From NCBI RefSeq assembly GCF_037042905.1, contig NC_087248.1:5704001-5768000 (forward strand): DNA of 64,000 nt, in the 5' to 3' direction. Origin of the DNA: Lytechinus pictus. Its lineage: Eukaryota. Positions within the stretch are counted from its first letter, which is position 1. Every line of letters begins with the position of its first letter. The notes beneath the pieces were generated by a model. That model was not told where the DNA came from. It did no database searches and worked only from the letters and a program-made list of their open reading frames with translations. Both the position numbers and the translations under genes were made by a program. This document shows positions 1-64,000 of this stretch, piece after piece.

Positions 1-42
1 GAAACTAATGTAGTTTTGTCCATTTTACCTCTTATCTTACAG

Positions 43-3000
43 CATAGATGAGCCAATGATTAAACTACCTCTATCAGTTGATCCATCATTAAAAGCAGCT
101 CTTGAAAGAATGTCATTAAATTCCCAAACACAGCAAGGTGAGTATTCTGCATCATATTAATATCTGAACTATGTATGAAGTCTGATGATAATTCAGGGAA
201 GAATTTCCCTGGTATTGTATTCCACTTTGCTCCACAAAAAGTATTTCGTGTAGCATATATTTTGCATAGCACTATTAAGAACGTAGCTGAGAGCTTTTCT
301 CTTTTAACCAAAAAATCTCATCAAATTTGGTTGGCAATGTGATTCCCTGATAAATTATATTTTATCCGTGTGGTAATAGATAAAAATGTAGAGTATACAA
401 CTTTCAATTTAAACCTGGAAAGTAAATGGTGGTAGAAATGGAAATGATGCATCTTATAAAGTAGAGTGCTCAAACTGCTATTTGTCATCACACTGGCTGC
501 AGCCCAACTACCATCCTGGCACACAAGCGTTTCAAATGACTATTAGTTTAGAGAACTTGAGGTGTTGGAGATGATAAATAAAAATGTACAGATCAGCTTT
601 CAATAAAACCTGGAAAGTAAATGATGGTAGAAATGAAAATAATGCATCTTATAAAGCAGAGTGCTCAAACTGCTATTTGTCATTATCACACAAGCGGTTC
701 AAATGACTGTTAGTTTAGAGAACTAGAGGTGTTGGAGATGAGAAAATGTAATTGATGACTGAATTGAGCTGATGAGAGTGGTGAAGAAGTTTAACATAAT
801 TAGTAAGGAGTATGAGATTTATGTTGGCTCCCTTTTTCCAGCTGTTTATTATAATCAAGTAGGAGAAAACTTGTCCTGGTTTTATTTTGATCAATGTATT
901 TGATAACAGCTGGATTTATATAGAGCTTTTTCCAGAGGATATAAAGCGCAACTTTTATTATAATGGGTTTAGCTTGAGCTGCCACTTAATTCTTGTGAGT
1001 AGTGCATTAATAATTAAAGAATTATTCCCTCAAGGTAGCAAATGACCTCACCTGTGTCAAGTGAAGCAATATAGAGTTATCTCTTGCTGAAGGAAATCAG
1101 TAAGGAGATTCAGTTGTTCCAATTACCCAATTTTTGAAATGCTTCTCTTCTTTAGATTTGAACACACAGGCCACTTCCTCTTTTATCTTTGATATTTAAT
1201 GTGCAATATGAAATGCTGCCTTTTTATTGTGAATTCAACTGGTTCCCTTATGAGTTTTTACTTGAATATAAATTTGTAACAATGTTGCTCCATGTTTTCC
1301 TTTCAGACACCACTCAGGATGATGGAGAAATCAAGAAGGGAACAGTATGCAAGAACAAGGGCTGTCAGATGGTAAGTGATCACATCAATGCCCCTCCTAA
1401 AGTAAATTGAGAAAAGGTGATAATTACATGTAGAATAAACAAAATTAGAGAATATATGATTTATAAAAATAGATCGATGAAGCAGTATAGAACATAGAAA
1501 TGGGAAGGACTGATTAGATGAATGCAAGAATGAAATGAGTTACTAGTAGTTAATGAATGAATCATTTAGTGGTTAAATGAATGAATAACAAGATGAATGT
1601 AATTTGAATGAAAAATGAAAGATGTCAAAATTATACGTTCCACAGAATTGCTGAATGTTCACTTGTACTTAAAATCATTTAAACAAGAATTTTCATTACA
1701 GTTTCATGTAATTTTAACATTTGTTTTCTGTCTGACTTCCATTTTTCTCTGTTTTCACTTCACATCATGAACTACATGTATTTGAGACACAATGATTTGA
1801 GAACATTAAACTTTTTCATATGGTGCTCAAAATGGAGATGAATAATTTCAGGGAGGTCACTTATATTGGGGTCAGATCATCAGTATTTCTTCCAAATTGG
1901 CAATTACTGAGCTTAGTTAAAATCACACTGGAATTAATTCCTTGGGGTAATATACCACCACAAAAGGTAGATTGCAAAGTTATAATTACATCAATTATTA
2001 ATTCTGCCACATTCCTATTTTAATCCTAGCCTTATGAAGGTGAGATCAGTCTATCAGATCGATGCAGGTATCACCCTGGAGCAGCTATATTCCATGAAGG
2101 GTAAGAAACAAAGTTTCTATTTCAAGGAATTAACTCTGAATAATTGCCTTTTCCTTTTGGAAAATTGCATTTTCTATTTGGGAAATCATGAAATCTGTTT
2201 AAATATATGGAAAAATGGTTATTCTGTTATCCCAGAGAGATTGTACCCACAAAGAAACATTCTTGTTTTATTGTACCATGACCTTGAAAAGAATAGAAAA
2301 GTTGAAGGTACTCTTTTTGAAGAGCGGGCTGAATCAGAGACAACTTATTTCTGTAAAATAATCTTTAAAAATATTGATTAAAAAAATTATAATTGGAGAT
2401 ATATCTGGAAATAATGTAGGTTATAAAGTGAATAAAGAATGTCAATCCTAATTCAATTACACCAGTATGAATGTATTGCAGATTAAAGTCATACTTTATT
2501 CCTCTTCATTTCCATATTTTTTCATGCCTTACTTTTCATTCCTCTTGTGCCCTTCCTATTTTCCTCCCCATCTGTCCATATTCTCTCTTCCTTTCATACA
2601 CAGAATGAAGTACTGGTCGTGTTGTAATAGGAAGACTTCAGACTTCAACAACTTTTTAAATCAGGAAGGATGTACTATAGGCTGCCATGTTTTTAAGAGT
2701 TCAGAGAGTGAGGAGAAGAAGCTGGTTGCATGCAGGTAAGAAGATCGGGGGGGGGGGGGGTTCACAAAAGAGTTATGTTTGACTTAGAGTCATGCTTTAA
2801 TGATGATACGCACATTATATTATTAAACCCGCAATCTGATTAATCAACACACAGTATCACATGTCCTCTTAGCATTGTTTGACAAAGTCAGTGATGCCTT
2901 TTATACACTATGCAACTAGATATAGTAGTTCGACTATAAATCACACTTTACTCTTTGTGAATCACCTTCAGATGATTTATACTGTGGCTTATAAGTTTTT

Positions 3001-6000
3001 GTGCAATGCCTACTTAGCTTGTTGTATGCGAGCAAATGGGTGACTGAATGTCAAACATTTGCACCGTTGCACACACGACGTACCATCCAAAATGTACATG
3101 TACCGTGCTCAGTAAAAAATGATGGTGATATGCGTATAGCCTGCTGGCTATACGCTCAATATGCTCAATGCTGCCCGAGGTCATGTGTGCTTGTGAGATT
3201 TTGCTTTTTGCTTTTAATATTTTTGCTCCGTTTTCATAGATTACTGCAGGGAAAAACTCTTTGTCTTTTCACATTTTCGCTAAACTCTGAGGCGTTGTAC
3301 AACACAAATAGTGAATATATTTATTCGTGCAATGGTGCGAGATTTCGCATTTGATGAAAGAGAGAGATACTCTATTCAATTCGGCTAATGCCTCGTTGAA
3401 AAGAGCATCTTTCTTTCACCTCATGCGAAATCTCGCACCATCGCACTCATGCCTATTCGCTATTTGTATACTGTTTTCAGTCGGTTAAGAATCATTTCAA
3501 TTTTTAATTGTATAATACATGCAGATATTCAGATATTCAGATATTCAAAATTTATTGTCATGCTCAAAATAAAAATTACATTGGCACAAAAATCATATTC
3601 CGGCTGTTGGTATACAAAGAACAATATATAACATATAATAAATAATTACAAAAATAATGGCATTAAATAATATACAAAGCAAAAATTACACAAAGACCTA
3701 ATACTAACCCAGAACAATATGATACCCTGCAAGGGCAGCTGCACTGAAAACTTTACCTGGTGCCGAGGGGGGAAATGCCTTGAGCACGGTGCCAGTCCAA
3801 CACATCCATGGGCCCCGGTTCGACATTGAAACAATCACAACACATCACACTACAAAAACACAAAAAACCCATCCACACCACACCATGCCGATAAACACAC
3901 CCCCAAAACTCCACACCAAAAACACACCACACCACAGAAACATCTCACACCACAACACAACACACCATACCAACCCACACTACACACTACAAGTCATCGA
4001 TAACAATGATGTCGAAACGGCACCCATCCAGTGCTGGAAACCACCACCACGCCCGGCGGTCCCCCCTCAGGACCAAGCAGCATTGCCTCAGCACAGCCGC
4101 CCCCGCAACGTATAAAAGTAATATAGCATGACAATTAAGTACAATACAAGAAATCAATTGGATTAAAATACATGTTGGAGTAAGTACTTGGCGGTATTTC
4201 GGTTTCAGTTTGAAGGGTATTGCCCACTAACAAAACAATATTGCACATGATATAAATTTAAGGGGGGGGGCTCATCGTTTAAACTCTGCATTGTACAGAA
4301 CCATTGCATTTGTGAGGAAAGAACATCTAAACCTACTAGTCCTTATTCTTGGTAACCGGATCCGCCCAGACCTATTAAAAACTACAAAGTCATGGAGGGG
4401 ATGGGTATCGTCTCTGATGATACTATGTAGCTTATCCAAGACTGCTTTGTAAGCTATGTCTTCCAACTGGGGTATTGGCAAACCTATCACTTTACTGGCA
4501 TTTTTTATTGCCTTGCTCAGCCTATCCTTATTCTGGGAAAAAGCCATACTTTATTTTTCATGTGTTTTATTCATATCAACAGGAAATGAAAAATTGATAA
4601 ACTTGGACCCATGTACAAAAGGGCCAATGAGGCAATAGCAATCAGATATCCATTCGACTGAAGTCCTTTTGCAAAATGCATATCATGTCATCTCTCAGAA
4701 AAATATGAAATAAGTTGTGATCATTGAAGCATTGCATGCTACACTTCAGTGAACACAGCAAGTTCTGAATGTATGCATTATCACATATGATTTAGAATGA
4801 TTCATAATCATTCATGCGTTATTGATCACAATTTGCAAAGCTACATTTTTCTCTTTCATATGATATATACATGTAATTCAGTATGTTTTAATGATAAATA
4901 ATAAGACCAACATGCTTATATAGTGCATATCACTGCCAAATGCGTCCCTTTGCGCTTTTATTATTACCCTGACTTTAGCCCCGCAGACTTTTACAGCGCA
5001 GTGGCATTTCAAGGAATAAATTCCTGCCAGGTATCCATTTACCTCACCTGGGTCCAGTGCAGCACAATGTGGATAAATTTCTTGCCGAAGGAAATTATGC
5101 CATGGCTGGGATTCAAACACATGACCCTCTGTTTCCAAGTCTGAAGATTAATCCACTTGGCCACAACGCTCCACAAATGATAGTTTTATGATAGCTATGT
5201 TAGAAATCTTAGGTTTCAGCTCAGTGCATCTTCTCATTTTGCATTGTTATATGAAGTGTGTAAATAATTAATTTTGACAAGTCTATATATTAGAATGGAA
5301 ATGATCTGATAAGATTTTAGGATCAGTTGGCAAAAGGTCAGAGGTTACAAGGATAAATGTATGCACAGTGATTGTGTTTTCTTTATCAATCTGTGAAACA
5401 TTTGTCAAATCACTTTTGGACATTTTGTGTTTCTACAAAGTGGAATAAAATTGATCTGATTAGAATTTGGGTCATAATATCGTAACATAAGGATGAAAGG
5501 TTTAGGCATACTGAGATTATTGTATATACAGAACGTAATTGTTTATTCAAAGTCTATTTCAAACTTTGGTCATTTATTAAAAACTGAGTAAAACATGTAA
5601 AATTGGGGAAAGGTCAAAGAATTCCATTTTACTTTTAACCAAATAATTTATTGTTCTTGCGGTAGCTTGAAACTTTGTTAATGACTTAATATGTATGTTT
5701 TTTAATTCCATCTAGTGGTTAACTGATTTATAATGTTTATTCTTTTGTAGGCATGACTGGCATCAAACGGGTAAAATGGCTGTCCTATCTGTGTATTCTA
5801 AGAAGTCTGATCCAAGTGCTACGGTTGTACAAGCTAACCAAGTCTCCTTAGATATACATATATCATTTGACCAAGGCAAGAGTGCATTTAGGAAAACCAT
5901 CAAACTAGAAGGGGTGAGTATGAACTCTCTTGGCCCAAGTCGGTCATGCTAGGAGGCTGTCTTATGCAATCATATTTTGTTAAATGTTTTAACCATCACC

Positions 6001-8048
6001 GGGTTTAAATGAAACAGATGTCAGCAGAACATTTACCTGGTGATGAAAAGAAATCTACCTGAGAGTAAAACTTCTGGTATTGTTTTAAGTTTAAATTTCT
6101 CCACTATAGTAAACCTCAAATTCAATCCTTACAAGTGTGTGTGTATTTGAGTTTTGTCAGACGTGTATCAATCAGATATGATTATTTACGTCTGGGACCG
6201 ACCTTAAACGTCACCATCCGAAAGACGTGACCAGGGCTCGAACCTCTGCATCAATTTGTAACTTCCCCGCATAGCTTGGATTACAGGCGCATGCCACAAC
6301 GCCCAGTCAAACCAGTGCTAGCGACCACCTCTCTTTGGCAGCAACTTGCCTATTACCACTGAAACTGATTTCACTATTGTAGAGTTTGTGTATTAGCACA
6401 TGTCTATAGCAGTCACCTGTCTATAAAGGTCTTATTTTGTGTTTCCCTTGGATGGTCACTATAAGACAGGTTTCGAGTGTATAAATTAATGGAAGTAGCC
6501 ATTTCATTGACTTATTTGCTGTATGTGAGTACAAGCACCAGGCCGAAATAAATCAATTTCTTTAAATTTTGGGCGGCTACCTTTCACATCTTACGGCCTA
6601 AATGTGCAACAGTGGATAGGCTTTTTCATTGCAATGAGGAGTGAGCCCCTGTGGAATTTTTTTCCTTGGCAAGCACTCTTTCTGAAAGTTGATAGTGATT
6701 TGAATTGCATGTCAAGATAGCTTTCCATATAACCTGTGAAAATTATTGTAAACACTGCATCAGTTTGATCTGATTGGACAAATTCGAAGCAAGTTGTAGG
6801 TATAGTTGTGAAGAGCAAGATAGTGCTGTTGAGATACATGATTCATTCACAAGTGTTTCTGTATATATGTAATTTTTGTTAGATTAAGCATTTTGGATGA
6901 TAACAAACTGGAATCAGTTACGTAAATCAAAGATTTGGAATTACTGAAGGGATGAAAGATATAGGAAAGTTTTCGTTAATAAAGAATGTTGTTTTTATCT
7001 GATGAAATCTGTAGGTTTTAGATGATGAAATTGTGTATGCATTTTGAAGCGAACTTGATACAATTAAACAACAAAATATCTCAATTGAACAAAATCCTAT
7101 TTCACTTGTTGCAATGGAATTCACATTTGATCTCATTTGATTTCATGTTTGAAATCTATTCTTAGCTTCAATTTTGAGTTTGTTTAATATTTCTCTTCAT
7201 TGTCTGAGGCAATGAAGTGGTATATTTTAGTCGATCACCTATTTCGGCTGTTGTAATGGAATTTACATGATTTAATCCCATTTGATTTCAAGTTTGAAAT
7301 ATATGATCAGCCTCAATATTGAGTTAGTTTGTCTTTAGAGTGGAGGGAGGGGTGAGGGTGATGTCTGTGAGTGCAGGGTGAATCCCGTAGTCGGGGACCA
7401 AACTGGTTTTAAAACCTGGATGACTGACTGTCTTAAGGCGACCGCACACCTTACGATTGGTCTGCAACCCGATTTCAGAATAAAATGTAATAGAATTTGA
7501 TGCTAATATTGAGACTTGGAACATCTTACTGTGTAATGTTCTAAATCATCGTACGAATACCTATGTTCAAATCTGTGACTATGCTATCATCCTTCTTAGA
7601 ATAAAAGCGAATTTAATATCTAGTCGTAATGACGTCACAGCAGTCGTACAATTGGCTACGATTTGAAACTAATTTGGCCTTTACTCCAAAATAAAAGCTT
7701 GCAAATCTTTCAAAATGGTTATATTAGTTTTCTTTTAATAAATTTTAACCTCAAATAAAATGATATGTTCCGTTCACATTTTCAGAAAATGAGCAAAATG
7801 CGATTTGTTCCAAAATCGGATTGCGAACAGTCGTAAGGTGTGCGGTGGCCTTTAAGTGTCTGAAGCAATTAAATGTATGAGAATTGTGATGGAGTGGAAT
7901 GATGGAATGTCTTATTATTTTCTCCTCTGCTGGTATGTTGCAGGTGATTGATCCAAACCGTAGCGTTGTTAACATGCTCGGAAGCAAGGTGGAGATTAAA
8001 CTACACAAAGCAGAGGCAATGGCATGGAAGAAGTTTGAACTGGAATAA
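43..8048 (+). CDS. CHORDC1: Cysteine and histidine-rich domain-containing protein 1 (Morgana/CHP-1), 3' part. Exons 43-137, 1307-1371, 2030-2100, 2604-2735, 5751-5913, 7944-8048 (stop); 5' exons lie upstream of the window
   Basis: All junctions are AG/GT and phase-compatible. The spliced product reads [23 protein letters not shown]...[19 protein letters not shown]...[36 protein letters not shown] (CHORD2), then CRHDWHQTG...[34 protein letters not shown] (CS/p23 domain), collinear with human CHORDC1. Confidence 0.95.
383..740. repeat. Tandem duplication (about 195 bp period) in a CHORDC1 intron
   Basis: aaacctggaaagtaaatg...gtgctcaaactgctatttgtcat...gaggtgttggagatga occurs twice, at about 411-575 and 606-740. 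Confidence 0.75.
3298..3470. mobile_element. Short palindromic MITE-like element
   Basis: Inverted arms atggtgcgagatttcgcat / atgcgaaatctcgcaccat and caaatag / ctatttg. Confidence 0.6.
3540..4550 (-). mobile_element. 5'-truncated non-LTR retrotransposon (L2/Rex1/Crack-like ORF2 C-terminus plus probable 3' UTR)
   Basis: ORF 4272-4547 has [13 protein letters not shown]...[18 protein letters not shown], the typical post-RT C-terminal motif of these clades. The 3' UTR boundary is approximate. Confidence 0.65.
4890..5174 (-). mobile_element. tRNA-derived SINE (family 1)
   Basis: Minus strand starts gtggagcgttgtggccaagtggattaa (A-box), then tgtttgaatcccagcc (B-box-like) and an (ATT)-rich tail. 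Related copies at 48283-48540 and 62680-62980. Confidence 0.8.
6135..6308 (-). mobile_element. SINE-like element with a 7SL (SRP Alu-domain)-like head, B-box, DeuSINE-like core motif and (CA)n tail
   Basis: Minus strand reads GACTGGGCGTTGTGGCATGCGCCTGTAATCCAAGCTATGCGGGGA...GGTTCGAGCCC...GTCTTTCGGATGGTGACGTTTAAGGTCGGTCC...TACACACACAC. Confidence 0.65.
7433..7855. mobile_element. Non-autonomous DNA transposon with TTAA flanks (Kolobok-like)
   Basis: TIRs ttaaggcgaccgcacaccttacga / tcgtaaggtgtgcggtggcctttaa. Confidence 0.7.
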
Positions 8049-8360
8049 TGAGAACTGCTGCTATAGAAATAATGAGTGAATCAAAAGGGGTCATTCTCAT
8101 TAAAAGGAAGATTTCATCGCATTAAGGGACTGGTGCTTGAAACTGATCCTGTAGAAACGCAAGATAACCTGTTATTTTCATAGACTTTGTACACAATGAC
8201 AAGTTGGTGACAGGTAAATTATAGATCACATATTTCTAAGGATTTCACAAGCATTTAGAGAGTTTTTTGATGGGGGGGGGGGCATTTGTTTCTGTTTGTG
8301 AATTCTTAGTTAACCAAAGAGATTGCCTTTTGTGTATGGTAACATACACATGTATGTTAA

Positions 8361-8597
8361 GGCCCTGTCACATCGTTCAGTGCAAGACTTGCGGGTGACT
8401 TCTTTTGCAACCTGTAGGTCCCTCGCAGGTCACCCGAATCGATGATATCTCGCACGCATCTCTGATGCAGTTGCCTGTAGAAGCACACGCAAGTCTGATT
8501 TGCATGCAGAAAAGTTTTGAACATACTCAAAACTTTGTTGCGGGTGATTGCCCGTAACTCACCCGCAAGGCTTGCACGGAACGATGTGACATGGTCT
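8361..8597. mobile_element. MITE (PIF/Harbinger-like) in the probable CHORDC1 3' UTR
   Basis: TIRs ggccctgtcacatcgttcagtgcaag / cttgcacggaacgatgtgacatggtc with TAA/TTA flanks. Confidence 0.65.
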
Positions 8598-10567
8598 TTA
8601 CTAAGTAAGGAATCTTAATTGAATCAAAAAAAAAATTGAACATACAGTTGCATTTTAGTACATGCATTCAAGGCCAAAATAATGAGCAATGTGCAAGAGC
8701 ACATGGATATACTGCATGGAAGTCTACAGGATAGAGAGCAGTATACCCAGGTGGTGATTCAAATAGCGAGTTCATTATTTTTGCCTTGGTATTTTAGCTC
8801 CTTATTGCACAAGCAAACACATGTATTCTTTGTTTTATACAACTCCTCCACTGGACTACTTCCCCAATCCTGAGGTGTCCCAATATATTGTGGCTTTCCA
8901 CAACAATGTCACATCTCCTCCAATGCACTTAATATGTAGTCAAGAAGACCTCATGGTTGGAAACCAAAAGGCTGTGCAATGTACTAAGTTCTGATAATCA
9001 ATCTGTGCTTCTAAGCCAATATGAAAGAAGCATAGTTGTCAGATCTGGCGAAATGTCAGTCCACAAATGATAATGAAACTTGCCGCTGATTTCAAGCTAT
9101 TATTCTTGGAAGGTGTGTAAAAAAAGTATACCATGCTTTCAGAAAAGTATAGAGTGCTTTGAAACTGCATGCTCTTACACATGTAATTGGGTATCAAATC
9201 AATATTTTGACCACCTGTATCCATGTTGTTTGGGTGTATGCTTACACACATATATATTTATGAAGTTCTCCTTATGTTTTGCATTCTTACAATTAAAACA
9301 TGGGGTTTTTGAATTATTTTCTTAGCAATAATAGATCAATTAAAAGCTTTTTTGTCACAATATTTGCTTTAATGGAATGATTTAGAAAAAGTCGAAGGAC
9401 AGACCAGGGGCACCACACCATACTGTGAATTTAGGTAATGTTTTGTTTTACCGATTAACTCTTTACACGGAATAAACATGTGTATTGATATTAATTTCAG
9501 ACATAGCATGGTGTAATCCAGCTCTCACTTATTTGGTCACACACTAAGGATAGTAGCCTGAAAAAAAAAAAAACATTTTCAGGAATATATTGATTAAGAG
9601 GACATTTAAAATGGCCATTTCTTGGAATCAAACATTCTGTTTAGTTTTTGACAGTGCATTGAATTAATGTTTGGTGACATTATGACATACATCAAATTCT
9701 GATATTTTGCATAGATCTATGACAACTTAATTTCAATTTAACAGGTTATGCACACAGTATAGAAATATAATCACAGTTTTTAAATATAAGGTACGTTTTA
9801 TTTCGTATGAACTTTACATCTTGATAGTATGCGACACATTGACCTAGAAGCTTAACAAATTATACACTTGTTGCAAAGTTCAGGAACATAATTTTCTAAG
9901 TTTTCATTTTCAATTTTCATTAAATTCTTTTGCCTTTTCATCCCGATTGTGATTGACAAACATGTTCAATTTTATGCACTAACTTATTTATTATATACAG
10001 TAGTAAAGAAAAAAAGGAAACAATTCTTATTTATGAAAGATGTGTTTTTGATAAATGACTAGAAGATATAAGGAATGATTGTTGCAATATACGTGGATAT
10101 ATGGTAAACTTCTAAGAAAATGTTGAGCATTATACCAAAATAATGTTTATTGGAGGAAATAAATGTGCTCTATTTTAAGCCATTTCTAATGTGCAGTTTT
10201 TGTTCAGAGCTATTTAATATTCATTAATTTGACACTAGCATTAATTTGTTATGGTAATTTGAAGACAGTCCATTGTGAAATCTTTCATTCTCTTGGCAAC
10301 CTACTGGCCCTCTTAAATTAGATGAAAGCTTGATCTTGATATCTAGTTAAAAAAGTCCCTATACATCAGGAATTTGAAAAACCCATTTACATATTCGGAA
10401 CATAAGAAACAAAGAATAAACAGTGTTTTTCATGTAGAAGTAATGGTGAAGAAGTGTAAAGATAAGATAACCATGAGACTGCTTAGCCATAGTGGAACAG
10501 TAGGAGAATGTTAAAAAAAGAAAGGACTGTGTGGAGCATTAAAGAAATAAAAAGGGAGGAGAAATAT

Positions 10568-12020
10568 CATAGGCGGATCCAGGGGGGGCCCGAGGGGCCC
10601 GGGCCCCCCCCCTTTTTGGCGGAGCAAAAAAAAAGAAAAAGGGGAAAGAAAGAAAAAAAAAAGAAAAAGAAGGGAAAAGATAGGAGAAAAAGGGAAACAT
10701 AAGAGGAGGAAGACGAGTGAATAAAATAAGATGAGGGGAGGACTTGGAAAATAATTTAAACAAATCTTTCATGTTGGGATATAAAATTTCGGCTCGTGAT
10801 TTCCGCTCGCATTGATTGTTGAAAGATATTTCATCATGCATCTTTTAATCATAATTACAAGTGCTTTAAACGTCCAGTTTTCAGGCCATAATATCAACAG
10901 ATTTCGCGCTTTCATGCTTAGGAAGAGAAATAGGACGATGGTCATCATTTTCATATGACCTAATGTCCCTATAGAATGTCCCGGTCCTATATAAAAACTC
11001 AAAGTAATATTAATGAAACATAGCTCTTTTTTAACTGTTCCTTATCCACCTCACAATTTTCCCACAAAGTGCTTGAAGTACAGAGCTTAAATTGTCCCTT
11101 TTTAGATGGGAATATCATATATTTTTAGCTCGCACTTTGCACTCGCTTTATTGATTTTCATGATAAGAAAGGTATTTAGAATACATACTAGGTCGAAATC
11201 TGAAACACGCATTTATTCAGATCCGCAGATTGTTCTCTATTTAAATCATTATCCAGTTTCAGACCACAATATAAAAAATTGTCTGCTCGCGCTTTGCGCT
11301 CGCATTATTAATGTAGGGAAATTTCCAATTACTCATCCTTTTCATGATTTACAAAACATGAATAGAGTGTCCAGATTTTTTTCGCTCGCTCTTCGCGCTC
11401 GCATCAATTGTTTAGTTATATACTTATCCTTTTCACGATTACAAACAGTGCTTAGAATTTCCATTCTTCAGGTAGAAATGTCAACATTTTCAGCTCGCAT
11501 TATTTGATAGATAAAATATGTAACGTCTTCATGGCTATAAAGCAGCCTTAACATATTTTTTTTAGCAGATCAAAACGTACATTAAAAATAAATAATTTTC
11601 TTTCTGCTCGCGCTTTGCGCTCGCATTATTAATGTAGGAAGATTTCCAATTACTCATCCTTTTCATGATTTACAAAATATCTAGAGTTTAAATCTCGATT
11701 TTTTCAGCTCGCGTTCCGCGCTCAATTATTTAGTTAATCTTTTCCTTTTCCATTCTTCAGGTAAAAATGTAAGAAATTTCAGCTCGCACTTCGCGCTCGC
11801 ATTATTTGATAGTTGAAATATGTAACGTCTTCATGGCTAACAAGCTGCCGTTAAATTTCTGCTCGCACTTTTAAAATAAGGCTTATGATATATTAATATA
11901 TATATATTTATTTATAAAATTAAAAAATTAACAAAAATTAAGTTCGAGCGGCCGATCGGGGAAAATGTGGCTGAAAAAATTCCGGCCCCCCCCTATTGGC
12001 CAAGGCTGGATCCGCCCCTG
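10568..12020. mobile_element. About 1.45 kb non-autonomous DNA transposon between CHORDC1 and the sulfotransferase cluster
   Basis: Ends cataggcggatccag / ctggatccgcccctg, flanked by duplicated aatat(cat). Repeated internal gctcgcgc(t)ttgcgctcgcatt motifs. Confidence 0.75.
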
Positions 12021-12092
12021 AATATCATGTATTCACCAGCAGTAAATGCATTAATGGGGAGAGAGGGTGAAGGAGTAAGAAGTCAAAAGAAG

Positions 12093-12123
<31 letters not shown>

Positions 12124-12283
12124 CTGTTTTAGTGACTGAAAGAGATTAATTTTTGTATCATGAATTCTCAAAACATCGTGGCAGTTTTTCCCTCGTATTT
12201 TTTTCGAGGCCCTCCCATCCTACTGATGCTGTTGAAGCGATGATGTGAAACCATCTTTTTAACAATCATGCACTCTTCATAGT

Positions 12284-13396
12284 TCAGATATTTGGTGTAA
12301 ATTTACATTCATACATTTCTTGATAGTATTTCAATGCTTTCTCTACAACTCTGCGTACATCTGGCGTGATTCTCTGTCCGTTATACATCTCTTCTGAATA
12401 ATCAGGCTTTTTTCTCGATGTCGCTATAAATCCCGTGCTTTGCATCGCTCTTGTGTGGAAGTCGCAAAGAAGTCCACTCTTCATAAGTTGACCCATCGAC
12501 GTATTAGCATAGTTCATCCAATCCTTGCCCGACGATGCAGGTTCCCATTTGAGAAGCGCGTCGCGGTATTCCAATCCCGTAACCTCGCAGATTTTCTTCA
12601 CGCACGCCGCAGGGTGCGAGACAAGATCGTCTGAGTCAATGACGAGTGGGTTTGGATCAATATTCGCTTGTACATGGCGCCAAAACGCGTGTTGTCTGCG
12701 AAACGCCTCTCCTCCTCCAGGATAGAACTTGTCCTCCGATAGGTCGAAAGTGGTATCGTCCACCAGGCCCTCATGCTTCTTATTGAAGGCAACCACCGCT
12801 CGACGGTAGGACATCGCAGCCAGAAGCGGATCACGTATCAGGAAGACGTATTTGTATCCGGACTCGACTGAGGGGAGATATTGGTAGAAACCATCGACGG
12901 CTAGGCCAAAGTCTTTGACGATGACGAGACGGCTGGATGCGTTGTCGAGACATTTCTTGACCTCTGGATATCTGCAAAGATACAAAAGATAAATTTCCAT
13001 CAGAAATGTAGATTTAAACCAAATCATATCAAATTCTGTTAAAATGATGGGTATAACACAACAGTAAGCTATGACTTACGACATTTGTCGTGGGTCGCTC
13101 GAAGGCTGTCGAAACTTCGACAGATTATTGACATTGAAATCAGTTCCTTGGTTTTCCATCAAAACGAGGGCCTTCTCGAATTCTTTCTCGTTGCCCTCAT
13201 ATTCAATTGGTAGCTTCATTCCCGTTCGTGTTTCATATTCGACCTGTGCATGTCTGCACGATACATACGATTCCAACCAAACTTCGTGGTCGTCATCGAC
13301 CCCGCTCAGACATTTCGTGAGCGTCGTTGAAACTGAACGTGGAACGCCAGCCAGAAACACATGAGACTGTGTAATAACATAACCTTTTTCAGCCAT
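12284..13396 (-). CDS. P-loop sulfotransferase-like protein A (334 aa). Exons 13396-13080 and 12971-12284
   Basis: 108-bp phase-2 GT-AG intron (TC|gtaagt...ttgcag|A). Motifs: 5'-PSB-like FLAGVPRSVST, VKD, 3'-PB-like FLIRDPLLAAMSY, VIDSDDLVSHP...C...GL, LLKWE. Resembles the Sulfotransfer_5 domain found in BCAT-like proteins. No signal peptide or TM anchor seen. Confidence 0.85.
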
Positions 13397-15078
13397 GTTG
13401 GAACCTAACAGACCGACCTTCGATGACTGAAGCGCAGTCTCAAGTTCCTCTCAAGTTCTTTGTCATTCCTAGTTTATGATCGACCTATCACCTCTACTAA
13501 AATTTTCTAACGTATCTCTATTCCCCTCTCTCTTTAATAGTATACCTGCCTCTCCATTACGCTTGCTTGAACTGTGGCTGGCTATAATGATAGGGTATCG
13601 TACTGAATTCCTCTGTTGAAAGCATATCAAATATGATCCAAAAATAAAAAACATGATCTTTAACACGATCTTTTACCATGCTTACTAATCATTCTATGTC
13701 ACCTCTTGCGTTTTATTCTTGATCTTACTATGCCAAATTTTACGGTTTAAAACCACATAAAACCTCCATCAGCAGATGAGTGTATTTTCATACTATATAT
13801 TTGAAATATTAGTGTAGATATATCAAAGAAGCAAATTAACTTTAAATTGCAGTGAATTACAAACGGTGACATCAAAAAAAGTTTCCAGATGGGGGTAAAA
13901 TTTCGGAAGTAACACTTGAAATACACTTACATTAAAAAAAGTGTTTCTTTTAGAGCAATGTGCGGAGAAGGAATAAATCATGGTGCTGTAAGAGACGAGT
14001 CACAATTATTGTCTACATGACATATAATTCTAAACATCCTCCATTGTTTTCCGTGGCCAAAGTCCAGTGCTTCGTAAACAAATCCTTCCTTTTTATCTTG
14101 TTTATAGGTCAAGGCGAAGAATAAGTGTGCAGTTTGCCTTTCGATATACTACAATGAAATGCAAATACACGATTGTTTGAAGAAAAAAAAGGAATATAGT
14201 GTGTGGAATATTGTTTGAAAAAATAAACCAAAACGAGTACAAGTTATCGTGTACTTTATATCTGGCTTTCAGTAGGCCTACCTCCCCTGGCCGAAATGAA
14301 AATATAAAATCCACAGTATGTTGCTATAGGCCTACGTTTTCATAGAATGATAAATGAGAGAAAAAAAATGAGTAAAATTTTGAAAAAGATGTCATTTACC
14401 CTTTGGGCGTTATGTAGCAAATGTAAGTTTCCCGACCTTAAATGAGATGACCTTAAAGGGGAATGAAATCTTTGGAACAAGTAGGCTTGTGTCGAAACAG
14501 AAAAATCAAAGAATAAGAACAAAGAAAGCTTGAGAAAAGTCAGACAAATAATGAGAAAGTTATGAGCATTTGAATATTGCAATCACTAATGCTATGGAGA
14601 TCCTCCCATGTACGCCACAAAACTTTTAATTATTCGCTACTTTCATCTTGTTTATAAGATTTTGTTAAGACCGTTTAAAACATGTCTCTTTATAAAACGT
14701 ATCCCTTTGAACAAGAAATAGGACAATGAAAGATCGAGAACTCTGAAGCCTTTGAGTATAAATGCCTGTCAATCTGCCATCAGATAAATTGTGAAAGCAA
14801 GCGTTCTACATAAACGGTTTGAAATGGGAAATGTTTGATGGGCTAATTAAAGGGTATAGCATAGTTTACATTTTAATAAAAGGTCGTTTACCCTTGCTGA
14901 AGCACCAAACAGTGGGGGGGGGGGGGGGGGGGGTATGAAAGCAATATATTGAGCTGAAAAATTGAACATTTGGGGGACACCCCTACAGCTAAGCCTATGT
15001 ATACGGGGGTATATAACCGTGTACATGATCCTTTCATCTTTTAGTTAAAGGCCTCGAAGGATTTTTCCAATGACTATA

Positions 15079-15898
15079 CAGTGCGTCCCAGAAAAAAACG
15101 AAACCGAGATTTAGCGATGATTTATCATAACTTAATCATAAATACAATAGACAAATGACCTACCAATGTAAAGCTTAGAATCTCTTCTTTCATGTGATAT
15201 TACTTAGATTATTCCTCATTCACGCATGAGTGAGCAAAAACAATTTGAAGAAAGGATACCAAAAACTCATTTGGCGGGGGGTATCTGAATTTCAAAAAGA
15301 AAATCGCATGTCTTAAAAGTTCAATATCTGCTCTTTAATTTGATACCTCAATCACAGAAAATGGTCAAGAAATAACAAAGTTCTGGTTATTTGAAATAAG
15401 GCTTGAATTTCCATAATTTCTTTAAATAAACTGTTTTCACCGGTTTCCCACAGAAGCTATCGCATGGTTAACAAAAGACTTAATGCATGGCTGATCGTAA
15501 ACAAAACGGAGTGTCGAGTGAGTTTGAACGCAAGCCTGTAAAACCTCTTCATTTTATGAAATTATTGAAATTCAAGCCTTATTTAAAATAACCAGAACTT
15601 TGTTATTTCTTGACCATTTTCAGTAATTGAGGTATCAAAATAAAGAGCAGATATTGAACTTTTTAAAAATGTGGTTTTCCTTTTGAAAGCCAGATACAAC
15701 CCGCCAAATGACTTTTCGGTATCCCCTCTTCAAATTGTTTTTGCTCACTCATGTGTGAAGGAGAAATAATCTAAGTAATTTCAGATGAAAGAGGAGATTC
15801 TAAGCTTTGCATTGATAGGTCATTTGTCTATTTTATTTGTGATTAAGTTATGATAAATCATCGCTAAATCTCGGTTTCGTCTTTTCTGGGACGCACTG
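15079..15898. mobile_element. 820-bp foldback-type Tc1/mariner-like MITE with long TIRs
   Basis: TA|cagtgcgtcccagaaaa...ttttctgggacgcactg|TA; the arms are reverse complements over roughly 350 bp. Confidence 0.9.
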
Positions 15899-16818
15899 TA
15901 TAATAATGAATATGTTGTGTTATAAACTACTGAACTACAGCTAATATCAAAATGCGAGCGAGCGAAGCTTGCGAGCAAATTTTCAGTAGTTGGAAGACAT
16001 GATGACCAAAATCGTCTTTCATGAGGTGTGTTTATTGGATAATGTGGCGAATGAACATAGCGAGCGAGAAAATTTTCAGTCGGTGGAAGAAAGAATGTTG
16101 CCCCAAAACCTCTTTCAAGTTATGCAAGTGGTGTATCACACCACGGACTATAATGTACAGGGGTATATAACTGCCAATAATTGAGTGCCACCGGCGGATC
16201 CAGGAGGGGGGGGGGGGCAAAGCAGCCCCGTAACCCCCCTTTTAAAATTTGTAATGTAAAAATGCCATTAAACCGAAGTTTTTTTTGGCTTGTCAAATTT
16301 TTTCGTAGACGAAATGTCCTTATTTTTTGGTTGATAACCTGTTTTTATTGTTTTCCACTGCTGCGTGCATATTGATACTACCATCTTTGGCTTGACATGT
16401 TAGAAGGACTATCACACTGATGGTTATATTGTAATGGATTTGTTGTGACGTAAACTACTGGATTACAGTTAGTATCCAAAACGAGCGAGCGAAGCGATAT
16501 TGGAAGAAACAGAAACAGAATGATAATCAAATCGTCTTTCAAGGGAGTGTAATTATGGGATTGCGGCGGTGAGCTTAGTTAGCGAGCCTTAAAAATTTGC
16601 TTCAGTCGTTTAAAATAATATGCATTAAATACAGAGGATGATATCAATAACGTAAACTTTAGGATATGAACAAGAAATGTATTTAAAGGGCAAATAGTGA
16701 ATTAAAAAGTCGCGTTTTCTTCAATAAAAACTCATTTGCTCACGAGTCAAAGGTTAAATGAGAATGGAAAAAAATAGGATCATGATTATCAGGAATAAGG
16801 GTGCCATATGAAATGATC

Positions 16819-17240
16819 ATAGGCCATCACAGGCCACAATATAAACTTCCCAAAACGTGGAAAAATCACAATGATGATTACGAAAATGAAAGATTTCGAA
16901 TAATCTTTAAGATTATATTGGGAGATGATGCAACATTCCAAATTTTGAGCAAAATTCACTTTTGAAATATTTATTACATTGTTGTGTTAATTACTGTCAA
17001 GTCCCCTATAAATGGATAAAATGGTAATAGGCCATCACAGGCCACAATATAAACTTCCCAAAACGTGGAAAAATCACAATGATGATTACAAAAATGAAAG
17101 TTTTCGAATAATCTTTAAGATTATATTGGGAGATGATGCAACATTCCAAATTTTGAGCAAAATTCATTTATGAAATATTAATTACATTGTTGTGTTAATT
17201 ACTGTGATTTAAAGTCCCCTATAAATGGATAAAATGGTAA
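16819..17240. repeat. Direct tandem duplication, about 208-bp unit
   Basis: ataggccatcacaggccacaatataaacttcccaaaacgtgg...gtcccctataaatggataaaatggtaa starts at 16819 and at 17027, nearly identical. Confidence 0.9.
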
Positions 17241-17840
17241 AGGTGAATGTTTCATTAACGGCATTGATTTTATCAATGTCTTCATTAACTTATCGTATAT
17301 ACTTTAAAAGAATACGGTAGGCCAAACATTTTTCGTACAAATTCCCCACTCTCACAAAGATACCAGGTGACCCTCTCCCATACTCACGAAAGTGTATTAA
17401 AGGATGATTTAATTCGTTTATGATAAAATTAAATATTGAAAGTAATTGGAATCACATATTCATAAATTGACTATCATAACTAAACTCTCATGCTGGTGCA
17501 GTGGATATAACCTTTGCAAGAATATAAACGTGTAGGGATTTGTCACGGCCAAATTCTTGTAAGAATAGGTTGAGCGCGGGAGCGGGGGACCGCACGATAA
17601 ATTTTGTATTTTTAGAATGCAAAATTACGCACTTTGACTGCAACAGTAGAATCAACCACTTGATGATTAAAACAGTTTTTCTATCTTGAAAGGGGGGGGG
17701 GGGCGATTGTACATGCCATCCCCCTCTCCGAAAAGTGGGGGATGTATCCCCCCACCCCTCCGGAATTTTCGCCCGTGTGAAGCACATTTTATGAAATATA
17801 TTCCTTTTTACATTTTGTGAATGAAAAGCTTGTGACTTAC

Positions 17841-18157
17841 GAGAGCATTCTAGGATCACACGACGGGCCTGGAAGATTAGACAGATCATTAACATCAATA
17901 TCAACATTCTGGTTCTCGATAAAAACTGCAGCTTTTTCGTATTCTTTCTCGTTCCCCTCGTAGTCGACTGGTAGTTTCTTCCCCGTCAAACGTTCATACT
18001 CGATGAGTGGAAAATTAGACGATATGTAAGGTTCAAACCACACAACATGGTCATCATCGACCACGCTCAGACATTTCAGCAGCGATGTCGACATCGAGCG
18101 CGGAACACAAGCTAGAAATATTCTATGTTGTAGGGGAATCGAACCATTTTCAGCCAT
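17841..18157 (-). CDS. Sulfotransferase-like B: intact first coding exon with no exon 2 of its own (alternative first exon of gene A, or a gene fragment)
   Basis: aaaATGG start and an open 317-nt exon (same length as A exon 1) encoding IFLACVPRSMST...WFEPY, ending in a phase-2 donor TC|gtaagt. No exon-2 homolog seen in 13400-17840. Confidence 0.7.
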
Positions 18158-18892
18158 TTTTGATAGTGGTATACACCAATCTAATACTTATCGAATATTC
18201 TAATGGAAGGTAGACTTTGACCTTTCAACATGTATGCCAAGCGCAGTATAAATGGTCAGATGAATGAATTTGTATTTGGGACTGGGGCAGCTATTATGTC
18301 TACACATGCCGATGATCTTCACTTTTGCTCTCTGACACATTGATCAGGCCTATATTTCTGGATGTATTAATGTATTCGTATTAAACAACTGAACAAGGGC
18401 AAGGGAAGTGGCCTCATGATTTCTTGCTATGCCTCAATCTCACTCTGAGCACCTAGATAGGTATTTCTTCCCTGTCTGTCTCCCTTAAAACCATGGACCT
18501 ATTGAAGGTCCATGCTTTTACAAAGAGTCGAAATAGCTCCAAAGTACCGGTCACAACTTCGGATAGCCAGTCCATAAAATGTATTGTAATATGATGTATT
18601 GTCGTAAATGCATAAATAATGGTCTTGAAAGATCAGTATGCTCATCTTTGTTTCCAGAAGAATGTCCTTCCTATTATGAAGATTTATGAGATGGAAGAAT
18701 TTCCATTGTTTAGATTGATCAGGGCCCGTTTCATAAAACGTGTTAATTTGCAATAATGCAGTTACAGAAATCCTTCTATCTGATTGGCTGATGGTAAATT
18801 TGTTACTTCAACAAGTCTTTATGAAACGGGACCCTGATCAATGTAAATGGGCAATGATTTATCATGTATACTACGATTATTCATTGTCGCAT

Positions 18893-19088
18893 CACTCTTA
18901 AAAATGTTGGGCAACATACGGTCCACACAACAATTGGTTAAAACTTTATCCAATTCTGGGTAGTTTTACACCAATAATGTGTGCTTTGGGTGAAAACTAC
19001 ACAGTATTGGTGTAAAACTACCCAGAATTGGATAAAGTTTTAACCAATTGTTGTGTGGACCGTATGTTGCCCAACATTTTTAAGAGTG
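18893..19088. mobile_element. 196-bp hairpin MITE in the divergent promoter region
   Basis: 84-bp perfect inverted repeat (cactcttaaaaatgttgg... / ...ccaacatttttaagagtg) around a 28-bp spacer. Confidence 0.85.
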
Positions 19089-19268
19089 GCAATAGTTTCC
19101 GTTGAGCAAACAGTAAAGTTTGGATAACACATGCAGAGCATACGTACAATAGCAAAGCAGCCAGAACGATAATATCTCCTGTATTCAGTTCCCTGTCTAA
19201 ATTAAGACGCTGATCCAAGAGCCCTAGCTTTTACTGCCGAACAACTTGAAGGTGAACGTCGTCAAGTA

Positions 19269-22210
19269 ATGGCGGATGCCAAACGATCTCGTCTCATCTT
19301 CATTTGCATTCAAAGGTCTGGGTCGACATCAATCCTGAAATGTTTGAGCTTCATTGACGGGCTCGAGGCATGGTTCGAGCCGTATGTCATCGCCAAGATC
19401 GCTATCCGAGAGTACAAGGCACATGCTGGGAAGGACCTACCGACTGATTGGAAAGAAGAGAACCGTGCCGAGTTCGACCACGCTGCTCAGTTAATACATA
19501 CTATGAATAAACTACCTTTAGTAGAAGGAAAGGATTTTGCGTAAGTAGCATTCAGTATTCTTTCCTTTAAAAACTTAATCGAACTGATCAGGGGCGTAGA
19601 CAACGGGGGGGATGAGGGGGATGCATCCCCCCCAACTCACAAGGTGGGGGGGATGGCATGTACAATCATCCCCCCCAGGTTTTGGGGAATGATATTTGGT
19701 TACTTAATAAGTCATAATGATGATAATTATAGTAATAATAATAATGATAACAATTATAATAATAATAATAATAATAATTATGATGATGATAATAATAATC
19801 CTCATCATTATTGTAATTGTGTTTATTGTTATTAGCCGCATTCACACGGTGAAAGCCAATTCAGACGGTAAAAAAAAGAAAATCTTACAAGTATTTTGTG
19901 GTTATCTTGTGGTTTGGAAACCACAAGATTAATCGCGCATATTTTGCAGTGCGCGCAATCTCGCAGTATTGTTACTCCATGGATCATAGTGATACTGTTT
20001 ATGTTTTTTGTATCTGTATGTTAATGAGCCGCCAGCCAATATCCATCTATGGATACTATGCCTGTTTCTTTGAGGTAAAAAAATGCATAGTATGTACGTA
20101 TTCATTATGCTTTATAATGAACAGACATATTGTTATTTGTTTGTTGTTTATGTGTTCTATTCACAAATGGCCACAGAGGCTGTTTTCATTCATAACCACA
20201 TACCCATATCAAGACAACAAAGACTATACCTGCGTGTACACAGTTGACATTGGTTTTTTTTTCTGAAGAGGTGTAACAGAAAAATTCACAGAGATAAATA
20301 AATACGTAGTGTGGTTCAATATGCAATACTATGTGTCAGTCCATTCTGTATTCGTATGCCACGGTGTGTAGATCTTGTCGATGTATGTCTGTCCATTCAA
20401 GGCGTAGTATGTGTGTGGTGCGCGCACCCGTGTGTGTGTGTGTGCGTGCGCGCTTGTGTGTGTTATTTTACCTCATTAAGTATGCATCAGATTGCACGAT
20501 TTCAAGTTCAAAATTGCAAAAGCTCCCTACCGTGGGAGGGGGGACACCCCCCTCCCACACCCTCCCCCCGCTCGGTCGCTTCGCTCCCTCGCTCGGGCGC
20601 TTCGCGCCCTCACTAGCGTTGGCAGCCCAATCATCCCCCCCAGGTGTACGAACCTGTCTACGCCACTGGAACTGATAGCCGGTGATGGAAGGATAGGTTG
20701 TGGAATAATTAGGTTTATAAAGTCCATAAAGTCAAAGAGTCAAAAGCTTTCTACATGTATACATATTTGAAAAAAAATGTAATGACCGAGTATATTTTAG
20801 TCTATATTTGCAAATGGCCTTATCCGCCAACATTTCTTCCACTTCAAATTCAAGATATAGAATCAATGATCGTTTTGGAATTTCAGGACCTCCAGTATCT
20901 GTCGTTGTCCTTAGGTCTACTCGAAACGTTATAGTCTTTAGATATATGAATGGAAATGGAGGAAATCATAATTCAACAAACCGCGATAGTTTAATGCAAG
21001 AGGGTCTACATGAGATTGGGTGGCTCTCTTACATGTGCCATACCAACCAACCCTCAACCACTTCAGAATTTATAACCATTAATCAGAATGATTTGTGCCG
21101 AAAAGAAACACCTTTCCCATAAGACGTCGACAAAGCCATGTGCTGGATGAAATTTTGGCGCGTTTTCTGGTCTGGACCGAGGTGCGTGAGTGACTCAGCC
21201 AGGGATTTGGCAAATACTCAACAGTCATTCCTTTTTCTGTTTGCTCATGATAACCATGTGTATTTTCATTTTCAACTGTTCTCCTTTATTTACTTGGGTG
21301 ATTTTGCTACTTTACGTTAAATCAGCTGTTTGTTTATGAAATGCTCAGTTTAAAGTAATGGTCATTACTGTGTAGTGACCTCAATCAATAGCAAATCGCA
21401 CTTGGCATGGAAATTTTTCCCCATAAATCTGAGATTAATATATAACAGCCTGACTATAGATCTTTATCTTTTACTGTCAAATAAAATTCCAATAGCAAAT
21501 TATTTGTCAATCTAACACGTTATATCATTTCTGTTGGCAGGTTTTCGGAGGTGAAACGACGTCTAGAGAATCTAAAGAGCGCCCAGGTCGTCGTCAAAGA
21601 CATGGGCGGATCATTCTGTGGTTCTCGAAAGCAGTACCTCCCTTCTCGTAATAGCGGCTACAAGTACGTCTTCATAATCCGAGATCCACAACTTGCTCTG
21701 TCGTCCTACAGAAGAGCCACCATACAGACATCTCTCACCATGCCAGGGTACACTTCTGGCAAAACAGAAGAGGACTTTGATCTTCGAGTGGATGATCCGT
21801 ACTACTACGCTGCCGGTGGCAACTACTTCAACATCCATGCGGCCTGGAAGTATGTACGAGAGAACCTCGACCCAGACCCGTTGATAGTAGATTGCGAGGA
21901 TTTGATGGCCAACCCAAAGCCATACCTACAGAAAATCTGTGAGGTTGGAGGGTTGGAGTTCCACGATGGGCTCTTAAACTGGGATGCTTCCACCGATATC
22001 ATCAAAACCTGGAAGAATCCTGGGGGAGTGCCGAAGATGCTGGCAACTGGTCTTGGGTATTTCCATCGAACAGCTATCAACAGCTCTTGCTTTCAATTTA
22101 GTAAGAAAGAGAAACCACCACTCTCCTCTGCAACGAAAGATATTCAGATGGCGGTTGCCGATGGGACAGAGTATTACAATGAGATGTACGAACTTCGTTT
22201 TAAGCCTTGA
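19269..22210 (+). CDS. P-loop sulfotransferase-like protein C (313 aa). Exons 19269-19540 and 21541-22210
   Basis: Phase-2 GT-AG intron (GC|gtaagt...ggcag|G). Motifs CIQRSGST, WFEPY, VVKDM, FIIRDPQLALSSY, IVDCEDLMANP, LLNWD. Confidence 0.87.
19589..20668. mobile_element. hAT-like non-autonomous transposon in the intron of gene C
   Basis: TIRs caggggcgtagaca / tgtctacgccactg with an exact 8-bp TSD, gaactgat. Confidence 0.85.
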
Positions 22211-25010
22211 TTAAATGGGGGTAATTATTTGAATAATTACGTTTCGACCCTCAGTTACATATCGTGTCAAAATTTTCTTAAGTAATTCCTTTATGGAGCA
22301 AGCCTCTCTTTGTAGTGTTCGAATTTAGACATTTTTCATTGGTGTCATATTCTTCACAGTCTGTGTAATGACACATGAATTCTCACACATAATATATCTA
22401 ATATGAATGCAATATTTTCTAATTTTCCATTTAATCATTGTACATCTTTGGAGAGTTGGATGGTTCCTACGCAATTTTCCAACGGGATTCGAATGTGCGC
22501 CATTTTTCATGTTTTTTAAAGCAGGGTAGATTTGAAGGGGTTTTCACAGTGATTTTCATTTGGGATCTTTTAAAAGGTGACACGACATTTTCTCCAGCGA
22601 CGTTTGCTCTGCTCTTAATATCTCAAAGGGGGTTGGGGTCAGAGTTATTGTAATAAAGTTTTTGGTTCAGAACGATGTAAATACGTGTATAATGGTTAGG
22701 GTATATTTTTGGAGGTAAGCTTTTATGTTTGGCCTGACGTGTAGACTTTCCATCAGAGAAATTGTCGCCGGGGCAAATGCCATGGACCCCTTTTAAAAAT
22801 CACCCACATATTTTTTTATGGAAAATGTAGAAACCATCAATTTTTAAAAGGGGTATTACCTTGTTAAAAGAAGGGTATGCGATGATTAAAAGTGTGATGG
22901 ATTAGAGTCACACAAGGGGTATACCTGTATTGCTCGAATATCTATCAGAGCCAGGAACCCCCCCCCATATACACAGAGCTGTATGAGCGATGATTTATTA
23001 CTTTCCATTTTGTATATAAAGAATGGTTAATTTCTTTCTAATCATTGAAACCCTGCATGCAGGATACGTACTTTCGAAATTCAATTCATTATGGATATCG
23101 TGTGCATTGTATTGATATCTGAATCGTATCTTATTTTGCTTATACTCATATAGAAACTGAGGAACCTATAAATTGCCATCGAGATTGCGAGATACGTTAT
23201 ATCACCAAGTCGTCATATTATAAAGTGTTGTATGCCGACTTCACTTGGCGAGATACGTAAACTCTCGCAAAGTCGACATATGAAAATTGTTTTGTCAACA
23301 TGGCGAGATACAATATCTCGCCAAGCCGACTTATGACAACTAGGCCTAGTGGACATACAATTTTTCATATCGAATCGGTGAGACAACGTATTTCGCCATC
23401 TTGACAAGTCGATGGTACTCAGAAGCTTCCCGAAACATCTACACGTCTGTCAACTTAATAAAAAAAAGAAATCGGACAAGCAATAAGAAAGTTATAGCTG
23501 CTTTAAAATTGAGATCACTAATACTATGTAAATTTCAAATTGGCAACTGGGTAAGTAAATTATGACAAGGGGCAAGGACAACTTTCCCATAGGCCATGTA
23601 CATGTACATTATCAGGGATTTGTGGTTTTCTCATAAGTACCCATTCCCCTGGGGCAGTAATCTAAATATAACCCAGGTAGTATATTGTTTTATGTCCTCA
23701 TGAAAGAAAAATATAATTTGAAATAAAACTTTTGGGAAAAATGACATTTTAGCCATAATATGTATTGGAGTACATGGAAGAGGAGTCCTTGCCTTACATC
23801 ACTATGACATCACACATGCGGCCAATTTGAAGTCTCCATGGGTATAGTGATTACAAATATTTACAACTTTTAAAAATTCATAACTTTCTTGTTGTTTGTC
23901 CAATATTGTTCAAACTTTCACCTATCACCTTGTCTGATTTTTCTTTTCCTTATAAAAACAAGTTTTTATTTGGGTTGGATTCCCCTTTAATGACTTTGTT
24001 TTGTATTGAAAAGAAAATAAATTTATGAAGACAAAAATGAATTATTGAATAAACTTTAAATATTTGTTATTTTGTTAAAAGTTGTCACTGAGTATTACTG
24101 AAATTGTAATTTTAATCCAAATTTCTCAAAAAGCAATCATAATTCGCAGAACAGTATCCAAGGAGGGGCTAGTCTTTAGGGGTGCCAATGCCAGGGATCA
24201 GAAAAAAAATGAGTGAGGGAAATTAAAATATTTTTATTCCCCATCACTCATTTTTCTGCTTCCTGACATTTGTATAGAGAAAGACAATGGTGAATCCCAG
24301 TTTAATCTCACCAACAACCAATTAAAGAGACACCAAAGTCAAACCCCGAATGGGATATCATTTTATAAACTACAAAAGAAGAAATTGGGGCTCTAACATC
24401 AGCTTACATGCTTGCATAAAATGGGTAATGTGCATGCCTATATCATTGTTTAAAAACAATCATGGCAAACTTCAAAGTCATATTCTTAGTTTTTGTCCGA
24501 TTTTGACAAAAAAGAAAATCATTCAGATTTTCTTATTCGTCACTTCTATCAAAAGAGGGTGAACTTTTAACTTCCCTTTAAAAGAGAAGACAAAGTTCAA
24601 ATCCGTTGAACTGGGATGATATTTCATATATGCAAACACAAAGTGTCGCAATAGTTTTTAAGAGTGGGTTATAACAATGGTCACGGCACCTGACATGCAC
24701 CGTACGCATTATTGACTGCTACACACAGATACGTCTGTAGCACGTTAAGCAAACAACAATCTCAATATATTTTTTTCGAAATTACATGTAGGGCCTATAT
24801 CATACGGTTTATTCACCTGGAATACTTCTTTCGATATATTTTCGATATCACCATCACTCTCTGGAGAATCGACGCAGTTATACATTCATGAATATATCAC
24901 TATGTCGTTGGACAAGTTTACACTGTTCTGATTTTTAGGTGTTGTTCATAGTATTTGGATATTGCCAGTGGCAGTAGCAAACCACGCTCAAAATCATCAA
25001 GTCGGCTGCC

Positions 25011-27532
25011 ATGTCGAAACCGGATCCTACGACGACATCGACAGCAGATGCCAAGCGATCCCGCCTCTTCCTTATTTGCATTCCAAGGTCCGGGTCGACA
25101 TCACTCCTAAAATGTTTGAGCTTCATTGACGGGCTCGAGGCGTGGTTCGAGCCGTATGTCATCGCGAGAATCGCTCTTCAACTGTACAAGGCAGATAAGG
25201 GGAAAGAGCTACCGACGGACTGGAAAGAAGAGTACCGAGCCGAGTTTGACCACGCTGCTCAGATAATACATGAAATTAATAATCTACCCTTAGTAGAAGG
25301 ACAGAAATATTCGTAAGTATACAGTGCGTATCAAAAAAAAGTTTACACTTAGAAAAAATCCTGTAAAATTATACATTTGTAATATCCTGAAGATTTTTCC
25401 ACATTTTAACATTGGTACTTTTTTTTTTTTTTTTAAACCCACAAGTGCACACCTATTTACCAATAATGCATATAGCATTTCCATTTATTTGAAAGCAGGA
25501 TAAAAGAGCATTGTAGATTAAATGCCTTGCTCACGGGCGTAGGTGCCGCGGCCGGGGATCGAACCCCGGACTTTCCATGTATAGCCAGGCGCCTTAGACC
25601 ACTCGGCCACGGCACCTCCACGGTACAGATCCATTTAAGCAAATGACGATATAACTGTCGAAAAATATTTCCACTTGAGTGAGCACCACTTACTTTTGAA
25701 AAGTTAGTGAAAAATGATTTGCGCAGAACTTTGAAATAGTTATGCGAATAAAAGTAGACCTTAATCATGAAGAACGTGTTGAATTTAGCTAGTAAAATTG
25801 ATTTGAAGATATCTTTTACCTTTTTAAACTTTTCCTTGCCAAAAATCCTTTGAGGAGTGCATTGCGCCCCACCCCATTCCCCCACACATCGAGGCAATCG
25901 TGACGATATTTGCTTTACACTGAGCTGTGATTTACATGAAATGGCTTAGGCTTAATGATTTTCATTTTGTTAATCATTGTCAAGCTTGGAAAAGGTGTGG
26001 AGAAACAAGTATTAAATAAAAATGAAATGTAAACCCACTTTAAATGATAAAAACTTAGTGAAAAGATGTCTGATATAAACTTTTGTACAGATTTAGTTAT
26101 GTCCTCAGATCCAGCTGGCACAAAAAGGGTAAAGGTTGTGCTTACTAAGTGTTGAAATTTCAATTTGGGTGGCAAATTTGTTACAAAATGCTTGAATGTA
26201 TCTGTTTTATTTCAGTTGACTAAAAGTGCAAGGGAAATGTATGATAAATGTTTCGCAGGGTAAATTTGATTTTCTCCTTCACACAGCGTGAAAACGAGCA
26301 TTTCTGCGCAAACAGATTTCTGCGAGCTTTACAAAAATGGACAGTGCTCACTCAAGTGTAACATTCTGTCAAAACCTTTACTTGCGTTGGATAGATGAGA
26401 CCCAAACCTAAGATTATATGTGTAAAAATTACCCACATGTTTTTTTTTTAATTTCCAGGGCTTTTTCAAAGTGTAATCTTTTTTTGATACGCACTGTATA
26501 GGCCTAGGGATTATTTTATATGAATATACTTTATATCATAGAATATGAACGATATAAAAGGATAATCAATGGCCGTTTAGAATCTCATACGTTTTAAGCT
26601 CTTCAATGTTAATTATCGTGCAGTAACATTCATGAGAATCCTTTTTCAGAAGTCAGACCGACAACCATTGTCAGCTACGTTGGTATTTTGAAAAGAAAAA
26701 CAACAAAAAATGATGGGGATATCATCCAAATAAAATGCAGCTTCCTAAAAAATTGTCCAGCGGTATGTTTGAACATGTTAGGGGTATCTTTTTAAGTTTT
26801 CACTTTGCCAGTTTGCTCATGAAAATGTTTTCTTACAATTTCCCCCATCATAATGGCAGATTTTCGGACCTGAAAAAGTGCCTTGACAATCTTGAAAGCT
26901 CCAAGGTCGTCGTCAAAGACATGGGCGGATCATTCTGTGGTCATCGGAAACGATACCTTCCTTCCCGCGACAGCGGCTTCAGGTATGTCTTCATCATCCG
27001 AGATCCTCAACTTGCGATCTCTTCCTATAGAAGAGCCACCCTGCAAACATCTCTCACCTTACCAGGTCACAACGTTGGCAAAACAGAAGAAAACTTTGAT
27101 CTCCTCGTCGATGATCCCTACTACTCCTCTTCCGGTGGCAATTACTTCAACATCCATGCGGCCTGGAAGTATGTACGAGAAAACCTTGACCCAGACCCGT
27201 TGATCGTAGATTGTGAAGACTTGATGGCCAACCCAAAGCCATACCTACAGAAGATCTGCGAGGTTGGAGGTTTTAAGTTCCAAGATGAACTTTTAAGATG
27301 GGATGCTTCCACCGATATCATCAAAACCTGGAAGAATCCTGGGGGAGTGCCGAAGATGCTGTCAACTGGTCTTAGGTATTTCCATCGAACAGCCATCAAC
27401 AGCTCTTGCTTTCATTTCAGTAAGAAGGAGAAGCCTCCACTCTCCTCTGCAACTAAAGATATACAGAGGGCCGTAGCCGATGGAATAGAGTATTACAATG
27501 AAATGTATGAAGTACGATTTAAGCCTTTATGA
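25011..27532 (+). CDS. P-loop sulfotransferase-like protein D (324 aa). Exons 25011-25312 and 26860-27532; close paralog of C
   Basis: Phase-2 GT-AG intron (TC|gtaagt...ggcag|A). Motifs CIPRSGST, WFEPY, VVKDM, FIIRDPQLAISSY, IVDCEDLMANP. Confidence 0.87.
25322..26496. mobile_element. Tc1/mariner-like non-autonomous element in the intron of gene D
   Basis: TA|cagtgcgtatcaaaaaaaag...cttttttgatacgcactg|TA. Confidence 0.85.
25419..25619 (-). mobile_element. tRNA-derived SINE (family 2) nested in the Tc1-like element
   Basis: Minus strand: ggaggtgccgtggccgagtggtctaagg (A-box), ggggttcgatcccc (B-box), poly(A) tail. Degenerate relatives near 32625-32785 and 49698-49860. Confidence 0.85.
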
Positions 27533-28191
27533 AAATGCAAGGTAACATGATTACAGGTAAATTATCACATTCATACAAAGGAACTCCGTGAACTTTCTTT
27601 GTTTTTAATTGTTGGAACCAATGTCTTAAGAGGTTTTATACAACTTATTGACTATTCATGGGTTACATTTACTTTGTTTCCCTCGAATCCTGAAAAATTT
27701 TAAGTTATGAGTTTTAAGATAATTAGTAAATTAGATTAATTATTGCCATTAATGAAGATTTAACAATTTTCAGATGGACAAAGTATTTGGCCACCTCCCC
27801 CAAACATGCCAAAATAGTAGTAAAGTCTTTGAATGAGATTAAGGGGATAAATCATCATCAACCGACTTGTACTTGTTGTAGCATCATTAGCATTCCCATA
27901 TGAGACACATTACTAACAATCTGTTCTTCATCTGATTTACTTTCTTTGGCATTAAACATGTTAGAACATACCAATTCAGAAATCAAAAGAGCAAGTAGAA
28001 TACGATACATGTATCTGATTTTGTATCATTGATCATGGAAAAATAAAGGATCACTTATAGTGAATAAACCTGTAATTACAATTATCTTTGTAATCATTTT
28101 TAGATCAATTCAATGCTCGTGCAATCAGGTAGCGAAATGATAATATTATAGGAAATATGGGCCTTATGTGTATAAAAACGATGATCGATTT

Positions 28192-28781
28192 CGCATACAT
28201 TCGTAATTCCGAAGCTTCGTTATTCCGAAGGTTCGGATATTCCGAAGGTTCGTATTTCCGAAGGTTCGTATTTCCGAAGGTTCGTAATTCCGAAGGTTCG
28301 TTAGTCCGAAAACGAAATGAGGTTCGTAATTCCGAAGGTTCGTTAGTCCGAAAAAGAAGTGAGGTTCGTAATTCCGAAGGTTCGTTAATCCGAAAACGAA
28401 ATGAGGTTCGTAATTCCGAGGGTTCGTAAGTCCGAAAACGAAATGATTAACGAACCTTATTTCGTTTTCGGACTAACGAAACTTCGGAACAACGAACCTT
28501 ATTTCGTTTTCGGATTAACGAACCTTCGGAACAACGTACCTTATTTCGTTTTCGGATTAACGAGCCTTCGGAACATCGAACCTTATTTCGTTTTCGCATT
28601 ATCGAACCTTCGGAATAACGAACCTTCGGAATAATGCCACAAATGTTCGGATTAACGAACCCTTTTACGTTTTCGGATTAACGAACATCGAGGTATAGGC
28701 AATTAACGTGTTTCAGAATTACGAACCTTCGGAATAAAGAACCTTCGGAATTACGAACCTTCGGAATTACGAAGTGTAACC
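28192..28781. mobile_element. Foldback-like MITE built from ttccgaaggttcg tandem units, 9-bp TSD (copy 1)
   Basis: Begins cgcatacattcgtaattccgaag and ends cttcggaattacgaagtgtaacc; gatcgattt on both sides. Confidence 0.9.
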
Positions 28782-30105
28782 GATCGATTTAACCTTTTCC
28801 CAGAAATGTCCATATCTTGCGTTCCATGAGCAAATATAAATTTATATAAGCATGAATATTCATGAAATTATACAGGAATATGAATGGACGCAATAACGCT
28901 TGTACAAATAAGATCCGAAAATTAATCTGAAATTAGTTAAATGAAAAGAGAATGAAGGCTTGAGTTTATCTTTCATGTATATTGTTTTTAATTGCCAAAA
29001 TTATGTGTCTGCAACATTTTTTAAAATACAATATAAGAAAAAGCGCTATATCAAATATTTTCTGGATTGGAATGAAAATACATGTTGTTGTGTATTTGTG
29101 TGCACGTGGGTGTGTGTGCGTGTGTTTGATAAGAGAGAGATAAAAACAAGGCAAGGGTGTGTGGGAGGTTGTGTATGTGTGTGCATTGTGAATGCTGTTT
29201 TGTTTACATGTTTTTTTTTAAGATGCGCAAAACTTGACTGAGTGTATAAATATATGTTTGTGAGGGTGAATCGGGGTGGGTGTGTGTGTGCGTGAGCGTG
29301 TTTGTGTGTGGGATGGGATTGGTAAGGCTGTTGACATGCTTACATTTGTGTGTGTGAGAGGGGGAGGGGTTGTGTGTGTGTGTGTGTGAGTTGGGGGGGG
29401 GGGCGTTCGTTCAGGTCACCCGATGAAAAGTGAAGGGATAGTTACCCACTCCCTTTTATTTACGCCAGTGGATGTCAGTTAAAATAAGTGTTTGTTTTTT
29501 TCGTGTCAACTTTAATGAACAAAAAACTAAACCTTTTCCATTCAAAACATAATACAGAGTAATATACATCAGATACAATTTTACATTAAATCATTGGTGT
29601 TAAATATGGGTTAAGCATTATAATTCAATGAAATCTTTTAAATTCATTTTTTTTTCATTTTCAACAGAACAAAGTAAAGTGGTTGTATATAATTAGAATG
29701 ATAATTGCAAATAAAACTTGTACAAACAATATAGATTGAGGTAGGTACAATACACGATATTTTTTCTGTACGTAAAACAACGTATTATATTTAAGCAAAG
29801 TATCATAAACATAGAGATCTAAGAAGTAAATGCTTGTAGAGTGTAGACCCCTCTAAATAATTATTGTAGAATTGCCTACGAAGACAAACACATAGGTGAC
29901 AGAACAGAGAAAATGGAAACACATACGAGGGATACGAAAAAAAGATAAATAAATAAAGATAAGAGCAGGGCTTCATTGCTGAAAAAAGAGAAAATGAATT
30001 AAGCATGCATAAAATGGTAAATTTAATGGTATGGACATTCATTAAATTCTAGAAACAAAGAGACTCTACATTTTCTTTTGATGTGATAAATTCATTTTGA
30101 ATAAT

Positions 30106-30275
30106 ACACTGTAAAAAATGAAGTGCTACTTTAGCACTTACAGCGCTTGTATAGTGACTGCACTTCGAGTGCTGATTTTCTAGTTTAAATTTGAACTAGA
30201 AAATCGGCACTAGTGGTGCAGTCACTATACAAGCACTGGAAGAGCTAAATTAGCACTTCATTTGTTTACAGTGTA
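30106..30275. mobile_element. Palindromic MITE
   Basis: tacactgtaaaaaatgaagtgct / agcacttcatttgtttacagtgta arms. Confidence 0.75.
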
Positions 30276-32048
30276 TAATCGTCATTTTGAGACACGTAAA
30301 AGTCAACCCCTCCACCAGACCTGTTTTGTCTGTTATTAACGATAAATTCGTAGCCGTCCAGTGCAAATGGAAGGTTAGACTCACTGGATAACCAAGTTTC
30401 CGAAATACCAATTATAGAAAAGGGAAGTTTGGATCGATTATCAAATAATTGGAATTCCTCACTTACTTATATCTTCTAATTTCGAATGCGTTTCATGAGT
30501 TGGGATATTTTATCTATATCTTTTTTTTTGGAATAGGCGCCCTAAAAGGTAATGGAAACCGTCACCCTATATGTCATGTTCAGGAAAACCCTCATAACGT
30601 CCCCTAACCCAGGTTAGCTGGTGACTGCTACATCTAAATCATTAAGTGCCAAATAAGTTTTAAAAATCACACCCTCCACAACGAGCGGATAAAAAGAAAT
30701 CAACAATAGAGGGCAATCTTGCAACGAAAGCAAGAATCGGAATTTACCACTCTCAACGATCATACTTTTGTGCGAGTGAGAGACAAAGGAAGATTAAAAG
30801 TGCCACCCAGATATTCATCTCGTCATGTCTACATCACTATCGTACAGATTCTGGGGGGGGGGGGGTAGCTAAAGGCCCCCCCCCAAAAAAAAAAAATAGA
30901 AAAGAAGAAGGTAAATATATAATATTCTGAATAGTTTTTCAAAATCTATCCACAGGTCGGATTTTTGTACTTAAAATCATCATATTTTGCTCGCTCACTT
31001 CGCTCCCTCAGAACTTTTGAGATTTTTTTTGCTACACCATGGCTGGCCATTCAAAATTTGTGGCACATAACGCTTCTGGTCTACATCCCATAGAAAAGAT
31101 TATTTGATGACAAGATCTCCAATCTCGTCATGTCGAATTATGGTCAGATTACATGATCTAGGATCTCGTCCTGTTTACATCTTGTCAGCTGAAAAGATGT
31201 AGACATGACGAGATCGAAGATCTGGCCATCTGATCATCTCTTTCACATGATGTAGATATGATCATCTCTTTTAAAAGATGAAGACATGATGAGATCTAAA
31301 GATATAGGTATCTCATCAACCCTTTTAAAGGATGTTTGCATCTGGTCATTTCCCTAAGGAATGTATACATAGAAGCTTGTCTAAACTTCTGGGTAACATC
31401 TGTAAGCTTCAATAAGAGACCGACAGTACATTATACAAAAAAAATAAATATTTTGAGTGATGGAGAGAAAGGGTAAAGGGAAAGTGGTGCCTCTTGACTT
31501 TGGTCATGAGAAGTCGTTACCAATGTAGACCTGTTTACGTTTTTATAAAATAATTTTTCAGCCAAAATACCACCATCCATTTATGAATAGATATATTTGT
31601 CCTACGTTAAGGTTTAACGCTGAATATGGTATTGTTGAATGTTTGTTCTGGTTCTTTTATGATTCTGTAGCTGTGTAGATAAAGAGGCCATGATAAGGTC
31701 CTATATGAATCTTTGAATTCTATGTAATTTCATTAATCAACCCACGCAAACAAACTGAATAACAAGTTGAACTACTATGGAACCATATTGAAAATATCAA
31801 GGACAAGGTCGGGAACTCCATGCCAAAAGCTTGTTCTGATGTTTGTCATTGACCTTGATACGATATGACAACGTAAACATAATCATGGAAAACAAACGTG
31901 CAAACCGGTGAGCTGCCTGGACGCCAATTTAAATGTACATTGGGTTCAGGATGATGAAGGGTTGGCAAAATTTAAGCCTCTCCTTTTAATCCTACATCGT
32001 TAATCTTTGACGGACCTTACCTTATATCTCGATCCATCTGCTGCAACC

Positions 32049-35000
32049 ATGGCTGCCAAGGACCATGTTGAGGAGATGAAGGAACTTACGAGCGGTGTGA
32101 CTGAATTGATTGGTGAGTTTTGGCATAGTTTAGAGGATCTGTCACCAGCAGGATCCACCGAACCAGGCCATCTTCTTGATCAACTTCCCCTGGAAGCTCC
32201 TCAACATCCTGATAAATGGCAAGATCTATTGGATGATGTCAGGAAGATGATCATTCCAAACGTAAGTTGGCTTATGCTACCAACCCCGTTCTCTCTTTTT
32301 AAAAATATTTACTCTTTCTGAATCTTACGTTTCTCATCGATTTTTTTCCTTCTGAGCTCTATCTCTCTTTTATACACCCCACACATCAGGACCACGCAGT
32401 TGGTGCAAGGTCTTCCCCTGAAAGACTACATAATAAAATCGCAGACTGTCGATCATTTGACTTGAAAAACTTACGTGAATTTTGTGGCTTGTCAAAATTT
32501 CGAGGAGGAACATGTCCATCTATTCTTCCTCCAACGTTGACAGTTTTCGTTGTTTGTTTTACAGTAAATCTCCCAAAAGCTATACTGTCTTGCACCCGCC
32601 CCCACACACCCGCGCGCCCTCACATTTTTTTCAAACAAGTCCATACCGAATTTCCGAGAATGCATGTAGCATTTCCATTTATTTTAATGCAGGATAAAAC
32701 AGCACTATCGATTAAATACCTTTCCCACGGGCATAGGTATCGTGGCCGGAGGTCGAACCCCCAGACTCGGCCACGGAGCCTCCACACCTACACCTACCCG
32801 ACACACACACCCATACACACACGCACGCAAACACCCTCACGCAACCAAACACATACCACATCTATAAATCAAAAAGTTCACCCACAATGTATACCCCCAG
32901 AAATGTTGGCCCTATATTGTGAAACGGATGAAATTTTACTAATTTTAACAATAATAATATTCATTATCGTGTATAATTCTTAAGTATACATATTTTGCAT
33001 ATTTTTGTGATATCTAATGCTTTATCTTGCAAAACACCAGTTTATGTTTATTTAGATGTCTAACCTTCGATGAGTCAGATAATTAATGTGAACAGACAAG
33101 GTTATGTGGATTTTAACCTGTTGAGATTCTTCACTTCTTTTACAAATACTAATTTCAATGACTTTCACACTCCAAATGTTATGGATTTTGAATAAAACCA
33201 GGCTATAGCAAAGAAATGATCAAATTTTGGAAACACTGTTATTGTAATCCTAAAGATTTATTTAAATCACCAAAGGTTTTCGATTTCCCCTAACTACGGT
33301 CGATCAGGAATTATATTAAATCCATTGGATTGTAATTTGATTTTTTTTAAAATCATAGATGCCTCACCTATCGAGTCCTAATTATCATGGATATGTGGAG
33401 ATTGGAACATCTGCTCCATGTGTGGCGGCAGCCCAACTTATCGCTGCTTTGACCTCGCCAACATGTACTTGGGTAAAATCTTCACCTTCATTTATCTTTT
33501 TAATACAAATAGATCAAGCTATCACGGACAGGTCAATGATCTTAACTTCTAACGTTTTTATATGTAATATTGTTGTCAGCTATCATTTATAGATGATAGC
33601 TCGTAAACACGTCGTATTTGTCAAGGAGGGGTTCAAGGTCTCGTGAAAATCTTACAGGTTAAAAACTAGCTGAAAATCAAATAGACATAACCCATTTCCG
33701 ATTAAATTATATTCAATAGATTACGTGAAAAACTGTATTGTAATGGAGGTTAAATAAAAGCTGGCATTTTTTTTTATTTCATTTTTATTTAAACAATATT
33801 TCAATAGGGTACCCTTTCAGCAGAAGCTGGTATCAAAAGGGGCCCTAAAAACATAATGACAAAACACGTATATACAAATGATAAAAATATACAACGTAAC
33901 ATACGTAAAAACATTATATAAATCATACATATTAGAACATAGAAAGGGATGGTAAGTTGGAGTCATTTAAATATTTGTAACACAGGAACCATTGACATTT
34001 TAACATTTGCTGAACATAATATATGATTTGAGTTCTTTTTTAAAACTAGAGAGGGTGGATAGAGTTTTAAAATGAAGGGGCAAGGAATTGAATATTGATA
34101 TTGAGGAGATAATGAATGATCAGTTTTAGCATTCATTATTGCATTTTGGGGCATCGAGTTGTAGGTTGGAGGCAGGTCTTTTATTTAGGTTATGTTTTTC
34201 GGATACTAATTTAAAGTTATTATAGAAGATAAATTATTTAAACTTTTAAATATGAATATACATGGGTTTCTAAATATCGTACATTATTCCTGAAATTTTG
34301 GAGGGAGCTGAAAAATCCTAATTAAAAAATACTAATTTCTTATGGTTTGTAAAAAATACAGATAGGTGAATGTGGAATGAATACGTGAAACCAAAATGTT
34401 GATGAATAAAAATCCCCATAACGTTTACGATAAAGTATGACTGTATGCTTCCCATCCCGCATCGTCATAATGTAAGCATGGTTTGACTCCTCCCTGAACA
34501 TGTTGAATTGTCATTGTAATGTTGTTGTATCCTGCTGTGATTCAAGAAAGAATGTTTTCTTCAATACTTGTCAAACAAAATGTTATCCTTTGACTTCATT
34601 CAATGCAGCACGTGAATGGAACTGGAACAGAGCTTGAGATGCGAATGACAGATTGGTTAGGTAGAATCCTGGGACTTCCTGATCAATTTCTATTCAGTTC
34701 AGGCATAGGCAATGGCGGAGGTGTTATACAGGTAAAAGAGGATAGTGTTCAGCTGACTCCAGAGGAGCGTTTCATGGAAGGACTTGTCAGACGTGTTATC
34801 CGACAAGTCCTGTTTTATCCGACAGTTACCATAGGAACAGTGCTTCTCAGCCAATCAAATCCAGGAAAGTTGTCAGATCTGACAACCTTTCAGATGAAAA
34901 TGTTGATGAAACGCTCCTCAAATAGATGAACTCTATCTAGTATATCAACAAACTACATTGACGAATGTGAACAAGAATATATATTCTGCTATGGTCAGAT

Positions 35001-38000
35001 GGTATCCCACTCTAAACACATGTTAGTCAGATTTGAACAGACGGAATGTTCCCCTCGAGCAGGAGTATAATTCTAGTCAAAATTGACAAGATTGTAGAAA
35101 GAATGACCCCAATTCTAGTCAGCGTGGACAAGGATTATGAAAAAACAATGCTAGTAAAAATCAAAATATCATGCAAATGAAATTGATCTCTAGATTCCTG
35201 GAAAATGACGGTTACTTTTTTGAGGGATACTACGAAGGATTTTTGTTTTCAATTGTCATGATTATACAGAATGTAAAAGATGTCGAAATAGACTTGATCT
35301 TAGATGGCACATGTGTGTAATTACGTAACCTAACAACGATGATCTAGATTTTATATTAAATTTATAAACATACGGCGATGATGATTCTTATATTGATAAA
35401 ACTATTTTCACCTCAAGGGCACATTTCATGTTGAATGAACTCTTTCAAACAATCCTTTGAAAATGTCCCATTCGTCCTTTTTGTTTTCTTATGAAGGAGA
35501 GTGCGAGTGGCAGTTGTATTTTGATGCTTGTCGCTGCAAAGAGACGTGTCCTTGACAAACTGCGTCAGACAGATAAAGATTTAGATCCATATGATGTCTC
35601 GTCTAAGTTCGTTGCTTTAATGAGTGATCAGGTAACACATTTATGTATTCTTTATCTATTAATCCATACAGTATACATCTACACAGAAAGAGAATTTGGG
35701 TTAAGTAAAGTATAAGTAGTACAAAATCGCAGTTGGCTGCTTTATTGAGTGACCACGTAACTCATTCGTGTATTATTTATCCAAATCGGGCGGCGAAGTT
35801 TTTGCGACAAAGAAAAAAAAAGAGAAAAAGAAAACAAAAATTGAATGAAAAGGGTGAAATGTTTATATCACTTGTTGAAAATTATGTCGAAATTTGTTTT
35901 ATAATTAGGTTTTCATTATCAAACATGTCAAAGGTCAAATATTTCGCTACCTCGCCACTTTTAATAATTTTCCTAAAATATGCCATGTCCTACCGATACG
36001 CCACAACGATCAAAGATTATGATCCAACGGGCAGTGCTCATTTTTTAATAAAAACAATGAAAATTAGGGGTATTACTACTCAAATATCCAGCCCAGTCTT
36101 TCCAACTCTCTTTCTTTGTCCTTTATCTTCTTTCATGGTCTTTCCCTCTCTTTTATTAGCCACCATGATTTGTTGTAATAAGTCATATCTTGTGCAGGGA
36201 TCTACACTCGAAATAAAAACCGCTCGTGCTTGATATCAAACCTCGCCAAATATCATGGAGATTCACATTCAAAACTGCAACATGTTAACAAAATTGATAG
36301 AAAACCACAGGTTTAGATTAAAAGCTATAATCTTTTGTTTATTTAATCTCCTTTTTAGGCTCATTCTTGTATCGAACGTTCTGGGTTTGTAGCTGGGATT
36401 CGAACCCACATCCTACCAACCGACGAGACAGGATCACTCAGAGCTCAGGCTCTTCTTGATGGCATAGCTGAAGTCAAATCACTAGGAAGGAAACCCATTT
36501 TTGTAAGTTGATATTTCATTAATGATATCCCAATTTATATTTACAATCATCTTATTTTTAAACTTGATTGTCTACAGGGATAGCTATATAGGGTCGTGGT
36601 GGTAATGGTTTGTTTGTATTTATTTCCATTTAAAACAAAATATATACATGATTAAAAAAGAAAAATCGTCATATAAAATATGGAGGATTGCCCATTGCAG
36701 CGGTATTAACATAATACCGCTGTTTCTCCATGTGGTCCTTTGCAACGTAAATACATGTTATAAAAAAATATTTATACACAATACATAATCAAATACATTA
36801 CAAGAAAAAAATGCAAAGACTAAAACTAAATTATGGTTAAAAATATCCCAGTATTAATGGTGAATATGAATCCTGATGGAAATAGTATACAATTTGACAA
36901 TTTGAGTGAAATTGTGACTGTCTTTCTATAAATTCTGGCGAATTGAGTGTTTTTGTCAGAGATTAATGCAATATAACGGCCAAACATTATGTTCAGATGC
37001 CCCGCTCCCTAATATAACACTCGGCGTTAAAAACACTGCGCCTCAGTTATTTCATAAACACATCAACTGTCGTACTTTTCATGATCCATATTTCTCTAAT
37101 TTTTATTCCGACAAAACTAGCTCGGTGTTACCCTAGGGTCGACAACAACTTTGGCTTTCGATGCTCTAGCAGAATTGGCTCCTATATGTGAGTGCTTTCA
37201 CAAGATCATTATTTCGTTATTCATTTAGGACAGCCTTATCATCATTTATTCTTCATAAACTAGGGTTTTGCCTGGGAGTTTAACCGGCCGTTACCATAGC
37301 AATAGTCAGAAATCTATGCATCTCGGCCAATCAAAACCAAGGAAAGATCTGACAGATCAGATCTGTCAAGTTGTGGGACGGTAAATGTTGATAAAACGTT
37401 CTCAGTGTCCCCATTCACCATCATCATCATGCTGCTATGCCAGGCAGGCAAGCCCTTTTTTCGTATTTTAAATGATTAGTTATCATGCCGTGTTTATTTG
37501 TTCTTCAGGTAATGACGAGGGAATATGGGTCCATGTAGATGCTGCCATTGCTGGCTCTGCCTTTCTTTGTCCTGAATTCAGACATCTGATGGCTGGGATT
37601 GAGGTATTAAACTTTCTCTTATTCTGGAAAAGATTTTAGATAGCAGGGCTCCCTTGTAAAGCAGGCCTTTGGCTTGATTGGGACTACCCTGCTTTTTATG
37701 AAGAAAACATGAATAAATAAATAAATAAAATAAATAAATCACGAAAACATGGCCGATTTTGACATGATCGCACAACTGAAATCGGGAAATCCGTATAATA
37801 GTGAAAGTCCTAATAACATCACGCTTATCGTAATATCTGCTCAATCCACCATAGTATTTGGCCTCTGTGATAAAACAAAAAAAATATGTAAATAAAAATA
37901 TCCGTTTCGTGCACATTCGTATGATTGGAACATTCATTTAGGAAGGGCCGAATGGTTACTGCGTAGGAGTATCATCAGAGTATATATTTCTTTTTAAAAA

Positions 38001-41000
38001 TGAATGTGTTATTATGTCCACTCGATTTGATTTACTATATTAAAAAAGAGTGAATTAGGCATTTTAGGTCTTTTCAATCTTATTGAAACCTCAATATTTG
38101 CAGACAAATGTTAATGTTCACTTAGTGTTTGACTCTTCTCAATGAATAGAATGGAAATGGTTATTAAACAAAAATCTATTGCCGCCAGAATACCAATTGC
38201 AGAATTCCATTCAATAAAATATGAGCATAGGCCTACATCTAAATTACATGAAAGCCCAACATGATAACATAATGCTTATTATGCAGTTTTCGTCATTACA
38301 AGAAGTGCTAAGGACGGTGAGAATAGTTCAGGGCTACAGTCTGAATCCTCTGGTACATTGTCTGATTATTGTGATGAAGATATTTTGCTAAGGAGATAAA
38401 ATTATATATATCTTGATAAAGTTTTGTTTAACACTTCGTAAAAGATTGCTCCCAGTAATCTTTTTTTAATGATTATCTTTTCTCTTTGTACTTGGAACAG
38501 CTTGCAGACTCTTTCAACTGTGGACCGCATAAGACAATGTTAGTAACGATGAGCTGTTCAGTTCTTTGGGTCAAAGACAGAACAACTGTTGAGAGCTCAC
38601 TGGCCATTGATCCTCCGTACCTTGATAATCATCTAGAAAAACCTCACGTGGATTACAGGGTAAGAGTGATATTGGTCGTAATGATGATGATGATGATGAT
38701 GGTGATGGTGATGGTGATGAAGGCGACAACGACGACTGTGACAATGACAAAGATGAGGGCGATATGAACGACAAAGACAACAATGGTGACCAAATGATTG
38801 ATGATGGTTGATGATACTGGTAATGACGCGAATGATGACGACGACGACGACGACGATGATGATATTGATGAAGGCTTCAACGAAAAAGACGACGCTGATG
38901 ACAAAACCACAAACATTGATGATGATGATGATTATTATTATGATTATGATGATGATAACTATGATGATGATGATGATGATGATGATGGTAATGATGAGTA
39001 AAATGATCTGGACAACGATGAATAGTAAAGAAATTATTTAAACAACGTTGATGAGGGAATTGAAATTTTCAAAACCTTGTAAATATAACAAATACCGTTT
39101 TTGACAATTGTCATACTAAACATAATTCATAATTTAAGTACTTCATTAATTCACAGACGACTATTTTTTCCCTATAGCACTGGAGTTTCAATCTAACTCG
39201 ACCGTTTCGCTCACTCAAACTTTGGTTTGTTATTCGACTGTTTGGCGTTCAAGGGCTACAAGATCACATCAGGAAGGTATTCAGAAATTAAAAAAAAAAC
39301 CCAATCCTTTATACAGAAAATAAATAGGCCTATTCTAAAAAGGTGGTTGAAAGTTTCTTATTCTTAGATGATTTATTAATGAAAAACAAAAAAGTTTCTA
39401 ATAACTCTCAATGACATCAATCCACCGAAAATTGTAGAAATTGGTGATTCAATCCCATTTCTCACAATATTGTATTCACACCCTCTACGGCAGCTCTGTG
39501 CTTAACGAAGTGTTCGCCAACTCTGATTCACGTCTGGGGTCGACTCCCAATCTCGACATGAAAATGTTATCACAATTTTCTTTTGCTGAATTAAGAGTAA
39601 GTTGGCACCTATCCGAGACTTGTAATTAATTTCAAAGTTTCAAAAAGCCATTGGTGCGATAGGTTACGAGAGTTCTGATTTTTCTAAACCAAGTTTTCAA
39701 CAAAATATTTTTCATTTTACATATATGAAGGCGGGGGGGGGGGGGGGGGGTTGCAACACCATGACTGATGCCACAGCAGGCACACTACATAATCTGTATC
39801 CAGGGCCCCGTCTTACAAAGAGTTATGATTGATTAGATCAACCTCAACTATGGAAATCCAGATCTGCAATGCATAATTGTTCAAAATATTTTCTAGATAT
39901 GATGTAAAGTCAAAGTACGTTTATCTTTTTTTTTAATTCAGGGTGCTTTTTTTTTGCTTACAAAGGACATTGACCACATTTTCTGGAGAAAAATAATGAC
40001 ATATATGGATTTCTATATAGTTGAAGTTGATCGGATCAATCGTAACTCTTTGTGAGAAGGGGCCCTGACTTCATACCATCGGTTTTATTGGTATGACTGT
40101 CACACTGATATGAATGTCGCTAATGAGGGCTCCTGATTTTTTGCATGCATAACAGAAAATAGTTTTCAAACGATCGAGGATTTTGGTTAGACCACGGATA
40201 GGGGGGGGGGGGCGATTTCATATGCTATTCGTGTCTAACGTTTGTTTCATTATTCAATTCTTGTTAATTGTACAATAATGTAGTAATAATGTGAGTCGGC
40301 TTTGACAGGTCAACGGCCTTTCCGACTCCCTACATCCGCTACATTTTTTTTACATTTCTACCTTTTTTTTCATATTGTTTATAGTATTTTGACATTTTTT
40401 TTTACATTTGTTTTACATTTCTACCTTTTTTTCTTATTGTTTATAGTATTTTGACATTTTTTAAATCCTTCTGTATATGTATTTTAAAAGGATGTTAGAA
40501 ATAAATTGAATTTAATTCTCTATGTTAAGTTGGCATTAATCTATCATGTCTATTGATCACTTAACCATTGTTTCTTCTCGTTTCGGATGTCAATATCATG
40601 TATCTCACTTCACTCCACAGCAATCTCGGCTCGTTAAAGAGTTTGCCCACCTGGTGAGCACCGATGCCCGATTTGAGCTGTGCGCAGAGGCGATATACAG
40701 CCATGCGTGCTTCAGATTAAAGGTTAGTAATTACATCTTATGAGAAGTTATTACAGGGAGTTTATGCCTCTGTTACACCGGTGTTACTGATTCCAGACCG
40801 ACCAAATCTATTACGTTATTTCCAATGACACAACTATCAGTCGGTTTGGTGCGGACTTGCTTGTTTGACTGCAGCTGACGGTATATATCAGTGACAATAG
40901 AAATATGAAGGAAAATCCAAGTATAGAGCATTATCATCACCAGCAAATTGTAATGATATGAAAACGAGAGGGGCTGAATGCGGTGAGGTTTCCGAATGCG

Positions 41001-42593
41001 CGAAATTAGTGTATGATTGGATTTAAAATGTTCATGTCAAAACACGATGGCACCACCCCTGGTAATGGTTGTGAGTTTCATGACATTCGCTCTGGGGAGC
41101 GTTTCATCAATATTTTCATCCGACAAGTTGTCAGATCTGACATCTTTCCATGATTTTGATTGGCTGAGAGGCACTGTTCCTATGGTAACTGTCGGATAAA
41201 ATGGGACTTGTAGGATAAAACGTCCGACAAGTCCTTTCATGAAACGCTCCCCTTTAAATTCCAATACTAATCGAATGGCCAACTTCACCCCTGGATTTAA
41301 AACTATACCCTACTCCAAACCCGCATACATTCGTAATTCCGAAGCTTCGTTATTCCGAAGGTTCGGATATTCCGAAGGTTCGTTATTCCGAAGGTTCGCA
41401 TTTCCGAAGGTTCGTAATTCCGAAGGTTCGTTAGTCCGAAAACGAAATGAGTTTCGTAATTCCGAAGGTTCGTTAGTCCGAAAACGAAGTGAGGTTCGTA
41501 ATTCCGAAGGTTCGTTAGTCCGAAAACAAAATGATAAACTAACCATATTTCGTTTTCGGACTAACGAACCTTCGGAACAACGAACCTTATTTCGTTTTCG
41601 GATTAACGAACCTTCGGAGCAACGAACCTTATTTCGTTTTCGGATTAACGAACCTTCGGAACATCGAACCTTATTTCGTTTTCGGATTATCGAACCTTCG
41701 GAATAACGAACCTTCGGAATAACGCCACAAATGTTCGGATTAACGAACCCTTTTACGTTTTCGGATTAACGAACAACGAGGTATAGGCAATTTGCGTGTT
41801 TCGGAATAAAGAACCTTCGGAATTACGAAGTGTAACCCTCTAAACCTACCCTAAACGTAACCTAAAACCCTATTGCAACCCAAACCCTAACCCTACCTCC
41901 AGTAGCGTACCGTGAACCGCAGGAGACAAAGCATTGGGGGGGGGGGCAGTGCATTGTCTGTGAACAATGCTTTGCCCCCCCAATGCTTTGTCTCCTCCGA
42001 GTCACGGTACGCTACTGCCTACCTCTTAGACGAAATTAAGCCCAGAACAATTGTCGCAGGAGCAAATGTCGTGGCACCGTTAAATGTTATGTTAAGCTTT
42101 ATATTCTGCTTACGTACTTATTGCAGAAATGTGGACGTAACATGAATGTCATCAATATTCATAATAACATACAAGAGGTATCAAAGAAATGTTTTAAGTA
42201 TTTGATCAACTGAATTTAGCAGTCGTTTTATTTTCCATGGATAATTGGAGTCGGATTAAATTAACAGTTATCAGCACTTTTGACATGTTAGAGGTAATAT
42301 TTTTCCTCATTGAAGTTTGGTCACTGTTATAAGATTTTATGACCGAGTAAAATAGCAATAAATATTTTCCCCGACAGAAATCTGACAATGAAACAAATCG
42401 AAATCTTCTGAACCAGATTAACATGACACGAAAAGTTGTCTTGACAGGATCTGTGTTCAAGGAAAAATATATTCTACGTTTCGCTGTATCCAGTCCGTTC
42501 ACTGAAAGCAAGCATGTAGAGTTTGCTTGGAAGATAATCACGGAAGCAGCGAATGAACTCAAAGGAGCAGATACTGATGTTCTAAAAGATTAA
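32049..42593 (+). CDS. Divergent aromatic-L-amino-acid/histidine decarboxylase-family enzyme (group II PLP decarboxylase, 488 aa). Exons 32049-32261, 33359-33472, 34609-34731, 35497-35631, 36359-36502, 37121-37187, 37509-37603, 38501-38659, 39178-39276, 40621-40722, 42378-42593
   Basis: All ten introns are GT-AG and in phase, at positions matching DDC exon borders as I recall them. Motifs [46 protein letters not shown] (PLP lysine), [29 protein letters not shown]. No stops or frameshifts. Confidence 0.93.
33770..34270 (-). mobile_element. Degraded 3' fragment of an L2/CR1-group LINE
   Basis: Minus strand encodes ...[18 protein letters not shown], a typical ORF2 end, followed by a 3' UTR and an A-rich tail. 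Confidence 0.5.
34762..34919. mobile_element. About 160-bp MITE; inverted copy at 41094-41252
   Basis: TIRs gaggagcgtttcat / atgaaacgctcctc; the interior is the reverse complement of 41094-41252. Confidence 0.8.
38680..39000. repeat. (GAT/GAC)n low-complexity tract in decarboxylase intron 8
   Basis: Directly visible trinucleotide repeats downstream of the donor at 38660. Confidence 0.9.
41322..41837. mobile_element. Foldback-like ttccgaaggttcg MITE, 9-bp TSD (copy 2)
   Basis: Same termini as 28192-28781; flanks ctccaaacc / ctctaaacc. Confidence 0.9.
41900..42017. mobile_element. 118-bp hAT-like MITE
   Basis: TIRs cagtagcgtaccgtga / tcacggtacgctactg; exact 8-bp TSD cctacctc. Confidence 0.85.
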
Positions 42594-43499
42594 GACATTC
42601 AAAACCAATTGGTGATATTAAGTGAAACCACTGTATATTTGTGTGATAAACGTGACCGAAAACACTTTACAAATTGTACTTTCCTGGACCAACGCAGAAT
42701 TTCTGATGTCATTTTACACATTTTTATCCTCGACAAAGTTCTATGTTATTAATATAAGAAGAGGACAAATGGAATCATATTAGACATGTTAGACTGACAT
42801 ATAAACTAAAATGAAGAGGCAAGAAAGTAAATCGTCGGAATTAAAAGTGTTATTTTCTGAGAAAGGGTATGGTCCTTAATACTTCTTGCATTTATTATTG
42901 GAATGAAATTGTAATGAAATATTGATGACACACATGTAAAAATTTAAACGTTTTTGGAGGCAGCAACTTTTATAGGAATTAATATATTAATATTGTCTTC
43001 ATGCATTTATTGTTGGAATGAAATTTTTGATTTTTTCGTACTGAAATATTGATTACTAGTCATTTCTGTAGAGTACCGAAGCGATGACGTCAGTTGAAAT
43101 GGCGTCCTGGTTCTAAACAAATGGACTCGGAGTGTGTTTTTCATAGGAGAAAATGGCCGCTAACGGAATTTTATCGCATGCAACCTCAGACTGTCAGAAT
43201 GATGGTAATTTTTGCAAATGCAAAATGTGCATAGACGATCGTCCACTGCGACTCTGTTTAGAACCAGCCGGTTCGTTGCCATGACAGTTAAGTCACACTT
43301 CGGTACTCTATACAGTAAATTTTTTGAATTATCCACACGCACTTATTATTGGAATGAAATGTAAAATTGTTTGTAATGAAATATTTGAATATTCACATGT
43401 ATTTTAAACCTCTTTGGAGCAAGTACAGTAACTTTTTTTGAATTAATATATTAATACTTCACACATTTATGATAAATGTAATAATCGAATAAAAGAATG

Positions 43500-44660
43500 C
43501 TTTTTGAAATGTTGAATAATGAATTGCCTAAAGTATCCACGTGGTTCCAAAGTAATAAATTGTCTTTAAACTTGCAAAAAAACATATTATGTTAACTTTA
43601 AGAACTCCAAAACAATAGCTGATCATTATACAGAAGAAATAAAGGTAAGTGGGATTTCTATTAGACAAAAAATAATGTGAGATTTTTAGGTGCCATTTTA
43701 GATCAGTTTTTAACATGGGATGACCATGTATCTAAAATATTGACGTCTGTATCAAGATGTATAGGTATAATGTTTAAAGTTAAATACTATTTACCTCCCC
43801 AAGCATTACTCTCAGTTTATAATTCTATTTTACTGCCACATGTAACTTATTGCAATATTGTATGGGGCTCATTCAAATAAAAAAATCACCGTATCCTTTT
43901 ACTTCAAAAGAAAGCTATTCGTTTGTGTGCCGACGCTGGTTATTATGAAAATACTGGTCCCCTCTTAAACCGTTTCAAGACTTTAAAAATTGATGACATA
44001 CATACATTTCAAATTGCTTTGTTTATGTTAAGGTTTCACTGTCGCCAATTACCAATAAAATTTGATCCTTATGTTCCTTTTTGAATTCATTTATTCATAA
44101 TTATCCTACGAGAACCTCAACAAATTTACATTTATCAAACCTGCTAACTGCCTTAGCCCATAGGTCAATAAGACATACTGGTCCAGATACCTGGAATGAT
44201 ATACCTTTAACAATACGTGGCGCTCCTACATTGAACAAATTTAAGTTTGAGTTTAAGCATTCCATTATTAGCACTTATTTGAGTTGAGATATTGTTCTAT
44301 CATTATTTCATCATACTGCTTACTGTATTTTTTTATTGTATTTATACGACTTATCTATGTTAAACATAGTAATATGAATCGATACGCGGCTGGTGTGTTA
44401 TTATCATTAGAGTATTCTTGACATGCTTGATGTGTTTTCCTTTTGGCCCTGCTGTTATTGTAATATTTGTAAATATGACTTATATTGATTTTATTCAGGG
44501 CCGTAGTCTTTCATGAGGGGCGTCCTTCTCAAGCCTTTGTGCTTATGACTGTCCCCTCCCATGCAATGATCGTTTATTGTTATTTACCGTGTAATATTGT
44601 CAATATATTTTATGTTGTATGATTAATTTTTTGCATGGAAATAAAGAATCAATCAATCAA
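43500..44660 (+). mobile_element. 5'-truncated, degraded L2/Crack/CR1-group LINE
   Basis: RFLGAILDQFLTWDDHV...YNSILLPHVTYCNIVWG, LLLQKKAIR, GPDTWNDIP...FKFEFK, with stops and frameshifts; tail aataaagaatcaatcaatcaat. Confidence 0.85.
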
Positions 44661-45168
44661 TTTATTATTGGACTGGAATTTTTAATTTTTGGTACTGAAA
44701 CATATTGATTACTAGCAGTAACTCTCTGAATTAAGGTGTCGGAGTAATATTACATGAATTTTTTTATCGGAATACAATTTCAGATTGTAATGAATAATTG
44801 ATTACTAGTCATTTCTAGACTAGTACTCGTTTTTTTCTAATGAATTTCAAGTATTTTTATCTTTTTTCGAATGGAGGCTTTCTAATGTATATTCTGTTTC
44901 CCTTAATGTAAACGGGTATTCACTTTTACTGTATATAATTCTCATTAATGTAATAATGGTTTTATATGTTTAATATGGTATTTTGATGTTTATTGACTTG
45001 AAAGTGTGAACAAAACAAATTTCCATTATGGATAAATAAAGACGAACTTGAACTTAAACCAGAAAAAGGTGAGAGACTTGAGTAGTTAAAAGAGATTGGA
45101 GTAGACTTGTATGAGTTGGCGCGTGAAGTTGTAGAGCAGGGGCGACTCGGATACGACGGTTCGGGCAA

Positions 45169-47676
45169 GTTAAAAGGAAGGTCAAGGCTGATTGTTTATA
45201 TCTCAATTAAAAGAGTAAAATTCACAGAGCAGAATGCTGAAAATTTGATCAAATCGGACAACAAATAAAAAAGTTATTGAATTTTAAAGATTTGCATTAT
45301 TCCGGTGAAACAGTTCTAGGCATGAATATTCATTAGGTGGGCTGATGATGTCATATCCCCACTTATTCTTTTGTATTTTAATATATGAAATGAGGTTTAT
45401 TAAAAAAAATTCTATCAAGAACTAAAACAATTGGATTGACAACTGATTAAATGCATTAGTTATTTATTGCCGCAACTTATTTCATAATAATGGAGACACA
45501 TCATTAACACATGCATGAAAAAGTTGAAACATTTATTATTTCATGTAATGACATAAGAAAAGGGAAGGTGGGGATGTGACATCACCAGCCCATCTAATGA
45601 ATATTCATTACGATGTGCATGTAACTGTTTTCAAAAAAAACTTTAAAATCCAATAATTTCGGTATTTGTTATCCAATTTTGATGATATTTTCAATATTTT
45701 GCTTTGTGAATATTACTCTATTTATTTCGATCTAAATATACACAACAAAAAAGTAAGTCCCCCTTAATCAAATTGCGGTAACTTTTGAATGGAATTATTT
45801 TGAGATAAGATATTTCGTAGATGGTTTTCTACACTCATTAAGCAACTCCTGAGGAAAAATGAAATTGATCGGTTGTGTCATGCATGAGTTATTAAAGATT
45901 GAATTAAAAATGACAATTTTTGAAAGTCACAAGAGTCGTTTTTCAGATTGTGTAAATACAAAGTTGGGCAAAAATTGTTTTTAGGTGAATTTTATGGTGT
46001 TAATACTGTTTTACTATCCATCATTTAGCCACTCCACACACAATTTTGATATCGTATGTTTATGGTTGAGTGAGCACAATGTATTGTGACGATAGGGGTT
46101 TATGGTAGTATCCTCTACAACTTGTAAGAACATGTTAAAATTTGAAAATGTTGGTGGCTCCCCCGATTATAGGCCCCTCCCCCATTCTAAAATTCTGGAT
46201 CCACCACCGATTTGTCCATAAATTCAACTGATCCTGTGAAATTGTTCGGAAAACATTGCATTTATGCAGTATAAAGAGTATTCATTCCCAAGTTTTCGAA
46301 TGTGCTCGCTCAACCATGAAAATGTCAAAAATTTCGAAAAGTGTGTGGTGATAGAAATGATGGATGATAAAAACAACAGCGATTAAGTCACATTTGAAAC
46401 CGAATTTGCCCCAAATATTTACTTTAGTACCCTTTAGAATGAGTCTGTGACATTGAAAATACCCCTTTTCCCACTTTGATGCGTGCTCACTGATCCATAA
46501 ATAAACAAATCGAATTCATATTTGCACATAATTCTGCCCACAGGTTGATAAACATTACTGCCAAATGACATTGCTAAAGACAGCCTTGAAAAAAAGTTCC
46601 ACCATATTGAATAAGGGGTCTCTTATTCTTAAACATATGCACCCATAATGTACACAATGTCTATGAGAGAGGAAGTTCAAATTTTAACAAATGTGAAATG
46701 AGGGTTTGTTTCATGGATGGTTTTTGTTACTTCTGCCAACAGTTATTTCATGAAACTTCGCACATGGCTTCAGAGTAACACTATCTAAAAGGCGCGCACA
46801 CCAAAATAACCATTTGATACGGCACAGAGTGGGGCCAAGGCTTTGAACTCTCTTCTCATTTGCATAATTTTCGAATATTGTGTGCTCACTGATGCATTAG
46901 ACATCGGGAATTTCTTAAAAATCAAATCAAATGAACTATGCATGGAGGTTTGTGACAGATATCCATAGTTAGCAATTGCATTTTTCCAATAACGTAAAAA
47001 AGAGCTAATCACATTCCACATGTTCATTCAAGCGTGAATATTTAATTAAACGCGTTTGAATCATTGAAGCATGTTAACTGGTCATGAACATCACGAAAAA
47101 GTTGAGAAAAGATCATTTTCAGTTACCAAAATTAATCAATACTTGCCTATGGTATTTGAAAATCGTATTTTTGTTTTCAATAAATGTTCATTGAACCGTG
47201 AAATGATGAATATTGTTGGAGATACTCTTCCCAAAAATAATTGTCATCATATTTTATCATTTTTATCGATAGAAATGTGTAAAAAAATCCTTCTATAGCA
47301 AATTTGGACTTGTTTTTATTCAACCGTGAAATTTAGCCAAATAAGTTGTATCGTCTTTTAGAAAGTACCTTCTACAAGTCTTCTGACTATTTTTCATGAT
47401 GAGAATGTGGAATTCGTTCCAATGAAGTGGAATCAAAGTCATAATATTTGGCTTGTGACTTTTGAAAAAAATGAAATTTTTGCCTTCTGGCGGTGATCAT
47501 TGAAGCATGACGTAAAATAGATCCATAACATTCACTCAGAGGGTAGCTTATAAAATTACCTACACGCTCATGTAAAAATATGTTAAAAACTTGCATTGGT
47601 TCGGAAATTATTGATGTTTGTTTAAGGGGGGACTTACTTTTTTGTTGTGTATATTTTCAGCCCGGACCATCCCTTC
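45169..47676. mobile_element. TTAA-type MITE (same family as 63070-63652) interrupted by a 1.9-kb element
   Basis: 45169-45740 aligns with the 63 kb copy; its terminus ttttcagcccggaccatccctt resumes at about 47654. Confidence 0.75.
45741..47649. mobile_element. 1.9-kb non-autonomous Tc1/mariner-like element
   Basis: TA|cacaacaaaaaagtaagtcccccttaa ... ttaagggggacttacttttttgttgtg|TA; no transposase ORF visible. Confidence 0.85.
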
Positions 47677-48282
47677 GAGTGTTTGTTCTCAGGAACACGG
47701 ACAATCAACTTGCCCGAACTGTCGAGTCTTCTCCTTTGCTCTCCACAGGATCCCAGAATCAATATGTCAGGATGACAGCATACAAAATAAATTAATTTGT
47801 ATATTTCAGTTTGTATAAGACACTCAACGTAAAATAAAATGCACAGGTCTGAAGTTGTAACATTTACAATGTAAATGTTACAATGTTCAGACCTGTGCAT
47901 TCTTGTTTAGACCCCTCCCCAACATGCCCCCCCCAAAAAAAAAGATGCAAAGCATTAAAACCTTGATTCAGAATAATTGTTTCACTGATATCCATTTAGA
48001 GCAATGTTTAGATTACAATTGCTCCACTCCCTGGTCCGTATTCTGAACTTGGGTTTTAATTAAACTCTGGTCTAAAATTGTGGTTTAACTGTGGATAGCC
48101 AATTGTGACAGGTTTCTCTCACGGTACAAGTTAATTTTGTCAATTCATTTGACACTAAAATTCATTCAAAACTGACTTGGAATAATTTCTTCAATAGTTC
48201 TATTCATCATTATATTAATATGAAGGAAAATCCGAGCAAAGATTGCAAACATATAACGAAAATTAAATTTTGAACATTTCAG

Positions 48283-48540
48283 GCTTTGAACCCACGAAAA
48301 CAGAGGGTCGTGGGTTCGAATCGTAGCCATGGCGTGTTTTCCTTCAGCAAGAAATTTATCCACACTGTGCTGCACTCAACCCAGGTGAGGTGAATGGGTA
48401 CCCGGCAGGAGTAATTCTTTGCATGCACTGAGCGCCGGTGATGGTAGCTCGAGCTAAAGCCGGGGTAATAATAGCAGCGCTTTGTATCCTCTGGCAAAAA
48501 GCGCTTTATAAATCCAGCTATCATTATTATCATTATTATT
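48283..48540 (+). mobile_element. tRNA-derived SINE (family 1), 5'-degenerate
   Basis: gtgggttcgaatc B-box, ccaggtgaggtgaatgggtacc core and (ATT)n tail. Confidence 0.75.
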
Positions 48541-51009
48541 AAAAAAAACCAGAACGACATTACTCAAACCGGACTTAAAAATAGGGGTCCCTAATATATG
48601 TTATACAAGTTTAATGTTGTTTATTCATGTTACCTTATATTTTAAGTGTTCATGTATGAGGCTCGTTTAGCTGTATAGGGCGCCTTTGTAAAGTACATTA
48701 TAAACTAAACAGGCCCACCCTACAGCATAAAATGAATAAAACGAAATAAATTATCTATCTGCCTTGATCTTTTGTCAGTTTCCTTTGCCTTATGTAATAT
48801 TCGACACAGCATGGTAAGTTTTATTACTGCAACTGCTGGCAAATCTTAATGTGAATGTCACGCAGCCATGCTCATCAATGGAGTAGAAACCGGCAGGCAT
48901 TCTCATGCAATTCTTTTCAGTATTCCTTGCTATTACGTACAAAAAAAGAAAACATAAGCCTAATTACTTCCCGAGAATTGTTGTCTCGATCGATGTCTTT
49001 TTGAAAACAGGGCCTACAACATTTGAGCTCTTTGCAGATTTCGATGGAATTCCTGTATTCCCAGCTTTTATCCCGATGGTTATGTCGCCAAACAACCAGT
49101 TTTATACATTCCTCTACCAGTCTACAATTTTCCCCTTACGAATCCTTCAAGCATGATATTCATTTCAACCCACAATAGTTAGCCTGTGTAAAAAATATTG
49201 TTCATTTTGACTGAGTGGAATTTTGCAGTGCCCTTGTAAAAGTTTGATGAGTTTCTTCTGGTGGAACTCAGTTTACATTTCTATGACTAGTTATTACAAA
49301 ACACATGCAATCAGATAGTGATCAGTTCATTCCCTTTTAAAAGTTCAGTCTTGAGGACTAAACTAAAAAAAAAAAAAAAAAAAACCAGCTCTTTAGATCT
49401 TACGAGCACCCTCTTATCTCTCTTACAAAGAATGATTTTGTGTCAGTCATCCCCATCATGAATACCGACCGACACATACTTATATCATGGATCCTATATG
49501 TATGGCGCAGAAACCATCCACGGCTATAATAGATGGTCGGTTGAAAATGCAAAGTTCCACGTATTATTTAGGTGGGAAAATTCTTGCTCGGTCGCTGTGA
49601 TAATATTGATGCCTGAAAACGGATTTTAGGTGCGCTTTAACTCGCATTTTTTCTTTTACAAAGACATGTTTCAGAAATGTTTCATATTCACAATTTCAGG
49701 CGCCGTAGCCGAGTGGTCTAGGGACCCGACTACGCCATGAAAGTCAGGGGTTCGATTCCTGGAACGGACCCTCGACCAATGCATGTTTATATACATTGCT
49801 TATTTGTCTTGCATCAAGTAAATAGAAATATGCACTATTGATACCCACGTGTGCATGTATTAAAAAATCCAACATTTTAGCTCGCATTTCGCGCCACATT
49901 AGTGAGGTACGCATCACGTTCATAGATTCCTACAAAATTGACCTTAAAAATCTTCTTTTTCAAATCAGTATACACATAAAGCAACGAAGAACCCCAAGTT
50001 AATTCATCCCTTGAACTACTTGAGTGCGTAACAGTAGCTCTGCTAAAGCCAGGGTAATTACGTTGCATTTATTGTAGAGCGCTAAAGACTTAGGATAAAG
50101 AGGCATTAGGCACTATGTAAGTCAGTAGAGGAGTTAGTATTTCGGGTTTGCTGCACTTCGCTTTTCTTCCCCTGGATTAAAAAAGGTCAACATCAATATA
50201 TTGAATCTCCTTTCTACAACTCATTGATAAGCCTCCGCTATGTTTATGGTCGGCTATTCTCTAAACTCGTTGGAAAGCGTTTCGATCGAAATGTCTGATT
50301 TTCACCGATCGGTCAGGCTTATCAAATACCCGGTATCAATGCTCATATAAAGGCTTATGGTCTGAATGAACCCCTTTTTGGAAGCACCCACGCCTAACAG
50401 ACAACAAACCCTTTCTCTTCGTTCCCCGCACATCGATTTTATTGACCCAAGTCATACTGGAATGAACCCATTGATTTCTAATCTAAAGCCTCTTTTATGA
50501 AACGGAACAAATAAATAGTAAATAAGATAAAGACCGTTAAAGAGACGAAGAAAGTAGTTTATGGGATGTATGAATAGGCGATACCGCTCAGATGCCTAAT
50601 CGTGATATGGTTCGGATATGGAGAGCGCCGTCTTTCGTGGCTTCACGTGGCCGTGGGTCTTGCATTTAGCAGACGATATTTTCCAATATTTCAGAAGCCC
50701 GGGACATAGTCGACAGGTATATAGTTTACCCATTTTGTTATCTTTTATATCCTGATATGGATTGTTGTCTTACTTGATCAAAGTCCGTGTGTTTCTACAT
50801 GTGATATAAGAACTGACGGACCTCTGAAGTAAATAAGTACTGCACTGTCATATTATGCTACTCATCAACAAGTCAATACTACACGAGGTGCATCGCATCT
50901 TATTAATCTGATCAAGCTTGCGATCGTATCTGTCTCAAATCGGCTACTGACTTCACGGGTAGATGTACTCACCAACTCCGCTTCCAGTCTCACTCTTGGA
51001 TTTATAAAC

Positions 51010-51360
51010 ATGGATATCCTCACCATTTCCTGGTCAACCAGCGTCTTACTTCTGATCATTTGTTTGGTTTCCCACGGCGGGGCGGACTACCAACTGACGG
51101 TCCTCCACACCAACGATGTCCATGCACGGATCGAACAGTTCAACAAGTATGGTTCCGAATGTAGCCAGGAGGATGCTGAGGACGGAGCGTGCTTCGGAGG
51201 GGTTGCTAGGCGGGCAACCAAGGTCAAGGAGATCAGGAATCGGGTAACCAATGTTCTTCTCTTGGATGGTGGTGACCAGTATCAGGGTACCATGTGGTTC
51301 TTTATTTACCAGGGTGCTGAAGCATCTCACTTCATGAACATGATAGGATATGATGCAATG
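51010..51360 (+). CDS. NT5E: Ecto-5'-nucleotidase (CD73-like), first coding exon; the remaining exons were not found in the window
   Basis: Signal peptide followed by LTVLHTNDVHARIEQ, CFGGVARR, LLLDGGDQYQGTMWF and MNMIGYDAM|gtgagt. These are metallophosphoesterase motifs, and the exon ends where NT5E exon 1 ends. Orthology versus paralogy is untested. Confidence 0.88.
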
Positions 51361-54300
51361 GTGAGTTATCGTAGGGAAATATATTTATGAAAGTTTTCAT
51401 CCTAAACCTTTAGTGATACTTATTCTTGATATGTGGGAAAGGATTTTCTCATAGAGATGCCATTTTGCCTCTAACGGGGGTGGGGGGATGGGGGACTACT
51501 TGAGGGGCGCTGCGATGGATAAGATCAACTATCTTAGGGGTATAAACATGGGGTTTGGACATTATTTATAACATATTTTGCAACAAAGTCATGATCATAC
51601 TGTATAACTCAAATTTTGAAAACATGCAGCATACAAAATTGAATTTAACCCATCAGGCTGTCAGGGGCGGGGCTAGAGGGTGGTGGGACAGGTCGTGACC
51701 GCCCCTATTTTTCACAAGTTATAAAATGAAATGGGGGAAAAAATTGGAAATGTATGATACGAGGGAAAAAGTAAGAACTTAATCCCCAATTATCTTTAGA
51801 AAGAGAGAGTATACATTGCTTTTACCTCGTCTCGCCCTATTTCACATCAAGGCTATATATTAGTCTGCAGGCACAGACCCTGATTGAAACTTTGATCAAC
51901 AAGTGTGTCTCCACGCAAAGACTAGCACATACAAATGAGCGAGATGGCCTTCAGTACACAAGGCATGAGTAGGCTGCTTATTCAGACCCTCAACTCGAGT
52001 GAAGGGTTTGCCCAGCAGACTAGCTACAAATATATAGCCTTTGTATGACTTAACAAGGATTACATTTATATCAGTCTGTCGGTTCCAAGTCATCAATAGT
52101 TTGTGGTCATAGGGTCTAAATACGAAAAGAAGATCACACGGCTCTATCTATTTGTTTTATTTGTCATTAATTTATATTCGATAATCCAAGGTTGGTGGTA
52201 TCCCCATATTATTGGGTAAAATTAAACAAAACATTGAGATTCTGTGTGTTGTACCTCCATGGATAAGCGGAGCTTAGTAAGACCTCAATTGTACACTGCA
52301 AAAACTCCGGTGTTGATTTAACACCAGCCCGGAATCTATATATGTCCACACCAGAGAAGTGTTAAACAACACCAGTTTCGTTTTGGTCTAACACCAGAAA
52401 GATGTTTATACAACACCAATTAGTATTAAAACAGCATCGGTTTGATTCCAAACTGGTGTTTCAATTGCGATATTTGTGTGTGTAAGAAGGGAAAATAAAG
52501 AGGGAGATAGGAAGAGAGGACAAGAGGGAGAAATATTATAAGGGGGGGGGGGGGGCAGGGAGTGGGAGATTGAAAGAACGAGAGAAAGGTAGGCAGAGAC
52601 AGAAGGGACATATATGCAGACAGAGAAAAAGAAAGGGAGGGCCAGAAAATATGAATGAAAGGGCACTGCAAAGCATTTTCCTCGAATTTCCATAAAATTC
52701 ATATATACCAATATAACTTGATTAAGATTCGATTGCTACCATGGAAACCCCCATCCGTCATATTTTTTTTGGAAAGATACTGATTATCATCTAAGTCCTC
52801 TTGACGATATCATCCGAACTGATTATTTTCGCCGTCGAAACGATTATTTTCCGAAAGATTAGGTTTGGGTACGTCAATACTTTTTGACATTTCAGCGACC
52901 CAATCTCATGATTGGGTGGATAAACCCTCTCTTCGTTTCCTCCAGCATGAAGTATGAAAAAAAAATGCCCACACTGACGACGAAAGCACGAAGCAACATT
53001 CGGTGCAACATGTTGGCTTTAGTATTGATCTGACTTATTACCAGTGGCAGCACCACAAGGGGGCTGGGAGGTCATCGCCCCTAAAAAAATTCAATTAGTG
53101 AAAAAAAGAAGAAAATAGGTAGATAGGAATATAGAGAGGGGAACAGAAGAGAATCCAAATGAGATATCTGAGTCGTGTAGCTCTGTAATACCCATATAAT
53201 GTAATTCAATCGAGAAAAAAAAAACATGACGTCATAATATTTAGGTCGTCTTGCCCTGATAAAAAAATATATATCCCAGTGCCGCCCGTGTTTATTTCAT
53301 AAGCATGGATGTTAAATAACATGCATGACCTGGGCCCCGTTGCACAAAAGTTACCATTATGGTAACTTTGCCTTCCAGTGGTAAATTTTATGGAATCCTT
53401 GATTTTGATTGGTTGTTGATCAGCATTACCATAGTAGTTACCATTGAATTGCAAAGTTACCATAATAGTAATTTTTATGCAACAGGGGTCAGAATAACCA
53501 TACCTAAATTTAACTCCTTGTCCAGAAAGTTAAACAAACATTTCAATGAAATCCTGGCAAAAATCCACTTGCAGCGAACACAGACATGATATTGAAATCT
53601 AAAAAAAATTGCAACGTCAGATGCGAACAGTCTTGCGTCATTATGTGATGTAGTGTAAATTTCATGAATTGTAATATCCACAAGATTCATGGTCAATCAA
53701 TATCATATTTTTTTTTGCATGAAGTGCGTTTGAATTACTTGTTTGTAAATACATTTTAAGCATAAGTAGGATACATCAAGACTTCCGAGTTTACGAATAT
53801 ATCCGCTAAAGTGTTCTTTTCCGAGTGGAAGACACCTTGGGAAGACATTTCGTAGAATTTGTGGTATAAAGGAATCCCATTCAATTCTCGTCTTGACTAC
53901 CCCTCAATAATACGATAATATGCTAACCATGCTAAACATCTGAAAGGCTATCTACCCATGAGGAAGAAAGCAAACAAACAAAATAAAACTGTGTCATCCT
54001 TTTATGATTTTGTTGGGGAACCGTTGCTGACATGTTTTTCTGTTTTTCTTAAAATTCCATTCAATTCGAGGATTGTCTACCCCGTCCACATAATTATTGT
54101 CAACTTATTCCATGTTATTAGAGGCTCCATTTTTCTTGAAGTTTTATTCGTTATAGGCCTATATGCCATTCGTTATGAATTGAAATATTGTCAGATATTC
54201 ACTAGGCATCGAGTTGAAATATTGTCAGATATTCACTGGGCATCGAGTCTGGAACAAGTAACTCTAAAGGAATTCGTATATGCTTAGGTTTTTTAAGACT

Positions 54301-55133
54301 CTGCTTTACACAAAGTAAAAACTTTTTGGATCCAAAAAAAGAGATCTTTTTTTTAATTTTGGAGCAAATGCGTTCATTTAGGTTCAACCCTATATTACAG
54401 AATCACATCGCCTAAAATATTACCGAAAAGCTTATTATGGATTGAGTTAAGTGAAACCACATCCTTATTGTACAGATCGTAGCATTAATGCGTAATTGAT
54501 GCTTTTTACCTCCAGTTTGGTATGTTGGTGACGTTTCAGGAGCATAATGCTCGATTCCACAAAATGAGGTAAAACATATCCTATAATCCATAACCACAAA
54601 CCGCGATGATGTATGGATTCTCCTATAATAAACATTTTGATATTTTTACATTCATTCTTTTTTACCCAAGGGATGTTGTAAGCTGAACGTTTGTGAAACG
54701 CTAATAGGTTCGTGTTCAGACCATGGACCTGTAATAGCAAAAAAATAAATGGATCTGAACTGGATTCCAAATTTCACAAGTATAATTATGATGTATATAT
54801 ATATTTTTGTATAAAAGACATTACATTATTCTAATGAAGTAGATATGATATCACTGGAAACTTATGAATTCCACAATTCCTTTACACTGTTTCTGGTAAA
54901 TCACTGTGTGTCTATGTTGATAAGTCACGCAGTCAAAATATAACATTAAAACTGTTCCTGTGCCAGAAAGTAGAACCATGGAGCTATTGTAGAAGCCCCT
55001 TTCACGTATTATTATGGGTTTATTCAGCCGTTCAACCATTATCACGTCGAACGCTTGATCATCTTGCTAACATACCCAGGTAGCCACTACTACCGCTCGT
55101 AGTCTCTCAAGTGCCTCCCAGATGTTCATAAAA

Positions 55134-55552
55134 TCATCTCATCATGTCTACATCTCTTAGGGAAAAGGATAAGATGACGAGATCTCGGATCTCGTCATGT
55201 CTATATATTTTAGAAGAGATGATTAGATGGCAAGATCTTGGATCTCGTCATGTCTACGTCTTGTGCGAGAGATGATCAGATGGCATGATCTCCGATCAAG
55301 ATCTTGCCATCTGATAATTTCTTCCAAAAGATGTAGACATGACGAAATCCAAGATCTTGTCATCTGGTCATCTCTCACATGGGATGTAGACATGACGAGA
55401 TCTAAGATCTTGTCATCTGATCATCTCTTCCGCGGGATGAAGACATGACGAGATCTAAGATCTTTTCATCTGATCATCTCTTCCACGGGATGAAGACATG
55501 ACGAGATCCGAGATCTCGCCATCTTATCCTTTTTCTTAAGAGATGTAGACAT
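55134..55552. repeat. Element of about 50-bp tandem units (gatgtagacatgacgagatct) in inverted arrangement; relative at about 30815-31330
   Basis: Repeated atgtagacatgacgagatc and its reverse complement gatctcgtcatgtctac. Confidence 0.75.
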
Positions 55553-58500
55553 ATACTCAGCGGGCCCTGCATAACACAATTCTCCATTCTACCTTTTGTA
55601 AAATGCCGATGTAAAATGCAGAGCGCAGCTGAGCAGTAGGCAGCAGAGGAAATCTTTGGTAGTTTTGGCTTTGTAGTAATCTTTATTATTTATTCACTTC
55701 AAATTCATACACAGTCTGGAAAATACCATAGGAAATAATGCAAAAGATTAATTACAGCTGTATATATACAAAATCAAATAGCATTACTCAAAATAACATA
55801 GTATCTGAACAGAAACATAGCAAAAAAATCACAGAAGATAATACAAACATCACAGAAGATAATGCACAAAATAACAGCGGGGGCAATTAAAAGAATTGAC
55901 ATAACACAAACAGTTAAAAAATAAAACAGTAAGGCATACGGGATCAAATAATCTGAACGAACGAATGTATCATGCATCCTCCAGCTCCAAACAACTCCCT
56001 GCAACTTTTATCAGACACTGAATCTGAACAAACTGGCACACTGACGACTAAAAAGAAAAAAAAGATAAGGATAAATAGATATGATGATTCGGCAAGGAAT
56101 CGAACCCACAACACTTCCGTCCATGACCAAGGTGCTCGGTCGTGCTCAAATTGTTAATATATCATTTCAGAGCAGCATCGTTGATCGATGTTATACATGA
56201 GGGTCATGCAGTCTCCCTTTCAACATTTTAACATGGAGGTAGAATGCTTGTAAAAAAATGTGAAGCTTTCGATCGCTCTATTAAACGCGTAAATCCTCCG
56301 AATCCTCAGAAGATCGCACATGATTGGGGATGATTGTATGTGATTTTAACGACACAATATGACTTGAATAACATGAATAAGGAGATGAAGCAAATAGATG
56401 AAAGGACAATTATACAAGTTGTAAAGATAATATATTACAACAAAGATATACCATTACATAACTGTGATGCAATTGAACATTCGAGGTGAAAGATTACGTG
56501 AATTACTCGACGAAAGAGGACTATGCAGTAGCCGATATTATTAACATTTTAATCTCTATTGAATAAACCAAAATCGGCACTTCATCAGATAATGGATACC
56601 TTTGTGTACACTTTTATAATGGAAAACAATACACAGGCGGTATGAGTGACTTGTGACAATATGATGTTATAGACTTTTTCTTGCGCCCGTAGAACCAACT
56701 GCTCTACCACGCTACATAAAAGTAGTAATGTAACATATAACAAAGTTTTGAGATTTTGCAAAATCCCCCCAAATGGATATCACTATTACAATGAATGTGT
56801 GCGCCCTAAGACAGATATGGTGTGAAGAATATAAACTAAAAATGTGTTTTATTGGATAAGTTTACCGATTATACATCGAACTATGAAAAATGTCTACGTA
56901 TTATTTGTCTTATTTATATAAAACTCCTTCTCAAGCATAGAATATTGATCGGAAGTAAAGCTATAATCTTTGTAGTGTTCTAATCTACTATTACTAAAAT
57001 TTGAAAAAAAAATGTCAAAGAGCTATCAAAGAAAATTACCGAGAGAGGGGTGAGATGTCAAATTTGAATTCTAACAGCTGAAATTTTAATGGCTGAAACA
57101 TCATTCAATTACCACAATAAATATAATGTTAGAATGTCAGATAATACAGTCCCTTTACCAAAGATTAATACTTTTATTATAATTATAGTGTGTATCGGCA
57201 TTGGGTGAGTTTCTGTTATTTCAACGAGGAAATTGATTTCCGATGATATGGCCGAAAGTAGATTGTTTATGTTTTGTAAACATGTGGATACAGTTCAGAA
57301 TATTAGAGCGTATCGGTACGTGGTACATAATTATAGATGACGAATAGAAAATATGATAAAGTGGAAGGGGGGAGTTAGAAGGAGGAGGAGAGGAGGTGGG
57401 AGGGGGAAGAAGAATGAGGGGAAGGATGAGGTTCATTACAGATATAATAATAACAGGTGTGAAGTAACTGTTTAGAGCTATTGAAATCATTCAATTTGAT
57501 TGGTTGACAGTAAACTTGGTATAGAAATCCTGCATTTGTTGTTATAACAAGTCTTTTTGAAAAAGGACCTAGAAGAGTCAGCAATGAATCCGTAATAAAA
57601 TCATTAACATGATTAATCGCCGGTGGATTGTACTCCTTTTTTTTGCATGGGCCTAAGTAGTGAAACGATCCCTGACGATCTAACTAAATACGCCAGTGCG
57701 ATAAAAATTCATTTTCTATACTATGCATGTACATAGGCATATACGAAGCTTTCTTCGGTCGCTATTTTTGTTTGATAGACCTACACGAAAGTTGTTTGGT
57801 ATAGCCTATACTAACCAAGGGCATTGGTGCATGGATGTAATTATCAAGATTTGCGACGTCCTCCGTTATTAATACGTCTCTTTCTTGTGAAAAAAGTTTT
57901 TAAGATGGTATACCCTCGAGTCTCGAGTATTTATCGACTGCATGGTATATGTCATCATCTTTTTCTGCCCTTCCTTCGAGAAAATGGTCCAGTCTCCGAA
58001 CTACTTTTCATCTAGCTTACAGGTCACGTTCACACATGTCAACATGATGAATAGGCTAATAGATAAACCTCATTACTAAAAGATAAAAAAATAAACAAAC
58101 ATGAAGAATAGCCAACCCCTCCACTTATCTGGGCTTCTTGGCCGCATTTACTGCGCATTACATGTGAAACCATCTATTTTATAGAATCTTCAGACTGGTT
58201 GGATGTAACGTTAGATAAACCAAAACAAAAAAGTAATAAAAAGCTGTTCATCAACATCAATATCACATTGTTAACATCCTTTTTACTGTTCAAACAATTT
58301 TGAAGCTTCAAACTCGCAGTCTATGATACAAAGGCCTACCCTATGATGAAAATCTTACCATATTTGTTTGAAATATCTGACAAAATTACACAATAATCTG
58401 TTGAAAAAAAAGGGAATTAATTTGTAGACACTTAATATGACCCAGACATCGGTTGTTCAGTCTATTTTGCTTTTTATTCAACATCATTTACCTGTGTAGA

Positions 58501-61500
58501 TTGATATATATTATAATTGTACTGTTGTAATAGTTATTGTATTGGGCAAATTGTTTCCAAGTCTTGTATCTGGAGATTTACGGTATATACAAAGTTCAAG
58601 ACCAGCGACTGACAATATGCCATGCTAGGGGGTAATGCTTGATGCACCTTTGAGGTCCATCCATTTGTATATTTTGTTTATATGGACGTAGAATAAAAAG
58701 TCTCGAATCTTGAAAGTTGAAAACTGGGGGCTGTTATTATTACCCCTATAATGGCTGATCTTCTAAACCCTTGATCAGTCAGCACCAAACACATCGGGTA
58801 ATAGCCAAGGGAAAAGGCAACCCGGCGCATCAAGTTGGCTTGGAGAAGCAGAAAAAAAGAGAAAAAAACTTTTGCCGAAAAACCACCCGAGAACGTGAGA
58901 ACGTGATTTTGTGACGTCACAATTAAGCTCACCCCAGACGTCATCTTCTCTGAATACCATAAGGTGAGAATTTGTTTAAAAGGAAATAATTTCATCTCTG
59001 CATTCGAAATGTCATCAGAAATTATCAAACGTCCACTCTTCTATATTAAATGACATTATTCATGAATAATTTGAAAAAAGTCAATTCATACATAACTCCA
59101 TAACATTATTATATGCAAACATGACAGAATTTAAATAATTCATGACCCTGAATTCCTGACATTTTCCAAAAATTTTCCAATTGTTTTTTTATCAATATGT
59201 TTGTTTCACTTTTCTCCCTTTTATTCTTAAACTTATCGTCAGGGACATTCCATTTTGATATGAGCTTGCCTATGAGGGGGGGGGGGGGGGGGAGGGGGGG
59301 GGGCGCGGAGCGCATCTTGTAAAGTTTACCCCCCCCCTAAAAAATGCATGTAGAGAGTTTAAATTGGAGAAAATATTTTATTCAGGTGAGTGAAGCGATC
59401 AAATCGAAAGGAATCGCGAAACACTAATGACCAAAAAAAATTATTTTTTTCAAATTAAAAAGGGAGTTTTTAGTATTGGATATCTACTTCATTACTTAGT
59501 GATTGGCTTGATTTGAAAGCCGAAAATAACCACCCCAACCCCCCCCAAAAAGGTCAAGCTTTTAAATCATAGGGGGCGAACACAACCATAATAAATAATA
59601 GGAGGACATGTTCCCAGCCTGAATCACCGCCTTTGGATATAGGGGGATTCCCATTCATAACTTTAATTTCTGTCATGTCTGTTCTGGGGAGGAGTGCTCT
59701 GACTGAATAATTGTCACATGTCTCCGTCATTTCAACTACGACGAGGAAGTAAGCTGTCATCTTGGATAAATTTGATTATCAGTTACATTTTCTGCTAACG
59801 AGCCTAACGTTAAAGGTAAAAGACAGAACTTGCAGCAAACAATTATTTCATGAGAAAGTCTTTAAAATCAAGGTTAATTGTCATGATACTGTCATACATC
59901 TAGATCTGGTACATTAACATGATTAATGTAAACTTATTTTTATAAAATGGTGAAATCTTAGCTCAAAATGAATAATTCTGATGATCACTAACACAGAAAA
60001 GCATATGTAGGACAGTGTATTAATATTGCTTCGAAAAATACCTGACATTTTTATGGAATTACGTGCTTATTTTCGCCATTTCTCAGCAATTACGCATTTT
60101 CTTCCAGAGCTTATTTGGCACATATTTGTTATTTATACATACAGTTTGGTGGTAATTTTATTGGATTCTGTTCGAACTCATTTTGAGATCGTTACCACAA
60201 CTGGTATTTATCTTTAAATCTCCTGCATGACATTAGATTAGGCCTACGATCCTGCCTGACGTCGGATTTTGCTTGTAACTTTTGGTAATCAGGGAATTAA
60301 AAATGATTCACAATGAATCACGATACGCGGCGATTTCTTGGGCGTTTGCCACACCCGGGAAGGGGGGGGGGGGGGTCGTGGGCGACCGTTTCCCCGCCGC
60401 CTATGCATATTTGTCTCTAATAAAAAAGTATAAAAAGGATAATAAATACAAATCTTAATATTTTTTGTAGTATGTAGCGGTAGTTTCTTTGACGTTAATT
60501 CAGTGACATTTAACCAAATCCTCATAAATGCATACCATTATCATGATTATTATGCAATTGGTGATATATTTTGCACGCTCTGAGTACATTAAGTATTCCA
60601 GATTGCATGGGTTTGAATGTTCCTAATAGATAGTCATCATGTCTTGACAAAGAAGGGCAACCTAAAATTTTAAGGGCAACCTAAAATTGCATTTGTTCAC
60701 CAGCAGGTACTAGGTTTGAAGACAGTAATTTTTCCTCATTTTTAATTTACCCTTTCTTGTACTTCTCTTAGTTCTCTTTACTTTTATGTTTTGCCCTCTT
60801 CTAAGCGCCTTGAGCATTTAATCAAAATGGAAAAGACGCTATATAAATCATATGTATTATTATTATTATTAAAATATGAAAAAAATGTTGCATTTCATTT
60901 CACATCCGTACGTCATTTCTCTTATTGAAGTGTAGGTCTTACAAGCAGGAAATGCAAACGGTAGTTCAAACTTTATAGTTTCACTTTTACACACAAGCTT
61001 AAATTCAATAAGTTAGTTTTTCTTAGCTGTCCTTTGTATCGATCGCATATAAAACATTTTCATCATCAACATATTTGGAGGACATGAACTTCAATAATGA
61101 AAGATTGCCTTGAAATCTAATTACCACCATTTACTCTATAGCAACCACTTGTAAGTGATTATAAGGCTTGCTATACAGTAATCACATTATGGACAATTAT
61201 TGCGCCGCTCTTTCGCAAAATATGAATGATATAAAATAGGTTCATTTGAACTGGTTCTATTATGAGTAAATTATTATTGTAAACGAAGGTTATATCAATT
61301 ATTTCAGAAAATATAGAATCCAGACAAATAAATGAAGATCAGTTACAAAAGAAAATCACTTTCCCAAAGTGGTTGTCGCAACTCGGTAATCTGTTAATTG
61401 ACCACCCAATTAACCATGATTTCATTTCAATGACTGTTATTATATTGATACTTTGATCACCAGCCAGAAGAGCTGGTTTGTAACTAATTTTGCAGTTACA

Positions 61501-62058
61501 ACAATGAAACGGACTGCAAACCAACCGAGAAATTGTCATTGATAATGACGTAATTGCTTTGGTTGATCAGGGCTCCGTAACTCAAAGATTAACGATCGAT
61601 CGGTAAATGGACCAATCAAGATCAATGGTACACGCGCATCTAGTTCAAAATACTGACCAGGAACCAATCAGAAGTGTTCTTTCATATTTGCTATTCATCG
61701 CTAAGCTTTGTGTTACGTACCCCTGGCGTCGTTTATCTGGTGTGACGATGTATTAGAGAGGCTTCAATACAAATAATACAAATAACACACAAATAAAAAA
61801 AAAAACCACACAATGGAGGGGGACAAATTTCAAGATAAAATATGATTCCATGCAAATAAAGGTAATTACAGTCATTTTGTGATTATTATTCAATTTCAAT
61901 CACGTTTAAATCGTGATAATGAAAATAACCCATAAGATAAACCTGTGACAAACCATTATTATTACAAGGCAGAATGTTATAAGTACAATTATCAGTCTGA
62001 ACATAATTTGCATGTGCAAGCTGTCGGTTTTTCAAATCACATTGGATAGACTGAATTT

Positions 62059-62263
62059 GGTTTCATGACATTTTCTCCGACGACAATTGCTCCGAAGGAA
62101 AATATGCACGATAAGCCAAGAATAAAATCTAACCTCCAAAACAAAATGAACCCTCTGTACACTATTCAGAACCTAAAACTCTATTTCAATCCTAACTCTA
62201 ACCCTATACTCTCTGATATATTAACACAGGAGCAAATGTCGCAGGAGCATATGTCGTGTCACC
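62059..62263. mobile_element. Uninterrupted 205-bp MITE
   Basis: ggtttcatgacattttctcc...ggagcatatgtcgtgtcacc imperfect TIRs, with an aaccct-rich interior. Confidence 0.65.
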
Positions 62264-62679
62264 ATGAAGTTTAGGGCTACATGAATAATGCTGACTTGAA
62301 TAATAATGAGTCTTGCATTTCATTGGACCAGACTTATCTCAAGACACTTGTTGATTGAATTTCAATCAGGATCTGTGTCTGCACACTAGTCTGAATACTG
62401 GGATGTTCTGATACCTAATTCCCACTGTCACGACTTGAGCCACGATTTAAACGACGTACTTAATCGTGGAGAAATCGTAGTGATCTTATCAGATCGTATC
62501 AGGTCTTATCAGATCAGTCGCGGCAATCGTATTCATCTTAGACAAAATATGAATGGTTCAAATTTTTTCGAGATCAGTTACGAAAGGCCAATCGTGACTT
62601 TCGTAAAGGATCGCACGACAGTGGTCACGAGGTGTAAGGTGTGAACTGGATAAATCGATCGAAAAGGGACATAAAATAA

Positions 62680-62980
62680 TAAAATAAATAATAATAATAT
62701 GTCCATTTATATAGCGCAGTTACTATGTGTATATACTCAACTGCGCTTTGATACTTGGTATCATATTATTACCCCGGCTGTAGCTGAGCCGCCATATTAA
62801 TAGGCGCTAAAGCATTCAAGGAATAAATCCTACCGGGTACCCATTCACCTCACCTGGGTCGAGTGCGGCACAATATGGATACATTTCTTGCCGAAGGAAA
62901 TTACGCCATGGCTGGGATACGAACCCATGACTTTCTGTTTCAAAGTCCGGAGACTAATCCACTGGGCCACAACGCTCCAC
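62680..62980 (-). mobile_element. tRNA-derived SINE (family 1)
   Basis: Minus strand: gtggagcgttgtggcccagtggattag...gggttcgtatcccagcc...(ATT)n tail. Confidence 0.85.
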
Positions 62981-63069
62981 TTAAAAATGTGACATAATTA
63001 TCTTAACTCTAAGACCAAGTGATGATTACGAACTCGAAATAAATGGGAAAATTAGGAAGTTATCATTAA

Positions 63070-63652
63070 AGGGATGGTCCGGGCTGAAAGTATTTATAGC
63101 TTAATAGAGTAGAATTCACTGAGCAAAATGCCGAAAATTTCATCAAAATCGGATAACAAATAACAAAGTTATTTTAAAGAATTTTAAATTTTAGCAATAT
63201 TTTGTGAAAACAGTCGTCATGAATATTTATTAGGCGGACTGATGATGTCACATCCCCATTTGTTCTTTTGCATCTTATTACATGAAATTAGGTTTATTCA
63301 AATTTGTTCCTCTAAGAACTAGAAAAATTGGATTGACAACTGATTAAGTGCATTAGATATTTATTGCTGGAACTTATTTAATTATAAGGGAGACATATTA
63401 TTCACACAAGTATGAAATAATGAAAAAAATAAGATTTTATGTAATAACATAAGAAAACGGAAAGTGGAGATATGACATCATCAGCCCACCTCATGAATAT
63501 TCATGACGACTGTTTTCACAAAATATTGCTAAACTTTAAACTTAAATAACTTTATCATTTGTTATCCGATTTCGATGAAATTTTCGGCATTTTGCTCAGT
63601 GAATTCTACTCTATTTATTAAACTATAAATACTTTCAGCCTGGACCATCTCT
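63070..63652. mobile_element. TTAA-flanked MITE with long TIRs (Kolobok-like)
   Basis: TTAA|agggatggtccgggctgaaagtattt ... aaatactttcagcctggaccatctct|TTAA. Confidence 0.85.
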
Positions 63653-64000
63653 TTAAGGTTCGGAAAACAAATGTCAATACAAAAATCCTCGTTATAGTTA
63701 CGCAGGAAAGAAGAATGGCTTGCATAATTTTATAACTTTGCTGATGCCGAGAATTAACACAAGTGGTCTATTTTCGATATTTTTTCTTACTTCAAAAATA
63801 AGGATCTAATATGAGTTAGTGTAAACCTAACCGTCTTGTCCGTCTCGTTTTACTGAGTTACTCCAAATTATCTGTCTCCCTTTTGCACTATATTCTACTG
63901 TTTTGGGGGGTTTTATTCACCATGTTTATTAGTGATATACGTTACAGACCTACACGGTAGATAGAATCGACTGAAGTGAGAGAAGGTATTGGATATACTG

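What the first reader, a model, noticed from the sequence alone, without database searches (positions are those of the whole stretch)
12284..42593. Candidate animal metabolic gene cluster: sulfotransferase-like array next to a neofunctionalised-looking PLP decarboxylase
Seen: three complete cytosolic sulfotransferase-like genes plus a fourth first exon lie 4.5 kb from an intact but atypical DDC/HDC-family decarboxylase, with no other gene found between them. Established: group II decarboxylases make amines, and PAPS-dependent sulfotransferases sulfate amines and phenols. This sulfotransferase-like domain is also fused to a PLP class IV aminotransferase-like domain in plant BCAT-like proteins. 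Inference: the locus may encode a short pathway from a (modified) amino acid to an amine and then to sulfated or sulfamated products, with the paralogs diversifying the products. Adjacency alone does not prove this.
Basis: partly seen in the sequence, partly recalled or inferred. Interest (0 to 1): 0.8.

Follow-up and report, generated by a model that had tools for sequence, protein, structure and literature searches.

The report
Sulfotransferase-like array beside divergent DDC paralog
In the painted sea urchin, three genes from a very large sulfotransferase-like family sit next to an unusual copy of the dopa-decarboxylase gene; the genes are real and expressed, but nothing found here shows that they work together as a pathway.

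Summary
The window is Lytechinus pictus chromosome C4. It carries three intact two-exon sulfotransferase-like genes (A, B, C). The "fourth first exon" is an alternative first exon of gene A. An intact 11-exon, 488-aa group II PLP decarboxylase (D) starts 4.5 kb after C, with only repeats between them.

The pathway reading is not supported so far.
- The sulfotransferase-like family (PF13469/PF19798 type; nearest solved relatives CurM sulfotransferase and TPST) has at least 68 catalytic-exon copies at 44 loci on 17 chromosomes. Adjacency to some enzyme is therefore expected.
- Only this one of nine decarboxylase loci is adjacent to the family. D's sister paralog lies beside canonical DDC on C2, with no sulfotransferase-like match nearby.
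- The layout is shared with L. variegatus. S. purpuratus keeps CHORDC1–A–B but shows no decarboxylase exon in the 5.8 kb visible beyond B. Three Diadema loci show none within the sequence fetched.
- C and D are both transcribed, but their ratio differs widely between RNA samples.

D keeps K303, H192, D271 and Y332 but has a rewritten aromatic pocket, so a new substrate is likely. Other readers of this scan flagged sulfotransferase arrays elsewhere in this genome.

The parts
12284..12971 (-). Sulfotransferase-like gene A, shared exon 2 (C-terminal 228 aa, including the 3'-phosphate-binding RxPxxxxxS motif, plus stop codon)
   Evidence: Open frame; AG acceptor and in-frame splicing to both first exons; 95.6% aa identity to L. 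variegatus, dN/dS 0.50
13080..13396 (-). Gene A proximal first exon (317 nt, PRSVST loop), 108-nt intron to exon 2
   Evidence: 95% identical to L. variegatus P0244 exon 1
17841..18157 (-).
   Evidence: Same length and phase as the proximal exon; gives an intact 334-aa ORF with exon 2. L. variegatus RefSeq isoform P0243 matches the distal exon at 100% and exon 2 at 98.7%. S. purpuratus has only this type, 8.6 kb upstream of exon 2. dN/dS 0.24
19269..19540 (+). Gene B exon 1 (has Q where the family has the invariant P of the PRSGST loop)
21541..22210 (+). Gene B exon 2 (313-aa product in all)
   Evidence: dN/dS 0.10 against L. variegatus
25011..25312 (+). Gene C exon 1
   Evidence: The spliced product equals P0002 exactly
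26860..28218 (+). Gene C exon 2: CDS to 27532, then 3'UTR
   Evidence: An RNA contig of run X2 aligns over exactly 26860-28218 and continues beyond the acceptor; stranded reads show a + strand transcript
31975..32261 (+). Decarboxylase D exon 1 (5'UTR from about 31975, ATG at 32049)
   Evidence: A 2171-nt RNA contig of run X23 aligns to 31975-32261 and leaves at the predicted donor; Pfam PF00282 N-terminus
33359..33472 (+). D exon 2: rewritten substrate-pocket exon (W71L, F80V, P81E, T82I, I101P, F103C in human DDC numbering)
   Evidence: Same 38-aa length and same intron positions as DDC; no PDB match even at E<=10
34609..37603 (+). D exons 3-7 (34609-34731, 35497-35631, 36359-36502, 37121-37187, 37509-37603); they hold H192 (SDQAHS) and D271 (HVDAA)
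   Evidence: GT-AG at every junction, continuous frame
38501..38659 (+). D exon 8: PLP lysine K303 (GPHK in place of NPHK) and catalytic-loop Y332
   Evidence: Alignment to human and Drosophila DDC structures with residue numbers; PF00282 at 41.8 bits
39178..42593 (+). D exons 9-11 (39178-39276, 40621-40722, 42378-42593 including stop); G354T in [14 protein letters not shown]
2467..2739 (+). Flanking gene: CHORDC1 exon (CHORD domain), convergent with gene A
   Evidence: Pfam PF04968, E 2.4e-10; the same neighbour lies next to the A ortholog in S. purpuratus
51010..51375 (+). Flanking gene: first exon of an ecto-5'-nucleotidase (NT5E/CD73)-like gene with a hydrophobic N-terminus (signal-peptide-like by eye)
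   Evidence: E 3.6e-31 to solved 5'-nucleotidases

Best explanation
The locus holds lineage-specific duplicates of two unrelated enzyme families that lie together by descent within Lytechinus. There is no evidence that they form a co-regulated pathway.

Genes A, B and C belong to an echinoid-expanded family of soluble, PAPS-type sulfotransferase-fold enzymes. They carry a PRSxST 5'-phosphosulfate loop, an invariant Glu 21 residues downstream that is the likely catalytic base, and an RxPxxxxxS 3'-phosphate motif. By inference they sulfate small molecules in the cytosol. Gene A swaps its whole N-terminal half, which includes the PAPS loop, through two mutually exclusive first exons.

Gene D is a DDC-derived PLP decarboxylase. 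It keeps the full catalytic apparatus, but its aromatic cage is replaced by smaller or charged residues. By inference it decarboxylates an amino acid other than DOPA or 5-HTP.

Shown here: the gene structures, family membership, transcription and splicing of C and D, the paralogy, and the partial synteny. Inferred: the catalytic activities, the substrates, and the lack of functional coupling.
For: - Gene models and intact reading frames.
- Purifying selection against L. variegatus: dN/dS 0.10-0.57, where non-coding DNA is 80-87% identical over the longer alignments.
- Sulfotransferase fold: AF2 model with pLDDT 89; every one of the top Foldseek PDB hits listed is a PAPS sulfotransferase, with TPST1/2 and CurM ST first. 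The family profile hits CurM ST at E 1.1e-9.
- P25, R26, S29, T30 and E47 are the same in all 20 full-length members. K120, R148, P150 and S156 are invariant columns.
- There is no hydrophobic stretch of 17 or more residues.
- Family size: 68 exon-2 hits at 44 loci on 17 chromosomes. Of 9 PF00282 loci, only this one is adjacent to the family.
- D groups with the C2:29.36M paralog (support 100/99), and that pair groups with L. pictus DDC (100/99). The sister paralog has no sulfotransferase-like match nearby.
- Synteny: the layout is the same in L. variegatus. S. purpuratus keeps CHORDC1-A-B with no D exon in the 5.8 kb beyond B. The Diadema loci show no D exon within the sequence fetched.
- Expression: X2 has C at depth 42 and D exon 1 at 0. 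X23 has C at 11-19 and D at 17. X1 and X3 hold 88% of the sampled words of C but were not listed as holders of D's last exon.
Against: - Under uniform placement, the chance that one of nine decarboxylase loci lands within 5 kb of a sulfotransferase-like locus is only about 1.4%. This figure is post hoc.
- B, C and D are on the same strand, in tandem, and close together.
- Both C and D are present in runs X2, X4 and X23 of one study.
- Both partners are fast-evolving, lineage-specific paralogs, which is the pattern expected of a young specialised pathway.
- The S. purpuratus flank is too short to exclude linkage there.
Confidence: 0.62

Rival explanations
1. One reading: D makes a non-canonical amine, and the adjacent sulfotransferase-like paralogs O- or N-sulfate it (or sulfate its precursor). 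This would be a young two-step metabolic gene cluster specific to Lytechinus or to camarodont urchins.
For: - Tight, same-strand adjacency with no intervening gene.
- The arrangement is retained with intact, selected ORFs in L. variegatus.
- Both genes are transcribed in overlapping samples.
- D's pocket is remodelled, so a novel product is plausible.
- Sulfotransfer_5 is fused to a PLP-fold domain in plants.
Against: - The family sits at 44 loci, so a neighbouring enzyme is expected somewhere.
- The C:D ratio ranges from about 1 to below about 0.05 between runs.
- D's sister paralog shares the derived pocket changes P81E, I101P, N300G and G354T but has no sulfotransferase-like neighbour.
- No D exon was seen beside the orthologous or related sulfotransferase-like loci in S. 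purpuratus and Diadema, within the flanks available.
- The plant fusion partner is fold type IV, not a fold type I decarboxylase.
Confidence: 0.12
2. The sulfotransferase-like enzymes are 'activating' sulfotransferases. They install sulfate as a leaving group, as CurM ST, the olefin-synthase ST, LGS1 and retinol dehydratase do, rather than making stable sulfate esters. Any link with D would then be through elimination or rearrangement chemistry.
For: The best sequence-level solved relatives of the family profile are CurM ST (E 1.1e-9) and the olefin-synthase ST (E 4.9e-7). LGS1 and retinol dehydratase are among the structural hits.
Against: TM-scores are only 0.35-0.5. TPSTs and ordinary cytosolic SULTs score about the same. 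Similarity of the PAPS-binding core says little about the fate of the product. No carrier-protein or thioesterase partner is in the window.
Confidence: 0.1
3. One or more members are decaying duplicates. Candidates are gene B of L. pictus, which has Q at the otherwise invariant Pro of the PAPS loop, and D, a catalytically compromised DDC copy. On this view the locus has no joint function.
For: The P-to-Q change is seen only in L. pictus B among the 20 full-length members plus L. pictus B. D sits on a long branch of 0.78.
Against: All reading frames are intact. dN/dS is 0.10 for B exon 2 and 0.30 for D exon 1. D keeps K303, H192, D271 and Y332 and is made as a spliced 2.2-kb mRNA.
Confidence: 0.08

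Closest known systems
CurM / olefin-synthase sulfotransferase domains (PDB 4GBM, 4GOX) and tyrosylprotein sulfotransferases TPST1/2 (5WRJ, 3AP1)
   Same: Same P-loop sulfotransferase fold. PRSGST-type 5'-PSB loop with Arg rather than Lys. An acidic residue about 20 positions downstream, at the spacing I recall for the TPST2 catalytic Glu (from memory, not tested). An RxPxxxxxS 3'-phosphate motif. Best sequence hits and best structural hits.
   Different: A, B and C are free-standing soluble proteins of 313-334 aa. They are not PKS-embedded like CurM, and they are not Golgi type II membrane proteins like TPST: there is no hydrophobic anchor. Identity to these structures is only 14-19%, with TM 0.4-0.5. 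Their substrates are unknown.
Pfam PF19798 (Sulfotransfer_5), including proteins auto-named 'branched-chain-amino-acid aminotransferase-like protein 2'
   Same: The nearest ESM-Atlas clusters are PF19798 clusters, and the top one is mostly echinoderm. Most L. pictus, S. purpuratus and Diadema paralogs carry PF19798. The Diadema ortholog P0005 passes its threshold.
   Different: The Lytechinus A, B and C proteins score below the PF19798 threshold (16-17 bits against 23.2) and pass PF13469 and PF00685 instead. They have no aminotransferase-like domain, unlike the plant fusion.
Aromatic-L-amino-acid (DOPA) decarboxylase, DDC
   Same: Same 11-exon coding structure; the exon boundaries fall where I recall the human DDC exon boundaries (from memory). 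42% identity to primate DDC and 46% to L. pictus DDC. Nested inside the DDC clade. K303, H302, H192, D271, Y332 and R355 are retained.
   Different: The substrate cage is rewritten: W71L, F80V, P81E, T82I, I101P, G102T, F103C, N300G, W304T, G354T. The otherwise conserved GDML stretch reads AAQL. For comparison, L. pictus DDC is 58% identical to primate DDC. D has one sister paralog, at C2:29.36M.
Animal metabolic gene clusters (physically linked, non-homologous enzymes of one pathway)
   Same: Two enzyme classes with chemically compatible reactions lie within 4.5 kb, together with tandem paralogs.
   Different: There are only two enzyme classes. Co-regulation is not seen. Linkage is documented only within one genus. 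No product is known.

Membership tests
PAPS-dependent sulfotransferase superfamily (P-loop ST fold) | 5'-phosphosulfate-binding loop (PKSGTT / PRSGTT type) after the first beta strand | tested here: met
   IPRSGSTS in C, VPRSVSTT and VPRSMSTS in A. P, R, S and T are the same in all 20 full-length relatives. L. pictus B has IQRSGSTS.
PAPS-dependent sulfotransferase superfamily (P-loop ST fold) | 3'-phosphate-binding motif (Arg ... Ser on strand/helix, RxPxxxxxS) | tested here: met
   I147, R148, P150 and S156 are invariant columns in 24 sequences. They align to CurM VRHPYSVIES.
PAPS-dependent sulfotransferase superfamily (P-loop ST fold) | Overall fold | tested here: met
   AF2 pLDDT 89.2, pTM 0.88. 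All 50 Foldseek PDB hits listed are PAPS sulfotransferases or retinol dehydratase (91 hits at E<=0.001), probability 0.99-1.00.
PAPS-dependent sulfotransferase superfamily (P-loop ST fold) | Curated Pfam threshold | tested here: met
   PF13469 scores 27.6-40.9 bits against 27. PF00685 scores 22.6-24.5 against 22. Both are marginal.
PAPS-dependent sulfotransferase superfamily (P-loop ST fold) | PAPS-dependent sulfuryl transfer | not testable with these tools
   Needs an enzyme assay.
Classical cytosolic SULT (SULT1/2 type, PF00685) | KxxxTVxxxE dimerisation motif and Lys in the 5'-PSB (PKSGTTW) | tested here: not met
   No KxxxTVxxxE in P0001, P0002, P0005, P0243 or P0244. The loop has Arg, not Lys. 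The motif definition is from my own knowledge.
Group II PLP decarboxylase, DDC/HDC/TDC clade (PF00282) | Schiff-base lysine (K303) in the (N/G)PHK motif, plus H192, D271 and catalytic-loop Y332 | tested here: met
   K303 and Y332 by alignment to 3RBF and 3K40 with residue numbers. SDQAHS and HVDAA are in the spliced protein.
Group II PLP decarboxylase, DDC/HDC/TDC clade (PF00282) | Pfam match | tested here: met
   Exon 8 scores 41.8 bits against 27; exons 1 and 3 score just below alone. The genome search also hits exons 7-9 over the cut-off.
Canonical DDC (aromatic substrate) | Aromatic substrate cage W71, Y79, F80, P81, T82, I101', F103', G354 | tested here: not met
   L, Y, V, E, I, P, C, T respectively. 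The roles of these residues are from my knowledge of the pig DDC-carbidopa structure 1JS3.
Metabolic gene cluster | Linkage conserved across species that carry the pathway | tested here: inconclusive
   Conserved in L. variegatus. Not seen in 5.8 kb of S. purpuratus or in the Diadema sequence fetched, up to 10 kb a side. D orthologs outside Lytechinus could not be retrieved.
Metabolic gene cluster | Co-expression of the members | tested here: inconclusive
   Both are transcribed, but C:D depth is 42:0 in X2 and about 15:17 in X23. X1 and X3 hold C and were not listed as holders of D. These are assembly-level data from a handful of runs of unknown tissue.
Metabolic gene cluster | Members act on one pathway's intermediates | not testable with these tools
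   Needs coupled enzyme assays or knockout metabolomics.

The most novel reading that the evidence does not exclude
A young, Lytechinus- or camarodont-specific animal metabolic gene cluster. A DDC-derived decarboxylase with a new, non-aromatic (possibly basic or polar) substrate supplies an amine. The adjacent CurM/TPST-like soluble sulfotransferases O-sulfate or N-sulfamate that amine. Gene A's alternative first exons and the B/C duplication diversify the acceptors.
Probability: 0.1. Interest if true: 0.75.

Novelty: new member of a known kind. Interest (0 to 1): 0.35.

Why it matters
Physically linked biosynthetic genes are rare in animals, so a true case would be notable. L. pictus is now genetically tractable, so it could be tested.

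Even without coupling, two things stand out:
1. Sea urchins carry a large, uncharacterised family of soluble sulfotransferase-fold enzymes, with at least 68 catalytic exons in L. pictus. Their nearest solved relatives are CurM-type and tyrosylprotein sulfotransferases. This family probably feeds an unexplored sulfated metabolome.
2. DDC has given rise to a two-member clade that keeps the catalytic residues but has a remodelled pocket. These are candidates for new amine-forming activities.

The alternative-first-exon design of gene A swaps the PAPS-loop half of the enzyme. That is an unusual way to diversify a sulfotransferase.

Tried and rejected
- **D orthologs outside Lytechinus.** A whole-library phmmer with exon 8 returned nothing above 61% identity and no self-hit, so the own cluster is probably withheld. 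A profile made of an insect TDC plus the eleven exon translations was swamped by insect TDCs, and no echinoderm hit was among the 120 listed. The MAFFT placement of the exon fragments was poor.
- **Spliced D protein.** The 488-aa spliced protein has no reference, so I did not fold it, look it up or search it whole. Only its exons and local BLAST were used.
- **D exon 2 against PDB.** No match even at E<=10.
- **Own-genome lookup.** The look-up of encoding contigs has no record for the window's own protein P0002.
- **Other echinoid genomes.** The genome search with locus L005 as a handle is not possible, because eukaryote genomes are not in that collection.
- **P0006 ENA contig.** No DNA was served and there were no informative neighbours.
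- **Literature.** Searches for the LOC identifiers, for 'aminotransferase-like protein 2' with urchin, and for sea-urchin DDC paralogs found nothing. The search on sulfotransferase expansions in sea urchins gave nothing on this family.
- **Rfam.** No match over the whole window.
- **Other genes between C and D.** Rejected. The depth there comes from a multicopy foldback repeat and small repeat fragments.
- **The fourth first exon as a relic of a lost gene.** Rejected in favour of an alternative first exon.


Full report
**Identity of the window.** The window is Lytechinus pictus, G000 contig C4:5704001-5768000. The spliced product of gene C is letter-for-letter the L. pictus protein LOC129258522, P0002. 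There are no N runs.

**Checking the observation.** Six-frame ORFs, local tblastn and splice-site modelling give the following genes.
- Gene A, minus strand: exon 2 at 12284-12971, proximal exon 1 at 13080-13396 with a 108-nt intron between them, and a second first exon at 17841-18157.
- Gene B, plus strand: 19269-19540 and 21541-22210, 313 aa.
- Gene C, plus strand: 25011-25312 and 26860-27532, 324 aa.
- Decarboxylase D: eleven exons from 32049 to 42593, every intron GT-AG, giving a 488-aa protein with no internal stop.

RNA supports two of these junctions. A contig of run X2 aligns from exactly 26860 to 28218 and runs on past the acceptor. A 2171-nt contig of run X23 aligns to 31975-32261 and leaves at the predicted donor. 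Between C and D the only RNA or contig depth falls on a multicopy foldback repeat built of 42-nt units (28236-28661, with a second copy at 41366-41749 in D's intron 10) and on small repeat fragments.

**The 'fourth first exon'.** This exon has the same length (317 nt) and phase as the proximal first exon. It splices in frame to A exon 2 to give a 334-aa ORF. The L. variegatus RefSeq protein P0243 matches the distal exon at 100% and exon 2 at 98.7%. In S. purpuratus the only first exon upstream of the orthologous exon 2 is of this distal type: it is 74% identical to the distal exon and 60% to the proximal one, and it lies 8.6 kb upstream of exon 2. Its dN/dS against L. variegatus is 0.24.

**What the sulfotransferase-like genes are.**
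- *Pfam.* The full-length proteins pass PF13469 (27.6-40.9 bits against a cut-off of 27) and PF00685 (22.6-24.5 against 22). PF19798 is below threshold for the Lytechinus proteins but above it for the Diadema ortholog.
- *Atlas.* The nearest ESM-Atlas clusters are PF19798 clusters. The top one is a mostly echinoderm cluster auto-named 'BCAT-like protein 2'.
- *Solved structures.* A profile of 24 family members hits the CurM sulfotransferase domain at E 1.1e-9 and the olefin-synthase sulfotransferase at E 4.9e-7.
- *Fold.* An AlphaFold2 model of C has pLDDT 89 and pTM 0.88. Its top PDB matches are all PAPS sulfotransferases, with TPST1/2 and CurM ST first, at TM 0.35-0.54.
- *Motifs.* The PRSxST loop, a Glu 21 residues after the loop Arg, K120, and the R148-P150-S156 motif are the same in every full-length member.
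- *Localisation.* There is no hydrophobic anchor (no hydrophobic stretch of 17 or more residues) and no KxxxTVxxxE motif.

These are soluble, PAPS-type sulfotransferase-fold enzymes of an uncharacterised family, not classical SULT1/2 enzymes.

**Family size.** A six-frame search of the L. pictus genome with P0002 gives 117 matches. Of these, 68 are exon-2-type hits at 44 loci on 17 chromosomes, including arrays of up to seven. Other readers of this scan flagged sulfotransferase arrays elsewhere in this genome, for example s1-322128; whether those belong to this family was not checked. PF00282 marks nine loci, and only the one in this window lies near a sulfotransferase-like match. Under uniform placement, the chance that at least one of nine decarboxylase loci falls within 5 kb of a family locus is about 1.4%. 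The pairing was chosen after the fact, however. With 44 loci and 88 flanks, several neighbours that happen to be small-molecule enzymes are expected.

**What the decarboxylase is.**
- *Catalytic residues.* Exon 8 aligns to human and Drosophila DDC structures with K303 and Y332 in place. SDQAHS (H192) and HVDAA (D271) are present.
- *Identity.* D is 42% identical to primate DDC, the best full-length representative found, and 46% to L. pictus DDC. L. pictus DDC itself is 58% identical to primate DDC.
- *Paralogs.* The other L. pictus PF00282 loci were fetched. They show canonical DDC at C2:29.42M, an HDC at C3:63.2M, a TDC at C14:8.05M, and a second divergent copy at C2:29.36M, about 50 kb from DDC.
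- *Tree.* In a maximum-likelihood tree D and the C2:29.36M copy are sisters (100/99). Together they are sister to L. pictus DDC, to the exclusion of primate DDC (100/99). Both sit on long branches.
- *Pocket.* Exon 2 has the same length and the same intron positions as in DDC, which allows an ungapped reading: W71L, F80V, P81E, T82I, I101P, G102T, F103C. In addition there are N300G, W304T and G354T. P81E, I101P, G102T, N300G and G354T are shared with the C2 sister. Exon 2 alone finds nothing in the PDB even at E<=10.

The 'neofunctionalised-looking' description is therefore supported, in agreement with s1-320096. However, the pocket remodelling began before D came to lie beside the sulfotransferase-like genes, or at least independently of such a neighbour.

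**Synteny.**
- *L. variegatus* has the same order and orientation: A exon 2, proximal exon 1, distal exon 1, B, C, then a PF00282 gene. Non-coding DNA is 80-87% identical over the longer alignments between the two species, and all coding pieces show dN/dS of 0.10-0.57.
- *S. purpuratus* keeps CHORDC1 convergent with the A ortholog. It also has an unannotated B-type gene, 82-84% identical to B, divergent from A. The 5.8 kb of sequence available beyond that gene holds neither a C copy nor any D exon.
- *Diadema.* The D. antillarum trio and two D. setosum singletons of the B/C type have no D exon within the sequence fetched (up to 10 kb a side; only 1.8 kb beyond the trio's third gene).

These flanks are short, and I could not retrieve a D ortholog from any species outside Lytechinus. 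Linkage beyond the genus is therefore unproven rather than disproved.

**Expression.** In one study, runs X1-X3 hold 88% of the sampled words of C exon 2 and X4 holds 58%. D's last exon and 3'UTR are held at 93% by X23, at 25-28% by X2 and X4, and X1 and X3 are not listed as holders, which needs a twentieth of the words. When the runs are laid on 26700-32690, X2 gives C depth 42 and D exon 1 depth 0. X23 gives C 11-19 and D 17. Two 2026 RNA-seq runs, sampled at 6%, show about one read deep on C and none on D. Both genes are real, spliced transcripts, but their ratio varies by more than ten-fold between samples. That argues against tight co-regulation. The tissues are unknown and the data are assembly-level.

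**Verdict.** The most likely reading (about 0.6) is that two fast-duplicating enzyme families happen to be neighbours in Lytechinus. The pathway hypothesis keeps roughly 0.1. It is chemically sensible and cheap to test in L. pictus, but it rests on adjacency alone.

Independently of that hypothesis, three things are worth recording: the size and CurM/TPST-like character of the sulfotransferase-like family, gene A's exchangeable N-terminal exon, and the two-member divergent DDC clade.

Noticed in passing
window 28236-28661 and 41366-41749: Two copies of a foldback element built of 42-nt tandem units arranged as long inverted repeats (arms up to 178 nt, 86-89% complementary). It is very abundant in RNA contigs and raw RNA-seq reads, with summed contig depths in the thousands to tens of thousands and about 30-50 reads deep in a 6% sample. 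One copy lies at the 3' end of gene C's mRNA contig and the other in D's intron 10.
   Followed up: partly
window 19305-19313 (gene B exon 1): L. pictus B has Gln (IQRSGSTS) where all 20 full-length family members examined, including the L. variegatus ortholog, have Pro in the PAPS loop. The rest of the gene is under strong purifying selection (exon 2 dN/dS 0.10).
   Followed up: partly
G000:C2:29357000-29367000 (loci L012, L023): A second divergent DDC paralog lies about 50 kb from canonical DDC. It has GPQK in place of NPHK (H302Q) and shares P81E, I101P and G354T with D. It is the sister of D in the tree.
   Followed up: partly
L005:5841-7813 (S. purpuratus AAGJ06000858.1): An intact-looking B-type sulfotransferase-like gene (82-84% aa identity to L. 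pictus B) that has no called gene in that assembly's annotation.
   Followed up: partly
window 51010-51375: First exon of an ecto-5'-nucleotidase (CD73)-like gene with a hydrophobic, signal-peptide-like N-terminus, 8.4 kb downstream of D.
   Followed up: partly
window 43677-44287: ORF fragments that look like the C-terminal part of a LINE-type reverse transcriptase, just downstream of D. There was no Pfam hit at E<=0.01 for the one piece tested.
   Followed up: partly
L. variegatus proteins P0243 and P0244: P0244 (LOC121413562) is only about 95% identical to the proximal exon 1 and exon 2 in locus L001, although it comes from the same chromosome record. This suggests a second copy or an uncollapsed haplotype of gene A in that assembly.
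   Followed up: no

Follow-up and report, generated by a model that had tools for sequence, protein, structure and literature searches.

Within a 64,000-nt window of the genome of the sea urchin Lytechinus pictus (NC_087248.1, positions 5,704,001 to 5,768,000), an 11-exon gene on the + strand occupies window positions 32049-42593. Its exons sum to 1467 nt, that is, 488 codons and a stop, and each of the ten introns runs from GT to AG. The product matches, residue for residue, RefSeq XP_054752755.2, an L. pictus 'aromatic-L-amino-acid decarboxylase-like' protein; the gene carries automatic annotation only, and a literature search for it or for echinoid DDC paralogs found no paper. PF00282 (Pyridoxal_deC) is assigned to the full protein in the database, and in a scan of ten exon pieces, with exon 6 left out, eight matched this profile, in profile order and over most of positions 1-375. 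No Rfam family matched in or around the gene. Sulfotransferase genes lie just upstream, and L. pictus and L. variegatus share the gene order sulfotransferases, decarboxylase, 5′-nucleotidase.

The reading frame opens with an ATG in exon 1 (32049..32261; codons 1-71), which encodes the N-terminal helix of the dimer interface, matches PF00282 profile positions 1-32 and ends at a GT donor. Exon 2 (33359..33472; codons 72-109) encodes the first active-site loop together with the beginning of the second, and exon 3 (34609..34731; codons 110-150) ends in GGGVIQ. From exon 4 to exon 10 the model is matched by one 2171-nt contig of run X1, a presumed RNA run, from which introns 4 to 9 (six introns) have been removed exactly at the predicted GT-AG sites. 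The contig covers exon 4 (35497..35631; codons 151-195) and joins it to exon 5 (36359..36502; codons 196-243) at 35631|36359; it continues through the 67-nt exon 6 (37121..37187, ending in phase 1; junctions 36502|37121 and 37187|37509), exon 7 (37509..37603; PF00282 match at E 1e-11), exon 8 (38501..38659) and exon 9 (39178..39276), and crosses 39276|40621 into exon 10 (40621..40722; codons 384-417), where the C-terminal small domain begins. Exon 11 (42378..42593) supplies codons 418-488 and the TAA.

L. variegatus has a syntenic ortholog that is 96% identical, with 11 of 11 exons intact and 19 amino-acid differences. The protein encoded by exon 1 is 93% identical between the two species, that of exon 2 is identical at 38 of 38 residues and that of exon 3 at 40 of 41; active-site segments are 97% conserved overall, and the catalytic loop differs by N340Y and L342P (XP_054752755.2 numbering). 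Comparison of the two genes gave dN 0.018, dS 0.122 and a dN/dS of 0.147 (binomial p 7e-12 for the synonymous excess). The initial annotation had argued, from an intact 488-codon frame and ten canonical introns, that this is not a pseudogene; frame and introns stand, and the spliced contig and a dN/dS that is not near 1 agree with that argument. These data show that the gene is under purifying selection and, on the one contig, transcribed and correctly spliced.

Origin within echinoderm DDC

Elsewhere in the L. pictus genome lies a canonical DDC (C2:29.41-29.47 Mb), which matches S. purpuratus AADC at 88% and the Diadema protein at 80%, together with a separate HDC-like gene on contig C3 and a TDC-like gene on C14, the models of these last two being projections of BLAST matches. 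A second divergent paralog, at C2:29.360-29.374 Mb and with the motif G-P-Q-K, lies about 40 kb from DDC; for both C2 genes, exon 1 is included by location only. XP_054752755.2 is 42% identical to human DDC, 48% to its sister DDC and 45-47% to S. purpuratus AADC and Diadema DDC, and its gene has the exon structure of urchin DDC.

In the tree, the gene, its L. variegatus ortholog and the second divergent paralog form one long-branched clade (100/100) that is nested within echinoderm DDC (100/99) as sister to echinoid DDC (96/88). The path from the duplication node measures 1.80 for this gene and 0.34 for DDC, a difference of about fivefold. The HDC clade (100/100) contains the C3 gene and the TDC clade (100/98) the C14 gene; XP_054752755.2 falls in neither. 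Given the tree and the separate canonical genes in the same genome, we rejected the reading of an ordinary DDC, HDC or TDC ortholog: the gene is the one-to-one ortholog of none of them, and that of DDC is the gene at C2:29.41-29.47 Mb. We saw no ortholog of XP_054752755.2 among the annotated proteins of S. purpuratus and Diadema. The tree nevertheless places the duplication before their split, which leaves two explanations: gene loss in those lineages, or a clade misplaced through long-branch attraction.

Active-site residues and predicted structure

In this family, PLP is held by Asp271, Ala273, Thr246, Ser149, Asn300 and His302 (PMC12078590). Of the substrate contacts, Thr82 binds the para-OH and Phe103′ stacks, Tyr79, Phe80, Thr246 and Leu353′ make hydrophobic contacts, and a role is also assigned to His192 (PMC3285636). 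Residue 192 decides between DDC and aldehyde synthase, and Gly354 matters for dopa specificity (PMC12078590).

We checked the residues of the urchin protein against a near-human DDC, correcting the numbering for a 3-residue insert in that DDC. The retained positions are H192, D271, H302, K303, Y332, Y79, S147-A148-S149, T246, A273, R347, L353, R355, R358 and R447. They are spread along the gene: exon 4 encodes the S-A-S phosphate-binding turn (DDC 147-149), exon 5 starts with A-H, in which H is His192, exon 6 carries the Thr246 equivalent, exon 7 has Asp271 and Ala273 in HVDAAIAGS, exon 8 encodes G-P-H-K with the Schiff-base Lys303 as well as a catalytic loop that has Tyr332 and is two residues shorter than that of DDC, and exon 11 encodes the Arg447 equivalent. 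The cofactor set of group II decarboxylases (K303, D271, H192, T246, S149 and H302) is thus present, with Gly at position 300.

Around these positions, some 20 pocket and active-site-loop residues are altered. Exon 2 carries W71L, F80V, P81E, T82I, I101P, G102T and F103C (DDC numbering); in exon 3, HVNGTG replaces AASPAC (106-111); exon 7 carries Y274I and exon 8 N300G, W304T, F309M and D310S. In exon 9 a 14-residue stretch replaces HWQIPLGRRFRSLK, so that QIPLGRR (350-356) has become SFNLTRP and G354T places Thr where DDC has Gly. Of the catechol/indole pocket (Trp71, Tyr79, Phe80, Thr82, Ile101′, Phe103′, Leu353′ and Gly354), just two members survive, Tyr79 and Leu353, and the other positions read L, V, I, P, C and T. 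Position 354 is likewise not Gly in histidine decarboxylase, a member of the same family, but that enzyme has Ser354 and retains Trp71, Pro81, Phe103, Asn300, Asp310 and Arg356. The initial annotation had listed these substitutions, Thr354 among them, and the retention of H192, D271, H302, K303 and Y332; each entry survives the corrected alignment, and the residue table supports its view of a kept catalytic core with replaced substrate contacts.

The substitutions are rare in the family and concentrated in one part of the protein. E81, T102, C103, I274, G300, S310, N352 and P356 each occur in none of 142 other full-length members, and Asn300, a phosphate ligand, is invariant in 140 of these 142. 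At columns conserved in at least 90% of the family, the protein departs from the consensus in 29 of 113, compared with a family median of 1.3%. Identity to its sister DDC is lower in active-site segments (36%) than in the rest of the protein (51%; Fisher p 0.017). Normal DDC and TDC pairs show the reverse, with 65-76% in active-site segments and 51-57% elsewhere (p 0.003-0.04); a bird HDC pair gave 56% and 50%, which is not significant. None of the differences between L. pictus and L. variegatus falls at a changed pocket position, and the core catalytic and PLP residues are identical in both.

Structure prediction gave a confident DDC fold (AlphaFold2; mean pLDDT 92.2, pTM 0.91), and the best Foldseek match was human holo-AADC (8ora; TM 0.95, rmsd 1.4 Å). 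Plant tyrosine and tryptophan decarboxylases and aromatic aldehyde synthases are structural neighbours too, at TM of about 0.9. A homodimer was predicted with a score of 0.92, the best control scoring 0.00; the runs agreed on at least 96% of contacts and the partner pLDDT was at least 88. Of 30 proteins whose solved structures are pairs of one chain, 21 reach this mark; of 23 with single-chain structures, none does. The pass may stem from the predictor's memory of solved DDC dimers. The models have the three-domain fold-type I fold and are predicted to pair as homodimers, and the predicted interface takes in the changed loop residues.

Candidate function and competing explanations

We favour, at a probability of roughly 0.6, an echinoid-lineage DDC duplicate with a new function, its cofactor chemistry kept and its substrate grip replaced. 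Such a duplicate would still fold and pair as DDC does. The residues for PLP holding and activation and for carbanion protonation (Lys303, Asp271, His192, Thr246, Ser149, His302 and loop Tyr332) are in place, and the three loops from which the substrate cleft between the two subunits is built have been rewritten. The aromatic cage is lost through W71L, F80V, F103C, W304T, F309M and Y274I; hydroxyl-binding Thr82 has given way to Ile, Glu replaces an otherwise universal Pro81, and Thr stands at 354. Judged from these residues, the protein is most likely a functional PLP decarboxylase that acts on a new substrate and makes a different amine. We infer a working PLP-dependent alpha-decarboxylase that yields an amine, not an aldehyde, and that acts on none of L-DOPA, 5-HTP, tyrosine and histidine. 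The earlier suggestion, that neither DOPA nor His is the substrate and that the true one may be non-aromatic or modified, would fit this picture; the enzyme may accept an amino acid that is bulkier, aliphatic or modified in another way. Basic amino acids (via Glu81), aliphatic amino acids and iodothyronines are unranked guesses that we do not put forward as claims.

Three of the substitutions, N300G, Y274I and D310S, lie at the cofactor site and not in the substrate pocket; they may weaken cofactor binding, with catalysis reduced or lost. Carried further, this would give a pseudoenzyme without decarboxylase activity, whose fold and dimer are selected for a non-catalytic role such as pairing with or regulating DDC, or binding amines or amino acids. 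The loss of a conserved phosphate ligand through N300G, the position of Y274I, D310S and W304T next to the cofactor and the number of conserved columns departed from are consistent with this, and the sister paralog on C2 goes further still (H302Q, A148N, S149T, R347K and H348N). However, pseudoenzymes usually lose some core residues, and here none is missing from the set of Schiff-base Lys, Asp271, His192, Thr246, Ser149, His302, Arg447 and catalytic Tyr, which is identical in L. variegatus, with the changes clustered at substrate-contacting and not at catalytic positions. We therefore regard a pseudoenzyme as unlikely.

A change of chemistry is a further reading: the protein could be an acetaldehyde synthase that couples decarboxylation to oxidative deamination, as do insect DHPAA synthase (amd) and the plant aromatic aldehyde synthases, giving a reactive aldehyde and H2O2. 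Like amd, the urchin gene is a lineage-restricted Ddc duplicate that keeps the fold, has an altered active site and would have taken on a new role. In Drosophila, amd adjoins Ddc; in the urchin it is the second divergent copy that lies close to DDC. In plant aldehyde synthases, a change of the catalytic-loop Tyr to Phe acts as the switch, and the urchin protein has Tyr332 there. The insect switch is also in the decarboxylase state, residue 192 being His and not Asn (PMC12078590). DHPAAS alters its chemistry through His192Asn and a Tyr79/Phe80 swap, with L-DOPA remaining its substrate (PMC12078590), whereas the urchin gene keeps His192 and alters substrate-binding residues instead. The changed parts do include Phe103 and the 350-356 loop, two elements that give the DHPAAS oxygen tunnel its shape (PMC12078590). 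With both known switches unthrown, we consider an aldehyde product improbable.

Drift after duplication could also have left a redundant DDC that still acts on L-DOPA or 5-HTP and merely tolerates its odd residues. Nesting in the echinoderm DDC clade, the DDC exon structure and the retention of Tyr79, Leu353 and His192 would all be expected of such an enzyme. But catechol contacts and specificity determinants (Thr82, Phe80, Phe103, Trp71 and Gly354) are all replaced, the divergence is concentrated in active-site segments, and drift is disfavoured because L. pictus and L. variegatus show 97% conservation in those same segments; we hold this reading to be very unlikely. The very long branch and the short models that RefSeq gives for L. 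variegatus (358, 360 and 114 aa) might suggest a decaying or unexpressed duplicate. We rejected this as scarcely credible on the spliced contig and the dN/dS of 0.15; the frame and all splice sites (exon 11 included) are undamaged in the L. pictus gene and in each of the two L. variegatus copies, and the truncations belong to the annotation, not to the DNA.

The neighbouring sulfotransferases allow one more proposal, which we regard as a long shot: decarboxylase and sulfotransferases could belong together as a small metabolic gene cluster of an animal, in which a wider, less aromatic pocket would decarboxylate an amino acid that is bulky or modified (such as a thiol-histidine or a halogenated tyrosine or thyronine) and the amine or its precursor would be sulfated to an echinoid-specific signalling or defence metabolite. 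No decarboxylase was found within 10 kb of the Diadema sulfotransferase loci, a search of those loci that is not informative for the whole Diadema genome.

Meaning for the decarboxylase family

A shift of function in this DDC duplicate would be no surprise in kind, as duplicated enzymes often change their function, and its substrate is a guess. Compared with canonical DDC/AADC (human, pig and the L. pictus C2 gene), the protein has the same group II PLP decarboxylase fold, predicted homodimer, PLP and catalytic residues and urchin exon structure, but it is not the ortholog, the substitutions listed above, from Trp71 to Arg356, set it apart, and its catalytic loop is shortened. The plant AAAD family offers a precedent: within this fold, a small number of residues in the active site and loops can redirect both the choice of substrate and the chemistry. 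It is an independent plant radiation, at 31-39% identity, and its pockets stay aromatic.

DDC, HDC and TDC are usually taken as the full animal set of aromatic amino-acid decarboxylases (PMC10244343). Insect amd is the known exception, its chemistry changed through one catalytic residue. The urchin gene is a second, independent offshoot of DDC, in which the residues that determine the chemistry are kept, those that bind the substrate are replaced and the result is now under purifying selection. L. pictus is a tractable model, amenable to laboratory breeding and gene editing, so that the gene may give direct access to a biogenic amine or natural-product pathway of echinoderms that is possibly new. 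The gene also provides a natural experiment on the residues that set specificity in a drug-target enzyme family.

Gene model, predicted fold and neighbourhood

Eleven open stretches on the forward strand, between 31.9 and 42.8 kb of the window, are collinear on translation with DOPA decarboxylase (DDC, also known as AADC). Joined at GT..AG sites, these decarboxylase exons (32049–42593) amount to 1,467 nt, that is, 488 codons plus TAA. Their product matches RefSeq XP_054752755.2 ('aromatic-L-amino-acid decarboxylase-like [Lytechinus pictus]') exactly, which bears out the intact 488-codon frame of the initial annotation. Pfam PF00282 matches were found in 8 of the 10 exon pieces scanned, in profile order and jointly covering most of positions 1–375; among proteins of solved structure, exon 8 comes nearest to the DDCs of Drosophila and human. 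A tblastn search of the 64-kb window with the product matched these exons only, with no second decarboxylase copy. The gene is already annotated automatically, by similarity alone and without functional study; a literature search on it and on echinoid DDC paralogues found no paper.

Structure prediction, one of the checks proposed with the initial annotation, gave a confident fold (AlphaFold2 on a 60-sequence alignment; mean pLDDT 92.2, pTM 0.91). The best Foldseek match was human holo-AADC with L-DOPA methyl ester (8ora; TM 0.95, r.m.s.d. 1.4 Å, 42% identity), with further DDC, HDC (histidine decarboxylase) and plant family members ranking next. Two copies of the product were predicted to pair with a score of 0.92, whereas the highest-scoring of three controls gave 0.00. 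The pass mark was attained by 21 of 30 proteins whose solved structures are one-chain pairs and by none of 23 whose structures are single chains; at least 96% of contacts agreed between runs, with a partner pLDDT of at least 88. The predicted interface takes in changed residues of loops 1–3 and of the G-P-H-K segment. Because DDC dimers have already been solved, this pass may be memory, and it indicates likeness rather than proof.

Upstream lies an array of two-exon, sulfotransferase-like genes on both strands (12284–27532; weak Pfam Sulfotransfer_3/1/5 matches), with one gene on the minus strand (12284–13396), two on the plus strand (19269–22210 and 25011–27532) and an extra N-terminal exon at 17837–18157. 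The proteins most similar to theirs come from uncharacterised LOC genes, at 88% in L. pictus, 78% in L. variegatus and 47% in Diadema. Downstream, the first exon of a 5′-nucleotidase (NT5E-like) gene, with a signal peptide, occupies 51010–51390, and the gene continues beyond it; the L. variegatus counterpart is a 584-amino-acid Metallophos/5_nucleotid_C protein. The order is the same in L. variegatus, with sulfotransferase genes upstream of the decarboxylase and the 5′-nucleotidase downstream. The array is real and syntenic in L. variegatus; a functional tie to the decarboxylase would be speculative.

Residues kept and changed around the active site

The product was aligned with near-human, urchin, insect and frog DDCs, a bird HDC and a beetle tyrosine decarboxylase (TDC), and every substitution and every retained residue named in the initial annotation was present. 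In human DDC numbering, the kept residues are Tyr79, Ser147-Ala148-Ser149, His192, Thr246, Asp271, Ala273, His302, Lys303, Tyr332, Arg347, Leu353, Arg355, Arg358 and Arg447. The changes are W71L, F80V, P81E, T82I, I101P, G102T, F103C, AASPAC to HVNGTG at 106–111, Y274I, N300G, W304T, F309M, D310S, Q350S, I351F, P352N, G354T and R356P, together with a two-residue deletion in the catalytic loop.

Among 142 other full-length relatives (animals and small numbers of fungi and protists), E81, T102, C103, I274, G300, S310, N352 and P356 were each absent, and every other sequence had at most two of 16 derived states. The product departs from the family at 29 of 113 columns with at least 90% conservation (median family member, 1.3%), a departure exceeded only by non-animal or fragmentary rows. 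We compared identity inside and outside residues 66–84, 100–111, 296–311 and 323–357, defined for this test as the active-site segments with loop limits as in human DDC structures. Human DDC, bee DDC and beetle TDC are 65–76% identical to an urchin DDC in these segments versus 51–57% elsewhere, whereas the product reverses the pattern against the same urchin DDC, with 36% versus 51% (Fisher P = 0.017).

Descent, transcription and constraint

Scanning all six frames of the entire L. pictus assembly (812 Mb) for PF00282 revealed four further AADC-type genes: a canonical DDC on contig C2 (29.41–29.47 Mb), whose pocket is canonical throughout and which shares 88% identity with S. purpuratus AADC and 80% with that of Diadema; an HDC-like gene on C3 and a TDC-like gene on C14, which fall in the HDC and TDC clades, respectively; and a second divergent DDC-derived paralogue about 40 kb from the canonical DDC (C2:29360000–29374400, minus strand). 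Exons 2–11 of this second copy are intact, equal in length to those of the window gene and flanked by canonical splice sites throughout, with an exon-1 match just upstream (C2:29374179–29374355); a database search found no annotated protein for it. Both copies have E81, P101, T102, G300, S350, T354 and P356, which therefore arose before they split. The second copy has changed further, with G-P-Q-K for N-P-H-K (H302Q), A148N, S149T, R347K and H348N, among them cofactor ligands.

Phylogeny, also proposed initially, placed the window gene as a paralogue within echinoderm DDC (IQ-TREE, LG+C20+F+G4, 48 rows). It groups with its L. variegatus orthologue (100/100) and then with the second copy (100/100), and this trio is nested within echinoderm DDC (100/99) as the sister group of echinoid DDC (96/88). 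The separate genes on C2, C3 and C14 and the tree rule out that it is the DDC, HDC or TDC orthologue. Measured from the duplication node, the window gene lies 1.80 substitutions per site away, the second copy 1.24 and urchin DDC 0.34. Subject to a long-branch caveat, AU tests disfavoured a duplication later than the split from Diadema (P = 0.023) or from S. purpuratus (P = 0.006).

In a public sequencing run (X1), a contig of 2,171 nt, 99% identical to the gene, joins exons 4–10 exactly at six predicted junctions. This intron-less contig has the form of a transcript, the RNA label of the run being a guess; beyond the aligned exons 4–10, its length would suit a complete mRNA whose 5′ and 3′ UTRs measure about 74 and 630 nt. 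The L. pictus and L. variegatus proteins differ at 19 of 488 positions (dN 0.018, dS 0.122, dN/dS 0.147), and 38 of 58 differences are synonymous, with 23% expected (P = 7 × 10⁻¹²); aligned intron sequence differs by 9.7%. None of the 19 falls at a changed pocket position, and two lie in the flexible catalytic loop. The L. variegatus RefSeq models are truncated (358, 360 and 114 amino acids), and the DNA holds all eleven exons open with GT–AG sites throughout. This dN/dS, the intact L. variegatus exons and the spliced contig uphold the earlier view that the gene is not a pseudogene. L. variegatus carries two near-identical copies of the sulfotransferase–decarboxylase block 2.6 Mb apart (CM031018.1, 15.99 and 18.62 Mb), their decarboxylases differing by 5 amino acids (dS 0.027), which may reflect either segmental duplication in the recent past or an uncollapsed haplotype produced as an artefact of assembly.

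No protein 47–90% identical to the product was found in a collection of 5.8 billion clusters, in which echinoderm and other animal DDCs (41–47%) follow the Lytechinus cluster; the annotated S. purpuratus and Diadema proteomes thus seem to lack the gene. An exhaustive representative search with exon 8 missed the gene's own RefSeq protein and its L. variegatus relatives, all of them present in the word-indexed collection, so a blank there does not mean absence. Two short open reading frames from ENA assemblies, P0130 (exon 1, 69% identical) and P0023 (exon 8, 60%, also with T304, M309 and S310), are far closer to the window gene than to any DDC or the second copy, which places the gene in at least one more distant species.

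Repeats also occur at the locus. Within intron 9, summed contig depth in run X1 is about 28,000 at 39744–40105 versus roughly 10 on exons, and the contigs show numerous loose ends and anomalous joints, a pattern that marks a repeat of very high copy number abundant in that run; Rfam gave no match for this interval. Tandem 16/33/42-bp repeats with open frames rich in certain residues lie at 41330–41714 (intron 10) and 28157–28429, a related array sitting upstream of the decarboxylase gene. A dispersed 150-bp element, also at the L. variegatus locus, lies in introns 3 (34764–34912) and 10 (41101–41252) in opposite orientations.

Proposed activity and relation to known enzymes

The family is usually described through DDC, HDC and TDC (PMC10244343). 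In DDC, Thr82 binds the catechol para-hydroxyl, Phe103′ of the partner subunit stacks on ligands, Tyr79, Phe80, Thr246 and Leu353′ make hydrophobic contacts and residue 81 contacts the ligand through its backbone carbonyl (PMC3285636). The cofactor is held by Asp271, Ala273, Thr246, Ser149, Asn300 and His302; the channel to it is lined by Trp71, Tyr79, residue 80, Ile101′, Phe103′, Leu353′ and Gly354′; and residue 192 sets decarboxylase versus aldehyde synthase (PMC12078590).

Judged from sequence, the product is most likely a PLP-dependent α-decarboxylase that would release the amine, because cofactor-holding and proton-transfer residues are conserved and His192 and Tyr332 are those of a decarboxylase rather than of an aldehyde synthase. 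A pseudoenzyme is a less likely reading, suggested by the loss of Asn300, one of the residues that hold the cofactor. Six aromatic side chains around substrate and cofactor have given way to smaller aliphatic or polar ones, the hydroxyl-binding Thr82 is lost, an acidic residue is gained at 81 and an arginine is lost at 356. These changes are expected to widen the cleft, lessen its aromatic character and make it more negative, which makes the usual mode of binding less likely for a catechol, indole, phenol or imidazole substrate.

The insect aldehyde synthase amd/DHPAAS is the known neofunctionalised DDC duplicate. The echinoid clade is independent of it and differs in type: here the substrate site was rebuilt and the chemistry switches were left untouched.
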